The translations under genes and the position numbers were made by a program. This document shows positions 1 through 64,000 of a stretch of 64,000 bases of DNA, one piece after another (positions within the stretch are counted from its first letter, which is position 1; each line of letters starts with the position of its first letter). Below the pieces are notes generated by a model. It saw only the letters and a program-made list of their open reading frames with translations, did no database searches and had not been told where the DNA came from. The stretch comes from Botryllus schlosseri (Eukaryota): NCBI GenBank assembly GCA_051294905.1, contig CM119385.1:14756001-14820000 (forward strand), written 5' to 3'.

Positions 1-128
1 TCTGTAAAAAAAAAACGACCTAAATCAAACATTATAACGCAGTGGCCAGTAAATATTATTGGTGGCATGTCAGCGGATGAATACCACTTATTTTGAAATC
101 GTTAGAGTGGCGTATCGTCGTATTGCCA

Positions 129-335
129 TTATAGAGATTTGAGCAAAGGGTGGAGCGAAGCTTGCGCTTGAAGAAAGTGGACACGATCGTTGAAGATTCC
201 TAGGAATGCTGATTGGGATACGCATCGTAAAAGGTACAGTATTACATAGTATTCGTTACCTTGAATATCTACGACTGTGCACACCACCGGGATGACTTTG
301 ATTTCACGATTGAAATATTTCATTCGCCGCATTCT
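129..335 (-). CDS. Probable last two exons (335-260 and 199-129) of a TIR-domain-like gene: RMRRMKYFNREIKVIPVVCTVVDIQGIFNDRVHFLQAQASLHPLLKSL*
   Basis: AG acceptor at 337-336, a 60-bp GT..AG intron at 259-200, stop at 129-131. KVIPVVC..DIQGIFNDRVHF resembles the TIR_2 C-terminal pattern (LIPV.L....LPGLL). Recognised by eye. Confidence 0.45.
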   Translation of the reverse strand, partial: RMRRMKYFNREIKVIPVVCTVVDIQGNEYYVILYLLRCVSQSAFLGIFNDRVHFLQAQASLHPLLKSL

Positions 336-529
336 CTGTTCTATTTTGGGATGTTAGTCGACCTATATACTGACCTGTGACACCACATACTCTGCCGCGG
401 AGTAGTTGAAACTGTTGGTATGTTTATGTCATTTTGAGCCATAGCATAGACATGTTTCCATCCACTGCTAGATTTGTTTGGTACACATGCCACCTCAAAT
501 GAGGAACCTTTTGCTTCAATACATAAGAT

Positions 530-1124
530 CAGTGGTTCTCAACCTGGGGAACGCGAGAAATTGACAAAGTCTGTATGAATTCTGACTATACATGTGTTTC
601 ACAACCATTTTCAGAAGACGATTGTTGAAGATGAAACTTATTTCGTATTCAAGAAAGCTCGCCAAATTCAAACTCCAGCAGTCGCGCTCAACTTCATTTA
701 AGCAAATCTGTGATATTCTTTGAAGATTTAGAGGAATTCCCACGTGTAAGTCATTCATTACTTCATAGCTTTGGCAGTAGCCTAAAGCTCTTTGCGCTGG
801 ATAGCTGTTGTTAATAGCTGGCGAACTGCACTGCGTAAGACAGACTTCGATGATATATAGGTTGCTCGGTTTCGCCCTCAATTAAGCTACCCTATATCAA
901 CACAATTTGATTCAATTTAATTCCAAAACTGATCAAATTGTGCATGGAAGTACAGAACGACGCCTTGTTCTCTGTAGACACTACCAGCATTCGGGTTAGT
1001 CTCAGTGCAACCTACCTTGAAACAAATTGATGTCCTGTCCAATGTTTTTTTGCTATTTTCAAACAAGTTTGGGGAAATTTGTCAAAAATGTTAAAGACTG
1101 GAATACGGATTCAATGGCGTAAGA
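530..1124 (-). mobile_element. Internally deleted hAT (Charlie/Buster-like) element with transposase remnant
   Basis: Starts with CAGTGGTTCTCAACCT TIR at 530. Minus-strand frame NLASFLEYEISFIFNNRLLKMVVKH resembles Buster/Charlie transposase core. ACATAAGAT occurs at 521-529 and 1124-1132. Right TIR not found. Confidence 0.5.
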
Positions 1125-2314
1125 CATAAGATCAGGGATGGGCAACCTGCTGCCGTAGATGGGAATTTGTGCGCCCGCCAACACCTAATTCAATTAGTAT
1201 GTGTTAGCATCCGTCGACATGCAAATTGAAATTACTAATTCACTCCCAATTTTTTTAGAGATTTTATTTATTCTTGAAATTTTGTTCGCGCTCCACGCAA
1301 TTCAACATAACTTAATTTTTCGATTTTAATATAGTAGCGCCCTTCTAAATCTGAGCAAGAATTAGAATCGTGTGCTCCTCACGAAAATTTTTTTTTTATG
1401 GTACATTTGGGCGATTTCAATATATTTCCACTACCGATACGCTGGACAATCCTGATCGGGGGTCAAGAAATAACAGCATGCAATAAAGTGCATGGTGAAG
1501 TAGGTCATGAATCTCTGCTATATCATGTAAAAGGCGGAGCCGTCACCACACAATGTATCTGTACCGGTACTTCAAAAATTGTTATATTTTTGTTACCCTC
1601 TTTGTCTTAGTAGTCTTTATAATGTCATGTCTAGGTTAGGAACTTTGCTTATTATAGCGACTTACGCATGAATTCTTTTTAGTGGAGCTGCAAGATACTA
1701 GCTACACAGAAGGAATGAGGACGAGAAAGAGAAACAATTGGAAGTTTGGCCGATGGTGGAAGACCACTCGTGTTACTGCATGTCTCCTAAAGAAGAATTA
1801 GACCTCCAGCAGCAATACTTTTCCATCGATAATCTTCTCATCGTCAATCATGAATGAATATACAGTTTGTTCCAATCTCGTTTTGGGGCTGTAAAGAAGC
1901 TTTTGCGATATTTTAGCATCAGGTTGTTTTGCGATAGGTATCGGTTGTACGTGAATTTACAAGCTGGTATGTAATCCTGATTTACACAGACAGCATGTAT
2001 GTAGGTAGGCGGTAAAATTACAGTCTGAGTGGCAAATATACAGGATAAAATGTAGATTGGATATACCGGAGGTGACTGTAACATTACAGTCTGGCGTGTA
2101 AAGTGAGATTACCGGACGAATGTAAGTTCAATTTACATTGACTAACGGTAATGTTAAATTACCACGAAATGTCTGGCTACCGTGCTTCCAAACATTTCGC
2201 GGTAAATCGAGGTTTTTATTTTTTACAGTGTATAAGTATTAATGCTTCGTTACTGACCATCTCTGGTTAGTCAGATGCCTATGTAAAAGATATGCACCTA
2301 CTGACTAACCATGT

Positions 2315-2656
2315 TCAAAAAATATGGGGAAGAGAAATTTTGATCAATAATGTGTTTCGATCACTGTTGCGTATCGCCGATATGTAGCCGCACTCCCTAA
2401 CACTCAGAACATGTACACTTGTACATGTACATTGTACATTGTAGGCTACAGTCAAGAGCACGTTTCGTTCCATCGGGAAGAAGCACTCATGGCCCAATTC
2501 TGCCGGAAGGATTTGGGCTGAGAAGGCCTCTTGTACCGTACTGTAGTCATTACCACGGTGTGTCTCTTCTACAAATCTATACCTGAAAGTGTGGCCTTGA
2601 TGTAGCGTCATTGTCTGACAATACAGGCTTTCCACGAAGACAATATCTCGCACCAT
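2315..2656 (-). CDS. TIR (TIR_2-like) domain N-terminal/central segment; possibly spliced or pseudogenised
   Basis: LPAELGHECFFPMERNVL and ISAIRNSDRNTLLIKIS match the TIR_2 pattern (L...G.RVW.D... and AIENSDRVLVVLS). Frame stops at 2315-2317 next to a T-run and a possible GT donor. Exon structure not resolved. Confidence 0.55.
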   Translation of the reverse strand: MVRDIVFVESLYCQTMTLHQGHTFRYRFVEETHRGNDYSTVQEAFSAQILPAELGHECFFPMERNVLLTVAYNVQCTCTSVHVLSVRECGYISAIRNSDRNTLLIKISLPHIF

Positions 2657-3341
2657 AAATTGTGATCATTAACGTTTAACAAAATCTCGTTTCAGCTTTA
2701 ATTTATACCCAGCAACGTTCAGTTCCTTGATGCTGTCGGTTCAGCCGAACCAGAGAAATGACAGAAGGTCGAGGATCTCCGCCCCGGAGTTCTGTCAATA
2801 TCTTTGCTGGTGTAATTAAAGGAATCCATATAGATTATCCAGAACGAATGACACAGAGAGAAAGAGGTGAGAAACGGGCGTGTAGCCTATATTAGGACAA
2901 TCATAACTTGCTTACAACAACAGACTTGTTGAATTTACGATCACAGGCGTATCTTTTGTATGGAGGAATCCGGACAAAATGGAAAAACTCGAATATACTA
3001 AATAAGCGCCATGAGTGAATTATAATTTTCCAGGCGGAACGAAAATGCTTATTGTCTCTTGGTAGATGGCTCATTAACTGCACCCCCATTTTACGTAAAA
3101 ATATTACGTTCAAGAAGCTATAAGAACTATGACGGCAGTGATATCGCTGCACTCTATAAATTATAGACTGGGGCTGTAGATGGGCAAAGTTATTAGCTCG
3201 AGCACTAAATTCGGGATATGTAGCTATCAGCGGGTCGCATCGTATATTATATAATTTGGAATATAACCAAAAAAACAAATTCAATAAAAAGCAAGATAAT
3301 ATTTAGTTGGAAAATGATCGAAGAAATGAAGAACAACCAAA

Positions 3342-4243
3342 ATGAGCGGTGAGTTAGCTTGTCTGATTTCGAAAATGGAATGGAGATTTGAATCTGTGAG
3401 CAATGACCTCTCAGGACTCACTCATCCTACTTTTACATTGATATCACGGCATATAACGTGTCGCTCTAACATTTGTATATTGATTATTGCACAGTTTTAC
3501 TCTTGGACCTGATAGAAAACGTTGCGAAGTTGGAAGAGTACAGAATTAAAGATCGAAAATCGGATTTCGGTACTGCACTGTCCGTGATTCACAGCCGGCT
3601 GCCTCGCGAGCCAGGCCTATCTCCTGACTTAATTCGCAACATTGTATTCAAGCTACTCCAAAATGAAGAGCAGATGTATCCGATAGGTGCCCTTCTCCTG
3701 AGCACAGCATCGTTTGATCTCGCCATGCAGGGCTCGTTGTGTAATGAAACGTTGCGCTTTGTTGATGGGATCGCGCATGATGTTCGGCATATAACAAAGA
3801 ACTTGCCGCCGACATGCAGTGGATTTGGCCGTCAGAAAGCATGGGAGTGTGGTACCGATCTTTTGAAAAGGATGAGCGATGGATTAGGCCACCGGTCGAG
3901 CAGTCCCGACGCTTTGAAAAGTCAGGCCAACTGTCTGGCAAATCTTAGTGACATCCATGCATCCGAAGGAAGTGCGGACGGAGCAATCGCATACGGCAAG
4001 GAAAGCATCGATCTACTCAACCGATATTCCGATAGACCCGAAAAAAGTCGGATTTATGGTTTCTCTCTGTACAATGTGGCTTGGGCGTATTATAGCAAAG
4101 GCGATAACGGCAAGTCGCTGAATTACTACTCGGAAGCATTAAGAGCATTCGAGAAAGCCATGGATATGCATGAAGATGACAAAAAAGAATGGATCCGTAA
4201 AACGCGGAGGGAATGGGACCGTGCACGTAACAACTCGAAATAG
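3342..4243 (+). CDS. Helical TPR-like protein; mini-exon 3342-3348 (ATG AGC G) spliced to exon 3495-4243
   Basis: GTGAGT donor at 3349 and TGCACAG acceptor ending at 3494 have matching phase 1. About 250 open codons. C-terminal ANCLANLSDIH...A..YG / GFSLYNVAWAYYSKGDNGKSLNYYSEALRAF is a TPR_12-type pattern. Confidence 0.65.
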
Positions 4244-4399
4244 AAAAGTTACTGACTATGGAATGAACTATACCAATCTTCAATCAGTATGGCAAAATGA
4301 CTCACCGAAGCTAAACAAAAGTAATTATTATTAACATTGGTTAAAAAAGAGTGACGCTTATCGCTAGCAAGGCCAGGCATTAATCAAATACTGTAGTAG

Positions 4400-4653
4400 C
4401 ACTGTTTCGGAAAATTCAAACATTATTGATGCCAGGACACCATGCCATGACCCCCTCTAAATCGCCAATAACTGTGAAAATCGGCTGCACTCAGAACATA
4501 GGCAACGGTTACGAACTATAACGCTAATAAGTGTCAGTCTAATTTCAGTATTGAATTGAAACAGTAATATATTGAGTATGTTGAGACATGGCGACCCCGG
4601 GATAAGTTAGGACGACCCCACTTTGGGTCTCGACCCACAGCTTGCGATCACTG
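4400..4653. mobile_element. Degenerate Charlie-type hAT MITE
   Basis: Right end GGGTCTCGACCCACAGCTTGCGATCACTG resembles Charlie-type MITE termini. Left end degenerate; no TSD seen. Confidence 0.35.
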
Positions 4654-5054
4654 CTAAAAATTAAAGGTGCACAAAATAAGCTATGCAATTGTGCATCAAC
4701 GGAGTATTAAAATAACGAAACAATCAAAACATAATCTTCACACAAAACGAAAACACTATTCAATATCAGTGTGAATTCTGCTATTTCCATTCGGATACCA
4801 GAGTTCAGACATGAGAGGCTTCATTTTGGAATGTGTCATTCGCAAGAAGCGCAACAGCGTGATACCAATTGCTTAATTACAAATGAGCTCATAAATATTG
4901 AAGATATAATGGGCTTTTCAGAAAGTCGAGGTTCCTTACGTACGCCACTGCACACGACGTACCATATACACCTGTCACAATTCGACTATATACTCATCGG
5001 GCCCAATTGGTAGAAACAGGTTTCCTGAACTATCTGAAGCTAAAGTAAAAGCTG

Positions 5055-6060
5055 GTGTATTTGTTGGCCAACAAATTAAAAAAGATGCCTAAGTCGAATG
5101 ATTTTATCCAAATGCTTATTGCAGATGTGGCGAATGGGTTCTTGGGTAATAACAAGGAAGATAACTATGCCGAACTCGTTGCCAATTTGGTAAATTCGTA
5201 TGGAAACATGGGGCGCAAAATGTCCATGGAAGTACACATGCTTGATGATCGCTTGGACGAGATTCAAGACTTTATGGGAGCTTATTCAAAAGAACAAGCG
5301 GGTGGGGTACAATTCCATCAAGACATAAAATACTTTGAAACGAGATACCAAGGGCAATATAATCAAAGCATGATGGGAGATTATGTCTGGGCATTGAAGC
5401 GGGGAAGTGATTTAGAGCAGTGGTTCTCAACCTTTGTGACCTCGTGGACCGGCAGAACTTCTAAATAAATGTTGCGGACCAGTGAGCCATCAGAAATAAA
5501 AATTTACCATAATTTTATTAGGACAAATTCATACAGCTGAAATGTAATATTGGAAACTTGATTTATTGATATATTTTCTGCATGATATAGTTTCTGCATG
5601 GCGTAGCTCGCAAAATCTACCAACTTGATTGTGATTGTTCGGTATCCTATGGCAGAAATGTGTCACAAAAATTTGCCTAATTGCACTGTCGGAATTTAAC
5701 GAAGTTCGTTTCAATGTCTCCGTAGCCTTCACATATAACTATACTAGCTAGTCCGAAACGAGTTGTATGTTATACTATTATGCTATACTTTTAAACAATT
5801 TTCATAACACTTTTCCCATGGGACGCGCGTCCGAAGTAAACCTTGAACTCTGTGTTGCGACACCATGTAAAAATACGACCCATAATTCTATTTAAATATT
5901 TAAAATGTGATGTTTTATTTAACCAACTAATGAGCAATCTTCAAAATTATTGCATTTTGGAATTGAGATATAAAATTCCAATATGCCTGGCGAACCGGCA
6001 GTTGAGAACTACTGATTTAGAATTCAAAAAGAAGAGCCAGCAAAACATCCCATGTTCAAC
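5055..6060 (+). pseudogene. DNA transposase C-terminal remnant (CMC/Chapaev3-like), interrupted by a MITE
   Basis: VHMLDDRLDEIQDFMGAYSKEQAGGVQFHQDIKYFETRYQGQYNQSMMGDYVWALKR resembles the HFLHSHLD..NLGAVSDEQGERFHQDI...E.RYQG.W...M.ADYCW.LKR motif block. Reading continues as FKKKSQ after the MITE. Family name is from recall. Confidence 0.65.
5418..6014. mobile_element. hAT (Charlie-type) MITE
   Basis: TIRs CAGTGGTTCTCAAC / GTTGAGAACTACTG; 8-bp TSD ATTTAGAG / ATTTAGAA (1 mismatch). Confidence 0.9.
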
Positions 6061-6226
6061 TGATTTCGTACTTGATCTGTTTCCGCCTGAAATATTTAGT
6101 TTTGCGTTTAACATTGATCCGGATACAGTTAATTCATTTATGTGCAAATTCCCATGCGCCATGTATTAAAGATCAAAGACAGTTTGGTAAATATCAATTT
6201 CCTATAGGGTAAATCAGCATAACCAT

Positions 6227-6617
6227 TAGGATTGCGTTTAAAACAAAAGGTGTTTTAAATTTTTTTTCAAGTTGTAAAATTATGCCATAATTTAGTAAAT
6301 ACTTTCCAAAAAACATGTTGTATGAGCCTACGGATGATACCCCCCCCCCCCCCCCCCCCCCCGCCCCCCAATATAGACGAAGTAAACCGATATGGGCTGG
6401 TGGAAACCGTCAAAATAGTCGGTTCAACAGCAATAGTATAGATATTTCGTCAAAGAAGCTATATTTACCCTCTATTTTCAATTGTCAATGTCAATCCACT
6501 ATGCCATCACAATTCGTGACGACATGACTTGAAAAATAAAAAATAAAAAAATAAAAACAAGGGCCTTGTTTTAAACATGTTTGTTTTAAATTGATTTTTG
6601 TTTTGAATGCAGTCCTA
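6227..6617. mobile_element. MITE with TAGGA(T/C)TGC TIRs and an internal poly-C tract
   Basis: TIRs TAGGATTGCGTTTAAAACAAAA versus reverse complement TAGGACTGCATTCAAAACAAAA; flanks ATAACCAT / ATTTCCAT. A related partial inverted copy lies at 12785-12929. Confidence 0.7.
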
Positions 6618-6747
6618 ATTTCCATGCACAACATAGCACATACTTAGCACATTCAAAAAATTGCTCTACTAACCACAAAACCAAAGTTTGGAATGAACTA
6701 TATCGATACTTGAAAATTCCTAGGTGAGAGAGGTCAGGAAATGTCGA

Positions 6748-7025
6748 TTAGAAACCGGGAACAAAAATCGTGTTACATGGTGTAATATTAGCAAACGTGA
6801 ACGAGTCCCGAATGCAGCTGTCATCATAGAGCGCACTCACCGGCTTAAGAAATTCATCCGTCCACGGTTTATGGTACGCCGATCCAATCATCGATAATGT
6901 TGGGCGGAGGTGAACTTCCGACTTGTGGATTTTCGGAAGACCATACATTCGTGGACGGTGAAATCTTTCCAGCCTTTTTCAAGGTTTGGAGCGCGCGTTG
7001 AATACGCGATTCGATTTTCGAGATA
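6748..7025 (-). mobile_element. Penelope-like retroelement reverse transcriptase fragment
   Basis: YGLPKIHKSEVHLRPTLSMIGSAYH...IRDSFTF matches the YGLPKIHK..PLRPI.S..GS and KDS motifs of Penelope-like RT. Confidence 0.8.
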
Positions 7026-7033
7026 CACTGGAG

Positions 7034-7354
7034 CAGTGGCTCTCAAATTGGGGGCACGCCTTTCTTGTGGGGCGTGCAAGCATCTGAAGTGGGCGCGAAG
7101 TCGCAGTGACCTGAAAAAATTTCTGGCTCGGCGCGATTTACCTCCTGCTCATGGTGTTTACTTCGTCTATTGTCCGAATTTCATATTTGAGAATTCTCTC
7201 ATCAATAGCCATAACCTTGATGCCATCAAACTATCCGTTAGGATGGATAGCATTCTGATTTATTCCTTTAATATTTTATGATATCACGATAAGGGGGGCG
7301 GCATTTTTCGTTGTCAAAAAGGGGGAGTGTTTAAAAAAAGTTTGGGAACCAGTG
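7034..7354. mobile_element. hAT MITE
   Basis: TIRs CAGTGGCTCTCAAA / TTTGGGAACCAGTG; perfect TSD CACTGGAG at 7026-7033 and 7355-7362. Confidence 0.9.
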
Positions 7355-7689
7355 CACTGGAGCTGGTTGATAACGGAAATGCCTTGGTATGAAATTGTTA
7401 TTAATTAATTGAATTGAATAGATTATGCATAAACACGGAGAAAATAACCATGCTGGGATATAGGCTACATATGCATGATGGAACATATGAGCCTGTTTTC
7501 ATTTGAACATGAGGGCAGGTGGGCATGTTTTCGCTTGAACATGGGGTCACCTGTGCATGGTGACAGACGGGCATGCGAATATTTAGCATGTGATACAGCA
7601 ACTTAGACATGATTACATCGACACTCGAGCGTCTGTCAGGTTAAAGTTATATCGAGAGCCTATATCAGTGGTTTCCAACGTGCCGATAT

Positions 7690-8945
7690 TATGATTGGTT
7701 TATTCGCAATTTCATCAGTTCAATACACCACAAAAATGTGATATTATGAAAGGATAGGAAGGTGTCAAAGCGACTTGGAGTAGTCTATATGGAATCAGAC
7801 ACCTACCATGGCCTAGGCGATGTAAAGAAGAGGCATGCACACTGGATGAAAAGTAAAGAAGATAGTATATAGAAAAAGCAAGAGACAAAATGGGTGACAT
7901 GTCATAAGGCGAGATCGATAGGTCAGGTCGTGGTCCCTTAATCTTGAGGAGGGACTAGTATTCACTTAGTAGTAATTGCTTGTATTTCGACTTGAATGTG
8001 GACATGCTCGTCGACTGACGGATGGCCTGCGAGATACTGTTCCGCACGTCAGATCCTACATATTTGATAGAGCGATGATCTTTTCGGTCTATCATATGAT
8101 ATTTGGACGACGTGGACGCGCGTGTGTTGTACTTGTGCGCTTTTGATTCCGAGGTAAAGAAGTCATTGAAATATTCGGGGCAATGACCGCAGTGGTACTG
8201 ATACATAAACTAGGCGATTTCTAGTTTCCGCATATCTTCTATGTTTAGGACGCCGAATCTCTTCAGCAGCGACTTGTTAGATTGAGAACCTGGCCCCTTT
8301 GGGCCCTAGCTATGCTACGCAGTACGTTATGTTGAAGTTTTGAAGTGACTCGACTGCAGTTTTACTTGCAGCACCCCAACAGAGGATGCCATATTGTAAC
8401 TATGATTGGATTAGGGATTTAAAGAGTATCAGAGGCGTGTCTGTGTTGGAAACGGGCTGACCAGCGATGTTAACGGTTAGGTTATTTTTTGAATTTACTG
8501 TCAGCAATTGGGATTTCGAAACGTTTATGCAAAGGTTATTTTGGTCGTCCACTCATGCACTTCGGACATTTGGTCACTAGCCAGGGCATGCAGCTCTGCC
8601 GTCGAAAATGCGGAAGAGAAGAGGTGAATATCATCAGCGAACAGTGTGGTGTTCAATGAGGAGAATTCAAAAATGTAGTTGACATATAGTTTTAAGAGGA
8701 TCGGTCCAAGTTCTGAGCCTTGGGGTACACCACAGGTCACCAGGTGAGGAGAGGACAATGCGTTTGAGATTGCAACAATTTGTTGGCATCCAGTAAGGTA
8801 GCTTTTCATGAGCTCAAGTTGTGGGCCCCGAAATCAGCAACGCGCCAGTTTCGAGATGAGGATTTTAGGATCTACGCAGTCAAACGCTTTTTCTAGATCG
8901 AGGAAAATGCTACATCCCACATATCCCACATTCGACACAGCGAAA
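7690..8945 (-). mobile_element. 5'-truncated L2/CR1-group LINE (RT C-half plus 3' UTR)
   Basis: IFLDLEKAFDCV, GVPQGSELGPILL and LFADD RT motifs, and a STFKSKYK tail. The 3' UTR (7690-7960) is homologous to 21973-22230. Confidence 0.85.
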
Positions 8946-9054
8946 GAAAATGAAAACTCAACAAAAAGGTAATTTTCTCAAAATGTGTATTATGGAACCA
9001 CTTTGCTTTCGCTGCGACGATATACTGTAGATAATTATTTTGCAAATGCGTCTG

Positions 9055-9131
9055 TCACTCACCAAAGAACCCACGACCTACCGAACGAGAAGCCGCACGC
9101 AACACCATTACAATATCCCGCTCGGCTATGG
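9055..9131 (-). repeat. tRNA-derived SINE head fragment
   Basis: Minus strand has TAGCCGAGCGG (A-box consensus) followed by GGTCGTGGGTTC (partial B box). No complete cloverleaf. Confidence 0.4.
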
Positions 9132-9164
9132 ATCTGTGTTTGACATTGTCAGTGTCATTATGAG

Positions 9165-9262
9165 TGTGACATCACGTGACGTCATGAGTTCTTGCTTAAG
9201 TCCATGTCCACAAACAACCTGTCGTCAAATTCACACCATCCCTATAGTTTGCACCATCCCTA
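9165..9262. mobile_element. Terminal fragment of the TAGGGATGG MITE family
   Basis: TGACATCACGTGACGTCATGAG and GTTTGCACCATCCCTA match the right end of 17665-18647. Confidence 0.6.
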
Positions 9263-9527
9263 CTATTGACTATATATTGCCATTGGTCAATCTAAATTGG
9301 AAACGAAGTCAGTATCACCACTAAGGGCGTCATTGAGCTGGAATTAGCAGCGACAAACCGCTTAATTGTTGTTATAATGATAACCTCCTAACAATCTCCA
9401 AACTCCATAGAATACCATTTGCACTACGCCGAAAGGTGGCAGCGTACAATTGTTTCGCACTCACACAAATCCCACCGGTCAATGATGCGAAAAAATTAAA
9501 ACCGACTTGACATTTTGTATATTTAAA

Positions 9528-9945
9528 ATGCATGTGTTTACTAGCTCTGTGACCGCAATCACAATTGCATTACTTGGAGCTGCGTTCGATATAAGCAGTT
9601 AACCGACAGACGTGCAAGTATAGATCTGCTTTGTACAAGATTCTACTTAGTCATTTGGGTTTTCTCATGCAAGGGTCACCGCAGCAGATCAGTGGTACGC
9701 GTAATAGTTGGCCTGGTGTTTTGCGCATGCCCTTCGTGCCGAAGCCCTATCCATTTCCTCGGGCTTTTGACCGATACTACAACGGATCTGATCTTCCGTG
9801 CTTGTGTGACATCGGCCGATACGATTCAAACCCAGGCCAATGCAAATTTCGAGGCCAATGATTTAGTTGCTGACTTACGGCGGCCGTCAATGCATGAATT
9901 GTACAAGCCGTGAACTGTGCATGTGTGCAGTCAATTAAATTACTC
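9528..9945 (+). pseudogene. Candidate decayed, intronless insulin-like peptide paralog
   Basis: Hydrophobic leader from ATG 9528, then after a frameshift C-x11-S(AGT), W..VLR, YPF...F, YY(TAC TAC)-NG-S(TCT)-x8-G(GGC)-x8-C. Five core Cys positions are single-base neighbours of Cys codons. Needs one codon gap and two frameshifts. Confidence 0.5.
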
Positions 9946-12784
9946 ATTAAAAGTCGTAGGTTTCATGGGGCAGCTATATTTAGCATTTACAGTTGGACCC
10001 TCTTCTCTGGAGGAAGAATAGGAGCACCTTTTGTAACAAGGTTGGACAATGGACATGGACATGGGCATGAATCGAAGCAGACGGAGCAATAAAATGGACT
10101 TCGCGCATCTGATATTGTTAATAGAGTTAATATTGGCTGTCATAAGTGGACGTAGATGCTATACAGATTTGAACATTCAAGTCTCGTGAATGAAAATTAT
10201 TGTACAATGGGGTCTCTTCCAGATGATATGCGGCCATCGGGAATTGTAGCTAAATAACCTCACAACATTAAGCCACACTGGAGACATGTGAATATAGATC
10301 TTACGACAGGCGGTTCGCTCGTGAGTCACGAGTGTACTTACACCGTTACACGTAACCTACCAGAGTAAATTAAAAACTCATTTGACGAGGTGGTCACCAC
10401 TGAGAATTGACATTTCTTCAATTTTGTTGTCCGAATGTAGCACACCTCTGGTATAGAGTATAATAAATAAATTATCAACTATCCCCTATACCCCTATCAC
10501 ACACAGTGGTAGACAATTGGATGTGCTATATCTTTGATGAATCAATTCCTGTATATTTTTGCAGTGCCTGACGTAGCCACACACGTGAACGGACTATTTT
10601 ATGATTTTGGCTTCCTTTCTATAATACTGTAGTTGAACTTTGGTTCGGACTGCATGTATTACGGCAACTGTTGACAATTTCCATTGTTGGATATAGCCAA
10701 AATCACGATATGCCCGCATGTCTTTCTCGCATTTTTTTTGTCGAGAATTACAAATAGGGAAAAAACGGTCCTGATCAATGAATGCATAATATCTCCATAC
10801 CGTCCACCATCGGTTGGAAGAATGTTATTATTCGAAACTGTATCAGCACAACACGTTTCGTGGACGACAGTATTTTGTTCACGTCCAAGCTCTGAACTCA
10901 CGAGGTCAACTTAGGTGCGTGTCACACTATTTATGAAATTAGGATTGTTGATTATACGAACCCTCGACCTATAACCATGGTAAAGTTGTCAATATAATGT
11001 AGCATCTAGGACAGCTAATCCAACAATGCTTCATGTAACACTTCTATATGTAGGATTACTCCACGGTATGAAAATGTGAACCTATTCTGTCGTAACCTGG
11101 CATGCGATGTTTTCAGTAACAGCGAATGGAAAATTGATAAACTTTAGTTTATCGAAATACGAATCATTCGAATAAAACAAGTTGTAGCCAAGATGCGATT
11201 GGCGTTTCTATCGTGGAATGATCACACTCATTTTTCTTGGAACGTCATGTGTTAATAACGCATCTGACCTTATTTTAGGCCGTGTTTACCTGCTTCCGTG
11301 TAAAACTGACACAAACTGCCCCGAGTATTAATCATTCAAGCAGCGATATCATTTACATGTAGACCATTTTCATTACACAAAGATCCTTAATTCAGACAGG
11401 CAATAAAAAGGCGTCAAGATACGCCATGTATCAGTCTCGTGCGTGGATCGGTAATCATAAATTAACGTATACGCAGACAGATATAAACACCCGGGAAAGA
11501 GTAGTTGCGCCTATATATTGTTTCTTTGTGTGGTGTTGATGGCACAAAATACAGCATCTATTCAACATATACAGAAGAGCATATCCTTGAGTCCTGGATT
11601 TTAGTAACCTCTCTTTACGAACATCGAAAATATTCGCACACACAAAGGTAAACAATGTGTCAACATTAGTTTATTTCATTTTCCGAGAATCGACCCCACA
11701 GAATTTCTAGAAATTCAACGCTGTGCAGTGTGCATACATCGTCAGTATTCCACACGTCTGCGTTGTCGATGTAGATTGCATTGCGCGGATTCATGCTGAC
11801 ATCCTAATTGTAATCCGTAATGTGCTAAGCTTTGATCAGTGTCTGTAGTCTGCCGTCGTCAATATTTTGGGTGCTGCTCCTTCCGCATACCATACTATAT
11901 TGCACGAGGTGGCCTTCAAATGACCATCAACGCCTGTCAATTACTGTACGCCAGCGACAAATTTACGGTGAATGATACAAATCCATCAAGAGAGAACAGT
12001 AATCAGGATAGCGGATTGGCTTTCGGAGTGTGGCATTCTCAGTCCGTTGGCGGCAACTTTTGGTACTTGATAAAAAGCTCAGTCTGCTAGTGTGATGGAT
12101 AACGACGTATTCGTGGAAACGGACGATTCAGGGTATGCTATAGCGCAGATTTCAAACGCCTGGACCATGCTATCACAATTTTAATCTGTATTGAAACGTT
12201 ATTGTATCACTTTGATACGGTATTTCAGAGTAATTAAGGTTTGGCAAAACCGATTCATTAAATGATTCCACACATGACATGAGAGAAGTCCTGGCGCTAT
12301 CGCGTCGTCAAATTACGGATAGATATGACTGATAAAATCTATCAATTGGATAAAGGTGGTATTGAAAAATGTTTTATGCGTCAATTGTGTTATTTGTTAC
12401 ATTGTATCGAATATGTTTTTGGCAAGGAAGTAAAATAAATGCAATCATGAAAAGTCGTGATCACATTTTACATGTAATTGTATAATCGCAATCGACTATT
12501 GCACTGCCTGCACTGGTACTCAACCTTTTTGACTTCGTGGCACCCCATAGCACGTTGAATACCCTGAATGCGTCATGTTTCTGTTCAGGATCCAGTTATC
12601 TACAGGACTACAACGTTATGCAACGTTTTTACGGTTGGCGGTCATCATCATCAGAACACCCGCATTCCATTGATCGATGTCTACTTGCAATAACTGTTGA
12701 ACCAACGACGATTTCGAGAGTTCCAGCGACTCCATATCGTATATGTCGACTATATTAGGTGCAAGTCGTCAGTAGGATCGTACT

Positions 12785-12929
12785 ACATGTTTTTCGAAAG
12801 TATTTAAACAATTATGGCATAATTATACAACGTTTGAAAAAAAATTTAAAGGCATTTCTTTATAACACTATTTAATAAATTTATCAAATGTAATTTTTTA
12901 AGATACCGTTTGTTTTAATTGCGACGCTA
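12785..12929. mobile_element. Partial inverted copy of the 6227-6617 MITE
   Basis: Aligns by eye to the reverse complement of 6227-6318 (AAAGTATTTA..AATTATGGCATAATT.TACAAC). Confidence 0.6.
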
Positions 12930-12947
12930 GACTGAGACTTTCCTCCC

Positions 12948-13110
12948 TACGTTGCTATGTTCACGGTGTATTTACAATAAAAAGACCCGATCAAAGATCA
13001 TTCCGGGGAAGAGGATGAAAAGAGCGAGAAAGCAGTGCCAGATTGAGAGACCATAACTGGTCGTTTCGTCGCATTGTATATCGTGGGTCTTGAGCAGTTA
13101 AAAATGATAA
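12948..13110 (+). repeat. Diverged copy of a dispersed ~280-bp repeat (possible solo LTR)
   Basis: Shares AAAGACCCGA with 31160-31440 and the reverse complement of 40038-40315, and GCCAGATT.AGAGACC..AACTGG with the 40-kb copy. Confidence 0.45.
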
Positions 13111-13540
13111 AACCGCCGATTATACTACCGATTCCCTAATTTCTGTTATACGTCGACGTGCTTACTATATTTTTTCGCGGCACCCATGAGCAACCCAATT
13201 GGCACTCTATCGTATGCCGCGGCACACCGTTTGAGAACCATTGGACTATTGCATTGTTGCAGTTATCGAACCATGTCTAGAGAATATGGAAAACTATTGG
13301 TACTATTGAGACTATGCAGGACTATTGATGCAACGACATCCGGGAAAATTAGCCAGTGTAAATTCAGAACAGATAGAGTCGAAATGACAAGGCATTCAAG
13401 ATAGCGATTAGGAGGAGGCAGTTCATTTATTTCTGTATCACTGCCGTGCTTCGACGATGGATGTGCGAAGGTCAAGTGTCAAAACAGTGAGTTAGTGCTA
13501 GAGCTACAGTTTGGGGTAAGTTATGGCTTGAATTTATATA

Positions 13541-13953
13541 TAGTTTCTTATACGTCCTCTTTTAAAAGGATTTGTCCTCTTTTTTTACTTTTTTGAAATT
13601 GTCCTCGGAGGACGCCCAAATGTCCTCTTTTTTGAGATTTTGTCCTCTTTTTTGAGAATTTTGGTTAAATATATGGCAAAATAGACTTAGATACAGTAAA
13701 GCAGCACTGAAGTAACGCTTCTGTCGGTATTTTGGGAGCTGGGCGGGAAAGTTGACCTTTTTTTTAGTCAATCACCTGATAATCTGAAAGAAAAACAGTA
13801 TTTTGAAGCTGAGCCAGAGAGTTCCTTTTTTCAGTCAACCGACCACGAAGTGGGAAAAATGTACCATTTTGTCAGGATTTTCCTCCGGTTTTGCAAGTCT
13901 GAAAATTTTGAAAAAGTGCCCTCTTTTTAGATTTCCAAAATATGGTAACCCTA
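13541..13953. mobile_element. MITE of the TAGGGTTACC family, degenerate left end
   Basis: Right end ATATGGTAACCCTA; internal TACGTCCTCTTTT and AAAGTGCCCTCTTTTTAGATTTCCAAAA shared with 56627-56961. No TSD seen. Confidence 0.65.
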
Positions 13954-15024
13954 GTGTCTATCAGTATGTATACATTGTACGTACAAGTATACTCGTACTC
14001 TATACAGTGCATACATACAGAGAGCTTGCTCGACCCTATATGCAGTCTAAAAGGCGATATGTAGCCTAACTCGAATCAAAAGACCGTCACGGATGGTGTA
14101 TATTGACTATACCAGCACTGGCAATGAGTGAAGGTAAGATGGGATTACTTGTTAGCTTAGTTATTTCCTTTTTAGAGCTATGACTGGGGCTGAACTAATA
14201 TATGGAATTGATTTTTCATTTGCTTGTGTCGAGACTTCCACCCCCCCCCCCTTCCGCCCACAGGTACATTGCGTACTTTAAACATTCGTTTTTTTTTCTG
14301 TTAAACAATATTCGGTACGTGTGAAGCGAATGACACATAAAGATTCGTTCGGAGTTCTTAGCACTGTGAACCCGATAGGTTGAGTTGTGATACATGCAAT
14401 ATGACAAGAAATAGAAAGTCATTCAAGTCGATTGTCGAAAAATAAATAGAAGCAATTGCGTTCAAAAATACGAGAAGCCATTCATGGGGTATTTACTACC
14501 GCACAACAGGCGAATTGCTTACATGCGGAAGTCAATTCTCCTCTGAGAATAGATTGCACTTGTGCCACACCCCCATTTGCAAAACGTTTTTATTCTCAAT
14601 TTTGACGTCAAATCACTCCCAATGGCGTCACATCGGATATTATACAAGAGATGCTATCGTGGAATCCGATTCCCATTATAATTAATGGTGATTACCAATA
14701 ATAACCACTAGATAGGGATGCTCCAATCGGTATATCTACCAATTGTTATGTTTACAGTCAGTATCCATTTCAATGACCTCAGTGTAAATGCGTTTAAGCC
14801 AGAAACTACATCGTAAACAACACATCCTGCAAAATGATAAATTAATACTGTAGTATCAAATGGGAGTACTTTGTGCGTGGATAAGAGTAAAACTACTCAT
14901 GTATTTCTAAGCGAGCATGTTGCTTTGGACGCTGGAATGCTGGGTATAAAAATCCGTAGTTCTCGAGCATGACTGATGAGCAGCTCAAAGCCGATCAAGC
15001 AGGAAAGTAAAAATATGAATTGGC

Positions 15025-15052
15025 TCAGGGCCTACTATATAGTAGGCCCTGA
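15025..15052. repeat. Perfect 28-bp palindrome
   Basis: TCAGGGCCTACTAT|ATAGTAGGCCCTGA. Confidence 0.9.
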
Positions 15053-16479
15053 TTGGCTATTGAAAAACTATTAGGGCTGCATGATTAGGCCCTACATGTT
15101 GCCTTATTAAGCCGTTGTTAAACACCAAGCCAAATCACAGATAATCCTGTATAAGCATAAGCATACATGAATTAGATATACTCTCGCATGTCCTGAAAAT
15201 GAATAGTTGTCGGGCTATTTGTCAAGCAGGGTTGCTTGAAGGACATCTATTATATCAACACAGCTACCAACTCCAAAAGAGTCGCAAAATAAATAGGCAT
15301 GAATGATCTATTCCGAGCCTTTATTGAGGTCACAGAGACACAAAGCCGATCTCGCGATGAAACATGAAGGAAAAGCTGAGGTGAAGTGTACACAAGGAGC
15401 GAGGACAGATTTTCACGTCATATCCTGTCAACAGAGGATTTATCCCGCACCACAATTGGAAGTCATTGTTATTACTTAAGTAAACTAACGACGCAAATTA
15501 TGAGTATGACCCGATATTGTCATCATATTGACATGTACCATCGTCAACGTGATATGGTGTGCAAACCTTACAGGACATTGCCGCAATTTTGCAACTATCT
15601 GCCACGTCAATAGCAAACATGTCATAGTCACACATTAATAGACTCAGTGTGACGGTTTGTATTGTCGTATTCCATTTGGATGTGTAGCGAACCCTGGACA
15701 AAACCGTTCAAACTCACGTATTCGTCGAACAATGCAGCGGTAAGATGTCAATCACTTGGATGTACTTCGATCTACGAAGCTGGTCATTCAGTGATCCCAA
15801 TTGTACCAACTGATGTGAATCGGAATTGTTTATAATGCACTGACGTCACGGGGAGTATTGAAACATGTGATATCGTGTAAGGGAGGAGAAATAGGCGGCC
15901 TTTAACGCCGTGGCAGCATTTACAAAGATGGTATCATTTTTGCAATGAAATATTCGAACAAGAAGTAAGCAAACCCATAATATTTTCCGTTGCGATGGCG
16001 CCGCGGTCTTGTGTTTCGTCCGATGTATGTCGACTCGAGATATCTTAGGAATTTCGGAAGGATGCAAAGATACGTGTAGCGTGTTGCTTATTGTCATACG
16101 TACGAATATCACGTATCTGAATTACATATGTACGGAATTTCGTGACGGTGTCTTATTGCCATAGGTACAGGCTGTCTGTATGTAACTGCACTTCTTAGTG
16201 ACCCGTAGTTATTCACGTGATACAAACAAGATTCCTAAGTTATGCCTAATTGCCGCCACGTTATCACCTGGCCACCGACCACACATCATACGTTCAACAG
16301 CGACCAAGGACTGTGCTATGTAATACGATATAATGCTATAATATCGAAGGATCTCACGCTAACGGAAATGAAACTGGTTATTTAGCGGCGGTCTGTATGA
16401 ACAGCTTACCAATTGGTTATTGAGCTTACTGTTTTCTTTCCTTTCGTAATCGCTCGAATGAAAATAAATCACATTTCAT

Positions 16480-17130
16480 GTCAATATGCATTTGGAGAAG
16501 GAGTATTTACTCAGCGAGGTTTTGGACCTCCGGAGTGAGGACACGGGCTATTGTCGCAACTATAAGTCATGTCCGCCGAATAAAGGTTGTGTTGGAATTC
16601 ATGATGGTCTACACACGATCAGAAACGGTTTTGCATTTACTACTACTTCCGACTCCTTTCATGCACAACAGGATGTTGAACAAAGCAAGAGATTCGCCAT
16701 TTTACCACAAGTATCCGGTATAGGTGTTTATCGGTCAAAAATATGCTAGCTTCTGATGATATCGACTTATTCGCTCATATTGAATACCAACAGTCCTTTT
16801 CGAAAACCGCACTGCTGAAAAATTTGAAAGATCTTATGCTGGTAGCCGTCATGCAGCTCAGCGTAACGCACAATAGAAACGTATCTAATCCTGAAATACG
16901 GAATTTAATATACTCTCTGGCGTATAGGCCTACTATACCCGCAGATTCATTGGCAAAACATGACAAGAGCCTTCAGGCTTTTATGTTCGGTTTCTTCCGA
17001 AGGTGAACTTTCAATAAATGGACAAAGAAAATTCATAGTAAAACAATTCAATGATTTTCTGTTTTACTATCAATAATAAACATGCTCTACGAACCCGTAA
17101 TATTGTGCATTTGCCGAGATTGCTCTATAT
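16480..17130 (+). mobile_element. Heavily decayed LINE ORF2 C-terminal region
   Basis: Across frames, RRIKVVLEFM (cf. KKANRVLGFL), HAQQDVEQSKRF (cf. ..QDIE.LE.VQRRF) and HALRTRN occur in the order expected for L2/CR1 ORF2 ends. Confidence 0.45.
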
Positions 17131-17664
17131 ATTATTTTGTCAGCTTTACATGACGAAGATATTTGGTCCAACAAAAGCAGCGGTCTCAAATTCATGGCCA
17201 AGAAATGCCAGAACAGTTCGTGGTGAAAATTTTGTCCTTCGCCTCACTATCGAATAACCCTCCATCCCAGCATCAAGGCCATGCTGACTGATGACTGTAA
17301 AATTATCTATGTGATATACGGCTGCATATATATTTCTTAGTTCTTCATGGTTTAAGGTACGCGTTATCCCCCATGCTTTTCCACGCCGCCAAATTTGGTT
17401 TTCATAGCGAGACGGTTGACCTGTATAACTATATATACCTGAACCTGGGCCCGTCTGCGCATTCATTCTCTCGTCGGCATTAAAACTGTTGAATTGTAAG
17501 TAGTTTGCATTCAAAACTACTTGTTCAATTTTGAAAAATTGATAAAACATACTAGACTACCTTGGAAAAGTAAAAGTACTTTGTTAGCTAACGATCCTTT
17601 TCTTAGCTAACGAGCCTTTTAGGGGGCTATAAGAATATGTCGAGCTCAATAAAGAGGTGCTAAG

Positions 17665-18647
17665 TAGGGATGGTGTGAACGTGAGGTTCACGTTCGCGTT
17701 CTGTGCGTGAACCTCGGAAATTTAGAGGTTCACGTTCACAAAAGAACCTTGGTAGGTTCTGGACTGTGAACCTTTTTCATATATTACAATTTATCACGTC
17801 CTTATAACATCTTTGGTTGAAATCTATTGCATTTCAGCTGCGGGTCACTCTCTGCATGGCGTTGGCAGCATAAAAAAATCAATACAAAACGAGCATGCAC
17901 CTTGACAATCGAAAAAAATACTTGCTTTGTTACAAAAGTTTGCTCCAAATATCCAGCTTTCCGTTTGTAAATGTGAACCGCAATCATACATCATCAAGAG
18001 CCGAATACGCAACATGTAGTTAGTCGGTAAATAATGCTTGAAATTGATAAAGCTGTCTAATGTGAAAAATCTAGAGGCGTACGGGATCCATCTTTATTTG
18101 ACATTTTTATTGCTTTATAAAAACCAAATCCGTGCGATTGGGATGTTGGCTACTGCTGTAGTGCTGTATAATTTGTTACTGGTGTAATATCGGTAGCAAG
18201 TATGGAAACCTGTTTTTACACGCTAATCAATATCAACGTAGCAATATGTAGTAACGTAGTATTACTCAGACACCGAATACATTGCCCGGTCTGACATAGA
18301 CCGTTAATGCGTAAGCTTATATTTTCTTGCAAGTCCTCGTGGAAATTGTTGGCAAAGCGACTGAAGATTTTGATTTTATGGGATTATTGTATCATTTGAT
18401 TGCCCCAGTTGATACATTTGGCGACGTCTAAAAAGTCAGTATGTACGTACTTCAGCATTGTGGCATAATATGGCTTGAGTCATCGCTAGAAAACGTGTAC
18501 ATTAATATACCACTGAAATGTAGGGTTGGTATTAGCAATATGATGTCACGTGACGTCCTGAGGTTCACGTTCGCGTTCACACAGAACCTTTCAAAAAGGT
18601 TCGCGTTCACACGAACCTGAACCTTTCAGAGGTTTGCACCATCCCTA
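17665..18647. mobile_element. hAT MITE (TAGGGATGGTG TIR), copy 1
   Basis: TIRs TAGGGATGGTGTGAAC / TTTGCACCATCCCTA; perfect TSD GTGCTAAG; subterminal GTGAAC/GTTCAC repeats. Confidence 0.95.
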
Positions 18648-20860
18648 GTGCTAAGTCAACAATGTTAGAGGACTACTGTTCATAAATCAATCAATCACGA
18701 ATGCCTCTTACATGGAATAACTGATGACTTATTACCATCAGAACTTATTTCGTTACATGCGCGAACTTTCCATTCCTTTCGGAAAATAAGTTGACGACCA
18801 CACTCAAGATACCAAGAAACCAGCTCGTGTGGAGACAGGTCTTAGCTTATAATCATGCAGAAAATGCGGAAAATGAATATCTATCTGTATGTTTTGGGAT
18901 TTAAAATGGGATTACATGTGGCGTTAGCAAAGGATAAATAAGTTTTATAAGACGCACCAGCCAACGACATCTCGCTGTTACTTGTGGATTGACACACCTT
19001 CTTGGTGGAATGCAATCTTATGGTCCTCTTCGTATGACCGATTTGTGAAAAACGAGATGCGAAACCACCATTTTACTGGTATTTTATCCGAATAGTCCAC
19101 ATCTACTAACAAATGAACATCTTGTTACAGCAAGAAATCGACAATAACTGTATACTGGTGACTCAATGCAATGTTTATAAATGGGTGCGATCATTGGTCA
19201 CCCACATGGACGACAAAGCGTTATCGACATATCGTGACATGCATATTGAACGAAATTGGTTCCTTGAGTTCGTATTCATTAACCAAACGCCCGGCATGAT
19301 GCGTAACATTGAAATCACTACTCAAATATACATTTCTCTGAATGTCAATCCATGCAACTACGGCATTTGGCACTAATAAATTGCTCGCGCACGTATAAAA
19401 ATCACAAAAGTATAATCACGTCTGGCCCCGTTCAACTGTGTCGCATATTCGGATTTGGAACGCTGTGAAGAAGTATACCGCTAAGCTGCGAAACAAAAAC
19501 AAGCAAGCTGAAAGTACTTTGAGTGTTACGGTTCTGCTCATTCTTTTCCACGCAGAAAGTGCTCTGTATTTCCTTCTATAGGGAAACACATATGTCATTA
19601 TCTCGTTTGAGCCTACCGGTAGGTATGTCGAAACTATAAGGCATTTAGATGCTGTCGCAAATTTACGCATGCAGAAAGAATTCTATGTGTATGCAAAATA
19701 TTTGTTTTGTTGTCAGAAATACCCCTGCGGTTAAAGTGCAGTGAAGCTTCAGGTCAATCTGCTCAGAATCGAATACCTTGTCTTGTAATTGATCGTTCTC
19801 GACTGCCGTAGCTTAGCCGTAACCAATGCTATATCTGCTTATTTTGTTCGCGGAATTTGTCCACGACGAGACAAAGTCGAGCAGACTGGCACTATGTCTT
19901 CTCAATAGACCAGGAAGTGTCAAACTATCATTTTGTCGCCAATTGAACTTGTTACATCTACCCTACGTCATTCAATAGACCAGACTGAGTTTTGGGACAT
20001 CGTACCGAGTAACACGGTAAATCATAAACACAGATACTTTGTTACAAACAGTCATCATTCATCAATCTTGGGATTTTATGATGAACCATACTGGATGTGC
20101 GTTCGATCACTTCCACAGTTGAACTTGTTCGCGAGCGACAAGTAAATTTATAAACATTCGAAACGCATTATATACAAATAGCGAAGATTCCTAGCTGTAC
20201 CATATAAAGCAAGTGAATTCGTGACCCTGAAGAATTAACACCGTATAAATATCCTCGTACCATGTGGAGTATGGTGAACATTGATGAGGTCACAAATTAC
20301 GCGTTGCTAATACTATGCGGTCTAGGTGGAAAAGGTTATTAATTCCGAAACCCGTGTAAGAAGTTCACATAAGAAGATGCACCTTTTTACTTAATGTCCA
20401 TCCGATGTCTCGACTATAGCAAGGAATGTTGGATCGTTAATTGCCAAGGTCTTGGTGATAATAAGTCGGTCGGGTGAGTCAGAAATGCCACACAGCCATT
20501 CTGGTCACTGTCCTCGCGCCTTCTGATACCAGTTTATGCACAAGTTCCAGAATGTGAATAAATTAGATGATTGGCACCGGAAATTAGGATAAAGACAATG
20601 CGTCACAAAGTTAATTTGACATCAAAATCTCAAAGGGATCACGCTGGCCCGTGAGGAGACCTCACACCGAGTCCAGTGTCCATTTCTAGCTTATTCCGTG
20701 CACCTTTGAAGACTATAGGAAAATTAGTCCCTTTCGCTCCATGTAAAACCATTTATGTTTTAAGCATCGATGCCCAGCTTTATCATCGATAGTGTGTAAG
20801 TTGAAAAAACTTACGGGATAGTGACCCTGGACAGCTACCCTATTTTTTATTTGATAGGAC

Positions 20861-21848
20861 TAGGGATGGTGTGAACCTCTGAAAGTTTCAGGTTCGTGTG
20901 AACGCGAACCTTTTTGAAAGGTTCTGTGTGAACACGAACGTGAACCTCATGACGTCACGTGACGTCATATTGCCAATTCCAACCTTATCTTTCAATGAAC
21001 TGGCCTATATTAATGTACACGATACCTAGCGACGACTCGGGCAACATTACGTCACAATGCTGAAGTGCATATTGGCGTTTTAAACGTTGCTAAATGTATC
21101 AACTGAGGCAATCAAATGATATGATACTCCCATAAAGTCAATATCTTCCGTCGCTTTGCCAACAATTTTGACGAGGACTTACCAAGGAATATAAGCTTAC
21201 GCCTTAACGGTCTAGGCCAGACCGGACAATGTATTCGGCGTCTGAGTATTGCTACATTGATATTGAGCAGAGTGTAAAACGGGTTTCTATATTTGCTACA
21301 GATATTTCCCCATTCACAAGTTATACAGCAGTAGCCAATACCTCAATCGCATGGATCTGGTTTTAATGATGCAGAAAAGGTATAAAGTCAAGATTGACCC
21401 CGTACGCCTGCTACATTTTTTGCATCCGAAAACGTTATCAATCACATTGATTGGTTGAATAAGCATCATTCGCTGACTACGTATTTCGCTTGTGATGTTG
21501 TGTGATTGCGGCTCAAGCTCACAGCAGAGAGTCACTAAATATCCACAAGCGGAAAGCTGGATATTTCGAGCAAACTTTTGTAACAAAGCAAGTGAAACTT
21601 TTGAGATTGTCAAGGTGCATGCTCGTTTAGTGTTGATTTTTAAAGCTGCCAGCGCCATGCATAGAGCGGCCCGCAGTTGAAATGTAATAAATTTGAACCA
21701 AAGATGTTATAATGAAGTGAAAATTGTAATATATGAAAAAGGTTCACAGTGCAGAACCTACCAAGGTTCTGTTGTGAACGTGAACCTCTAAATTTCCTAG
21801 GTTCACACACAGAACGCGAACGTGAACCTCACGTTCACACCATCCCTA
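20861..21848. mobile_element. hAT MITE (TAGGGATGGTG TIR), copy 2, inverted relative to copy 1
   Basis: TIRs TAGGGATGGTGTGAAC / GTTCACACCATCCCTA; perfect TSD GATAGGAC; internal sequence homologous to the reverse complement of 17665-18647. Confidence 0.95.
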
Positions 21849-21972
21849 GATAGGACCCAGCCAGAAGCGCTAGCAACGGAAATGACAGATCATTATCGCA
21901 ATATCATAACACCTGTTGAATACACGATCTTATACATATAGAAATAGCCGCCCCATACTAGTCCGCCCCCAA

Positions 21973-22230
21973 GATGACCGAACCACGACCTTACCTATCG
22001 ATCTCGCCTTCCATGGCATGCCACCCCATTGTTGCTTGCTTTTCTATAATATCTTTTTTACTTTTCATTTAGTGCGCAATGTGCATGCCTCATCTTTACA
22101 TCGCCAGCCAATAGTGAGTGTCTGATTTCAAAGACTATTTCAAGTCGCTTCGTCTCCTTCCTATCTTTTCATTGTATCGTAATTTTTGTAGTATATTGAA
22201 CTGATGAAAATTGCTAATAAACCGAACTAC
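21973..22230 (+). mobile_element. 3'-UTR-only copy of the L2/CR1 LINE at 7690-8945
   Basis: ACCACGACCT.ACCTATCGATCTCGCCTT...GTGCATGCCTC.TCTTTACATCGCC...AAGTCGCTT...TATTGAACTGATGAAA...AATAAACC shared with the reverse complement of 7690-7945. Confidence 0.85.
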
Positions 22231-22406
22231 TTACTGCCCATCAAACCGTGGAATTTCGTTCACAAATTGAACCAAATTCGCCGGTATTGAGAACTGTTTG
22301 GGCGGGCTGGACGTGGTCCTATATTTCAATTCAATCTGATTACTATAATTTCCAAGGGGTGTTTATAATAAGATGTTTAGATATATGCGGGCTATACGCT
22401 ATGTTG

Positions 22407-23380
22407 CAGTGTTGGGATAACTCGAGTCATGGCTTGACTCGAGTCAGACTCGAGTCACCTTTTTTGTAGGACTTGACTTGACTCGAGTCACTTTGCTAAA
22501 ATGACTTGACTTGACTTGACTCAGCGTATCAGAAATGTGGATTGACTCGTGACTCGGAGTAAAATTCACTAGTCAATTTCAAGTCATCAAGTAATCGGTG
22601 TCGATAAAAATCACTGTATCTTGCATGTTCGGATTGTTCGTCAAACGCTGGCGTAACCCGTGAGAGCGACCAATCATTCAATGACCGTGCGTTTTACTGA
22701 GCCTACATTATTCTGTCATAATATATTGACCACAAACGAAGCGATCGAAGCTCACAGCTTACGTTGTCGTAAACTAGTAGTAAAGTAGTTTAGTACCAAA
22801 ATATCTCTTTCTGTTCTCTGTTCTTACCTTATCCGAACCTTTTGTATTATTTTGAAATTGAAATCGAATATAGTTTATATACTCCTCAACCATTGGCGCA
22901 TACTCGAATTGTATCATATCAATATGTTTAAATGGGTAATGTATTGCATCTTATCAATTCGTTTCTTTATTCTTTATTTTGGCTGGTATCTATAAACTGA
23001 GGCTATGAAATTACTTACGCAGTTTAACAGTTCTACGTATATGTAAGCGACACAGCCCCTTATTGCATGTACATTTAACTCGATATTTGTTCGTCGGTTC
23101 AGAATCAATGACTAATCAATCGGCATTTCAGATAGCTGGCGAAATGTAATGACGTAACCATGCTTCATACTTCGAAAAGGCCACTTGACTTGAATTTTGA
23201 CTTGACTCGTGACTTGACTTGACTTAACTCGACTTGACTCGAGTCACCTTCAAAAATCGAGTGACTTGACTTGACTCGAGTCACCTTCGAAAATCGATTG
23301 ACTTGACTTGACTCGAGTCAAAATATACAATGACTAGAAATGACTCGTGACTCGAAGGTAGTGACTTGATCTCAACACTG
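22407..23380. mobile_element. hAT MITE with GACTCGAGTC/GACTT subterminal repeats
   Basis: TIRs CAGTGTTGGGAT / ATCTCAACACTG; perfect TSD CTATGTTG. Confidence 0.95.
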
Positions 23381-24195
23381 CTATGTTGTCTATTTCGCGA
23401 TATCAAGCAGCGGTGTAAAATCGTAGTCACTGGGTGAAATAAGACGACTGTCAATATCCAATGCTATAAAAATGGCAATGGTTGCACGAAATAAACTATT
23501 CGAAAGGCGAAGAAGTCCGAATTCGTTATCGACTGCAATGAAAACAACAGGCATGGAAATATCCCTGAATATATGTTTTGGTACTGGTAATGGGTAATAG
23601 GTAAACAAAACCGTTCATTGATCGTTTGCGCAAAAGGCACAAATGCGATTCAAGCGAGAGATTATCCTGTTCTTTCTTCCCGATTGTTCTCTCGCAATTG
23701 GTCATAAAAGAGACCGCGCTGCCACGATATGTCACTAAGGACTGAGGAGGTTTGGATTCCAGATAGGGACACCGTCGTTGTTTTGCGCCGGCACCGATTC
23801 GCAGTAACGTCTCGTGTGAGACAGCTTATTGATCATCCAATCCTTACAATTTATTTCCTGAATGCTTACGCACGCCTTATTTTACATGTACGTCAGGGTA
23901 CGTACCGGTTTGTTTGCTACGTTCGAATGCGTTGCATCGTAAAAACTGTGATCTATTAATAACTCCATTGCACTCAAATACTTTCCGTATCTTTGCGAGA
24001 CAAAATGCAAGCCGCGCAATCGGTGACATGACATGAGCAATCCACGCGCTCTCGCGTGAGCACGATGTAGCTCAGCAAACGTTTGAAGATAGTTACGGAT
24101 AACACGTGTATTTTATATGAAGTGTTTATTTTTTGCAGATATATCCAAACGCAGATAACGGTTTGGGGCGACCGAAATAGTATCGTGTAGCGATA

Positions 24196-24754
24196 ATGAA
24201 TTATCGAAGAATGTCGATGGTATCTACTCTGACAGCCGCTGTGCTGATGCTAGCTATATTCGCCGTGGACGACACTTCGGCACACAGGTACAACGGGGTC
24301 TTCACCCACTGCGGGAGCGACGCGGAGCATTTCATGAAATGGTTTTGCAGAGATCCGAATTTCAGATTTCCATTCCCGTTCAACCGAATATACCGTAAGT
24401 AAATCAAGATTACGTCATTGATTTCGTGGTTGTTTCAGAGCATAGCGAATTTACTCTAAACATTTCACCATTTTCAGCACCAAATATGGCTGCGATTTGA
24501 TTCTCGAATCGAGAATACATATATGTGATCTTGTATTTTCAGTCATTCTCCGCTACGGACCTCCGCACAAAATACTCTTCCCGTATCAGCACCAGGCTTG
24601 GCATTGCTGCCGGATGGGCTGCGACGAATCGGGCTATCGGAAGATGTGTCATTATCACCGAAAATTAAAAGTATGCGAGAGACGCAGGAGGCATCTGCGC
24701 ATCAGCGGGCGAGCGAAGCGTTTCTATCAGAGCGCCTGCCTGCTGAAGAATTGA
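24196..24754 (+). CDS. ILP-A: divergent insulin-superfamily prepropeptide, 136 aa (exons 24196-24394 and 24543-24754)
   Basis: Hydrophobic signal peptide; B chain CGSDAEHFMKWFC (C-x11-C); phase-1 intron GTAAGT..TTTTCAG; A chain CCRMGCDESGYRKMC (CC-x3-C-x8-C). Spliced length 411 nt, open to TGA. Confidence 0.9.
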
Positions 24755-25389
24755 ACGCGATATCTGACTCCATTGCGTATATTGCCGCGAGTAGAATCGT
24801 ACGAGAATCACCGAACGCTCTGGGAGCTGCTTGATGACATCATTGCCCTCAGTCACACTTGAACGGTCGTACACAACAACAAGAGAACGAGGGGTCGAGT
24901 TTATCCTGCAGAAACAGCGCACTTTTGCATAATTTTCTTTAGTACATCTTTTTTTATTCTCGATTTTTTAATAAATACTGGTGAGAAGCTTGGGTTGGTG
25001 GACGTTATCAAAACAATCTAGCCACTCGCGGGCCCTATTATGTTTTACATGACAAAGAGATGACTGATACGGATCTCTGCGAGGATACCTACTGATGTGC
25101 TTGCGCGAAACATAATGTTAGAATCGTATCTTCAAACAAACTTAGATGACTCGAACGCAATTCCGAGAAAAGGAATTTGCTGCCTACTAATATATCATAC
25201 ATCGCATTCGCGTGGTCATACCAAGGGGAGAAATAAAGTACAAAATGACATATCGCCTAGGAAGCAAACACTGGTACGGGAAGGATGATGTTTAGGTGCG
25301 ATTGATATTTTAGCAAGAACAAGCGCCATCTGTACTGGTTACTGAGAAGATTTTCGAGACATGGTCAATAATTTTATATGTTATAGCTA

Positions 25390-25680
25390 TAGTTGAAGAG
25401 CTTCTTAGAGGTACAGAGCTTCAATATACAATTGTATAGTATATTCACATTGAAATGAACCCGAATATTTTCAGCTGACACTCGTCAAAGATAACCGTCA
25501 ACAACTAGTCGAGAATTGGAAAGAGCATTGTATCGTATCACAAAATATGGTGACTTCATATTTTGTGATACGATTGTTGATACACAATGTTCTTTCCAAT
25601 TCTCTACTAGTTGTTGACGATGATATCTGACGAGTGTCAACTGAAAATATTCGGGTTCATTTCAATATGAATATACTATT
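25390..25680. mobile_element. Foldback/hairpin element with arms of about 120 bp
   Basis: 25436-25549 pairs with 25557-25679 around a GTGACTT loop. A one-arm copy lies at 53808-53985. Confidence 0.8.
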
Positions 25681-28600
25681 GCATTATAGCCATATAGTAC
25701 ATAGGCGACATGGTTTGAATATGTGTGTTTTCGTGTACAGTACAGTACATACATAAACATTCTACGAAGACAATGAAACTGCTTGGAATATCATTTCCAT
25801 TGCCCCACGTAGCCAGGATGGAAACAGGATGGACCGGTGGATTATGATTTAGGGAAGTGAACTTTTGTTGACAATGACTGGACGCCCAAATTCTTTATTA
25901 CTTAATGAATACAGATGATCCCACAATGCCCAGGTTAGCATTTGGGCCATTGGCACTTTTCACTTCCACATGGCTTCGCCACTGCATAACATGCATGAGC
26001 GACATTTCTGGAATAAATTCGACGGTGATATATATAGCTATATATTATATAATCGTAATACGACATTGTGTAGGAACAGACGAGATCGTTTGTGGGAGAG
26101 TTGATAATACCGATAGTCCAAGATACAATCAGACTGACACTTGGGCTTTGTGATGAAATAATGTTCGGCTTTGGGCTCTGATTAGCATTCCTATAAAAAT
26201 ATCAAACATCCTGACAAGTGCGAGAAACTGCGAGCATTGTCGGATGTATTATTTTACGACTGAAATCGGAATCCACAATCCTTCTTGATGTCATGTAGAG
26301 TACCGTGAAATTATAGATAAGTCGACGATTGAATCTACATTTTACAGTTGGTGGTACACAATATTTGCAGCCGCTACACATGAAGTGAAACTCTTTCAAC
26401 GCCAGTACAAAAGCCAGTCAAATATGAGTCCGATATGCAATACGTCATAGCATTAGAGTGGAAAGATATTCTGAATTACATATTCGATTCACATCTAAAG
26501 TGAATATGACAGTTGATTACAACCAGAAGATGGTGTATATTTTGTTGGACTTTTGATTAACTGGCTCTTGAAATGACCAATAGTACCATTTACAATTATT
26601 CATGCACACAGCATATCGGTATATTTGTAAGTGAATGTATAATGGGTACAGAAAAAGTGACATAATTCAACATAGTTACATAATCAGATCCGTTTCCTAT
26701 TTGACTAAAATTGAGCTACTGAGTCGATATCCATACAACTATTCATCACCAGGTATTGTCAGAACTTCGGCACATATTTCAAATACCGTTTCAACTTTCA
26801 AACTAAAAGAATTCTCGTGTTTTGGACAACAACTCTTGAAAAGTTCTTTGTTTCGTTTATAATCATTAAAGCATAAAAGCCTCGACGCACAACGTATTCC
26901 TGTCCTCTTTTTTGACGAACGGGTCGGGAATATTGCAGTCTGCGCGCAATTAGTCTTTCGAAAGTGGGGTGCATACAGAGGATCGCAATTGGAGGACAGG
27001 TAAACATATCATCACCATGTGATTTCAGTCGACAAGCTTGTGCTCAAAATAGAACAGTATAAGACTGGATATCGGAATGTCACGAATCTGTGATAGAAGC
27101 GATAATCTCAGTGTTATCTATGTTTTTGAAAGATCTCTTTTGTAAAATGCATGAAGGAGATAGGCGGTTTGCAACGCAATTTGCAGGGGAAGCTATTTTG
27201 CAACTATTGAACTCGCCAGGTTGCAATGCAAGACCGTCGCGATCAGGCGGAATTTCTCCATCAAACGAGACGAGATGTGGAAGAAGCACAATTACGAAAT
27301 GCCTCTCCTCTCCGCTTTCGCAATATGTTCCAAATGGGTCAAGAGTTGACAAAGTGTAATTGTGTTTAATCAAATCATAAGGAAACTGTCACCGAAAAAC
27401 AAACATGCGAGTATCACAAATCGATCACGGGGTTCTTCGATGTTCGACCTGCTATCTGTCTAATCCTAAATGATCGATTCGTCTACTGTCAAACTGTCGT
27501 ACATAGCAATGAAGGTATCCCAATATCTGCAATGCTACAACATTTACCATGCAGTTATAGTTAATTTTCGTCATTCACGTGACATCTAGTTGTCAAAGTC
27601 ATAAAGAGAAAGTCCCAGACCATCGCAAAACGCTAACAACAGATGACTTAAATTATCAGACTCGTTAGCTGATGACACAATATCGCATGCAACACCACAT
27701 ATGCTTCGCTGTCACGTTTCTAATCCGAGAGGGGTTGTCTATATTCCTTCGTATGACTTAGTAAATATTTCGGACATGAACCAGACAAAATCACCTCTCG
27801 ACTGATCAACGATTTGTTGTACAATGTGTACTGGTTTTCCGGCCACGAATCGAGCTCAACTCAGGAATCAGGACGCAATTACCATTCAGGTTCGGGGCGG
27901 CTTGGGTACACCTACCCTACACTGTACGATCCCGCCTCAGGCTTGATCGTGGTGTCGCAAAAGGAAATGAAGGACTGGCAGACCAGACACACTCAAACCA
28001 ACTATATCACAATGCTTTTTAAGCACCTAGTATCACAAATATGTGATATATACACGCGCGGATGAGGAGACCCACTGCAATGACGGATTTGTAACTATGA
28101 CCTGTGACCCACAATCACCACCAAGCTAATTCCTAGCCCTATCTAAAATAGTCATCATAGCGGAAGTATTCAGTCGTTTATAAGTAACCTGTGCAGACTA
28201 TTGAGAGTCATCACATCGTCATTATACGCCGATCACCCATTCAATGAAACGTATAGTGGATGTATTAAAACATCCAAGGGCATGGAGTTTCGCCCGATTG
28301 GAATTTCCAAATAAAGCACACCCTGCGATACGGAATGTTTCGCATTGGATAACACCAAATCGTTGGCGATTTTCGCAATTCAGAAGATTCTGCACACGCA
28401 GTAAGATTCACATACGGCGTCTCGGAACGGCGATATTCGCTCGCGGAATCAGAATATGCTCACGCAAATTGCCGCGCGATTGCTTGTTGGTGTCCTGTTG
28501 CGTAAAAAGCGGGCGTTCTTGTTTGGTAGTGACCGTCAGGAAATCCTGAAGTATTGGTAATGAAAAGAATTTCAGTGCCTAATCGTATATCGCCGAAAGG

Positions 28601-29849
28601 CCACCGTAACAGCGTAACACAGAATGAAGACGCCTAATCAATTAACTCGGACATCAATGATTCACTGGGTGGAAGTGTGTTTTTGTTATTTCGGGGTTGC
28701 GATGGCGCTGAAACTGCCGCGGATAATTCCCACAAAGCCGATCAGTATATTTAAAAATGGACGTGAGTATTCTTTGAACTTCGCGGGCTACATACGCCTC
28801 GGCGGATGAATTGAGATGAACCGACATCGTGTTGTTACACTTGCATTCTTGGAATTGACGTCAGAAACACATGCGTCACAACTCCCACCCCAGACTACGT
28901 GCACTGTGTAATGTACGTACACTGAACAAGTGCACAACCCTAATCGTATCTTCATGGTAGGCGTTCGGTGAGCTATTCATTGAGGCATGCTGTCAATTCG
29001 TAGCGGACTCTTGCTGCCTTTGGTCCGTATACAAAGTAGATACTTCCAACAATGTATCGTGCTTACACGTAATGAGATATACGGAAAATTCCTTGTATAA
29101 TACACAGTTTGTTTACGTTAATGTCGTCACTGTGTTTAAATTAGGTTAGTAAGATTTTCCGGCTTCATGCGCCGGAACGGAATGAACCAGAAAGGCGAAC
29201 ATCAAGCGATTGTGCAACGGCTGAAGATAGCGTAATCAAAGTTATGAAGCGGGCAGCAAATGAGGGGCAAATTTTCGACCTGCAGCATACCAATCAAAAC
29301 GCAATAACATATTGATATGCAATGAGTGAGTCTAAACACAGATGGGGTAACGCAAATCCCAGTGCACTAAATACAGTAGTGCTTCGTGAGAAAATTTCAC
29401 ATTTTACAATCCTGGCACCCAATATATATTGTTATCATGCTCGTCGTCGCCGCCTCCGCTGGATTCTGATTACACGATTCGTCATCGGATTGACCTCAGA
29501 CAAACTCACTAGTACCGTCAAAATACACGAATCATAATGGAAACAACAGTCAAAACATGTACCATGCTAAATTTGGCGATGTGACACTCCATAACTGCAT
29601 GGAATTTATCAGCAAATCGACAAGGTCGGTTTTTTATCAAATTTCAATTTCATCCTGAATTTACGATGACGCAATGAAATCGCATACGTCAACGGAGTGT
29701 AGCGCGTAACGTGATAGCCACGCACAATGATTTACTGTTCCTTCAAAAACTCGCTTGACCCCTAATCTCTGCTGAACCAGAGATATAAACAAGCATTCAG
29801 CGCACCTGTTTTTTCTTCGCCATTCGAATGTGATTGCCCATACTCTACG

Positions 29850-30800
29850 TAATGACCAATCGCAACGCCAGAACAGGTGGCAGTGGAAAATTGCTTATTA
29901 TCTGCAATTTTCCCGGAGACTTTGGTAAGGAATAAAAGCTTTTTGTTGCCCGGCAGATTAGTATCTTCAATATTTTTAGTAGTGATGCCGACATTGATAT
30001 CTGCAGAGTTTCGGGATGGCGAAAGAATTTTGATAGGACGACTATGAAGTGCTTATAAAGATATGATATCTGATGGAATACCACGTGACAGTTACTGAAT
30101 ACCGAGAAATAACGTTATTATATTTATCACCAAATATAGTAACATACACATCACGAGATCAATCTGACCATAATGCTAACGACACCAATAGCAATTCCTT
30201 AAGACTACCAATCCGATGGTTCACGTATACGTTGTCTTAATTGATATTTTGGACTATCATCAAAATTGCTTTATCCAACAATATGTTGCAATTTTGGGGC
30301 ATTTATTTTTGTAATGGAGCCTATTGTTTCTGCGGGTGACATCATAAAATCTTGCCGCCGTCGTGGTGATGTGTTCAAGCGGGGCCTACGATACTTATTA
30401 GCCGGTTCAAGATTTAAATTGTCGCCGATAACTATCCCCGTTCTAATGGTCGCCATGAGTTCTATAGCCTGCACAGTGCACAAGTGCACACTGCACAGTG
30501 CACATATATATTCCATGCAGAGAAATACCTTATTTCCAATCTGTATCACAAGTTCATTACCAATCTCTGACGCTGATGCTAATCGCAAACTTACCATGCC
30601 TGATATTTCTCGAAATTGTACTGTGTTTCGTATTTTATACGAAATTAGTGAGTTAAAACAGACGCCCCTCAATGGCGGAACTCGGTGGTTAATCCTCACG
30701 CAAACTATTAAGTATGCGGTTGCACTAATTCCAATCAACACTCCAAAGTCATACCGACAATACCGCCAAGTTAATGGATGGTTAATCCAACTCGACGAGC
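29850..30800 (-). mobile_element. Decayed LINE ORF2 endonuclease region
   Basis: On the minus strand, LIVCVRINHRVPP (cf. IVGVIYRPP), IVIGDNLNL (cf. IIGDFN), QRIREPS (cf. QLI.EPTR) and QIDLV appear in the canonical APE order. Confidence 0.55.
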
Positions 30801-31141
30801 TTTATCTCGAGTTTAAAATGTCACCCACAGCATTGCTTGTGTTTGATCTCAGCGAAATAACTTCTGATGTGAAGACATCATCCTGAACATAGCCCCGTGA
30901 CAGTTACAGACACAACGTGGAAAAAGTCTACGGTCATAGTGTATATTAATCCCTTTCATTTGAATTTGGAGTGAATTTTCACTGCGACAGAATTTTTCAT
31001 CCAAAATTAGATGTATACTTTCTTGCAAAACTCCAAATTTTCTGGAAGGGAGCGATTGAGGTCATGCTAACTATACTGTTGCTCGACTAAGCTGAATAAA
31101 ATGCATTGAATGCCATATTTGTATGGATTCCTTTTCTATAG

Positions 31142-31440
31142 CATTGCATAACGCGACGATATAAGGCATCTTACGGCGACAATAAAGCCCAGAAAAAGAC
31201 CCGACGAAAGAATGCACTCAAAAGGAATGGAAGGAATCAGAAAGGGCCGTGGCTTCAAAAGATCAAAATCGAAAAGAACTGTGACATCGGGCACTATATG
31301 CCGAGGTCGATGTCGGTCCGCATCTGCGCGTCGCTCGACATCCTCCTATCTGTTCATTACATCGTATTGTGTCTTATCGCATTGTACATTGCGTGTGTCT
31401 TGTTCAGATGAAAATACAACTCAACGATTGTTAATTATTA
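31142..31440 (+). repeat. Copy of the dispersed ~280-bp repeat, carrying an open 89-codon frame
   Basis: CTGTGACATCGGG, CATCCTCC.ATCTGTT.ATTA.ATCG.ATTGTGT and ATCGCATTGTACAT...CAGATGAAAAT shared with the reverse complement of 40038-40315. Confidence 0.65.
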
Positions 31441-34417
31441 TCGATTGTTGATCTGGGAATGAAAGTATTTCCAGCATATTCGAGGGTGGGGTAGCATTTC
31501 GCCATATATAAGGTGTAATTTGAAAATCGAATCTTGATGGAGAAAGGCAGTTTATTCTCGCCTGGGTGCCTAGCAGGGAATATGCGGATATCAGTTGTAC
31601 GATCAAATATTTCGTCTGACTCGGCCGGGATTAAACTCGCAACCTAGCGATCAAGAAGCAGGAGGCTCTATTATTCTGAATCGTCGTCGCGGAGTGGATG
31701 ATAAGAACGCAGATGCGCCCTGAAACTATACAGACTTGTTGCTCTTTACGGACAGGAAGATACCTGGGTTACATCATGTATCGCACTACATTCATAATTT
31801 CCGGCACCAAGATCTGAGAGGACCAAACTACTGATTTTACAAAAGTAACATCATTAGGAATGGAAAGGAATGGACATTGTGTATTTTTGTCCTTGGTGTT
31901 TTGCGGCATATACACCGCATTTGGAAAATTTGGCCAAAATCTGAGTCAAAATATTTAAAAATCTGTTTCTTCTATATGCTTGTAAGCCACAGTATATTAT
32001 ACATATCCTCAAATTCGGTATCCCTTTTTATGATTAGCGTAATTTATCATCGCCAAATTGCAATTACACAGCCCACCAAAGAACACGCTCGCAACTGCAT
32101 ATGATTGGATGCTAATATAATATTCAATCTGCAGTCAAATGTCTGTAGAAGTTATTACATATCATCGTGCTCGTGCTATGCATGAGTCACATGCGATAGC
32201 ACCGGTAACTTTAGATTATCACCAAAGTATAAACATTCGAAGACATCATCCCATTCCCTATTTCGGAATCTTCCTATGATCTAATGATTTGCCCGAGGAT
32301 TTCCACTCATACTCATATGCCATTGCAAGACCCTTATGTACCAGCATTATTCCTCTGAAGATAAAGAATCTTTGAAACATGAAGAGCGGCGATTACCAGT
32401 GAAAACGCAAATTCTCCCGCCATATTAAGCGCCGAGCTTGCTGGACTGCAATTGAACCGACCCCTATGAATTTAAAGTTACCAATAGCGTCACGTTTTCC
32501 CAGCTGATTCCCAATTAAAAACAAGTTTAATGTTGCCATAAATACGGACGCTTATTTATCCAACAGAAATAGACAGAGGAAGGTACGAAATGCGACGGAA
32601 TACACTACAATTAAGAGCATAATGAAAACAGTAACATCCCGCCATCTTGGCGTCATGGGAAATCAAAAAATTATCCGTGCCGACCTGCATCAGCTGAGAT
32701 TAAAATATTCCACAGCTTTACATATACGAATCACCAGCGGCGGCTTATAGTGGAGATGATCCGAGAGGCCTTCAATCTGATATTTCACCCTTGAAAGTGA
32801 CCCCTCAGGTCTTAAAGTCAAGGACAATCGGACGGATAAGGGGATTTTGCGGTCAACCTAGCGACGCCTTTCCTAACCTGTCGCTATTTCGGTAAGATTA
32901 CAGCTGGTGATGAACAATATTAGTGTTGCTATATACAGGCTTGGTTTGTTTTCCCAAGTACCAGATTTACTTTGCGAAGAGTGTACTAAATTCGAATATC
33001 CCGATTTTGTGATCATGTGTTGGATCTCTTCTTATATAAGATATAAAACTGTTTATTACAAGCGTAATAATTATTGCGATACATACAGACCCATGTCTAT
33101 ATTAGGTCTGAAATTTTCAGAAATATGTCGTGTACTACATACGGCGACATATGATCACAAATATTTCACAACTTAATCCATATTAATATACTAGTGCGAT
33201 AACTCATCAGACTATACAGAGAAATATACACCATGATATTGCACATAGCCTACTATAGACCCAGATCATGTAGCATTTTACGTGTCAGTTTCCTGCAATA
33301 TCAATTCAATTGCGAATCCTTCTTACAATTGTAGATAATCGCAGTATACAATAAAACTATGCTTTAGAAAGAAAGCTGACAGCTGTGTATAATTTCCGAT
33401 GGGGCGTACAACTTTGGCATCGCTATTCTGGCATATTAGCCACCAACTGGTTAAATCTAATGACATACAATGCAGTTACATATTTAGACAAAAATACAGA
33501 CGTATTTCCTGTAGATCGGTAGATAAATATTCATATATATGTGTATTTCTTTTGCGTCATATAGATTTCCTTTCAATAGCAATCATATGTACCAGGCTTC
33601 ATTTGCGGTGGCAATAAATCACGTGATTTCATACTTGGATGAAATAGCGCCTTTTTATCGGCGAGAAGAGCAATTATTCCGTACTTTGCAGTGGGGATAA
33701 TGATATAATACCGCCATACTACGCCGAAACTTTTCTGGGAAATTAGTTTACCACCAAGTTCAATATTTGATGCCGTTTGCTTTTACAAATAAGCCAGCGA
33801 TTGCTATTTAATATAGAAGCATTAAATTGAAGGTAAATTCCTTGTGAGTCATTACGCCAATAAGATGATAGCATCACTCCCTTCAGTTTGGCGATCAGTC
33901 CGCTACGTTCCTCAGTCGTACCTTGTAAATATTAATGTCATGATTGAAATATATTGGCCGTTGGCTCATGATGGTCTAACTACGGCAAAAGCACTTGTCT
34001 AAACATTTGCTTTAGTCCCTATAAATAGAAGCTCAGATAAAAATAGTGTCCGTTTAATATGTACAGATCGGGCGATCATGATTACGCCACTGGCGTAGCA
34101 GCATGTGCTGCCGCCCCTGGCTCTCGCTTAAAATGCCGCCCTCCCTAAGTAGACCCCAGCTAATTTCGACATATATTCATGTTCAAGCAATCTTGTCAAT
34201 AAAAATAATTACAAATAATATGCGGCGTGTTGTCAGCCTCACTGTCTCAGCCGAAATAAGGCCAAAAATATTAAAGACAAGAAATGGCGAACGAATGTAG
34301 TGTGCAAATAGAATATCAATAGCCGCCTTAGAACTTAACTTTTTGGGCTTTGCTGACGCGAAATCAGCGTTAATATCCTCAAATTCAAGATTTTGAACGT
34401 AGTCTTGTTTTATAGAC

Positions 34418-35780
34418 AAGTGGTTGCCAACCGGGGGTCCGCGAAGCCTCTAAATTTGTAAAGTCATTGATAACTAGGGCTGGGCACAATTATTCGAGTA
34501 CTCTAATCTGAATCGAGTATTAATTTTAATGACTCGAGTCGAGCAGTAAAATACTGTTTTTTCGAGTACTGAAATTATACGCTCCTCAGCACTGAAAGTT
34601 AACTTATCAACGAAAATTATAGTTTCGATACTCTTTTCCACTGTGGAAGCCTTGAAACCTTGATTAGCCGTATCGCAGCATACAAAACATGGTACAAAGA
34701 AACGAATGTTACTGGAAATCTGAAGTCATTCTCATATCACAACATGGTCTGGTCACAAAGTACGAGATCGGTATGGTCGAAAAACATTCAAGTATTTTTA
34801 ATGTAATAGATAAGAGGCATTATATTCTTTGTGGTGGCATAAAAGGTACATATTTGAAATTTGACATATTACCTTATGTTATGATGTCATAATGTGCGAT
34901 ACTCGAATACTCGACTCGAAGCATAATACGCGATTCAAAATCGAATCACTCAGGTATACTCGATAATGCCCAGCCCTATTGATAACCTTATTTACATTTT
35001 TTTAAGTAGGAAAAGCATGCTGGGACAGTTTTCGCTTCATAATTACTAAAAATTTATGACTAACGTCATTAAAATGGTCGTCTGAGATGAAATATCCGAC
35101 TGTGCAAACTCATTTTATTGTCAACTTACCAATAGCATGCCGATGCAAACATATGTTTTGTTAAGGTTTCTGAAAAAGTAAACGTTGGAGATAGCAATTT
35201 GGATTTGCAGTCGTCAGTCTCAGCAAATTTGTAAACAGTCGTTTGAAATAGAAATCCCTGAACTTTTTTTCCTGATCTGTCCCAATGAAAGAATTGAAAC
35301 CGCGCCACGAAGTCCATTTCCTCCCGTGATATAACCACTAAATAACTTCAAGATGAGATGCTAAAAAAATGACTATAGGCTGATGGACATGATATGTTCA
35401 TTACAAACACACACCAAAAGCTGTCGTCGGAAGCGTTACGCGTTAATATTACATTCGCCACCAATATATATTTGTGGAAATGGATTTTCGGCACTCGTTC
35501 ATATCCAGTCAAAGACGAGGATTTTCAAGATAATAAATACAGCTGGAAAATTCGTTTCGAACTATTAAAATTCTGCCAAATTTCGACATATAGTGTGAGG
35601 TCATTTTGAATAAAATTGATTTTCTGGCTGTTTATTACTAGCCTACAATTAATGTTTGCACGAGACAGTTGACGGTTGCACGATAATTGGGCTAATTTTA
35701 AGCGAAAACTTGAGGGGGTCCGTGGGGGTCTGTGGCGGTCCAAAAGGGGCCCGCGAAGACAAAAAGGCTGAGAACCACTG
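34418..35780. mobile_element. Charlie-type MITE nested in the hAT remnant
   Basis: Ends AAGTGGTTGCCAACC / GCTGAGAACCACTG; flanks TTATAGAC / CTACAGAC (6 of 8 match). Removing it restores the transposase frame. Confidence 0.75.
34475..34978. mobile_element. hAT MITE (TAGGGCTGGGCA TIR), innermost of the nest
   Basis: TIRs TAGGGCTGGGCA / TGCCCAGCCCTA; perfect TSD TTGATAAC. Confidence 0.95.
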
Positions 35781-38700
35781 CTACAGACAGAATGGATAGA
35801 GCTGATAGCCGATCATCATTCATGGTAGAACGTAAATAAGACTTAATCAGTTTGAGCTTTGAGAAGCTCCTCGCACAGCTCGCAATTGAAACACCAATGG
35901 CCAGATGAAGTTCCAAACACGAGCATAACTATGGTGTCGAATGAAGTAGCTTTGCATTAACTAACCAACCATGATTAGGAACAAGCGGTCTTAGCGGCTA
36001 TTTCGGAATCGTTCCATTGCCATGTTAACATATTAATTCGTGTTTTCGGAATTAGCGTGATACTAGCTTTCGATTGAGACCGACACTATAGCTTTCTATT
36101 GAGACAAGTTTGATTAAATTTTAGCTCACAGGACGTCAGCTATAGGAGTACCAATTACGCAGCTTTTAATCGGTTGTGTACACTGTGTTGTGTAGCCTCA
36201 TTTTTCCGCCCCCTTGGAGCCTGCCGCCCCTGGCGCAGAGCCAGAACCGCCAAGTGGCTGCTACGCCACTGGATTACGCAACGCCGACTTTGATCAGAAT
36301 TGGCAATGTTGTATACAAGGGTTCTGACCAACCAGTCGTATTTCCATCCATATTGCATTTTGCATCCATTTTCATTTTTAATAAATGCTTCGATGAAAGT
36401 GTAACTATTGATGTCAGTAATTGGATAGAACTGGAACAATATTTCCCAAATGCGAATTCACAACTGAAGCAAATAGTTCAGACGAGTGGCAATCGCTACA
36501 ATGCTACCTGGTTAAAATTTAATATGGAACAACAATGTGCCATTGTAAATCAGAAAGTGTTGGTCAAACAGATTGCACTTATTATGTCTGTGAACAGGGC
36601 CAATGAACATTGAACACTTATTCGTTGTTTGGCGCGTTGCACCCTAACAGAAGTGAAACCAAAATAACCATATAGCCCGACGAAGACATTTATAATGAAC
36701 ACTTTTTATGAGATTGGTGATTTTAAATCAGGTGAGACCCCAAGTCTATATAGAGACAATCTACGTAATCGTACACGATATACAGTACCGCATGTACCGT
36801 AAAACATTGCTCTGCAATAGAATCAAGCTATCCATGTTACGTGCAGAATTTTATAACATACATGAAATAATGTACGGTGCGGTCTACAGTACATGCGTCA
36901 CGTTAATCGTGTATTTAATTTTACAGGGCTATAAAATACGGCAAACTGTTGAAGCATGGTTAAGTTGAAGAAGAATAATCGAACACCTACACTAAGTCGA
37001 CTTTTATTAGTCTTGAAACGTTGAGGCTTAGTGCCATGTGCGGCATCAAATAAACAACATAAGATACGTAGTTACATTGCAACAATTCTCGCCTTCTGTG
37101 TAATCGCAACATGTGGAGCTAGCAATCGTGAGGACCCGTTTTACGCGAAACAAGCGGTAATCTCCACGTTAACCGCCCGTGACACATTTGACACAAAATG
37201 ACGTAATCGTAATAGATCAGCCGTAATTGTATGTTTTTCGGAGTAGTCAGCAATGCCTCGGCGCTGGGATCAAGCGTCCCTGTGAGAATCACAGCTCTCC
37301 TTCGCATTAGTCAGACTGTTTTGAACAACGGTGCAACTTGAAAAAGTCATTAGTTCTAACACTCATAGATGTAGCTACTTAGCATGACCCAACCGACCAC
37401 ACTGCCGCCCGAGTCTAATAATACCGGCGTGTGGTTTTTATGAAGAAATTACATATTTTCCAATTCGACACGCCGCGCACGCTCGCGAAGCAAGGTGACT
37501 TGAAAGATCGTAAACACGGAGGGAAATAATTGCTCGGACGACGATAGTAGTTCGGAACAAGTTGAAATTGCCGTAACTACCCGTGACAGCGGATACCAGG
37601 CAATTAGCAGTTCAGCAGCTGTGCTATTTTATTTACGGATTCCCAACGACGTTTTACGGAAAATGAGGCTTTTTACCTCGAAACTGCTATGGATGTTATC
37701 TTCCATTGTAAGTATTTGCAGACTTTATAATCCTCTGCGGGAGATACGTGATGCTCGCCCAGACAATGCACGTTGGACATGGACATGCCTTCGATATCAT
37801 TGTTTCCATAATATCGTATTGATGCACATCTCGGTGAAGGCAGACCGCACCGCGTAGCCCCGCGACCACTAAACACAAACCAGGACAATATGCGATGAAT
37901 TGTGAAAACACGGCGCGGTGTAAATAGCGGGCGGGAAGTCATAACAAAGTCTACGCGCAAAGACGTATTCGCGATTACAACTGTGTCTGAGCAGGAAATC
38001 TAACGCGGAATGACATGAAATACATACGGCGATAGTGTGCTTTCTACAAAAACCGCCAATCACACAGTAAAAAATGGATTTTTAAAGTATCTGCAGAACC
38101 AAAAGTCTTATCTCATCATCGATGCTATTAAAGTCTCTTTAGACTGCAATAAGTAATGGCTGAGCTAAAAAAAAGCTCTGGACTCTATTACACAGATTTT
38201 AATCGGTGCCGCTGACACCGATAAGGTTTCAGCGTTGCAACGCTATGATTTTGATGCTGGCGAGCGATTCCCAACGAGAAGGGACATGTCAAATGTTTGT
38301 AAGAAGTGCACTAAAACAGCTAGATTGTGGCTATCATTGATCGATTATGTGTCAAAGTATGCTGTACACAGTTCATACTAGGCTCGCTTGTGACATTCCC
38401 TTGTTTATAGATCTCCCTGAACACATCGCCATCAGGCTAAATCCTACCTCAGCAACGTGTAAAGTAAACTGGAAAATGTGCCATAATACATTCTCTATAA
38501 CGCATGATCATTGTTACCATCCTTTTATAATCCTAAGAAATATGGCATGCTTAGCAATGCCGGCGCTATACTCTGATGCCCGTCCCTAAGGCCAACATCA
38601 TACGCTCAATATCAAAACCGTGCGACCGCGCATTCACGCAGGGAAAATTTATGTGTTTCGTATGCCTCGATCAGGTCACATATGTTATACTTGTTTGACC

Positions 38701-40037
38701 GGCACTAGTTTTGAACAGAAAGTGAAAGTGGGTGTAGAAATTAATACGAAGTGAATACAACAATCAGCTGGCATCATCAAGGCAGTTATAGAAACGACAT
38801 CAGATAGCTAAATAAATCAAAATCTTTTAATCTGACGGAACGTGTGAATGTGACCCCTACAAATATTCCCTGGCTTTTATTTAAGCCACTGATCGCAAAT
38901 GCATATCTCCACGGTAAATCGGAGACGAGCGACACGGATCGGGGGTATGGAACACATATCAACCGTACAAATACTAATCGGGCATTATCAAATATTTATT
39001 TATCTTACTGAAACCAGCTCACGCAAAGATGTTGAAAAGGTCTCTCGGGCGTGCATGTTCCTTCGCACTGTGCGGTTAATTTGATTATTTCCGTGCTATG
39101 GTGTCGATCGCGAGATCCGGGTTATTTGGGTAGAAAGCAGTCGCGCTTGAACTTAGCACGGTATTGGCCTTTTGATTCTGTAACGCTCACAGTCCCGGCA
39201 TTTCGCAATCTAACCAGTAATCGGTTGAAGCTTTTGCAATAACTTGCGGGCGTGTTTCCTCCCGTACTGGAGACGGTGTGACGAATTTGCAGGAAACTCC
39301 CTGACATCCGATGCGTTGTCGCATCACGACTGTCGCCGCATTTGTAATTAATATCGCTTCGCGGAGAAAGAACGAACAAACACAAAACAAATAAGTAAAC
39401 AGCGGACTGTGGAAGACGGAGTAACGTCCTCAATTTACCCAGGCGGAAATCCTTCGATAATATTATTAGCGGTTCCCAGGGAGACTGATATATCTGTCTT
39501 CTTTCCGCTGTAACATATTCGACTGTCGGATTATGTTAATCCACCGGAAATGTATTGCATTCCCTCGAATTTCCATTGTTATTCGCGTCAGGTAACATTA
39601 CCAGGCGTGCCGCTTTTGAAATTATGAATTCAAATATTTTCCATCTGAATTAATTGATATCGGTTACTCGTTGGATGTTCATATTATTGGTTTACACTTA
39701 CATGTTGTCAGGTAGGTACCCGCATATGTCTACATATAGGTAACCCCTCTAATCTGACAAATCTATACAGACAAAGATGTAAAACATAATCACCCTTACT
39801 ATAGTTATATTGGTTTGTTTCCGGGAATAATGTGCACATTTGAAAAGCCGTATAAACAACACACCAATACCGTTCGGGTGAACACACAATACGAAGTGCC
39901 GTACGGGATCTAGCTTGATTTGATATCCGTATTGTATCATAAATACCAATTGGGGTATTGGCTATTGCATAACCTTTTTTTGTGATCCCTAAATCGCGAA
40001 CCCAATAGTTTCATAGGTTCGCGTTCGCAGAGGAGGT

Positions 40038-40315
40038 TGTACACAATCAATCAATCAACCAATTACATTTTCATCTGCCCACGACACACACAGACACACA
40101 CTATGTACAATGCGATGTACAAGACACACAATGCGATTTAATAAACAGATTGGAGGATGCCCAACAACCAGTTGCGGTCTCTTAATCTGGCATCCACCTC
40201 GGCCTGTTTCCCGATGTCACAGTCTTCTTTGATGTTAATCTTTCTTCGGCGGTATTTCTAGCTTTTTTTCTTCATCGGGTCTTTATTACTGTGCTTTTCT
40301 GTAGCCGTAAGAACA
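40038..40315 (-). repeat. Dispersed ~280-bp repeat with TG...CA ends (possible solo LTR)
   Basis: Begins TGT and ends ACA, has an internal AATAAA, and is homologous to the 31.1-31.4 kb and 12.95-13.1 kb copies. No TSD found. Confidence 0.5.
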
Positions 40316-40323
40316 GCGAGACG

Positions 40324-40581
40324 ATAGCGTAGTGGTATAATCCACAGCTACGACACCCATGTTCGATTCCGACCGAGGTCGACTCCAGAATTCCTTCCCA
40401 TGTGTTGGAGGTTTATCTAGGCTCCTCCTCGCTATCTCCCCCGCGTAAGCGATGACTTACAAAAAGCCTAGAATTGGGCCGTGCAACAAGTCGGCAGATA
40501 CGGAATCGAAAATAAGGTATCGGCCTGGTGTGAATGGCCATAGCAGTCGACAAACACCATGAATATACCACAAACAACAAC
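40324..40581 (+). mobile_element. tRNA-derived SINE, copy 1
   Basis: A box TAGCGTAGTGG, B box GTTCGATTCC, (CAA)n tail; flanked by AACAGCGAGACG at 40312-40323 and 40582-40593. Confidence 0.75.
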
Positions 40582-40621
40582 AACAGCGAGACGTGGCGAG
40601 ATACAGCGTAGTGGTATATAA

Positions 40622-41887
40622 CAGTGCTGGGATGACTCGAGTCACTTAATTGACTTGACTTCAAGTCATCAAGTAATCGGTGTCAACTAAATCGCTACAT
40701 CATGTATATGTTCTGATTGTAACGTTACGTTGGTGTGACCTGCGAGAGAAAACCAATCACTCCATTCCATGATCATGCGTTTTACCGAGCCTCTATTGAC
40801 ATATCATAATCGTATAGACCAGTGGTTCCCAACCTTTTTCGCCCCATCGCCCCCTTTTCAGGGTCAACAGCGATCATCGCCCCCCAAATTTTGTGTACCG
40901 AAAATAGGGAGTACAAACTGTAATCACCGGCGGGTTGACTAAAAAAAAAAAAAAAAAAAGGTCAAATTTTCGGCTCGATGTCTAATTTGACACAGTTTTG
41001 TAACTAAATTTCAGTGGGTTGACTAAAAAAAAAAAAAGGTCAGCCGTTTTGACGCGCCATCGCCCCCCTATCGCCCCCTTCGCTATTTTCGCCCCCCATC
41101 GCCCCCTTTGTCCATTTTCGCCCCCCTGTCGCCCCCTTCGTCATTTTCGCCCCCCTAGACCGCCAAATCGCACCCTGGGGCGATATCGCCCACGTTGGGA
41201 ACCACTGGTATAGACCGCAAAAGCAGAGATCATGAGAGCTTACCTTATACAGCTTACGGCATGGTAAACTAATAGTGAAGTAATCTAATAGCAATGTATT
41301 TCTGTTTGATAAACTGCCCACAGAGCCCAGTGCTCAATTGCTCATATAACCAACTGTCTGATAGGAATTAGATCGAATACCGTTTATACGTTTATATCAC
41401 TCATCAACAATTGGAGCATGCTTAAATTGTATATCATGGATGTTTAGGTGGGTAGTGTATTGCATCATACCAATTTTTTTGAACTTTTTGAGGTTTCGAA
41501 TTCTATCCTGTATTTTGGCTGATATAATTATAGACTGAGGCAGGGACTGTGCCGTTACTAGCGTCGTTTAGCAGTTCTCCGCATGCGCTAGCGATAAAAC
41601 TCTCTTTCCGTGTATAATCAACTCTATATTCGTTCCTCTATTCAGAATAAGTATGACTCAATCTGCGTTTAAAACAGTTCGCAAAATTAAATGTCGTTGT
41701 ATCATGCCTCGTGATTTGAATATTCAACTCGACTTGACTGGAGACTTGACTCGTGACTCGACTTGCCCCGACTCGACTTGACTCGAGTCACCTCCAAAAT
41801 TTGAGTGACTTGACTTGACTCGAGTCATAGTATGCACTGACTCGAGGTGACTTGTGACTCGAAGGTATTGACTTGATCCCAACACTG
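40622..41887. mobile_element. hAT MITE of the GACTCGAGTC family, copy 2
   Basis: TIRs CAGTGCTGGGAT / ATCCCAACACTG; TSD GTATATAA / GTGTATAA (1 mismatch); homologous to 22407-23380. Confidence 0.9.
40820..41207. mobile_element. Charlie-type MITE with ATCGCCCCC repeats, nested in 40622-41887
   Basis: TIRs CAGTGGTTCCCAAC / GTTGGGAACCACTG; perfect TSD GTATAGAC. Confidence 0.95.
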
Positions 41888-43521
41888 GTGTATAATCCAC
41901 AGCTGCAACACCAATGGGTTGCGGATTCGAGTCCGACCGCGAGGCCGAGTCCACAATTCCTATACCTAAGTGTTGGAGTTTTATCTAGGCTCCTCCTCGT
42001 CATCTCATCCACGTGAGCGGTGTTTTATAGAAAGCCTAGAAGGGTGCCATGCTATATGTCGGCAGCTGCGGAATGAAAGAAAATCGGCCTAGTGAAAATG
42101 ATCATGGTCGTCTAGACGTCTACAGACAGCATGAACACCAACAAACAAACAGAGAGACGGGACGACGACGACGGGACTTGAACCTTGCGTAGATGACGCC
42201 GACGCTCATCACTAGGCTGTCTCCTCCTCTACATGTCCTACGGTCCTACATCGTGAGCACTTTTAGTGGCAAAGTTAGTGGCAAAGTTCGCCATGCCTGA
42301 TGAAATTAAAAAATATATATATTTGGGTATGTTTACTGAAAATCGGTGTGACTTATGCTGTTGTTCCCTTTCCGCGAGGCCATGGGAGAAATGCGAGGCT
42401 TCACCTTAGAAGAAAGTGTAATCGTATTGTTCGGTCGAAACGCAGCATCGTGATACAAATTGCATATCGAGCTAATAAATACTGGATATAGAATCGGCAT
42501 TTCAAAAGGACGGGGTTGCGATTACGAACCCCAATCTCCCTAGCTTACGTCATTGCACACGGCGCATGTGCAACCCGCCAGGGATGCCTACGTCTATATG
42601 CTGAATCAAGTCATTGTTTAAACCTTGGAGTTTAGACAAACAAGCAAGTAGTTTAAATAAAACCCTGAAGATTACTCAAATTGTATAGTAAATGGGGATA
42701 GTGAATTAGTTAAATACCCTTAACGATTACTAGATATTATAACTTCTACAATAACGAATGAAGATATAACTATAATCATGCAGCAATTCTGGAGGATAGT
42801 CATGAAATTAGCTCGGGACTGAGTAGCTGCATATTGGAGTGGTCCTATTTCGCCTATACCCTAAACTAAACACACAACATCTTCTCTACAGATTCCGCGA
42901 CAGGAATGCCTCGCGTAAACTCGACAGCGACACTATGCGTAGCTGCGAATCCCGACTTTTCAACACACATTTCAAAGATTGTATATATGAAAAAACGTGT
43001 TCGAAAAGTCATTCCATTTAGCAGCATAAGAACAGATCATAATGAAGAACAGAAAGACGCATTCGAAACGCTGACCTAAGCGGAAATATATTTTATGACA
43101 CACTGGCGACTCTCCAGCACCAATTCACACTAACATTACAGGATAAATAAATATTACAAAAAGATGCACAGATATCACGGCAGTATTGTTAGTGAGTATG
43201 ATTTCAACGGGTATAAAAAATTGACGGCATAAAGTAGCGATAAGGTAATGGAAAATGTTGTAAATAACTTACAGATCTCCCGAGAAGGGAGTTTAAATAT
43301 TGTCATAAAAACACAGTGAACGATTACAGCGGTTGCCTGAAATAACGTTCAGAGGCTCTTTTTCTTATCAGAATAAGTCAAGTAGTATAAAGCATACGTT
43401 ACAGAGCACAGCATACTGCATTCGTGTATGAATCGAAATACTGTAGCCTGCTTGTTAACGTTATGCTTGGTAGTAAATCTGCAAAGTGGACGCCAGTAGT
43501 GGAATCCCCAATAGGGATGCC

Positions 43522-44096
43522 TTACAATTGATATTGTCGCAATATCTTGTGCGGTAGCCTGCGGAATTTGCCACCGGGTGTACTACGCTTTCCTCTGAAT
43601 CTGGATAGTCGGGTTGCGAACCCCTCAGAACTCATCTGATGCTCCGTACGTTGCACTAGACAACGGGCGTACATAATGCGACCGCGTTTGGTATGCATGT
43701 TCTCGCCCTTGGAGCAAGTGTGGTGCAATTTGTGGTAGTAACACATTTTGATGAATCCGACATGTTCGCAGCCTCGTTTGCAGCACATATGAAACCGGTT
43801 TTGGAACGGATACAGCCTCTCGTCAGGTGCGCGAGATCGCAATACCACTGTAAACAGTAATGTAAATATGAATGTTACAAACTCACACGAAAATAACCAG
43901 TACGCGTAAACTACTCACAATTCCATCTGAGTGTTTGGAAAGGATAGTGAAATGAGTCGTCGCGACAGATGAAACGCATGTCTTTGACAGCAAAAGGTTC
44001 GCATACGTGACTATATCTCCTAGAGTGACTGCAGTGACCGACAGAAAAGAGCATTACCACAGCCAGCAGGCGCAGAGCAGCGTCACTTGTATTCAT
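43522..44096 (-). CDS. ILP-B: divergent insulin-superfamily prepropeptide, 167 aa (exons 44096-43919 and 43847-43522)
   Basis: Signal peptide; B chain CEPFAVKDMRFIC; phase-1 intron GTGAGT..TTTACAG; A chain CCKRGCEHVGFIKMC; basic tail containing RGKR. Spliced length 504 nt, open. Confidence 0.88.
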
Positions 44097-44784
44097 CCCG
44101 TTACTAGCAATCAAGTATATACACTATATATGAAGGTAATTCTGTAAAAACAAAATTAGATTTATATTATTATTATTGTTGTTACAATTGCACTCGCTCG
44201 GTACCAGTTGGACTGGGGAAATTGTGTTCGGCGTTCAGGGTAAACCATTATTATGTACAGCACAACTAGCAGATCACATATACATTGAGATCGATCACAC
44301 AATTAAACACAAGTCTAGCAACCAACTTTTCGCATCTTTATAAAACACATACAAGCTGGTCTTCGTGTAGAAGAGACGCTCAGAATAGCACGAAAAAGGA
44401 CAATTTCAATGCTCTCGAACATAACGCGATATCACGGCGTTTCACAAAACCAACTCATCGGAGTGCGTCAAGTACATTCGACATCAGTAATGATTCGCAA
44501 ATCACGCGAATATTAAACTTTCTTGGCGCATACGCAAAGGATTATCGAAATTGCGTAAATCCAAAACGGCCATGCTACATTGCAAGGGCGGTACAAACTG
44601 ATCACTGATCAGTAAGAAGCAAAGGTAGTCAATAAAACTTTAATTCTCCAATACAAGCAGCTATGTATATATCACAAAGTATTTCCGATGAATATATATT
44701 TATTTAGCTGACACAAGTCCATAAATATAATGATTATGTGTTTTATCTTCATTTTGATGACTACTTTTAGCGCTTTCCCCACTT

Positions 44785-45062
44785 TCATTGCCGCTTCCCT
44801 TCTAAAATCCTCCTATGCTTCCCGTGCCTCCTGACTCCTTTTGCACGATCGGCTCTTTCATGTCGCGTAAGGCAATTCACTCGTATCCTGTACCTGGCTA
44901 CTCCGCTTGCTGCTTTTGAGCGGGCATCGCAGTGACTGTACCAGATTTGGTGCGGTCACATTTTGTGCAGCTCTTGTTCGTAGCAGCCTCGTTTGCAGCA
45001 ATTTCCGGCTTGGTGTTGGTACGGGTGAAGGTTGTGATCGGGCAGACAGTGGCGCTTGCAAA
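44785..45062 (-). pseudogene. Orphan duplicate of ILP-D exon 2 with in-frame TGA at the last A-chain Cys
   Basis: Same length as ILP-D exon 2 (278 nt) with an intact TATTACAG acceptor; reads CCKRGCYEQELHKM then TGA at 44958-44956 where ILP-D has TGC. No exon 1 of its own. Confidence 0.88.
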
Positions 45063-45149
45063 CTGTAATACAAAGTAAAGGGATAAACGAAACAGCACGC
45101 ACAGTACGAAAACAGTACTAAGACAGTAAATACGAACGTTCATACCATA

Positions 45150-45673
45150 TTATAAGTGAAAATTTATTGAAATCACAGTATATATATATGCGAACCCCTC
45201 TAAACGCATCAGATGCTCCGTACGTCCCACTAGACAACGAGCGTACAACATACGACCGCGTTTCGTATTCATGCTCTCGCCCTTGGAGCAAGTATCGTGC
45301 AATTTGTGGTAGTAACACATTTTGATGAATCCGACATGTACGCAGCCTCGTTTGCAGCACACATGAAACCGGTGTTGGAACGGATACATCCTCTCGTCAG
45401 GTGCGCGGGAACGCAATACCACTGTCAACAGGAATGTAAATATGAACGTTACAAACTCTCACGAAAATAACCAGTATGCGTAAAATACTCACAATTCCAT
45501 CTGGGGGTTTGGAAAGGATAGTGAAATGAGTCGTCGTTACAGATGAAACGCATGTTCTTGACAGCAGAAGGTTCGCATACGCGACTATATCTCCTGGAGT
45601 GACTGCAGTGACCGACAGAAAAGAGCATTGCCACAGCCAGCAGGCGCAGAACAGCGTCACTTGTATTCATCAT
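45150..45673 (-). CDS. ILP-C: recent paralog of ILP-B, 150 aa (exons 45673-45493 and 45421-45150), with a C-terminus derived from intron sequence
   Basis: B chain CEPSAVKNMRFIC; A chain CCKRGCVHVGFIKMC; phase-1 intron. Spliced length 453 nt, open; ends AYIYTVISINFHL past the duplication junction. Confidence 0.85.
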
Positions 45674-46352
45674 CTTACTAGCAATCAAGTATATACACTA
45701 TATATGAAGGTAGCTCTGTAAAAACAAAATTAGATATATACTTTTATTATTGTTGTTACAATTGCACTCGTTCGGTACCAGTTGGACTGGGGAAATTGTG
45801 TTTGGCGTTCAGGGTAAACCGCTATTATGTACAGCACACAGAACAGATGACATATACATTGAGATCACACAATTATGCAAAAGTCTAGCACTCGACTTTT
45901 CGCATCTTTAGAAAACACATTCAAGCTGGTCTTCATGTAGAAGAGACGATCAGAATAGCACGAAAAAGGACAATTTCAATTCTCTCGAACATAACACGAT
46001 ATCACTGTGTTTCACAAAATTAACTCCTCGGAGTGCGTCAAGTGCATTCGACACCAGAAATGATTCGCAAATCACGCGAATATTAAACTTTCTTGGCGCA
46101 TACGGAAAGGGTTATCGAAATTGCGGGAATCCAAAACAGCCATGCTACATTGCAAGGCAGTGCAAACTGATCAGTAAGAAGCAAAGGTATAGTCAATAAA
46201 ACTATAGTTCTCCAACACAAGCAGCTATGTTGTAGATAATAACAAAGTATTTCCGATAAATATATATTTCTTTAGCTGACACAAGTCCATAAAAATATTG
46301 GTTATGTGCTTTATCTTCATTTTGATGACTACTTTTACCGCTTTCTCCACTT

Positions 46353-47192
46353 TCATCGCCGCTCCCCACCTAAGATCATCCTGTGTCTCCCGTGCCTCCT
46401 GACTCCTTTTGCACGTTCGGCTCTCTCATGTCGCGTAAGGCAATTCGCTCGCATCCCGTACCTGGCTACTCCACTTGCTGCTTTAGAGCGGGCATCGCAA
46501 TGACTGTACCAAATTCGGTACGAGCACATTTTGTGCAATTCGTGTTCGTAGCAGCCTCGTTTGCAGCAATTGCCGGCTTGGTGTTGGAACGGGTAAAGCT
46601 TGGAATCGGGCAGGCGGTAGCGCTTGACGACTGTAATACAAAGTAAAGGGATAAACGAGACAGCACGCACAGTACGAAAACGGTACTTAGACAGTAAATA
46701 CGAATGTTCATGCCATATTTTAAGTGACAGTTTATTGAAGTCACAGTATACCAAAACTGTTAGAGATTGTCTGGAGCAGACAGACGCGTATTGTTAAAGT
46801 GTGGCTCCATACCATCTATATATCACTGGATAGAAGTACGACCAGACAGCTTTGAAGACAACGTTACGCACGTAGTATCGTAAATATGCTGAGAGATAAT
46901 GTCCATCGATATCTGATCAATCTAACCCTAATCGAGTTATCGCGATCGTGGTCGATGGTCGATGGATTCTACTTTTCTGGTATTAAAAAAAAATCGCATG
47001 CTACTTACTGTGGTCTCTGCTGAATTCGAATGGAAACTCAAACGCCGAATTTTCGCAAAACCACGCCAGGAACCGCCGCGCGTCATGTGAACACATAACG
47101 AAAGGCCGCATGCCGACTGATGATCCTGACACGCTGGACGCGAGGTAGAACAAAGCGACGGCAAATGCGCCCGCCTTAAATATATTTTTCAT
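46353..47192 (-). CDS. ILP-D: divergent insulin-superfamily prepropeptide, 153 aa (exons 47192-47009 and 46630-46353)
   Basis: Signal peptide MKNIFKAGAFAVALFYLASSVSG; B chain CSHDARRFLAWFC; phase-1 intron GTAAGT..TATTACAG; A chain CCKRGCYEHELHKMC. Spliced length 462 nt, open. Confidence 0.9.
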
Positions 47193-48714
47193 TTCTTGCG
47201 ATGAGTAATTTGACTCACAGATTTCCTGCGTAAAAAATATTCATTCCGTTACTCGAGGGTTTGATGAGGCATGTTCGGGGAAAACAAAGTCGCAATATTG
47301 CTTTTATTGACAGCTTGCCTTTCGTAATGAGGCTTACGACGCTCTACTTGCCAGCATAGCGCAGAAACTAGTGCTGTTACTAGACAGTTACTTGCAATGA
47401 AATTTACCCGCAAAATGCCTAATTCTACTACGTTTGAATCACTTATATAGGCACGGTATACCTATTGTTCTTCCTGTGCTTTTTTCGTGTCAATTTCTGT
47501 TCAAGATTTGGATGCGTTATTTGTCAAAAGGAGAGAAACCTTGGTGGCGCATGCATACCCGATGCCTATGCAGACTTGGAATTGATCAGCCACCCGGAAA
47601 TAGATTACTCTCTCATTATCCCAAGCCGTAGTTAAGCCTACCAGAATTCGGGAATACAATATTTTCTTAGGCAGACGGACGCATTTTTCTCAATTTTAAC
47701 ACATCATAATCAGGTAAGATCAAGTCCGAACCGGACTGTGGCCGTACGAACACCTTAGAAGATCGTGCATGAACTCATCGGTTTTGTTTTGATAATTGTA
47801 TTACTCATTTTAAGAGGTCTAAATAATTAGATTGGTTTAAGGAAGACGTGAAGGCTCACCCAATAACATTGCACCAAAGACCAACCGCAATGATGCTGTA
47901 AATGTGACAGTTCAGCAGTTCTGCATTGACGAATTCCGTTGTCCGGTATTTTCATCATTCCGGACATGTCACATATTCATCTGCTTCTGCAGAAAACCTT
48001 GGCAGCTATGTCAGGATCGACAGCGTAAAACTATATTTTTGAAAATATTGTCACACAAAATATTGTCAGGCTACATATAAACGGGCGGAACGCCAATAGA
48101 TAATATATTAATTTCAACATTAAATACGCGAGTCATCTCTAATTTGCCGTGGAAATCAAGATAACATTAAAATTTCATGGATCAAAAATCGCTGTAAATG
48201 TAGCAAATCATATAGTACCGCACAACTGATACTTTATTGCTACAGATGAAGAGATGAGAATCGGCATTATTTAAGACACCAATAAAAGTTTATAATTAAT
48301 TACGAGCAACGACAACGATCACAACGGCCCTCGTCGACTTCCGAAAACAGCCGACCAAGTTGAAATTACGACCCTACTTATACGTCACAATTCGTTCAGC
48401 TCATGCGAGCTAACCCAGATCCATTGACACCGTCACATATGATCTGTGATTCTTTCCGAACTATATTCGTCACTGGTCATTTCTGGCTTGTACTGTGAAA
48501 ACTTGTGCGCCCAGCGACTAAAAAGCTGCCACCAGGTGCGTTGACACTCCCAACTCCCACCCAATCACAGATTAGAAAGTTTCGTCCGATTCTCCACACC
48601 GGTACATTTGCAAACGTATCCTTTCGTGTGAAATATTTACCTAATCTGTCCGTTTGCACTTGAAGTAGGTAGAAGTGGCTTGGTTTCAGGTCGCATTAGT
48701 TCAGAATGTGGAAC

Positions 48715-48850
48715 CTCTTTGTTGTTGTTGTTGCAGTGAGCTTTAAGGCATCCCATCTGCTTCGGTGGTTTCGCTTGCCCTATCTCGGTGTTGCGGTCTG
48801 CACGCGAGGTCCTTGGCGACAGCCTAAGCTAGGATGAAAGTTTGGCATGG
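48715..48850 (-). repeat. Probable SINE/LINE 3' tail ending in (CAA)n
   Basis: GC-richer segment ending ...GGGATGCCTTAAAGCTCACTGCAACAACAACAACAA on the minus strand. Confidence 0.35.
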
Positions 48851-51800
48851 ACGTTCGAAAATTTGAGCGGATTTTTTTAAACAATGTCATGACGTCACAT
48901 ATGGCACATATGACGCCACAATCGTGTCGAGGGGGAAATGGGTTCCTTCCTATAAGTCATTGATATCTATATCTATATCTATATATACATATATCAATCC
49001 CAGACACCTAAGACATTAATGTCCAGGTATTTTTTGCTTGGAGAGCGCTCGATAATCTGACATCAATATCATTTCTATACGAAAGAAGGTAAACTATTGA
49101 ATAGGCGGACTATTCCAACAGTACAAACAAACAGAGTAGCCTACCACTTCCGCACAGGAGGATTGTAGAACGATTTACACTGTACCCTATGCCTATTCCG
49201 TCGAGGATTAGGTGAAGTCTTCGGTTGAACAGAGATTATGACGTCTTTTTTCAAATTCCTTACACCGAACCGAATCGGATTCTAGTTCGAATTGACGTCA
49301 ATGGTGATTCCCAATCCACAAGTTCTAATCCCATCTCGAAAAACTAGAAAAAAAGTCACGTAAAACTTTCTCTCGGTTTATAGCAAAAACGGTATTCCAT
49401 ATTTTTTCTCGGTCAATGGAGGCAAGAGGGGGAATATCCAGTGAACAAAGAAGAACAAGGTCGAATGTGTAATTTAGGGTCGGTAAGAGCATGCAACGTG
49501 ATTTTTGAATGTAATAGGTGCTTTGAGTCAATGATGATTCAATTTGGTGTTGACAGTGTAAGCACCATCCAATACGCTTCAACCAGAATCATAACGCCGT
49601 AGCGAGCCTGCATTGTTTTGAAAACGTACTACTAGTTTTCGCGGTTGATTTGCTCTGGAAGCGCCAAAATATTTACTTTGCACTGCTGATGATGTAACCC
49701 GTCAAAACTGGACGTAATGTCAACGCGAGGTGCCCATCGCGAGTTACCGCACGCGGCGCTCCGTATGTATATTGAAAAGACATGTCAATTATGTCATTGT
49801 TCATGATTGAATTCGGAGGTATCTACCACAAAGTGCTATTTCCCATGCTCCATGAAATTAATCGGTTTAATAAAGTCGTCGCATCGCGGCACGGATGTTT
49901 AACATAGCGCTACAGTAATTTGCGGTGTGCCTATGATCTATTTATCCACTTACGAGCTTACGACCTACCGCTCTCTCAAGAGCGTATGATGAATCATGAC
50001 TCATTACGGAGTAAGTAACGCTCTGCTCGATTCCCGCCTAGCCCGAATTACCCGAAGCACAAGTGCGCAGTTGTGCCTTTTGTATATTCTCTATATCTCG
50101 GTGCTGAATAAATAAAAATGCCACCCTCTATTCATTATTCGTTACGCCAACGTTTTGAGTACAGGGTTCCCATGCGGAGGTAGACCGATTTATACGATGC
50201 ACAATTCATGGCAGTTGCAGTTGTGCACTCAGTGTTGTAAATCCAAGTCCAGTTTGGGATTTTAGCGTCAACGCCAAGTTGTAATCCATATCCTAAATGC
50301 ATTCCGTATCGTGCCCAGCCCGAACCGGGTATCATAATTACTTAACCAGTTGAATCTCGTATGTCTAGTTTAGAAAGTCCACATTCAAAGTCAAATACCC
50401 AGAAGTCGCAAATCGATTATGAATGCAATCCAAAACACACCTTTCTGAAGTGTTGAATCGATGCCAACGACCTCGCGGATTGATGCTTATGATCGAGTGA
50501 TTGCGTACTTGAAGGACTCAGGTTAACAGCGCGGTCGTATGCACCAGCGGATAATCACCGATTGTGCTAAATCATTTTACGCGTGACATGATTTGGTAAC
50601 GTAGCAAATTGCGATTCAAAAGTACGATGACCGTTGCTTACGGTTTCGATTTGTGTCCGCGAATGCGAGCTTTCTTACGTAACTAATTAAAATGACGGGG
50701 AGTCGTATTCGCGCCAATTTCTATCTAGTAGTCACTTTTACCCCTCTTAGGTACATAGAAAGACCTGTCATTATGTACGCATAGGCCGTTGGTTTTCTTA
50801 CTGGGAGTCTGATCAAGTCTATTTTTGTTGGTACTCACGAACTCCAAAATGGGATCGGTAATATGGTCGATTTATAAGTTCATATGCATGGCATCCATCT
50901 TTCAATCTCAGTACGCCAAGTATGATCATTTACTTACGAAATCTGAGGTATACGATGCCTACAATATAAATATGATGAAATAATACCCAATAGTTTCAGT
51001 ATTCCTTCACTGATAAATTACGATAAGCCATCAAACAATGCCTAAATCGATATTTGTCAAGAAATCGAACACTGTATTACAAGAAATGCATCCAACATTT
51101 ATGGTCATTAAACAATACTTCGCCTATGCTAAATTGGAGCTGGTGTGATTGTTAACGTCATGGATTGTAACGTATACGGGAATCGTGAAGTATTAATCAC
51201 AGCACGCATACCACATGGACATGACTTCATTTACAATTCTTTGTTAGATACGAATTAAACTGGGGCTGGTGGAACTCCATTTACGTCATACACGATGAAA
51301 TTAGTCCCCAGGGTCCTCTGCATCCATAATTTGAGTTCTTGTGATATCCCATAACACATGCTTATGATATTCGTTCTCGCATTGTAGTCTTGGTCTGTAG
51401 GGGTTGAGCTATTCGCCTTTGAACCAAAAGAAATATGGAGTCGATCGGCTCATGTAATAAGTCTCAGACTTTCAGTAAACAGTTATGTGCAAATGAGGGG
51501 GATAGCAATTCCAATAAAAGAGAACAATTGTACTGCGAACAACAGTAGTGCAATAGTGGTTGAACCACAGAAATCATTCTGATCCCATTATCAGCTCATG
51601 TGTGGCTAGATCCTACCCGTTCAATAATTTTACCGGTTTCCCGAAATAGTCTTATTTACTTTTTTATTGTGTGTTAATTGAAATGACATGATAAGTGTTG
51701 CGATTTTTTGACATTGCAAAATTTTGTCGCAATTGTAGCGTTAGGTCAAAAAATTGTAAAAATTGTATCCTAGCGTATATTTTTGTACTGTCGGTGAACT

Positions 51801-53807
51801 ATCATTTGACATTTGACATATTGTTCCCTACTTTATAGGCCTGCCGTTGTATACGGCCCATTGTCTGCTCAGTGCTCATTGTGAATTATAGACGTTCAAA
51901 CAACACTTATTACGACTTTGTAGGGTATATAGTTAAATCAGTGTGCTAACCTCTTTCATTGCATACTCTGTGACTACGTTTCCAGCCGCTTCGGGCGACA
52001 TAATTTCGTACCAAACTCACACAGTTCTACGGAGAAAATGTGTTTTGGTCCGAAAGAGCACGAGCCCCGTCCTCATCCGGGTTCGTCAAATTCAGATTTG
52101 CTCATTAGGCTTGCAACACTTCGGATATTGGACCATCTTGTCCGTCAATCTCCTCGATACACGCTGACCTGACATACGTCTGCTTCATAAATGAAAGTGG
52201 TTGGACGACTGTGGTTCAATTACTTAAAAGTTGGGAAGTTGATGAAGCCATACGAGAAAGTATAGTATAATATCATATTATATATCTAACATTCGTATTA
52301 GTGTAATATGTGACTGGCGGTAATGAAATTGAATATTTTTTCAAAACTACAATCATCGCAGTAAAATTTAGCTACTCCATGACTTGCCGTGTGCGCCTTA
52401 TCAAGAGCTAACGGCACTTTTCATCTTTCTGTATTGGAGTCAACTATCATAAAATTGACCAATCCTTATTTATGTGGGCAGAAAGAGTTTCTATACAATC
52501 TTGAAATTTCCCATTAACATATACCGCTAATTGTCTGTGTAACGCATTCCGTGAAATGGATAATTTTATTTCCTGTCGTCTCTTGTTTTGACTACCGGGA
52601 CAGTTGACTTTGCCCAGTTCCTTCTTATTATTGCATTGTTACGACACACTTTGCCAATTTGGGTTTCGTTTAAACCTCTTTCCATAATTATGCTTCTTGT
52701 GCCGTTAAGGGGCACACGGAAAGTCTTCGAGTTAATAAATCCTACTGAAATAATGCAGTTCTGAAAACAATATTAGTATTATTGTCGAGTATGAGAACTA
52801 AGCTTATTTATCCTAGTCACGGAGTCTAAATGGGAGTAGCTTATTGGCGATTATTGGTGATATACTGCGATAGGTTGAGTAATAAAAGCATTGATAAATG
52901 GATAACATTGTGTGGGTGTATTGAGCAAATGGAAATAAAGTACATTGACACAAAACTTTTTCCTCAGCCCAATTGCATTATAAAGTTGGGCTACATTGCA
53001 TTAGGTTCGTAAAACCAAAAAGAACAGTAACAGAGGAGAAAAGGGCGTTTTATCCCAAATGTGAGTCGGATTATTTCATGGTACAAGTGTGAGGAAAATT
53101 TGATCGACAAGACACGTGGAAAATGACCCATGAATATCCACTTTTGCGGGAATTAGCTATAGAAACTCTTGTTATTTTCGGAAGCGCTTACGTCACGTGT
53201 GCGAGTCTGCTTTTTTGCAAATAAAATACCTGAAAACCGAGTATCGAACTCGGTTGCTGAACGGAAACCTTGAGTCGCAACTAAAACTCATGGAGTCGCG
53301 TGAAGTTTCCAATTTTTCAAGTTTGTCTTCTCGTATGAAAAATCAAGGAAGTCACTGATTTCAATGTTACAAACTTTCATTAAATAAATTCGTTTCAAAA
53401 TGGGTTTGATATTTATTAGAGAGGCCTATGATAATATTACTAGCTATTAAGTAATGTAGAATTTACGGTAGGGATGCCATACCACATACGTCCTCCTTTA
53501 GTAAGATTTTTCCTCCTGTTTTAATAAAGCTAAAATGTCATCCGAGGGAAGCCAAATGGCCTCGTTTTTGGCAACTCGTCCTCCTATATGCCAGGGGATT
53601 GTACAAAAATGCCATAGATGGCGTGCAATGTTGAGGGCAATGGGGCATAGATGACTTGGTCAACCCAGATAAACCGGAAATGGGAACGGGTATTTCGGGA
53701 TTCGAACGGAAAAATGACCTTTATACTTTTTGAACTTCCTAAAAGGAGTTCGTGTACCACCTAAAAATAGTACATTGAACGCTCTCTCATTCACGAAATT
53801 TCATGCT

Positions 53808-53985
53808 GGTGACGTCATATTTTGTGATACGATTGTTGATATACAATGTTCTTTCCAATTCTCTACTAGTTGCTGACGATTACCCTTGACGAGTGTCAGC
53901 CGAAAATATTCGGGTTCATTTAAATATGAATATACTATTCAATTGTATATTGAAGTTCTGTACCTCCAAGAAGCGCTTCAAATAT
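53808..53985. mobile_element. Single-arm copy of the foldback element at 25390-25680
   Basis: CATATTTTGTGATACGATTGTTGATA...GAAAATATTCGGGTTCATTT...ATATACTATT is near-identical to 25557-25680 and continues as the reverse complement of 25390-25435. Confidence 0.85.
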
Positions 53986-56626
53986 CTGTAGTCATAGGCG
54001 AATTTGATACTTCTTTGGCATCTACACTGTCGAGACCGGACTGACGTATCTCCGCCATGGATACTGTGATAAAGCACGCTCGTACAAGGTTAATCGCGTA
54101 AATACCAGCATATAAGTTTATTCGATATCAGTTACGCGGGGTTTAATGACGATTGAGTTTCATACATGACTGTGACGAATGGCCACTCTTCGCTAATTAA
54201 AAAGATTATCTAGTGGTCGTGATAAACAATTACTTTCTTGATACGAATGCGACGAGTACGAATCATGTTTCGGTTGAACTGACAAAATTGCGGACTATTA
54301 CGTACGGCGCCTGACAATCAGATTCATCGTAATTATAGGACCTATCGACATCAAGTGTCATAAAGTTTATATAACGTGCTTTAAATACTGCCTTGAACCA
54401 CTTCTTCAAGTAGTATAATTACTTTGCATTGCCTTAAGTAGATAAGGTAATGTATGTCGAATTTTAATGGAAACCCAAATGCTTGATACATATTGATATA
54501 CGTTCGTAGTTTGCAAAAAATAGTTATTCATTTTATGATTAAAAGTCATGCGGGTTTTGACTTCAACATTGACAGTTAATCGATTTCATCACTCGGGAAT
54601 CTTTATTGCACACGTTTACGCTGCAGCATATATCATCATTGAACATGAACATGAACACTTATTATATAATATTTATAGACGATATAACGTGAGTTTCTAG
54701 GAGCTTCGAACGTAGAAAATTCGTAAGTCTCCCGCAAATCTATATAGATGTATAGATATAAAACATAAGCTGGCAAGCATTGTCGCAAATTCACAAACTC
54801 TCTCTTCCGATTTCAATATCTTATTTCAGATCCTCATCCAAACTATGGGCGCTATCTTCTTGCTCGTACACTAGAAGGATACTATATCGCATCGAAATAA
54901 CTGACTTTACAAGGATGGCAGAAAACATATATGATATTGCCTTTTAAAGTTTCATGGTGTACGCGGTTTCTTGGGAAACAATGCTCAGAAACGGTGGTGT
55001 TTTGTCCACTATAGCTACATATATATACGCGAATATGAAACAAGTGGATGTACTTTGACAATACCCAATCACTTGCACATTGAATGATGTAATGTAATTC
55101 TATATTCATATTTTTGAGTGGAGATTTTGACTATTTTTCACCATACAACAGCAGGCAGTCACAGGACCATACTCTTCTTGAACAAGTTTCGCTTACGCTA
55201 ACGTAACGTGAGGTGTGAGTCGAACTTGAGCGTTTTTAATATACAAGGCTGGTATTTTGTTTAGTAATAGGCCTACTCTAACATTTCGGGTCACGAAGAA
55301 AATCAATGCGAGTAGAAAACGATGCTGAGCGCAGAAAGGATGAACACTTTCTCAACAAATTAATATTGAAATTATTGTCACCTATATTGCAAGCAAACAA
55401 TGTCGCACATAAGTTTTAAGGGTGCAGCAAGTATAAACAAAGGATTGAATGACATGAATGGGTATCGGTGCTCAACTGTTCACGGCGAGTTTCGTCGTCA
55501 TTGATTATATCATCGAATTATTCCATACGTAAAACATCGTATCTATGATTACTTAGAATTTGTAATCACCATCTCGATTTTCACAGTTACAAATCGAAAC
55601 TATGCAGGGGTTGGTGATAATATAACCCCTTTGATATGAATGTGTTGTTTCTCGAAATTCCGGAAAGAAACTATGCGCTCGTGTCAACAACTTTTTAAAA
55701 CAAATACCTTACATAAATGTCACGTGATAGTGCTGTTTTGGGCCAGACCACAGAGGCTACAGGACTGGGCATATCATTGAAAACAACACGGCGGTGCGCG
55801 CTTGTAGGCCGGATACTATGCACTTGAAGTTAATGTAGTCGCGATAAAAATATGATATCATTGTTTTTGTTTTGTTCGTGAAATATTAAAGTAGGCCTAC
55901 TTTGCACAAAAAGAGATGATAATCCGTCATGTCGCGAGTAGGGCTATACATGAAGAGCATATCTATCTTTGTGTGCTATTTTTTAAGAGACAGTGAATTC
56001 CATACGTGGCAAATACACGTTACGACCGTAAGTCAAACTGGAAAAAATGCTCAAGTTATAAACATGTTTGCGTCTTCGCCTACCAAAAGGCATCATCAAT
56101 CCGCAGCGCGTAATTGCCTAGCGCTGACCAGCGAATGGAATGACGTAGCACAAAGAACTATCGATCATTGCAAGGAACCTAAACATAGGAAAGCACAGAG
56201 CTTCCTTTGTTGCGTGGCCGCACCGTGTGAAAACCGATTCGCCCGATGTGCGACTTGCGAACAGATAATAATGAGCCCGCTAGCCTAATGAAGAGCAACT
56301 CCTGATTCATTCCCCCGTAATGAATCACAGCGCGGTTTCACATTCGACTTGCGCGTTACTACAGGAAATCTACAGAAGGCTTCCGTCAATTTGATGAATC
56401 CACGGAGAGTGATTTTATTGAATGTGCCATGCGGTCAGCAAAGTCGGCTTCGAGACTTCATTCGAAGCATCATCCGCTCTGCGTTGTATGGTATCTATAT
56501 CAGTTTAATTAGGATTGATTTATTATTTTCCTATCATACACTTTTCCCTTTCTTTTTCATTCGGCACACTGTATTATATTATACTATATATTCATCAGAT
56601 TCGGTGAAGATCATACATCATTTTAT

Positions 56627-56961
56627 TAGGGTTACCGTACGTCCTCTTTTGGTTAAATGCGTGTTAAAATTCAACTGAGAAATAGGAAATCAGTACTCAC
56701 GTAACGGTCCGGCGGGTTTTTCGGGAGTTGAGCCAGAAAGTTGACCTTTTTTTTAATTTTTTTTAAATAAACCAACGGAAGTTTCAATGAAAGTGTGTAT
56801 TTCTGGAGTCGAATCGGAAAAACGACATTTTTTAGTCTTATTCAACCAACTACTTACTCGCAATAAATTTACCAATTTTTCCGGATTTTGATCCGATATT
56901 GTAAGTCTAGAAATTTTTGAAAAGTGTCCTCTTTTCAGATTCCCAAAATATGGTAGCCCTA
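56627..56961. mobile_element. MITE of the TAGGGTTACC family
   Basis: TIRs TAGGGTTACC / GGTAGCCCTA; ATTTTAT on both flanks; homologous to 13541-13953. Confidence 0.8.
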
Positions 56962-59900
56962 ATTTTATGGCTTTATGTTTGAGCGATCAAGTACTCCAGT
57001 TCCGGCTGACACAAATATCGTCAAAATCATATAACCGTTACTAAGCATTACCGATCAAGTCTTGTTTTGTGCCGCAAATTTGCACGTTTTTCCGTCGAGG
57101 GTTGACTCTCTCTCTCTCTCTCTGTCTCTATCTCTGCATAGATATAATATCCCGATAATCCAGATTGATCCATGGTACTGCATTAGTTTGCAAAACCGTC
57201 GAAACCACCCGTGATATGAAAACACAGAGGCGTTGAATTATTGGGGCAATGACGTCATAGTGAATATGTGTACGCCGGCTCACCTCGAGATTTCAAGTAA
57301 ATCCAAATAATGGAATTTTTGAATCAAGTAAAGAATTTCCGCGGTTCAGATTCTCCGTATCAGGAAGCGTTCCTAGTGGGGGTCATTCGAATAACTTAAC
57401 GGCTCGCAGCACATTTTCTTTCTCAGTGATAAGTTCGTAGGGAAGTAAATGTCTAAAGCGATTGCATTGTCTGCACGATGATAGATTCCGGGGATGCCCC
57501 GATCCTGCTTGATCTACTTGGATAGCCTCCGAGCGCAACACACACACACACACAGACTCACAAACAACGTCGTCGGGGCGTGCTAGACGAGGAAACAAGA
57601 ATGCCGCAGACCAACGTGAATTGCGGTTATCTAAAAGACATCGGGAGACGACTGACTTTCTCCTAAACGTAATCTGATATGTGTAGCCACCATCGATGAT
57701 GCCTGTTTGCATCCAGATGGGCGGGGATCCTACTAAAATCCACAACGGGAGTTAATCATGTCTTGCGGATATCGGTTAAGAGGATCATCACGGGTCAGCG
57801 GGCTCGGATTTGCAAAAGAAGTCTAAATCATGAGATGCCAATTAGCCATTGGGTTATTGATCGAATCGCCTTTGAAGACAAATACCGGAGTGGATATTTC
57901 GAAGTGCTACCGGTCTCGGAGGTGTTTACCCGTACTTTGACCTGGGATTCTGGCAAAACAAGGATATCGTCATCGCATGAAGGTTGGCAACGGTTCAATG
58001 AGTCACCGTCATCAAGAGGGTGATGAGCCTTGGGATTTGTAACAACACCCGTAGACTTTAATAAGAGATTTCTATGACTTTCGAATGGGGTCATTGCATG
58101 GTAGATTGCCTTAATGAAGGAAAGGCGTATTCTCCAATCTACAAGAGCTGCTACGTCGTTGCGAATGCCTGCAGACTGCAGAGTATCATATGTTTTGTGC
58201 ATGTGTGAAGGATGGGTATGATTTTAAAATAATCAGATCACTCCGTACCAGAACTCGGCTATTTTGTCCCAATTGGGATGGAAACCCAACTCCCCTTTAC
58301 GAAAATAAATGAATTGGGATTAGAGAAAAAATATTCATTTGTTAACTTGATGCATATTCCTCCTATCGCCCGATCGATGGGATTTAGATTTGCCCTATAA
58401 GTAATTCAGCAGTAAACACCAGTATTGAACCCTTTAACTGCAACAGTTTGCCACACATAATAACAGAAGCCCCACGTGCAACTACAGGATGACCGAAATT
58501 GGCTGCGACAAAAGATAAACGATCCCTGTCAAAATTTCACTACTCGGAATAACGGCGTATGTGATGAAAGATTCCGTGAACGTAGTACGCATTAAATCGA
58601 CCCGAGTTACAAATATACTATATGCTTCTGAATATGACGCTTATCTTACAGCTGCTGCTCCTACTCCTATAAAATTCACGCCGTCCGCACTGGCTTTGCG
58701 CTATGAATTATATATCAGCCGCGCAAATTAGTATTCCCTCATCAAAATTCATACGCCATTCTGTGTTGACATTCTGTAACATCATTTTGCAGCCGAATTA
58801 ATTTGACCGAAGACTTTGACGCGTTATCACGATGGAATGGGTTTATAAACCCCGACCTCCTGGCAATTTGACCGTAAAACGTTCCTTTCTGCTGCTTGTT
58901 GATACAATTCGCTCCTCTCCTGTAAAAATTACATTTCAAGTGCATTATGATGCGAAACACCAAGTTACCCCATTATGTTATGCACCTGAAATGCATTTAG
59001 CATACTTGCACGTGATTGGATGAAGAGGAGATGCACTGACATCAATAAATACGATTTTATTCCACGATTGGCGTACATAGCTTGTGCAGGGGATGTGCTC
59101 TGAGAATATTTAGCGCTGATGACTGATGTGCGTTTCAAACCAGGGATATCCCTGGTTTCAAACAAAACGAGACTTGTCGTCTCGATCAGACACGTAACAG
59201 ACAGTCTCTCGTATCTAGTCTGTTCTTCGTTAACTCTTCCTGGGGCTCTCACATATGAGGGGCTATTCCACACAATAATAACATTTGTCTTGAAATCTAA
59301 AATTGTGCGAGCATGAACCCGATTCGTTGCGAAGGTATTTTCTTTCGAGAATCCGGTTTCACCTTCAACTGGCCGTATCCTCCGGGCGTATATATATTTC
59401 GACTCAGTGGACTCAGCGTATCAACTCGGGTGACCATGCTGGAAAACGAGAATTGTTATTCAAAACAGGTAACACAATGAATAATACTTCGCAACAGTGA
59501 TTTTTTCTCAGCAACAATGTGAATGGGGTATTCAACTAGCCTACTCGTGTCTGTTAGTATGGTTCATGATTATACAGTATAAGACCTCGTTGCCGTTAAT
59601 AGAACAAAACCCCGTATTTCAGATAAAACTGCTGGATTTCATAATTTGATTTATCATTAGTGAAATACGGATTAGGATATGTAACGAAATATTTATCCCT
59701 TGCCAAAATATCTCCCGTGTGACTGCTCCCTATTTGTCTTGACAAAAAATTTTGTGGCAGAATGTGCAATTCGTATATACGTGTTTATTAACCGCCTATA
59801 TTGTGTTGGGTTATGAGTGGGAATATCAAAAATACTTGTAACCACTATCGGGTGTGGGCTTCGCTGTAAGTCTGGCGCCAAGCTCCTCCGTGAAGCGACT

Positions 59901-60651
59901 AATATAAATATCCGTTGCGCCTGTCAGGCGAGTCAGCCAGTAGGCTATAATCCTTCACCGGAATGCCCACTTGATGCACTTCTACGCAGACAACCCACCG
60001 GTGAACACACGGAAATGCTCCGAACATATCATAAGCAAAACATCCATCATGACACACGTTTTGGTGTGGATAACATTCGAGGTACCGGTAATGGGCTCCT
60101 CATCGCCGATCCTGCTGCTATGCAATGTCTTGAAACACCAGAGGAAGAGTGAGCCGAGTTCCGAAGCAGGCAGCGGAGACCCGCAATATTTCCTTAGTCT
60201 GTGCTTTGTCTTCTTCTCTATGTGCCGACGTTTTTATGAATGCCCCTTTCAACTATTTTGCAGGTCTACAGATATATATCACAGATGGGTATTTAAGTTA
60301 TCCAAGACAAAAGCGAATAGAGTGACTCAAAATTATAAGAATACTTGTATGCAAAACCATGTTGATGGCAAGAAAGTGATTATAAATAATAACAACTACG
60401 GCTGATTTATTTCGTGGTAAAATTTACTCAAACATATTTATGATATTATGTTATATATTTTTATGAAATCGCATCGCGGGGAATCAGCGAAACAAATGTA
60501 TAATGCTTGAATAATTTTTATGAAATAATGTGTCTTTAGAGATTTTTCTTTTCACGTAGAATTTTTCGTTTATTTCATGCTATTGGAAGGCAGAGCAAGC
60601 GCAACTTATGTACGATATTGCATTTTCAAATTGATTGCGATGTATAATGAG

Positions 60652-61845
60652 CAGAGGTGGTCAGTAACGAAGTACTTCTACTTTTACGAAGTACTCAAGT
60701 AGTTTTCCTCTACTTCTGGCACTTACTCAAGCAGATCTTTTTTCGCTACTTCTACTTCGTAATATTTTGTGAACTACTTACTTAGTTTTCGCTATTTTCA
60801 GTTTGTCAAGGAGAATTAGTATAATCCCCCAATAAGAAAGATAGCCTGAGGAATTTTGAGGCTGTTTTCACGTAGTATCAACATTTAATTTTCATAAAAG
60901 TCATGTAATCCCCCGAATATTCATTGCGCTACGCGCACAGTAGATATGACAAGAAGTGACAAATATTTTTGAACGAAAGTGTCGCTGAATATAAATTAGA
61001 TACCGGGTTGCGTGGTTCCGTTCACACGGCATTGTCGCCTATATCAAATATTTCATTACAGTAAGTATGGCCGTAAGTATTACCCATTATACCTAGCAGC
61101 CCATAGCGTGTCCTAATCTGAAAAAGTGGCCTTTGACTTTTCTAACGTTAGACCTGTTTTAGCAGACCACCGTTTAAACCTTCTATGCTTTTGTTTCAAT
61201 TACGAGTATTATAATTTGAGTTCTAATTATAGTTTCAGTTCTTTTGTCTGGAGAACATACATGTGGAAGTACAAAAGCGAGTGTAGTAATGTCTTATATT
61301 TTCCAAAAATAAAGCTATACACTATATGGCATTTTTACGATCTGTCATATTTTTTATTGACGTATACTAATCACGCAAAGTGTTAAAGCCGTATCCGACA
61401 CAATATCTCCGTATTGCTCTTCGACTGAACTAGTGGCCTTATAATATGGGGGAGGGCGCCATGCCATGATATTCTCTAAAACGGGGTGTTCGAGTAAACA
61501 AAGGATTAGTATCGCATTTCCATATTAATACTATCATCCCATGATGTGGACGACTGCTTATTCTGTCAATAATTGACACCTCTTGGGATGCATCAATATG
61601 AATCAAGCTCTCTACACCTTCCGCATAGCTCCATTTGCAGCTTTTGACAGATGCGAACGAATTACGATCGTTTTCACAACTACTTACTTACTTGAGTACA
61701 TTTAAAGTCAGTCAATTCTACCTCTACTTCAGGTAGTTTTAGGTTGCTTATGAAAGAAGTACTTCTACTCGCACTCGAGTAGATTTTTTCGTCGCTACTT
61801 CTACTTCTACTTGAGTAGCTTTCTTGGCTACTTTGAACACCTCTG
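60652..61845. mobile_element. hAT MITE with CTACTT/GAGTA subterminal repeats
   Basis: TIRs CAGAGGTG / CACCTCTG; perfect TSD ATAATGAG. Confidence 0.92.
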
Positions 61846-62144
61846 ATAATGAGAGAACATTAATTTTTATGGCGTTTTGTCCGAGAGACGCATGTGACCA
61901 CATGCATTGTTCTCAATCCTTGGTCCACAAACAAAAACGAAAAAAAACACATAGTTTCCTCGTACGCAAGGCCAAAACAGTACTTCGTTAGCCCCCCCCC
62001 CAAAAACATGTATGGTCTTGAGTCCCCATATAATCATGAGCAAAACTTTTGGGGGGCCTTGCCCCAGCCTCCCTTCAGGTCGGGCCTTTTTATCGCTTAC
62101 AGAGTAGCACGTTTTGCTGTTATAGGAAATAAGCCTGTATTTGT

Positions 62145-62742
62145 AGGGCTGTTCAAAAATAACTTTTTTTCCGGATTCCAGCCATTCACTGATTACATTG
62201 TAAGGTTACCCTTAAATGCGCGCCAAATCTGGTTCATTTCGAACCAGCATAAGCCACCGTATAGCCAATTACAATTTTAAATTTATTATGAAAAATTAAA
62301 AAAAAAAAAAAAATTCTGTCAATTCTATGAAATTGTTAAGTTGTCCCGAATAGCGATGCAAAACAAATTTGACTCAATTCCGACCCGTAGATGCGGAGTT
62401 CTTTGAGTTTTTTATTTATAATTCTGGGATTATCCACCGTTACTGCTATTTTTTGTAAATCCGGAACTTTCAACTGCAAAAACTCCGCTTCTACGGGTTG
62501 GAATTGACTCAAATTAGTTTTGCATCGTTACTGAAGACAACTTAACAATTTCACGGGGATGCCATGAAATTTTTTATTCATTTTTTATTTTTCATCATAA
62601 ATTAAAAATTTCAATTGGCTCTGCGGCTGATTATACTGGTTCGAATCGAACCAAATATGGTGTGCAGCGTTATAAGAGTAACCGGACAATTTAATCAGCG
62701 AATGGCTGGAATCAGGGGAAAAAGTTATTTTTGAATAGCTCT
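62145..62742. mobile_element. Long-TIR foldback element (imperfect arms of about 270 bp)
   Basis: AGGGCTGTTCAAAAATAACTTTTT...ATTCCAGCCATTC and GATGCAAAAC.AATTTGA.TCAATTCC.ACCCGTAGA.GCGGAGTT pair with their reverse complements at 62470-62742. Confidence 0.8.
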
Positions 62743-64000
62743 GACACTGCGTAGTCGCGCAACGAGAAAAATGTCTTACTAATGGTTTGAATTAGGTTTA
62801 CAATATTGACAATTGCATATATTGCTGATAATTTTTCAACGCCTCCCATTCCACGTGATCAGATATACTGGTAGAGCTGAAGGAGGTGATGACTTCAAGC
62901 GCAGGACTATTCGGCGCCTATGGACAATGGACAATCGGCAATAGGCTATAGGCCTATATTTATATATATATTGATGGTTTTGGCCAACATGCGAATGTAA
63001 TTTTCGGCCGAGGGTTTATTTGGTAACACCCTTCGCTAAGTCGCATATTGGTCGAAACTCCGGAAGTTTTGGTATATCGTGGAGGGGTAATGGCCGGCGC
63101 TGAAATGTCTGTTTTATTCTTTATAAATTATGCGTATTTTTGCTTGGGGCGCCAAGGGTAATAGACCAGTATTTAAGGAAAATCGCGCAAAGCACGAAGA
63201 AATCTCTGGAGTTGTACGAAATCTCCCAAGAAATACTCTATGATTTATGTTTATTTGCGAAATAATTTTAGCCCCCCTTCGAGCTCGCCCTTCCAATTGG
63301 GCGTTTCGGTTGCCGCAGTTACGGTCCTGCTCCTACTGTTTCGCTGCTACATGCTGCGCTGGTCCAATTAATTTGTTAGAGAGGATATACGGTAATGGAG
63401 AAATAGGACAGATTAGCATGTTTCTATGTATGGTATAGTTGCGACCAGCACATCTTGCATTTAAAAAGAAAATTATTGCAAGATATTGGTCATTGGTCAC
63501 TATCGAAGTCTCACATGATTTCTGTGATTTCTTTTCGTCATTGACATTACCGCCAAGCTCCCGCAATATATCAGCAGTATGTCTGACGATCATGCGCCAG
63601 AAATGTTACCCCGAATTCCATACGTTATATGTTGACTTTCTTGTAGTATAAAAATATTTTTCAAGACAGGTTTATTGAGCTTGAAAACTTGCTCTCGCGC
63701 AGTGTGGGGTAATTTGGGGTAAGCTGTTATCGTGGAAGTTTAATAGTTGTCTTGTCTTGTCGAAAGTTGCCACTGTTTCCACGGACAAGATGTCGGATCG
63801 CTACGAGATGTTGAGCATCGTTGTTCTAGCCCATGATTTCGTGTGAACATTGGTCACGAGTAAAATGAAACTGCGTGGTGATCGTCATTCAGGGGTGAAA
63901 GAGAGCGTGTGGCTCTCGTTTGGTTTTATGTGGTCGGAAATCGATTCAAATGGCTCTTATATGCTGAAGATTGCCAACTCCTGGTTTAGATAGTGTTTGG

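Follow-up and report, generated by a model that had tools for sequence, protein, structure and literature searches.

Four small genes of Botryllus schlosseri as probable members of a divergent, tunicate-wide branch of the insulin/IGF/relaxin superfamily

Introduction

[quoted passage not shown] Ciona reportedly has three clustered-type insulin-like peptides (ILPs), which were assigned to insulin-, IGF- and relaxin-like classes (PMC12702675; PMC11661445). The locus studied here raises the question of whether a tunicate genome also holds insulin-superfamily genes that domain annotation does not recognize. It lies in a stretch of 64,000 nucleotides of Botryllus schlosseri DNA (assembly GCA_051294905.1, contig CM119385.1, positions 14,756,001 to 14,820,000 of the forward strand), which we call the window; all coordinates below are those of the window. 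An initial annotation had proposed that four genes in it form a distinct and very divergent insulin-like subfamily. We therefore ask whether these genes belong to the insulin superfamily and, if so, what kind of member they are.

Results

Structure of the four genes

A six-frame scan of the window found the A-chain motif CC-x3-C-x8-C at only four positions, and in all four cases a C-x11-C motif lay 150-450 nt upstream on the same strand. These pairs correspond to the genes A, B, C and D. Each has two exons, and the GT-AG intron between them is in phase 1 and interrupts the 16th codon downstream of the second B-chain Cys. Each product begins with a hydrophobic N-terminus, that is, a signal peptide. 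The signal peptide, the cysteine spacings and the intron position given in the initial annotation were thus found in all four genes, and the B-chain strings quoted there (GSDAEHFMKWF, EPFAVKDMRFI and SHDARRFLAWF) came out the same in the scan.

Gene A is on the forward strand (CDS 24196-24394 and 24543-24754, 136 aa). Its first exon (24196-24394) encodes the signal peptide, the B-chain-like helix with C-x11-C and an F-x-F-P-F motif, and ends in phase 1. The intron (24395-24542, 148 nt, GTAAGT...CAG, phase 1) is predicted from the sequence. The second exon (24543-24754) encodes the second half of the connector, CC-x3-C-x8-C, a seventh cysteine, a basic loop, an eighth cysteine and the stop. The other three genes are on the reverse strand. 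The end of gene A is 18.8 kb from gene B, and the two are in convergent orientation; this distance agrees with the approximately 19 kb claimed before.

Gene B (CDS 44096-43919 and 43847-43522, 167 aa) consists of exon 1 with its 5' UTR (43919-44143; ATG at 44096, trans-splice acceptor AG at 44143-44142), a phase-1 intron of 71 nt (43848-43918) and exon 2 to the stop (43522-43847), the tail of which contains an RGKRS site that is also present in the relatives P0002 and P0003. Gene C (CDS 45673-45493 and 45421-45150, 150 aa) consists of exon 1 with its 5' UTR (45493-45717; ATG at 45673, acceptor AG at 45717-45716) and exon 2 (45150-45421), which contains an internal donor; the gene retains all eight cysteines. 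Gene D (CDS 47192-47009 and 46630-46353, 153 aa) consists of exon 1 with its 5' UTR (47009-47227; ATG at 47192, acceptor AG at 47227-47226), a phase-1 intron of 378 nt (46631-47008) and exon 2 to the stop (46353-46630), which the gene model and RNA both support. We also considered 9528-9945 as a fifth, intronless paralog and rejected it; this region matched none of the family members at E<1, and its ORF meets a stop after 24 codons. Rfam gave no match anywhere in the window.

Tandem duplication within the B/C/D array

A tandem duplication of 1.57 kb comprises the segments 43615-45182 and 45189-46750 (reverse strand), which are 89.9% identical. The endpoints of the duplication are inside the intron of D and inside an ancestral B-type exon 2. 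Gene C, the upstream copy in this duplication, arose recently as an incomplete duplicate of B; its tail is cut at the boundary (45189), and it departs from B after ...EGFA. The same duplication produced D' (44788-45063, reverse strand), an orphan copy of D exon 2 with 86.6% nucleotide identity, in which a stop codon stands in place of the fourth A-chain Cys. In contrast to the claim of four intact genes, C is not an independent intact gene. Between B and C, dN/dS was 0.61 and the non-coding identity was ~92%. Paralogs are only 29-35% identical, and in the family tree only a clade of B/C with P0002/P0012 was resolved; the placement of D was not.

Transcription, cis-splicing and trans-splicing

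Spliced transcripts had been named as one check of the gene models, and RNA joints were found for the introns of B, C and D. In run X23, raw reads cross the intron predicted for B (joint 43847/43919, 23 reads), for C (45421/45493, 25 reads) and for D (46630/47009, 24 reads), and RNA contigs concur. The read depth in the intron of D is near 0, and the RNA of B and D shows no further coding intron. For gene A, 0.52-0.64 of the sampled words of 24150-24800 are present in the RNA-assembly runs, which is about the exonic share.

The RNA reads also revealed one spliced leader common to the 5' ends of B, C and D. It is carried by 15 reads of B (beyond 44143), 39 reads of C (acceptor 45717-45716) and 68 reads of D (beyond 47227), and it corresponds to the spliced leader called "Chordata 1" in PMC3795323. 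The possibility that this shared leader is an upstream cis exon at this locus was rejected, because the window does not contain the leader sequence. An RNA contig with a poly(A) tail ends at ~45715, with AATAAA ~30 nt upstream, and run X6 contains loose poly-T before 45715; most simply, this is the 3' end of the D mRNA.

Two other joints connect parts of different genes. The internal donor at 45196 in C exon 2 is joined to 45062 at the D' pseudo-exon (29 reads and one contig), so that D' serves C transcripts as an out-of-frame 3' exon. An apparent joint of C exon 1 to B exon 2 is seen in the RNA as well.

Features of the predicted proteins

Six cysteines had been described for these proteins; we found eight conserved in all four, namely, the six canonical ones, Cys7 and Cys8. 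Cys7 is located 8 residues past the last A-chain Cys (C-x8-C) and is followed by a loop of 17-20 residues to Cys8, which thus stands ~26-30 residues after the last A-chain Cys. The connector from the B segment to the A segment is exactly 36 residues long. The F-x-F-P-F motif sits at the position of the B24-B26 aromatic triplet of insulin, and the A-chain-like segment carries the glycine of the relaxin-type CC-x-x-G-C. The B8 Gly is absent in B, C and D, the insulin-type IleA2/ValA3 and TyrA19 are absent from A-D, and the alignments of A-D and their relatives do not contain the relaxin B-chain motif RxxxRxxI/V in register. The net charge is very positive (22-31 K+R vs 8-12 D+E).

Dibasic pairs are missing from the connectors of A, B and C, and that of D has a single KR. 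Family-wide, dibasic pairs are absent from the connector in 8 of 15 members and present in 7, and the Ciona protein P0008 alone among the 15 has two separated sites (RR and KR). Some members with a connector dibasic pair may be cut into two chains.

Evidence for membership in the insulin superfamily

Pfam PF00049 gave no match at E<=10 with the single exons, with the cores of A and D or with 10 full-length relatives; the only related Pfam match was a stray Ins_beta at E=0.62 in P0009. This search had been proposed in the initial annotation, together with the prediction that ordinary annotation would miss these genes, and its result agrees with that prediction. A PF00049 match serves to detect family members and does not itself define them biologically.

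When the family profile was compared with all PDB sequences, 15 of the 17 matches at E<=10 were IGF-I, IGF-II, INSL3 or relaxin, the best being IGF-I at E=0.029. The exon-1 profile alone matched only IGF-I, an insulin B chain and IGF-II, and the best sequence matches of the A-chain segment were the A chains of INSL3, relaxin and relaxin-3 (E 0.16-0.3).

AlphaFold and Foldseek had also been suggested as a check, and two relatives were modelled. The AF2 models of P0005 (pLDDT 86.3) and of the P0002 core (pLDDT 89.8) show the three-helix arrangement of insulin, that is, a B helix and two A helices, and the connector is modelled with pLDDT ~88-95 in both. The matches of a whole-precursor model (Foldseek against PDB, VIA in its wide form) were uninformative, being swamped by the long helices of the signal peptide and the tail, and the fold searches were run with a trimmed core model free of both. 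Among the top 30 Swiss-Prot models returned by Foldseek, 28 were insulin, relaxin, INSL, IGF, Con-Ins or ILP; the TM values by hit were 0.52-0.63, and the best E-value was 0.3. Nine PDB chains reached a VIA Z>=2, and every one of them was an IGF or a single-chain insulin, with 50-57 of 50-60 residues covered; the best was IGF-II (Z 4.2, 57 of 60 residues). The insulin-family fold was thus returned for the models of the relatives. In addition, the top named clusters by protein language-model features were those of PF00049 (score 0.85, 189-193 shared features).

None of the similarity scores reaches significance by itself, and each is weak alone. Membership is supported by five lines taken together: the cysteine framework with its phase-1 intron, the PDB profile matches, the models of two relatives with their fold searches, the language-model features, and the same intron position in Styela and Ciona. 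Insulin-like genes are described as having, characteristically, a phase-1 intron within the C domain (PMC8286064). These lines support the view that A-D are members of the insulin/IGF/relaxin superfamily, as had been proposed.

Relatives in other tunicates

The exon-2 profile found only 11 matches among 1.84 billion representatives, all of them precursors of 126-170 aa. Five come from Styela, Ciona and Clavelina, genera that each belong to a different one of the three classical ascidian orders, and six come from transcript assemblies. The members from these three genera are called "uncharacterized" in NCBI and UniProt, a further sign that annotation passes the family by. A word-indexed homologue search, the index of which lacks the resolution needed for this family, returned no candidates for B exon 2 and only six known members for the family alignment.

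All four genes and the 11 relatives have the six-cysteine framework (C-x(10-12)-C; CC-x3-C-x8-C). The closest relative found for gene A is Styela clava LOC120340975 (P0005), with 42-50% identity per exon, and both this gene and Ciona LOC100177666 have the intron at the same codon and in the same phase. Several tunicate genera share the core motifs, a connector of the same length, the position of the intron and the full set of eight cysteines. Styela has at least five paralogs within ~50 kb, and there too the orientation is convergent. A region of the window (8093-8905) that was compared with Styela L002 as a possible shared neighbour is a decayed LINE reverse transcriptase and not synteny.

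The proposal of a lineage-specific, actively duplicating system thus needs to be divided. The B/C duplication bears out its second half, but the family is not confined to Botryllus. Since it is not species-specific, it is, as judged from these comparisons, an old subfamily with recent local duplications, present in at least three tunicate genera.

Discussion

From the above results we think it likely that A-D encode secreted, strongly basic and very divergent members of the insulin/IGF/relaxin superfamily, which belong to a tunicate-wide and previously unnamed branch. The precursor would consist of the signal peptide, a B-chain-like helix between cysteines 11 residues apart and the F-x-F-P-F motif, followed by the conserved 36-residue connector, which is predicted to be structured, and the A-chain-like segment CC-x3-C-x8-C. 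The second A helix would run on to Cys7, and the basic loop would lead to Cys8 in a C-terminal helix. Besides the three canonical disulfides, Cys7 and Cys8 may form a fourth as a staple. Like IGF, the product is probably not cut into separate chains, because in A-D no paired dibasic sites surround the connector, which is itself conserved and modelled with confidence. The B/C/D array would have been enlarged by local tandem duplication and would be transcribed as closely packed, spliced-leader-capped units. As the most speculative step, the product might signal through a tunicate receptor tyrosine kinase of the insulin/IGF type.

The vertebrate IGF-I and IGF-II share with this family the B-domain pattern C-G-x...-C-x4-F-x-F and a probable single chain with a C-terminal extension. 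The C domain of IGF, however, is flexible and 8-12 residues long, whereas the tunicate connector has 36 conserved, confidently modelled residues. The tunicate proteins also differ in the two extra cysteines after the A domain, the CC-x-x-G-C loop, the single coding intron and the lack of a PF00049 match.

The receptor could be of another class. That is, A-D might be insulin-fold ligands of the relaxin/INSL type that act on leucine-rich-repeat GPCRs and not on the insulin receptor kinase. The glycine of CC-x-x-G-C, the long N-terminal A helix before CC, the A-chain matches to INSL3, relaxin and relaxin-3, and the presence of relaxins among the best structural matches (Foldseek TM by hit 0.56-0.61) are all likenesses to that group. 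The B segment, however, has no RxxxRxxI/V, and its closest alignment is with the B chains of IGF and insulin, the F-x-F at B24/B26 included. Moreover, most members have no paired processing sites for release as two chains, a long excised C peptide is missing, and extra cysteines are added. We consider this explanation unlikely, although it survives better than the others below.

A slightly less probable explanation is that A-D are tunicate insulin-like genes already described, either orthologs of Ciona INS-L1/-L2/-L3 or of the Chelyosoma insulin/IGF cDNAs, in which case the biology would be the same and nothing would be new. These genes share with A-D the animal group, the superfamily and the phase-1 C-domain intron, and INS-L1-3 may stem from cysteine-pattern searches, which would have caught the present family too. 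The evidence against identity is indirect. In Ciona intestinalis a single member was found, which RefSeq lists as "uncharacterized protein LOC100177666"; it is unnamed in UniProt and forms a UniRef100 cluster of one. When this protein (P0008) was searched against 5.8 billion clusters, nr and UniRef among them, it found only itself, although with the coarse word index mentioned above. The 10 kb around LOC100177666 contain no second member of the family, and neither its accession nor the signature peptide strings of the family had a match in the literature searched. Because the Ciona member is unnamed in databases and has no named relative, the published INS-L1-3 are probably other, more canonical genes.

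The strong positive charge raises the improbable alternative that the insulin scaffold serves a non-endocrine role here, with the proteins acting as cationic secreted effectors in host defence, reproduction or some other process. The low identity among the paralogs, the recent duplication, the B/C dN/dS and the one decaying exon would fit such a role. Against it, the core, the connector length, the intron position and the eight cysteines are conserved across genera, which suggests a specific, conserved binding partner. Finally, an unrelated cystine-rich secreted family with insulin-like spacing by chance or convergence, to which the missing Pfam match and the lack of any individually significant pairwise score might point, is very improbable, because the profiles, AF2 with Foldseek, VIA and the language-model features returned almost only insulin-family matches and the phase and position of the intron fit too.

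Among deuterostome ILPs with eight cysteines, octinsulin of ambulacrarians resembles the tunicate family in its two coding exons, its single phase-1 intron and its amplification in some lineages (Veenstra 2021, PMC8286064). Its extra cysteines are placed differently; in the Acanthaster CDS one site is a C-x2-C just behind the second B-chain Cys, and the other is a CC doublet that closes the A chain (PMC8286064), whereas those of the tunicate proteins both follow the A chain. The octinsulin C peptide is flanked by KR, and most of the tunicate proteins have no such sites. Thus A-D and their relatives do not show the octinsulin arrangement. The multinsulins of sea stars are also clustered and locally duplicated, and RNA joins exons of neighbouring genes there (PMC8286064), as the apparent joint of C exon 1 to B exon 2 would do here; they differ in having four coding exons, KR sites and extra cysteines elsewhere.

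We are therefore inclined, with some reserve, to regard the preferred reading, a tunicate-wide branch of the superfamily, as a fourth and so far unnamed kind of tunicate insulin-superfamily ligand, distinct from INS-L1-3 and octinsulin. It would be characterized by a fixed 36-residue structured module as its "C peptide", a stapled C-terminal helical hairpin and arrays resolved by spliced-leader trans-splicing.

If this is true, a conserved and expressed ILP family that is invisible to domain annotation changes the count and the classification of chordate ILPs. The connecting segment would be able to evolve into a conserved structural part and would not be only a disposable spacer. The combination of cysteine pattern, intron phase and structure prediction would be able to recover hormone genes that HMM libraries miss. 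The members of the family, including the single-copy Ciona LOC100177666, would be candidates for orphan ligands that signal via the insulin-receptor kinase or the LGRs of tunicates.

Gene structure and cysteine framework

In a six-frame scan of the whole window, the A-chain-like motif CC-x3-C-x8-C occurred only four times, and each time the B-chain-like motif C-x11-C was located shortly upstream on the same strand. The four motif pairs carried B-chain strings identical to those quoted in the initial annotation. By joining the pieces across canonical GT-AG sites, we obtained four two-exon genes, that is, A (24196-24394 and 24543-24754, plus strand, 136 aa), B (44096-43919 and 43847-43522, minus strand, 167 aa), C (45673-45493 and 45421-45150, minus strand, 150 aa) and D (47192-47009 and 46630-46353, minus strand, 153 aa). 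The end of A is separated from B by 18.8 kb, with A and the B/C/D array in convergent orientation, in agreement with the earlier description of A facing B/C/D at about 19 kb. In all four genes the intron is in phase 1 within the 16th codon after the second B-chain Cys (B-Cys2), exactly as had been claimed. All four proteins are strongly basic and have a hydrophobic, signal-like N-terminal segment, and in each of them exactly 36 residues separate B-Cys2 from the CC doublet. The cysteine pattern described at first was correct for its six cysteines, but two further cysteines invariant in A-D had been overlooked: Cys7 lies eight residues past the last A-chain Cys, and a basic loop 17-20 residues long then separates Cys7 from Cys8.

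The region 9528-9945 was rejected as a fifth, intronless paralog, as tblastn with all family members gave nothing there at E<1; the reading frame from the ATG at 9528 meets a stop after 24 codons. A decayed non-LTR retrotransposon reverse transcriptase, with a FADD motif and in-frame stops, is located at 8093-8905 (minus strand) and 7081-7221 (plus strand). Synteny with Styela through this reverse transcriptase was also rejected, the copy beside a Styela paralog being repeat similarity.

Transcription and trans-splicing

All three introns predicted for B, C and D were spanned by raw reads of the RNA run X23 (23, 25 and 24 reads, respectively), the same joints were present in contigs from other RNA runs, and the RNA depth within the D intron was about 0. 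At the 5' ends (44143, 45717 and 47227), the reads ran on into one common foreign sequence, which was not found anywhere in the window. Among chordates, trans-splicing is not known outside the tunicates, which makes the animal a tunicate. The leader of the B, C and D transcripts agrees with the spliced leader GATTGGAGTATTTGGTTGTATTAAG listed as 'Chordata 1' (PMC3795323).

As to gene A, 0.52-0.64 of the sampled words of 24150-24800 were present in many RNA assemblies, which is roughly the exonic share. A candidate trans-splice acceptor, a T-rich tract followed by CAG, is seen at 24137-24138 (plus strand), 58 nt upstream of the ATG, and resembles the acceptors of B, C and D.

A poly(A) tail terminates one RNA contig at about 45715 (minus strand), and AATAAA precedes it by about 30 nt; the simplest reading is that the D mRNA ends here, and the site coincides with the trans-splice acceptor of C (AG 45717-45716). 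RNA depth was unbroken from the D stop to about 45715, and lower but continuous from C to the B acceptor. The packing of D, C and B (45715-45750 and 44141-44143, minus strand) is operon-like.

Tandem duplication within the array

Self-comparison of the window revealed 90% identity between 43615-45182 and 45189-46750. The region 43615-46750 thus consists of the two units of a 1.57-kb tandem duplication, extending from within the D intron to the inside of an ancestral B-type exon 2, and the active duplication proposed earlier was borne out for B/C. It follows that C is the upstream copy of B, that a copy of D exon 2 (D', 44788-45063, minus strand), with a stop codon in place of the fourth A-chain Cys, lies between C and B, and that the B acceptor is homologous to the C acceptor, because the duplication copied the D/C junction. 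The tail of C was replaced after ...EGFA. C keeps all eight cysteines but, as a B copy with a replaced tail, is not the independent intact gene counted earlier. In most C transcripts an internal donor at 45196 is joined out of frame to D' (29 reads), and the resulting 203-aa product ends in an unrelated tail. Of 137 residues compared between B and C, 20 are different (dN/dS 0.61), and their non-coding DNA is about 92% identical.

A joint linking the first exon of C with the second exon of B (43847/45493, minus strand) and skipping 1645 nt was found in two contigs, from two runs, and in 9 raw reads. Read-through splicing, a haplotype free of the duplication, or mis-placement of reads from near-identical exons could each explain it. 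We regard the joint as unproven, because the first exons are near-identical at the donor and B-type letters occur in C of other individuals; such letters were seen in C exon 1 in contigs of the RNA runs X6 and X7.

Relatives in other tunicates

A word-indexed protein search for relatives gave no candidates. When a profile built from the second exons of all four genes was run against 1.84 billion representative proteins, 11 matched, all of them precursors of 126-170 aa aligned in their second half: Styela clava LOC120341590 (two isoforms) and LOC120340975, Ciona intestinalis LOC100177666, one protein of Clavelina lepadiformis, and six from transcript assemblies of unknown species. The family is thus wider than the lineage-specific system first proposed, of which the recent local duplication still stands. 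Wherever a source names a relative, the name is 'uncharacterized' or 'unnamed', and none of those found matched the Pfam insulin model (PF00049), in line with the prediction that annotation would miss them.

The Ciona and Styela genes share with A-D both the phase (1) and the position (16th codon after B-Cys2) of the intron. At least five Styela paralogs lie inside about 50 kb, three on one strand and then two on the other, a convergent layout as in the window. The connector between B-Cys2 and the CC doublet is 36 residues long in 11 of 15 non-redundant members. The sole resolved grouping in the family tree was B and C with P0002/P0012 from another species. One transcript-derived member starts with a Ciona-type leader. 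In the 170-aa member P0007, from a transcript assembly, 26 extra residues are inserted precisely where the conserved intron lies; they probably represent in-frame translation of a retained or alternative intron.

Relation to the insulin superfamily

No single score linking the family to insulin reached statistical significance. The exon-1 profile had exactly three PDB matches at E<=10, namely IGF-I, an insulin B chain and IGF-II, aligned Cys to Cys with F-x-F on the insulin aromatic triplet. The exon-2 profile matched the A chains of Con-Ins, INSL3 and relaxin-3, and 15 of 17 PDB matches of the full-length profile were IGF, relaxin or INSL3 (best IGF-I, E=0.029). AlphaFold2 models of two relatives, built from only 21 aligned rows, had pLDDT values of 86.3 (P0005, Styela LOC120340975) and 89.8 (P0002 core), with the B helix, two A helices and connector confidently placed. 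In Swiss-Prot, 28 of the top 30 fold matches of the core model were insulins, relaxins, INSLs, IGFs, cone-snail insulins or invertebrate ILPs; in the PDB, VIA Z>=2 was obtained only for IGF-I, IGF-II and single-chain insulins, aligned over nearly the whole length. In language-model features, P0005 adjoins PF00049 clusters. The checks suggested at the outset thus divided: the Pfam model was silent, and the relatives' models and fold searches were insulin-like. Because the matches of four methods agree and are exclusive, we assign the family as insulin-like despite the non-significant scores. The family is real, expressed and conserved, and is best described as a variant within the insulin superfamily.

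That these are genes already published under another name seems unlikely, though it deserves some weight. Against identity with the published Ciona genes INS-L1-3, LOC100177666 has no name in databases, is the only member of its UniRef100 cluster, and lacks any detectable relative that bears a name; its accession and the family signature peptides were not mentioned in the literature searched. Membership of the IGFs fails on connector length and gene structure, that of the relaxins on the B-chain motif, and octinsulin is excluded by cysteine placement.

Proposed product and target

We propose that the mature protein would be single-chain and IGF-like, because A-D have no paired convertase sites around the connector, which is conserved and well modelled. 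It would contain the three canonical disulfides and a fourth, Cys7-Cys8, which would tie a C-terminal helix to an extended second A helix. In some members there is a single dibasic pair in the connector or there are basic sites within the Cys7-Cys8 loop, and an RGKRS site is common to the tails of B, P0002 and P0003; judged from these sites, processing may differ between paralogs. The B segment is IGF/insulin-like and the A segment has a relaxin-type glycine. As the target, we weakly favour an insulin-receptor-type kinase. B/C-type proteins and P0002 share a ninth Cys (..GHCSHS.. / ..RHCAEA..; 44030-44036 and 45604-45610, minus strand; P0002 residue 22), at or just past the likely signal-peptide cleavage site. 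If retained in the mature protein, this Cys would be unpaired and could permit covalent dimers.

What the first reader, a model, noticed from the sequence alone, without database searches (positions are those of the whole stretch)
24346..24604. Invariant 36-residue connector with a doubled aromatic-Pro-aromatic motif in place of a C-peptide
Seen: exactly 36 aa separate the second B-chain Cys from the first A-chain Cys in ILP-A, -B, -C and -D. Each has an F/Y-P-F motif early (FRFPF, FHYPF, FEFPF) and an F/Y-P-F/Y-Q motif late (LFPYQHQ, LYPFQNR, LYPFQHQ). Only ILP-D has a dibasic site (KR). Known: excised C-peptides are flanked by dibasic sites and vary in length, while IGFs stay single-chain. 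Inference: single-chain hormones whose connector is a conserved folded or binding element, possibly for oligomerisation or a non-canonical receptor.
Basis: partly seen in the sequence, partly recalled or inferred. Interest (0 to 1): 0.72.

Follow-up and report, generated by a model that had tools for sequence, protein, structure and literature searches.

The report
Sea-squirt insulin-like genes, fixed-length connector
Four expressed genes in this sea-squirt window belong to an unnamed, sea-squirt-wide branch of the insulin family whose link between the B and A parts is as conserved as the hormone core and lacks the usual cutting sites, so the products probably stay single-chain like IGFs.

Summary
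Window 24346-24604 runs from the second B-chain Cys codon of ILP-A to the base before the first A-chain Cys. After removing a 148-nt phase-1 intron it encodes exactly 36 residues. ILP-B, -C and -D also have 36 residues, with the intron at the same place. RNA reads confirm the introns of B, C and D.

The family extends beyond the window:
- Four more paralogs lie upstream on the same chromosome.
- Relatives occur in Styela, Ciona and Clavelina, all labelled "uncharacterized".
- 15 of 19 members with an interpretable length have a connector of exactly 36 residues. The other four have 37, 38, 38 and 42.
- Connector identity (0.38-0.48) matches or exceeds that of the A and B chains.
- AlphaFold models the connector as ordered.

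The first motif (F-x-F-P-F) aligns with the B24-26 aromatic triplet of insulin/IGF. The last eight residues form the start of the A-chain helix. The true C-domain is therefore about 20 residues, not 36.

Paired dibasic sites are absent. All members carry a fourth disulfide in a C-terminal extension, and some have a furin-type site in the tail. I read the family as IGF-like and single-chain. This is inferred, not shown.

The scan had already noted this family in the neighbouring window.

The parts
24196..24394 (+). ILP-A exon 1. It encodes the signal peptide, a pre-B segment, the B-chain helix (Cys codons 24310-24312 and 24346-24348), and connector residues 1-15 plus the first base of a split Leu codon.
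   Evidence: ORF and motif scan; spliced model; family HMM 58 bits.
24395..24542 (+). ILP-A intron, 148 nt, phase 1, GTAAGT...TTTTCAG.
   Evidence: The same position and phase occur in B, C and D (RNA-confirmed), in E, F and H, and in Ciona.
24543..24754 (+). ILP-A exon 2. It encodes connector residues 16-36, the A domain (CC at 24605), Cys7 (24674-24676), a basic loop, Cys8 (24737-24739) and the stop codon.
   Evidence: family HMM 81.6 bits.
24349..24604 (+). The 36-residue Cys-to-Cys connector of ILP-A, with the intron inside it. Positions 1-11 are the equivalent of the B-chain C-terminal segment and include F-x-F-P-F. Positions 12-28 are the middle of the C-domain. Positions 29-36 start the A-chain helix.
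43522..44096 (-). ILP-B. Exon 1 is 44096-43919, the intron is 71 nt, and exon 2 is 43847-43522. The tail contains R-F-R-G-K-R-S.
   Evidence: RNA joint 43847/43919.
45150..45673 (-). ILP-C. Exon 1 is 45673-45493, the intron is 71 nt, and exon 2 starts at 45421. RNA shows a further splice from 45196 to 45062.
   Evidence: joints 45421/45493 and 45062/45196; translation.
44830..45062 (-). Duplicated copy of ILP-D exon 2 with TGA in place of the last A-chain Cys. ILP-C transcripts use it as a third exon in a different frame.
46353..47192 (-). ILP-D. Exon 1 is 47192-47009, the intron is 378 nt, and exon 2 is 46630-46353. The connector contains one KR.
   Evidence: joint 46630/47009 in three contig runs and in raw reads.

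Best explanation
These genes encode secreted members of an ascidian-specific branch of the insulin superfamily, built like IGFs: signal peptide, B domain, a retained C domain, A domain, and a C-terminal extension.

The 36 residues between the second B-chain Cys and the first A-chain Cys fall into three parts:
1. Positions 1-11 are equivalent to insulin B20-B30. The invariant Phe at position 5 sits where PheB24 sits, and F-x-F lies on the aromatic triplet.
2. Positions 12-28 are a fixed-length middle part. The model gives it a short helix (hydrophobic-L-R-Y) and a Pro-rich turn.
3. Positions 29-36 (P-F-Q-H-Q-A-x-x) extend the first A-chain helix by about one turn.

There is no pair of dibasic sites to excise a C-peptide, and the segment is as conserved as the hormone core. 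The chain therefore most likely stays intact, and the connector is part of the folded, functional protein.

After the A domain the second helix continues to a seventh Cys, placed exactly 8 residues after the last A-chain Cys. That Cys probably pairs with an eighth Cys 14-21 residues later across a very basic loop.

Some paralogs carry a further tail after an R-x-R-G-K-R-S site, which would be removed like an IGF E-peptide.

Shown: gene structure, expression of B, C and D, conservation, and the cysteine pattern. Inferred: single-chain maturation, disulfide pairing, and hormone or growth-factor function through an insulin-receptor-type kinase.
For: - Cysteine framework C-x11-C ... CC-x3-C-x8-C, plus two extra conserved Cys, in all 8 genomic copies and nearly all relatives.
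- Phase-1 intron at the same connector codon in this genome and in Ciona.
- Spliced, SL-trans-spliced mRNAs for B, C and D.
- A profile search of 1.84 billion proteins finds 11 relatives. All those with a name are ascidian.
- 15 of 19 members have a connector of 36 residues, and paired dibasic sites are lacking.
- Connector identity equals or exceeds that of the chains.
- AlphaFold pLDDT for the connector is 83-95 in two models.
- The family profile against PDB sequences hits almost only IGF-II, IGF-I, INSL3 and relaxin. It aligns F-x-F to the F-Y-F of IGF-II.
- The best Foldseek PDB matches of the mature model are single-chain insulins and IGFs, with TM by target 0.51-0.62. The AFDB rows are insulin-family.
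- A canonical insulin gene elsewhere in the same genome keeps basic cleavage sites before its A chain. Cleavage signals are therefore retained where they are used.
Against: - No peptide-level data exist.
- Pfam Insulin (PF00049) reaches its cutoff in only 1 of 10 relatives tested.
- All structural matches have weak E-values (0.35-9), and the Foldseek-independent PDB search found no insulin.
- A basic residue at connector position 25 or 26 is nearly conserved. Several members have one dibasic pair there, so a single nick is possible.
- The alignment behind the models is shallow (10 and 27 rows, many of them fragments).
- ILP-A itself was not checked against RNA reads.
Confidence: 0.6

Rival explanations
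1. The precursors are processed into two chains. Either a single nick occurs at the nearly conserved basic residue at connector position 25/26 (P-x-x-K/R before L-Y-P-F), or cleavage occurs at non-canonical sites. On this reading the connector is conserved because it guides folding or is itself a released peptide.
For: Basic residues at positions 24-26 occur in almost all members. RK, RR or KR occurs there in E, P0001, P0003, P0004, P0006 and Ciona P0008. Ciona has two dibasic pairs.
Against: Most members have no dibasic pair, and none has pairs at both ends of the C-domain. The basic residue follows prolines. The whole segment is modelled as packed and ordered. Conservation is highest right where a C-peptide would be most variable.
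Confidence: 0.25
2. The insulin fold has been re-used for a non-hormonal secreted protein, for example a very basic defence, reproductive or matrix-binding factor. The tandem expansion would then reflect that role rather than endocrine signalling.
For: There is a local array of at least 8 copies with ongoing duplication and exon shuffling. The C-terminal loop and tail are extremely basic. There is a weak profile hit of the Cys7-Cys8 region to a CRISP cysteine-rich domain (E 0.1).
Against: The equivalents of receptor-contact elements (the aromatic triplet and the A-chain N-terminal helix) are among the best conserved parts. The family is old and shared by distant ascidians, with one copy in Ciona. 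That pattern is unlike fast-evolving defence genes.
Confidence: 0.1
3. The pattern is an artefact: pseudogenes or chance ORFs whose apparent 36-residue spacing comes from chosen splice sites.
For: Splice sites of A, E, F, G and H are predicted only. One duplicated exon in the window is indeed a pseudo-exon with a stop.
Against: RNA joints match the predicted introns of B, C and D exactly. Independent RefSeq models and transcript contigs from other species give the same spacing. Family HMM scores reach 91 bits.
Confidence: 0.02

Closest known systems
Vertebrate IGF-I / IGF-II (single-chain B-C-A-D, E-peptide removed by furin-type cleavage)
   Same: The chain is single with a retained C domain and no paired dibasic sites. 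The aromatic triplet after the second B Cys aligns. There is an extension after the A domain. Some paralogs have a basic R-x-x-K-R site before a disposable tail. The best PDB fold matches include IGF-II and IGF-I.
   Different: The Cys-to-Cys connector is 36 residues, against 28 in IGF-I and 24 in IGF-II (from the known sequences, from memory). It is strongly conserved and modelled as ordered, with its own short helix. The D-like extension is long, helical and carries two extra cysteines. Pfam does not recognise most members.
Proinsulin / relaxin-type two-chain hormones
   Same: They share the six-cysteine framework, the CG start of the B helix, and the intron inside the connecting region.
   Different: There are no dibasic sites at the B/C and C/A borders. 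There is no relaxin R-x-x-x-R-x-x-I/V motif in the B helix. The connector is conserved, whereas C-peptides vary.
The three published Ciona insulin-relaxin-like genes (Olinski et al. 2006), described as ILP, relaxin-like and IGF-like in the review PMC12702675
   Same: They come from the same animal group and the same superfamily, and one is called IGF-like.
   Different: I could not obtain their sequences. The Ciona member of this family (LOC100177666 / F6RUP4) is labelled uncharacterized, has no named deposit in its 90% cluster, and has no second insulin-type gene within 10 kb. Identity with one of the three is therefore unlikely but not excluded.
Eight-cysteine invertebrate insulins (molluscan MIPs, nematode beta-type, echinoderm octinsulin)
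   Same: They have four disulfides instead of three.
   Different: From memory, in those the extra pair links the B-chain N-terminus and the A chain. Here both extra cysteines lie after the A domain.

Membership tests
Insulin/IGF/relaxin superfamily | Six-cysteine framework C-x11-C ... CC-x3-C-x8-C | tested here: met
   Present in all four window genes, in four further paralogs and in all 12 relatives.
Insulin/IGF/relaxin superfamily | Score above the Pfam PF00049 gathering cutoff | tested here: inconclusive
   Only P0011 reaches it (23.1 against 23.0 bits). Nine other relatives and the window exons give no hit. The family profile against PDB sequences gives E 0.09-3.7, almost only to IGFs, INSL3 and relaxins.
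Insulin/IGF/relaxin superfamily | Three-helix insulin fold | tested here: inconclusive
   AlphaFold models (pLDDT 85 and 83) have the B helix and two A helices in the expected order. Top Foldseek rows are single-chain insulins, IGFs and relaxins with TM by target 0.5-0.69 but E 0.35-9. The wide VIA search found none.
Insulin/IGF/relaxin superfamily | Secreted precursor with an N-terminal signal peptide | tested here: met
   Judged by reading the sequences only: every member has a hydrophobic N-terminal stretch of 15-25 residues. No signal-peptide predictor was available.
Insulin/IGF/relaxin superfamily | Intron inside the connecting-peptide coding region (family trait recalled from memory) | tested here: met
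   A phase-1 intron follows connector residue 15 in A-F and H. RNA proves it for B, C and D. Ciona has the same.
IGF-type single-chain ligands | No paired dibasic cleavage sites flanking the C domain | tested here: met
   Each connector has zero or one dibasic pair. Only Ciona has two, and they lie six residues apart.
IGF-type single-chain ligands | D/E-type extension after the A domain | tested here: met
   All members continue 20-70 residues beyond the last A-chain Cys. R-x-R-G-K-R-S occurs in B, P0002 and P0003.
IGF-type single-chain ligands | Mature protein retains the C domain | not testable with these tools
   This needs mass spectrometry of the secreted product.
IGF-type single-chain ligands | Signals through an insulin/IGF receptor tyrosine kinase | not tested
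   No receptor analysis or binding prediction was done.
Proinsulin-type two-chain hormones | Dibasic sites at both the B/C and the C/A junction | tested here: not met
   By contrast, the canonical insulin gene of the same genome (L012) has KR and RVRR before its A chain.
Relaxin-type peptides | R-x-x-x-R-x-x-I/V motif in the B helix | tested here: not met
   The B helices read C-G-x-x-A-x-x-F-L-x-W-F-C. There are no conserved arginines in the relaxin register.

The most novel reading that the evidence does not exclude
The conserved connector folds onto the insulin core as a third sub-domain and holds the B24-like aromatic strand in place. These ligands could then not open up the way insulin and IGF do on their receptor, and would use a different binding mode or a different receptor. 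[quoted passage not shown]
Probability: 0.15. Interest if true: 0.75.

Novelty: new variant of a known kind. Interest (0 to 1): 0.52.

Why it matters
[quoted passage not shown] This window shows a separate branch that domain databases do not recognise. It is shared by distant ascidians and expanded to at least eight copies in this genome.

Two features set it apart from typical C-peptides: a constrained connector and a fourth disulfide.

It gives a natural test case for how much structure the C domain of a single-chain insulin-like ligand can carry. It also adds genes that must be included in any account of insulin/IGF evolution at the origin of vertebrates.

Tried and rejected
- The word-indexed homology search with exon 2 of ILP-B found nothing. 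With the family alignment it added only one sequence.
- Pfam on single exons found nothing.
- The ESM Atlas feature search gave only weak insulin-flavoured leads. The Atlas shape search gave relaxin-3-like rows at TM 0.37.
- The Foldseek-independent PDB search gave no insulin match. Two-chain insulins are split into short chains in that library, which probably explains this.
- Region-wise dN/dS among paralogs was uninformative because synonymous sites are saturated. It shows only that connector pN (0.2-0.5) is similar to that of the chains.
- The family tree is largely unresolved. Only B/C+P0002(+P0003), G+H and P0009+P0011 are supported.
- I could not read Olinski 2006 or Thompson & Di Gregorio 2015 (not held). 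Text searches for gene names and accessions found nothing. Identity of the Ciona member with a published INS-L gene therefore remains unchecked.
- The neighbouring note of a fifth intronless paralog at 9528-9945 got no support from the family HMM at E <= 10.
- No dimer or receptor complex prediction was run, because the report makes no binding claim.

Full report
**What is at the coordinates**

The window is eukaryotic DNA, about 41% G+C, with no N. At 24196 an ORF begins with a hydrophobic leader and a C-x11-C motif, and ends at a GTAAGT donor. After 148 nt a TTTTCAG acceptor opens a second ORF with CC-x3-C-x8-C.

Once the intron is removed, 36 codons separate the two cysteines: 15, a split Leu codon, then 20.

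Three more genes lie on the minus strand at 43.5-47.2 kb. They have the same framework, the same 15+1+20 layout and a phase-1 intron. The quoted motifs are present. Only ILP-D has a dibasic pair among the four.

**Expression and splicing**

I laid one raw RNA-seq run and three contig runs on 43400-47400. Joints with GT..AG ends on the minus strand match the predicted introns of B (71 nt), C (71 nt) and D (378 nt) exactly.

The same non-genomic leader is attached at acceptors upstream of all three start codons. Its 22-nt core has 426 copies across the genome against 0 for a reversed control. In two of three copies examined it is followed by AG|GT. This is spliced-leader trans-splicing.

Its junction is inferred from consensus sites and from the identical junction in its Styela ortholog.

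**The family**

The word-indexed search found nothing, and Pfam does not recognise the separate exons.

A profile of the four exon-2 translations was searched against 1.84 billion representatives. It returned 11 proteins, E 1e-22 to 7e-4. Those with names come from Styela clava (two loci), Ciona intestinalis and Clavelina lepadiformis. All are "uncharacterized" or unnamed, and the rest are transcript contigs. Given these hits and the trans-splicing, the window comes from an ascidian. It is not one of those three species, because identities are only 50-67%.

In the window's own genome the profile finds four more paralogs within 135 kb upstream on the same chromosome, and a weak one elsewhere. 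A canonical Pfam-positive insulin gene lies on another chromosome and has basic cleavage sites before its A chain.

**Connector length and conservation**

With consensus splice sites, E, F and H give 36 residues and G gives 38.

Among the relatives:
- Eight have 36, Ciona included.
- One (P0007) appears longer because an in-frame intron was retained.
- Three divergent ones have 37, 38 and 42.

In total 15 of 19 members with an interpretable length have exactly 36. The Ciona gene has its intron at the same codon and phase.

In the 14 members that align without gaps, mean pairwise identity over non-Cys columns is as follows:

| Region | Mean pairwise identity |
|---|---|
| B chain | 0.34 |
| Connector positions 1-15 | 0.38 |
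| Connector positions 17-36 | 0.48 |
| A chain | 0.41 |

Excised C-peptides are usually the least conserved part of a precursor. The connector here does not behave like one.

**What the 36 residues correspond to**

The family profile was searched against PDB sequences. Its weak hits (E 0.09-3.7) are almost all IGF-II, IGF-I, INSL3 and relaxin chains. The IGF-II alignment places the family's C-x-D-x-x-F-x-F-P-F on C-G-D-R-G-F-Y-F-S-R.

The invariant Phe at connector position 5 is therefore the counterpart of PheB24 (Phe26 in IGF-II).

In both AlphaFold models the helix carrying the two adjacent A-chain cysteines starts eight residues before them, at the P of Y-P-F. The second motif thus caps and extends the first A-chain helix.

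By homology, positions 1-11 equal B20-B30 and the last five equal A1-A5. The true C domain is about 20 residues. This compares with 12 in IGF-I, 8 in IGF-II and 35 (with flanking basic pairs) in human proinsulin, all from memory of the known sequences. The middle part is modelled with a short helix over the hydrophobic-L-R-Y stretch, followed by a Pro-rich turn.

**Fold evidence**

The Styela ortholog of ILP-A was modelled twice.

| Model | Alignment rows | pLDDT | pTM | Connector block pLDDT |
|---|---|---|---|---|
| Full length | 10 | 85 | 0.65 | 89-95 |
| Mature part | 27 | 83 | 0.72 | 83-94 |

Foldseek against the PDB ranks single-chain insulin analogues, mini-proinsulin, IGF-II and IGF-I at the top for the mature model. 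TM by target is 0.51-0.62, but E is only 3.7-9.

AlphaFold DB searches list INSL5, nematode and cone-snail insulins and relaxins (TM by hit up to 0.69). The Ciona family member is the only significant match, at E 6e-6. The Foldseek-independent search found no insulin.

Fold evidence is therefore consistent with an insulin fold but not decisive on its own. Membership in the superfamily rests mainly on the cysteine framework, the intron position and the profile alignments.

**Features beyond the connector**

All members continue past the A domain. A seventh Cys sits exactly 8 residues after the last A-chain Cys (7 in paralog H, absent in P0006). An eighth follows 14-21 residues later, across a very basic loop with a recurrent T-K/R-x-G-R motif. 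The model runs the second A helix straight through Cys7.

ILP-B, P0002 and P0003 share R-x-R-G-K-R-S further downstream. This is a furin-type site that would remove a tail, as in IGF E-peptides.

**Cleavage**

Most connectors have no dibasic pair. Several have one at positions 24-26. Only Ciona has two, six residues apart. Excision of a C-peptide as in proinsulin is therefore unlikely. A single nick at the nearly conserved basic residue before L-Y-P-F cannot be excluded.

I put single-chain maturation at about 0.6 and a nicked or two-chain form at about 0.25.

**Literature**

Reviews from 2025 list three Ciona genes (ILP, relaxin-like, IGF-like; Olinski 2006). They state that tunicate ILP functions are unknown (PMC12702675), and a large 2025 phylogeny used three tunicate ligands (PMC12796670). 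I could not obtain the Olinski sequences.

The Ciona member here carries no name, has no named deposit in its cluster, and has no second insulin-type gene within 10 kb. It is therefore probably not one of the three, but this stays open.

**Earlier notes of this scan**

My results were obtained independently and agree.

**Verdict**

The single-chain, structured-connector reading is the best available. However, about 16 of the 36 residues are ordinary B- and A-domain segments. Oligomerisation and receptor choice remain untested.

I met no N stretches and no refusals, and the reads call used 4001 letters.

Noticed in passing
window 44143, 45717, 47227 (minus-strand acceptors); L015, L017: The mRNAs of ILP-B, -C and -D carry the same trans-spliced leader. 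Its 22-nt core (ATTGGAGTATTTGGTTGTATTA, then AG) is absent from the window but has 426 dispersed genomic copies. In two of three copies examined it is followed by a GT donor. The reads also show what looks like a template-switch oligo end before it.
   Followed up: partly
window 44830-45196, minus strand: A tandem duplication of about 1.57 kb copied ILP-D exon 2 behind ILP-C. The copy has TGA in place of the last A-chain Cys. Even so, ILP-C transcripts splice from 45196 into it at 45062 in another frame, giving a new Pro/Ser/Arg-rich tail of about 70 residues.
   Followed up: partly
window 43847 joined to 45493, minus strand: RNA joints link ILP-C exon 1 to ILP-B exon 2, skipping 1645 nt. One contig run shows this at depth 217 and the raw run has 9 reads. 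This is either read-through splicing or a haplotype that lacks the duplication. The product is an intact in-frame ILP.
   Followed up: no
window 9528-9945: Another first-reader note calls this a fifth, intronless ILP with erased cysteines. The family HMM finds nothing there at E <= 10. A short signal-peptide-like ORF and a P-Y-P-F-P stretch are all that resemble the family.
   Followed up: partly
window 3473-4243, plus strand: A 256-residue ORF with tetratricopeptide repeats (TPR_12 at its Pfam cutoff). It is probably an exon of an unrelated gene.
   Followed up: no
P0001 and P0004 (Styela clava LOC120341590 isoforms X1 and X2): Two 'isoforms' of one annotated locus differ over the whole mature protein. 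They are more likely tandem paralogs joined by shared or read-through exons, as seen here for C and B.
   Followed up: no
P0007; L007 1418-1495: The apparent long connector of P0007 is a retained intron that happens to be in frame. The orthologous intron of paralog F is also open in frame.
   Followed up: partly
G000 C6:7862768-7863163 (L012) and C10:2556613-2556762 (L013): These are canonical, Pfam-positive insulin-type loci of the same genome. L012 has a long C-peptide region and KR / RVRR before the A chain.
   Followed up: partly
family profile positions 101-130 (Cys after the A chain to Cys8): Weak profile hit (E 0.1) of the post-A region to the cysteine-rich domain of CRISP-2. This is possibly chance.
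   Followed up: no
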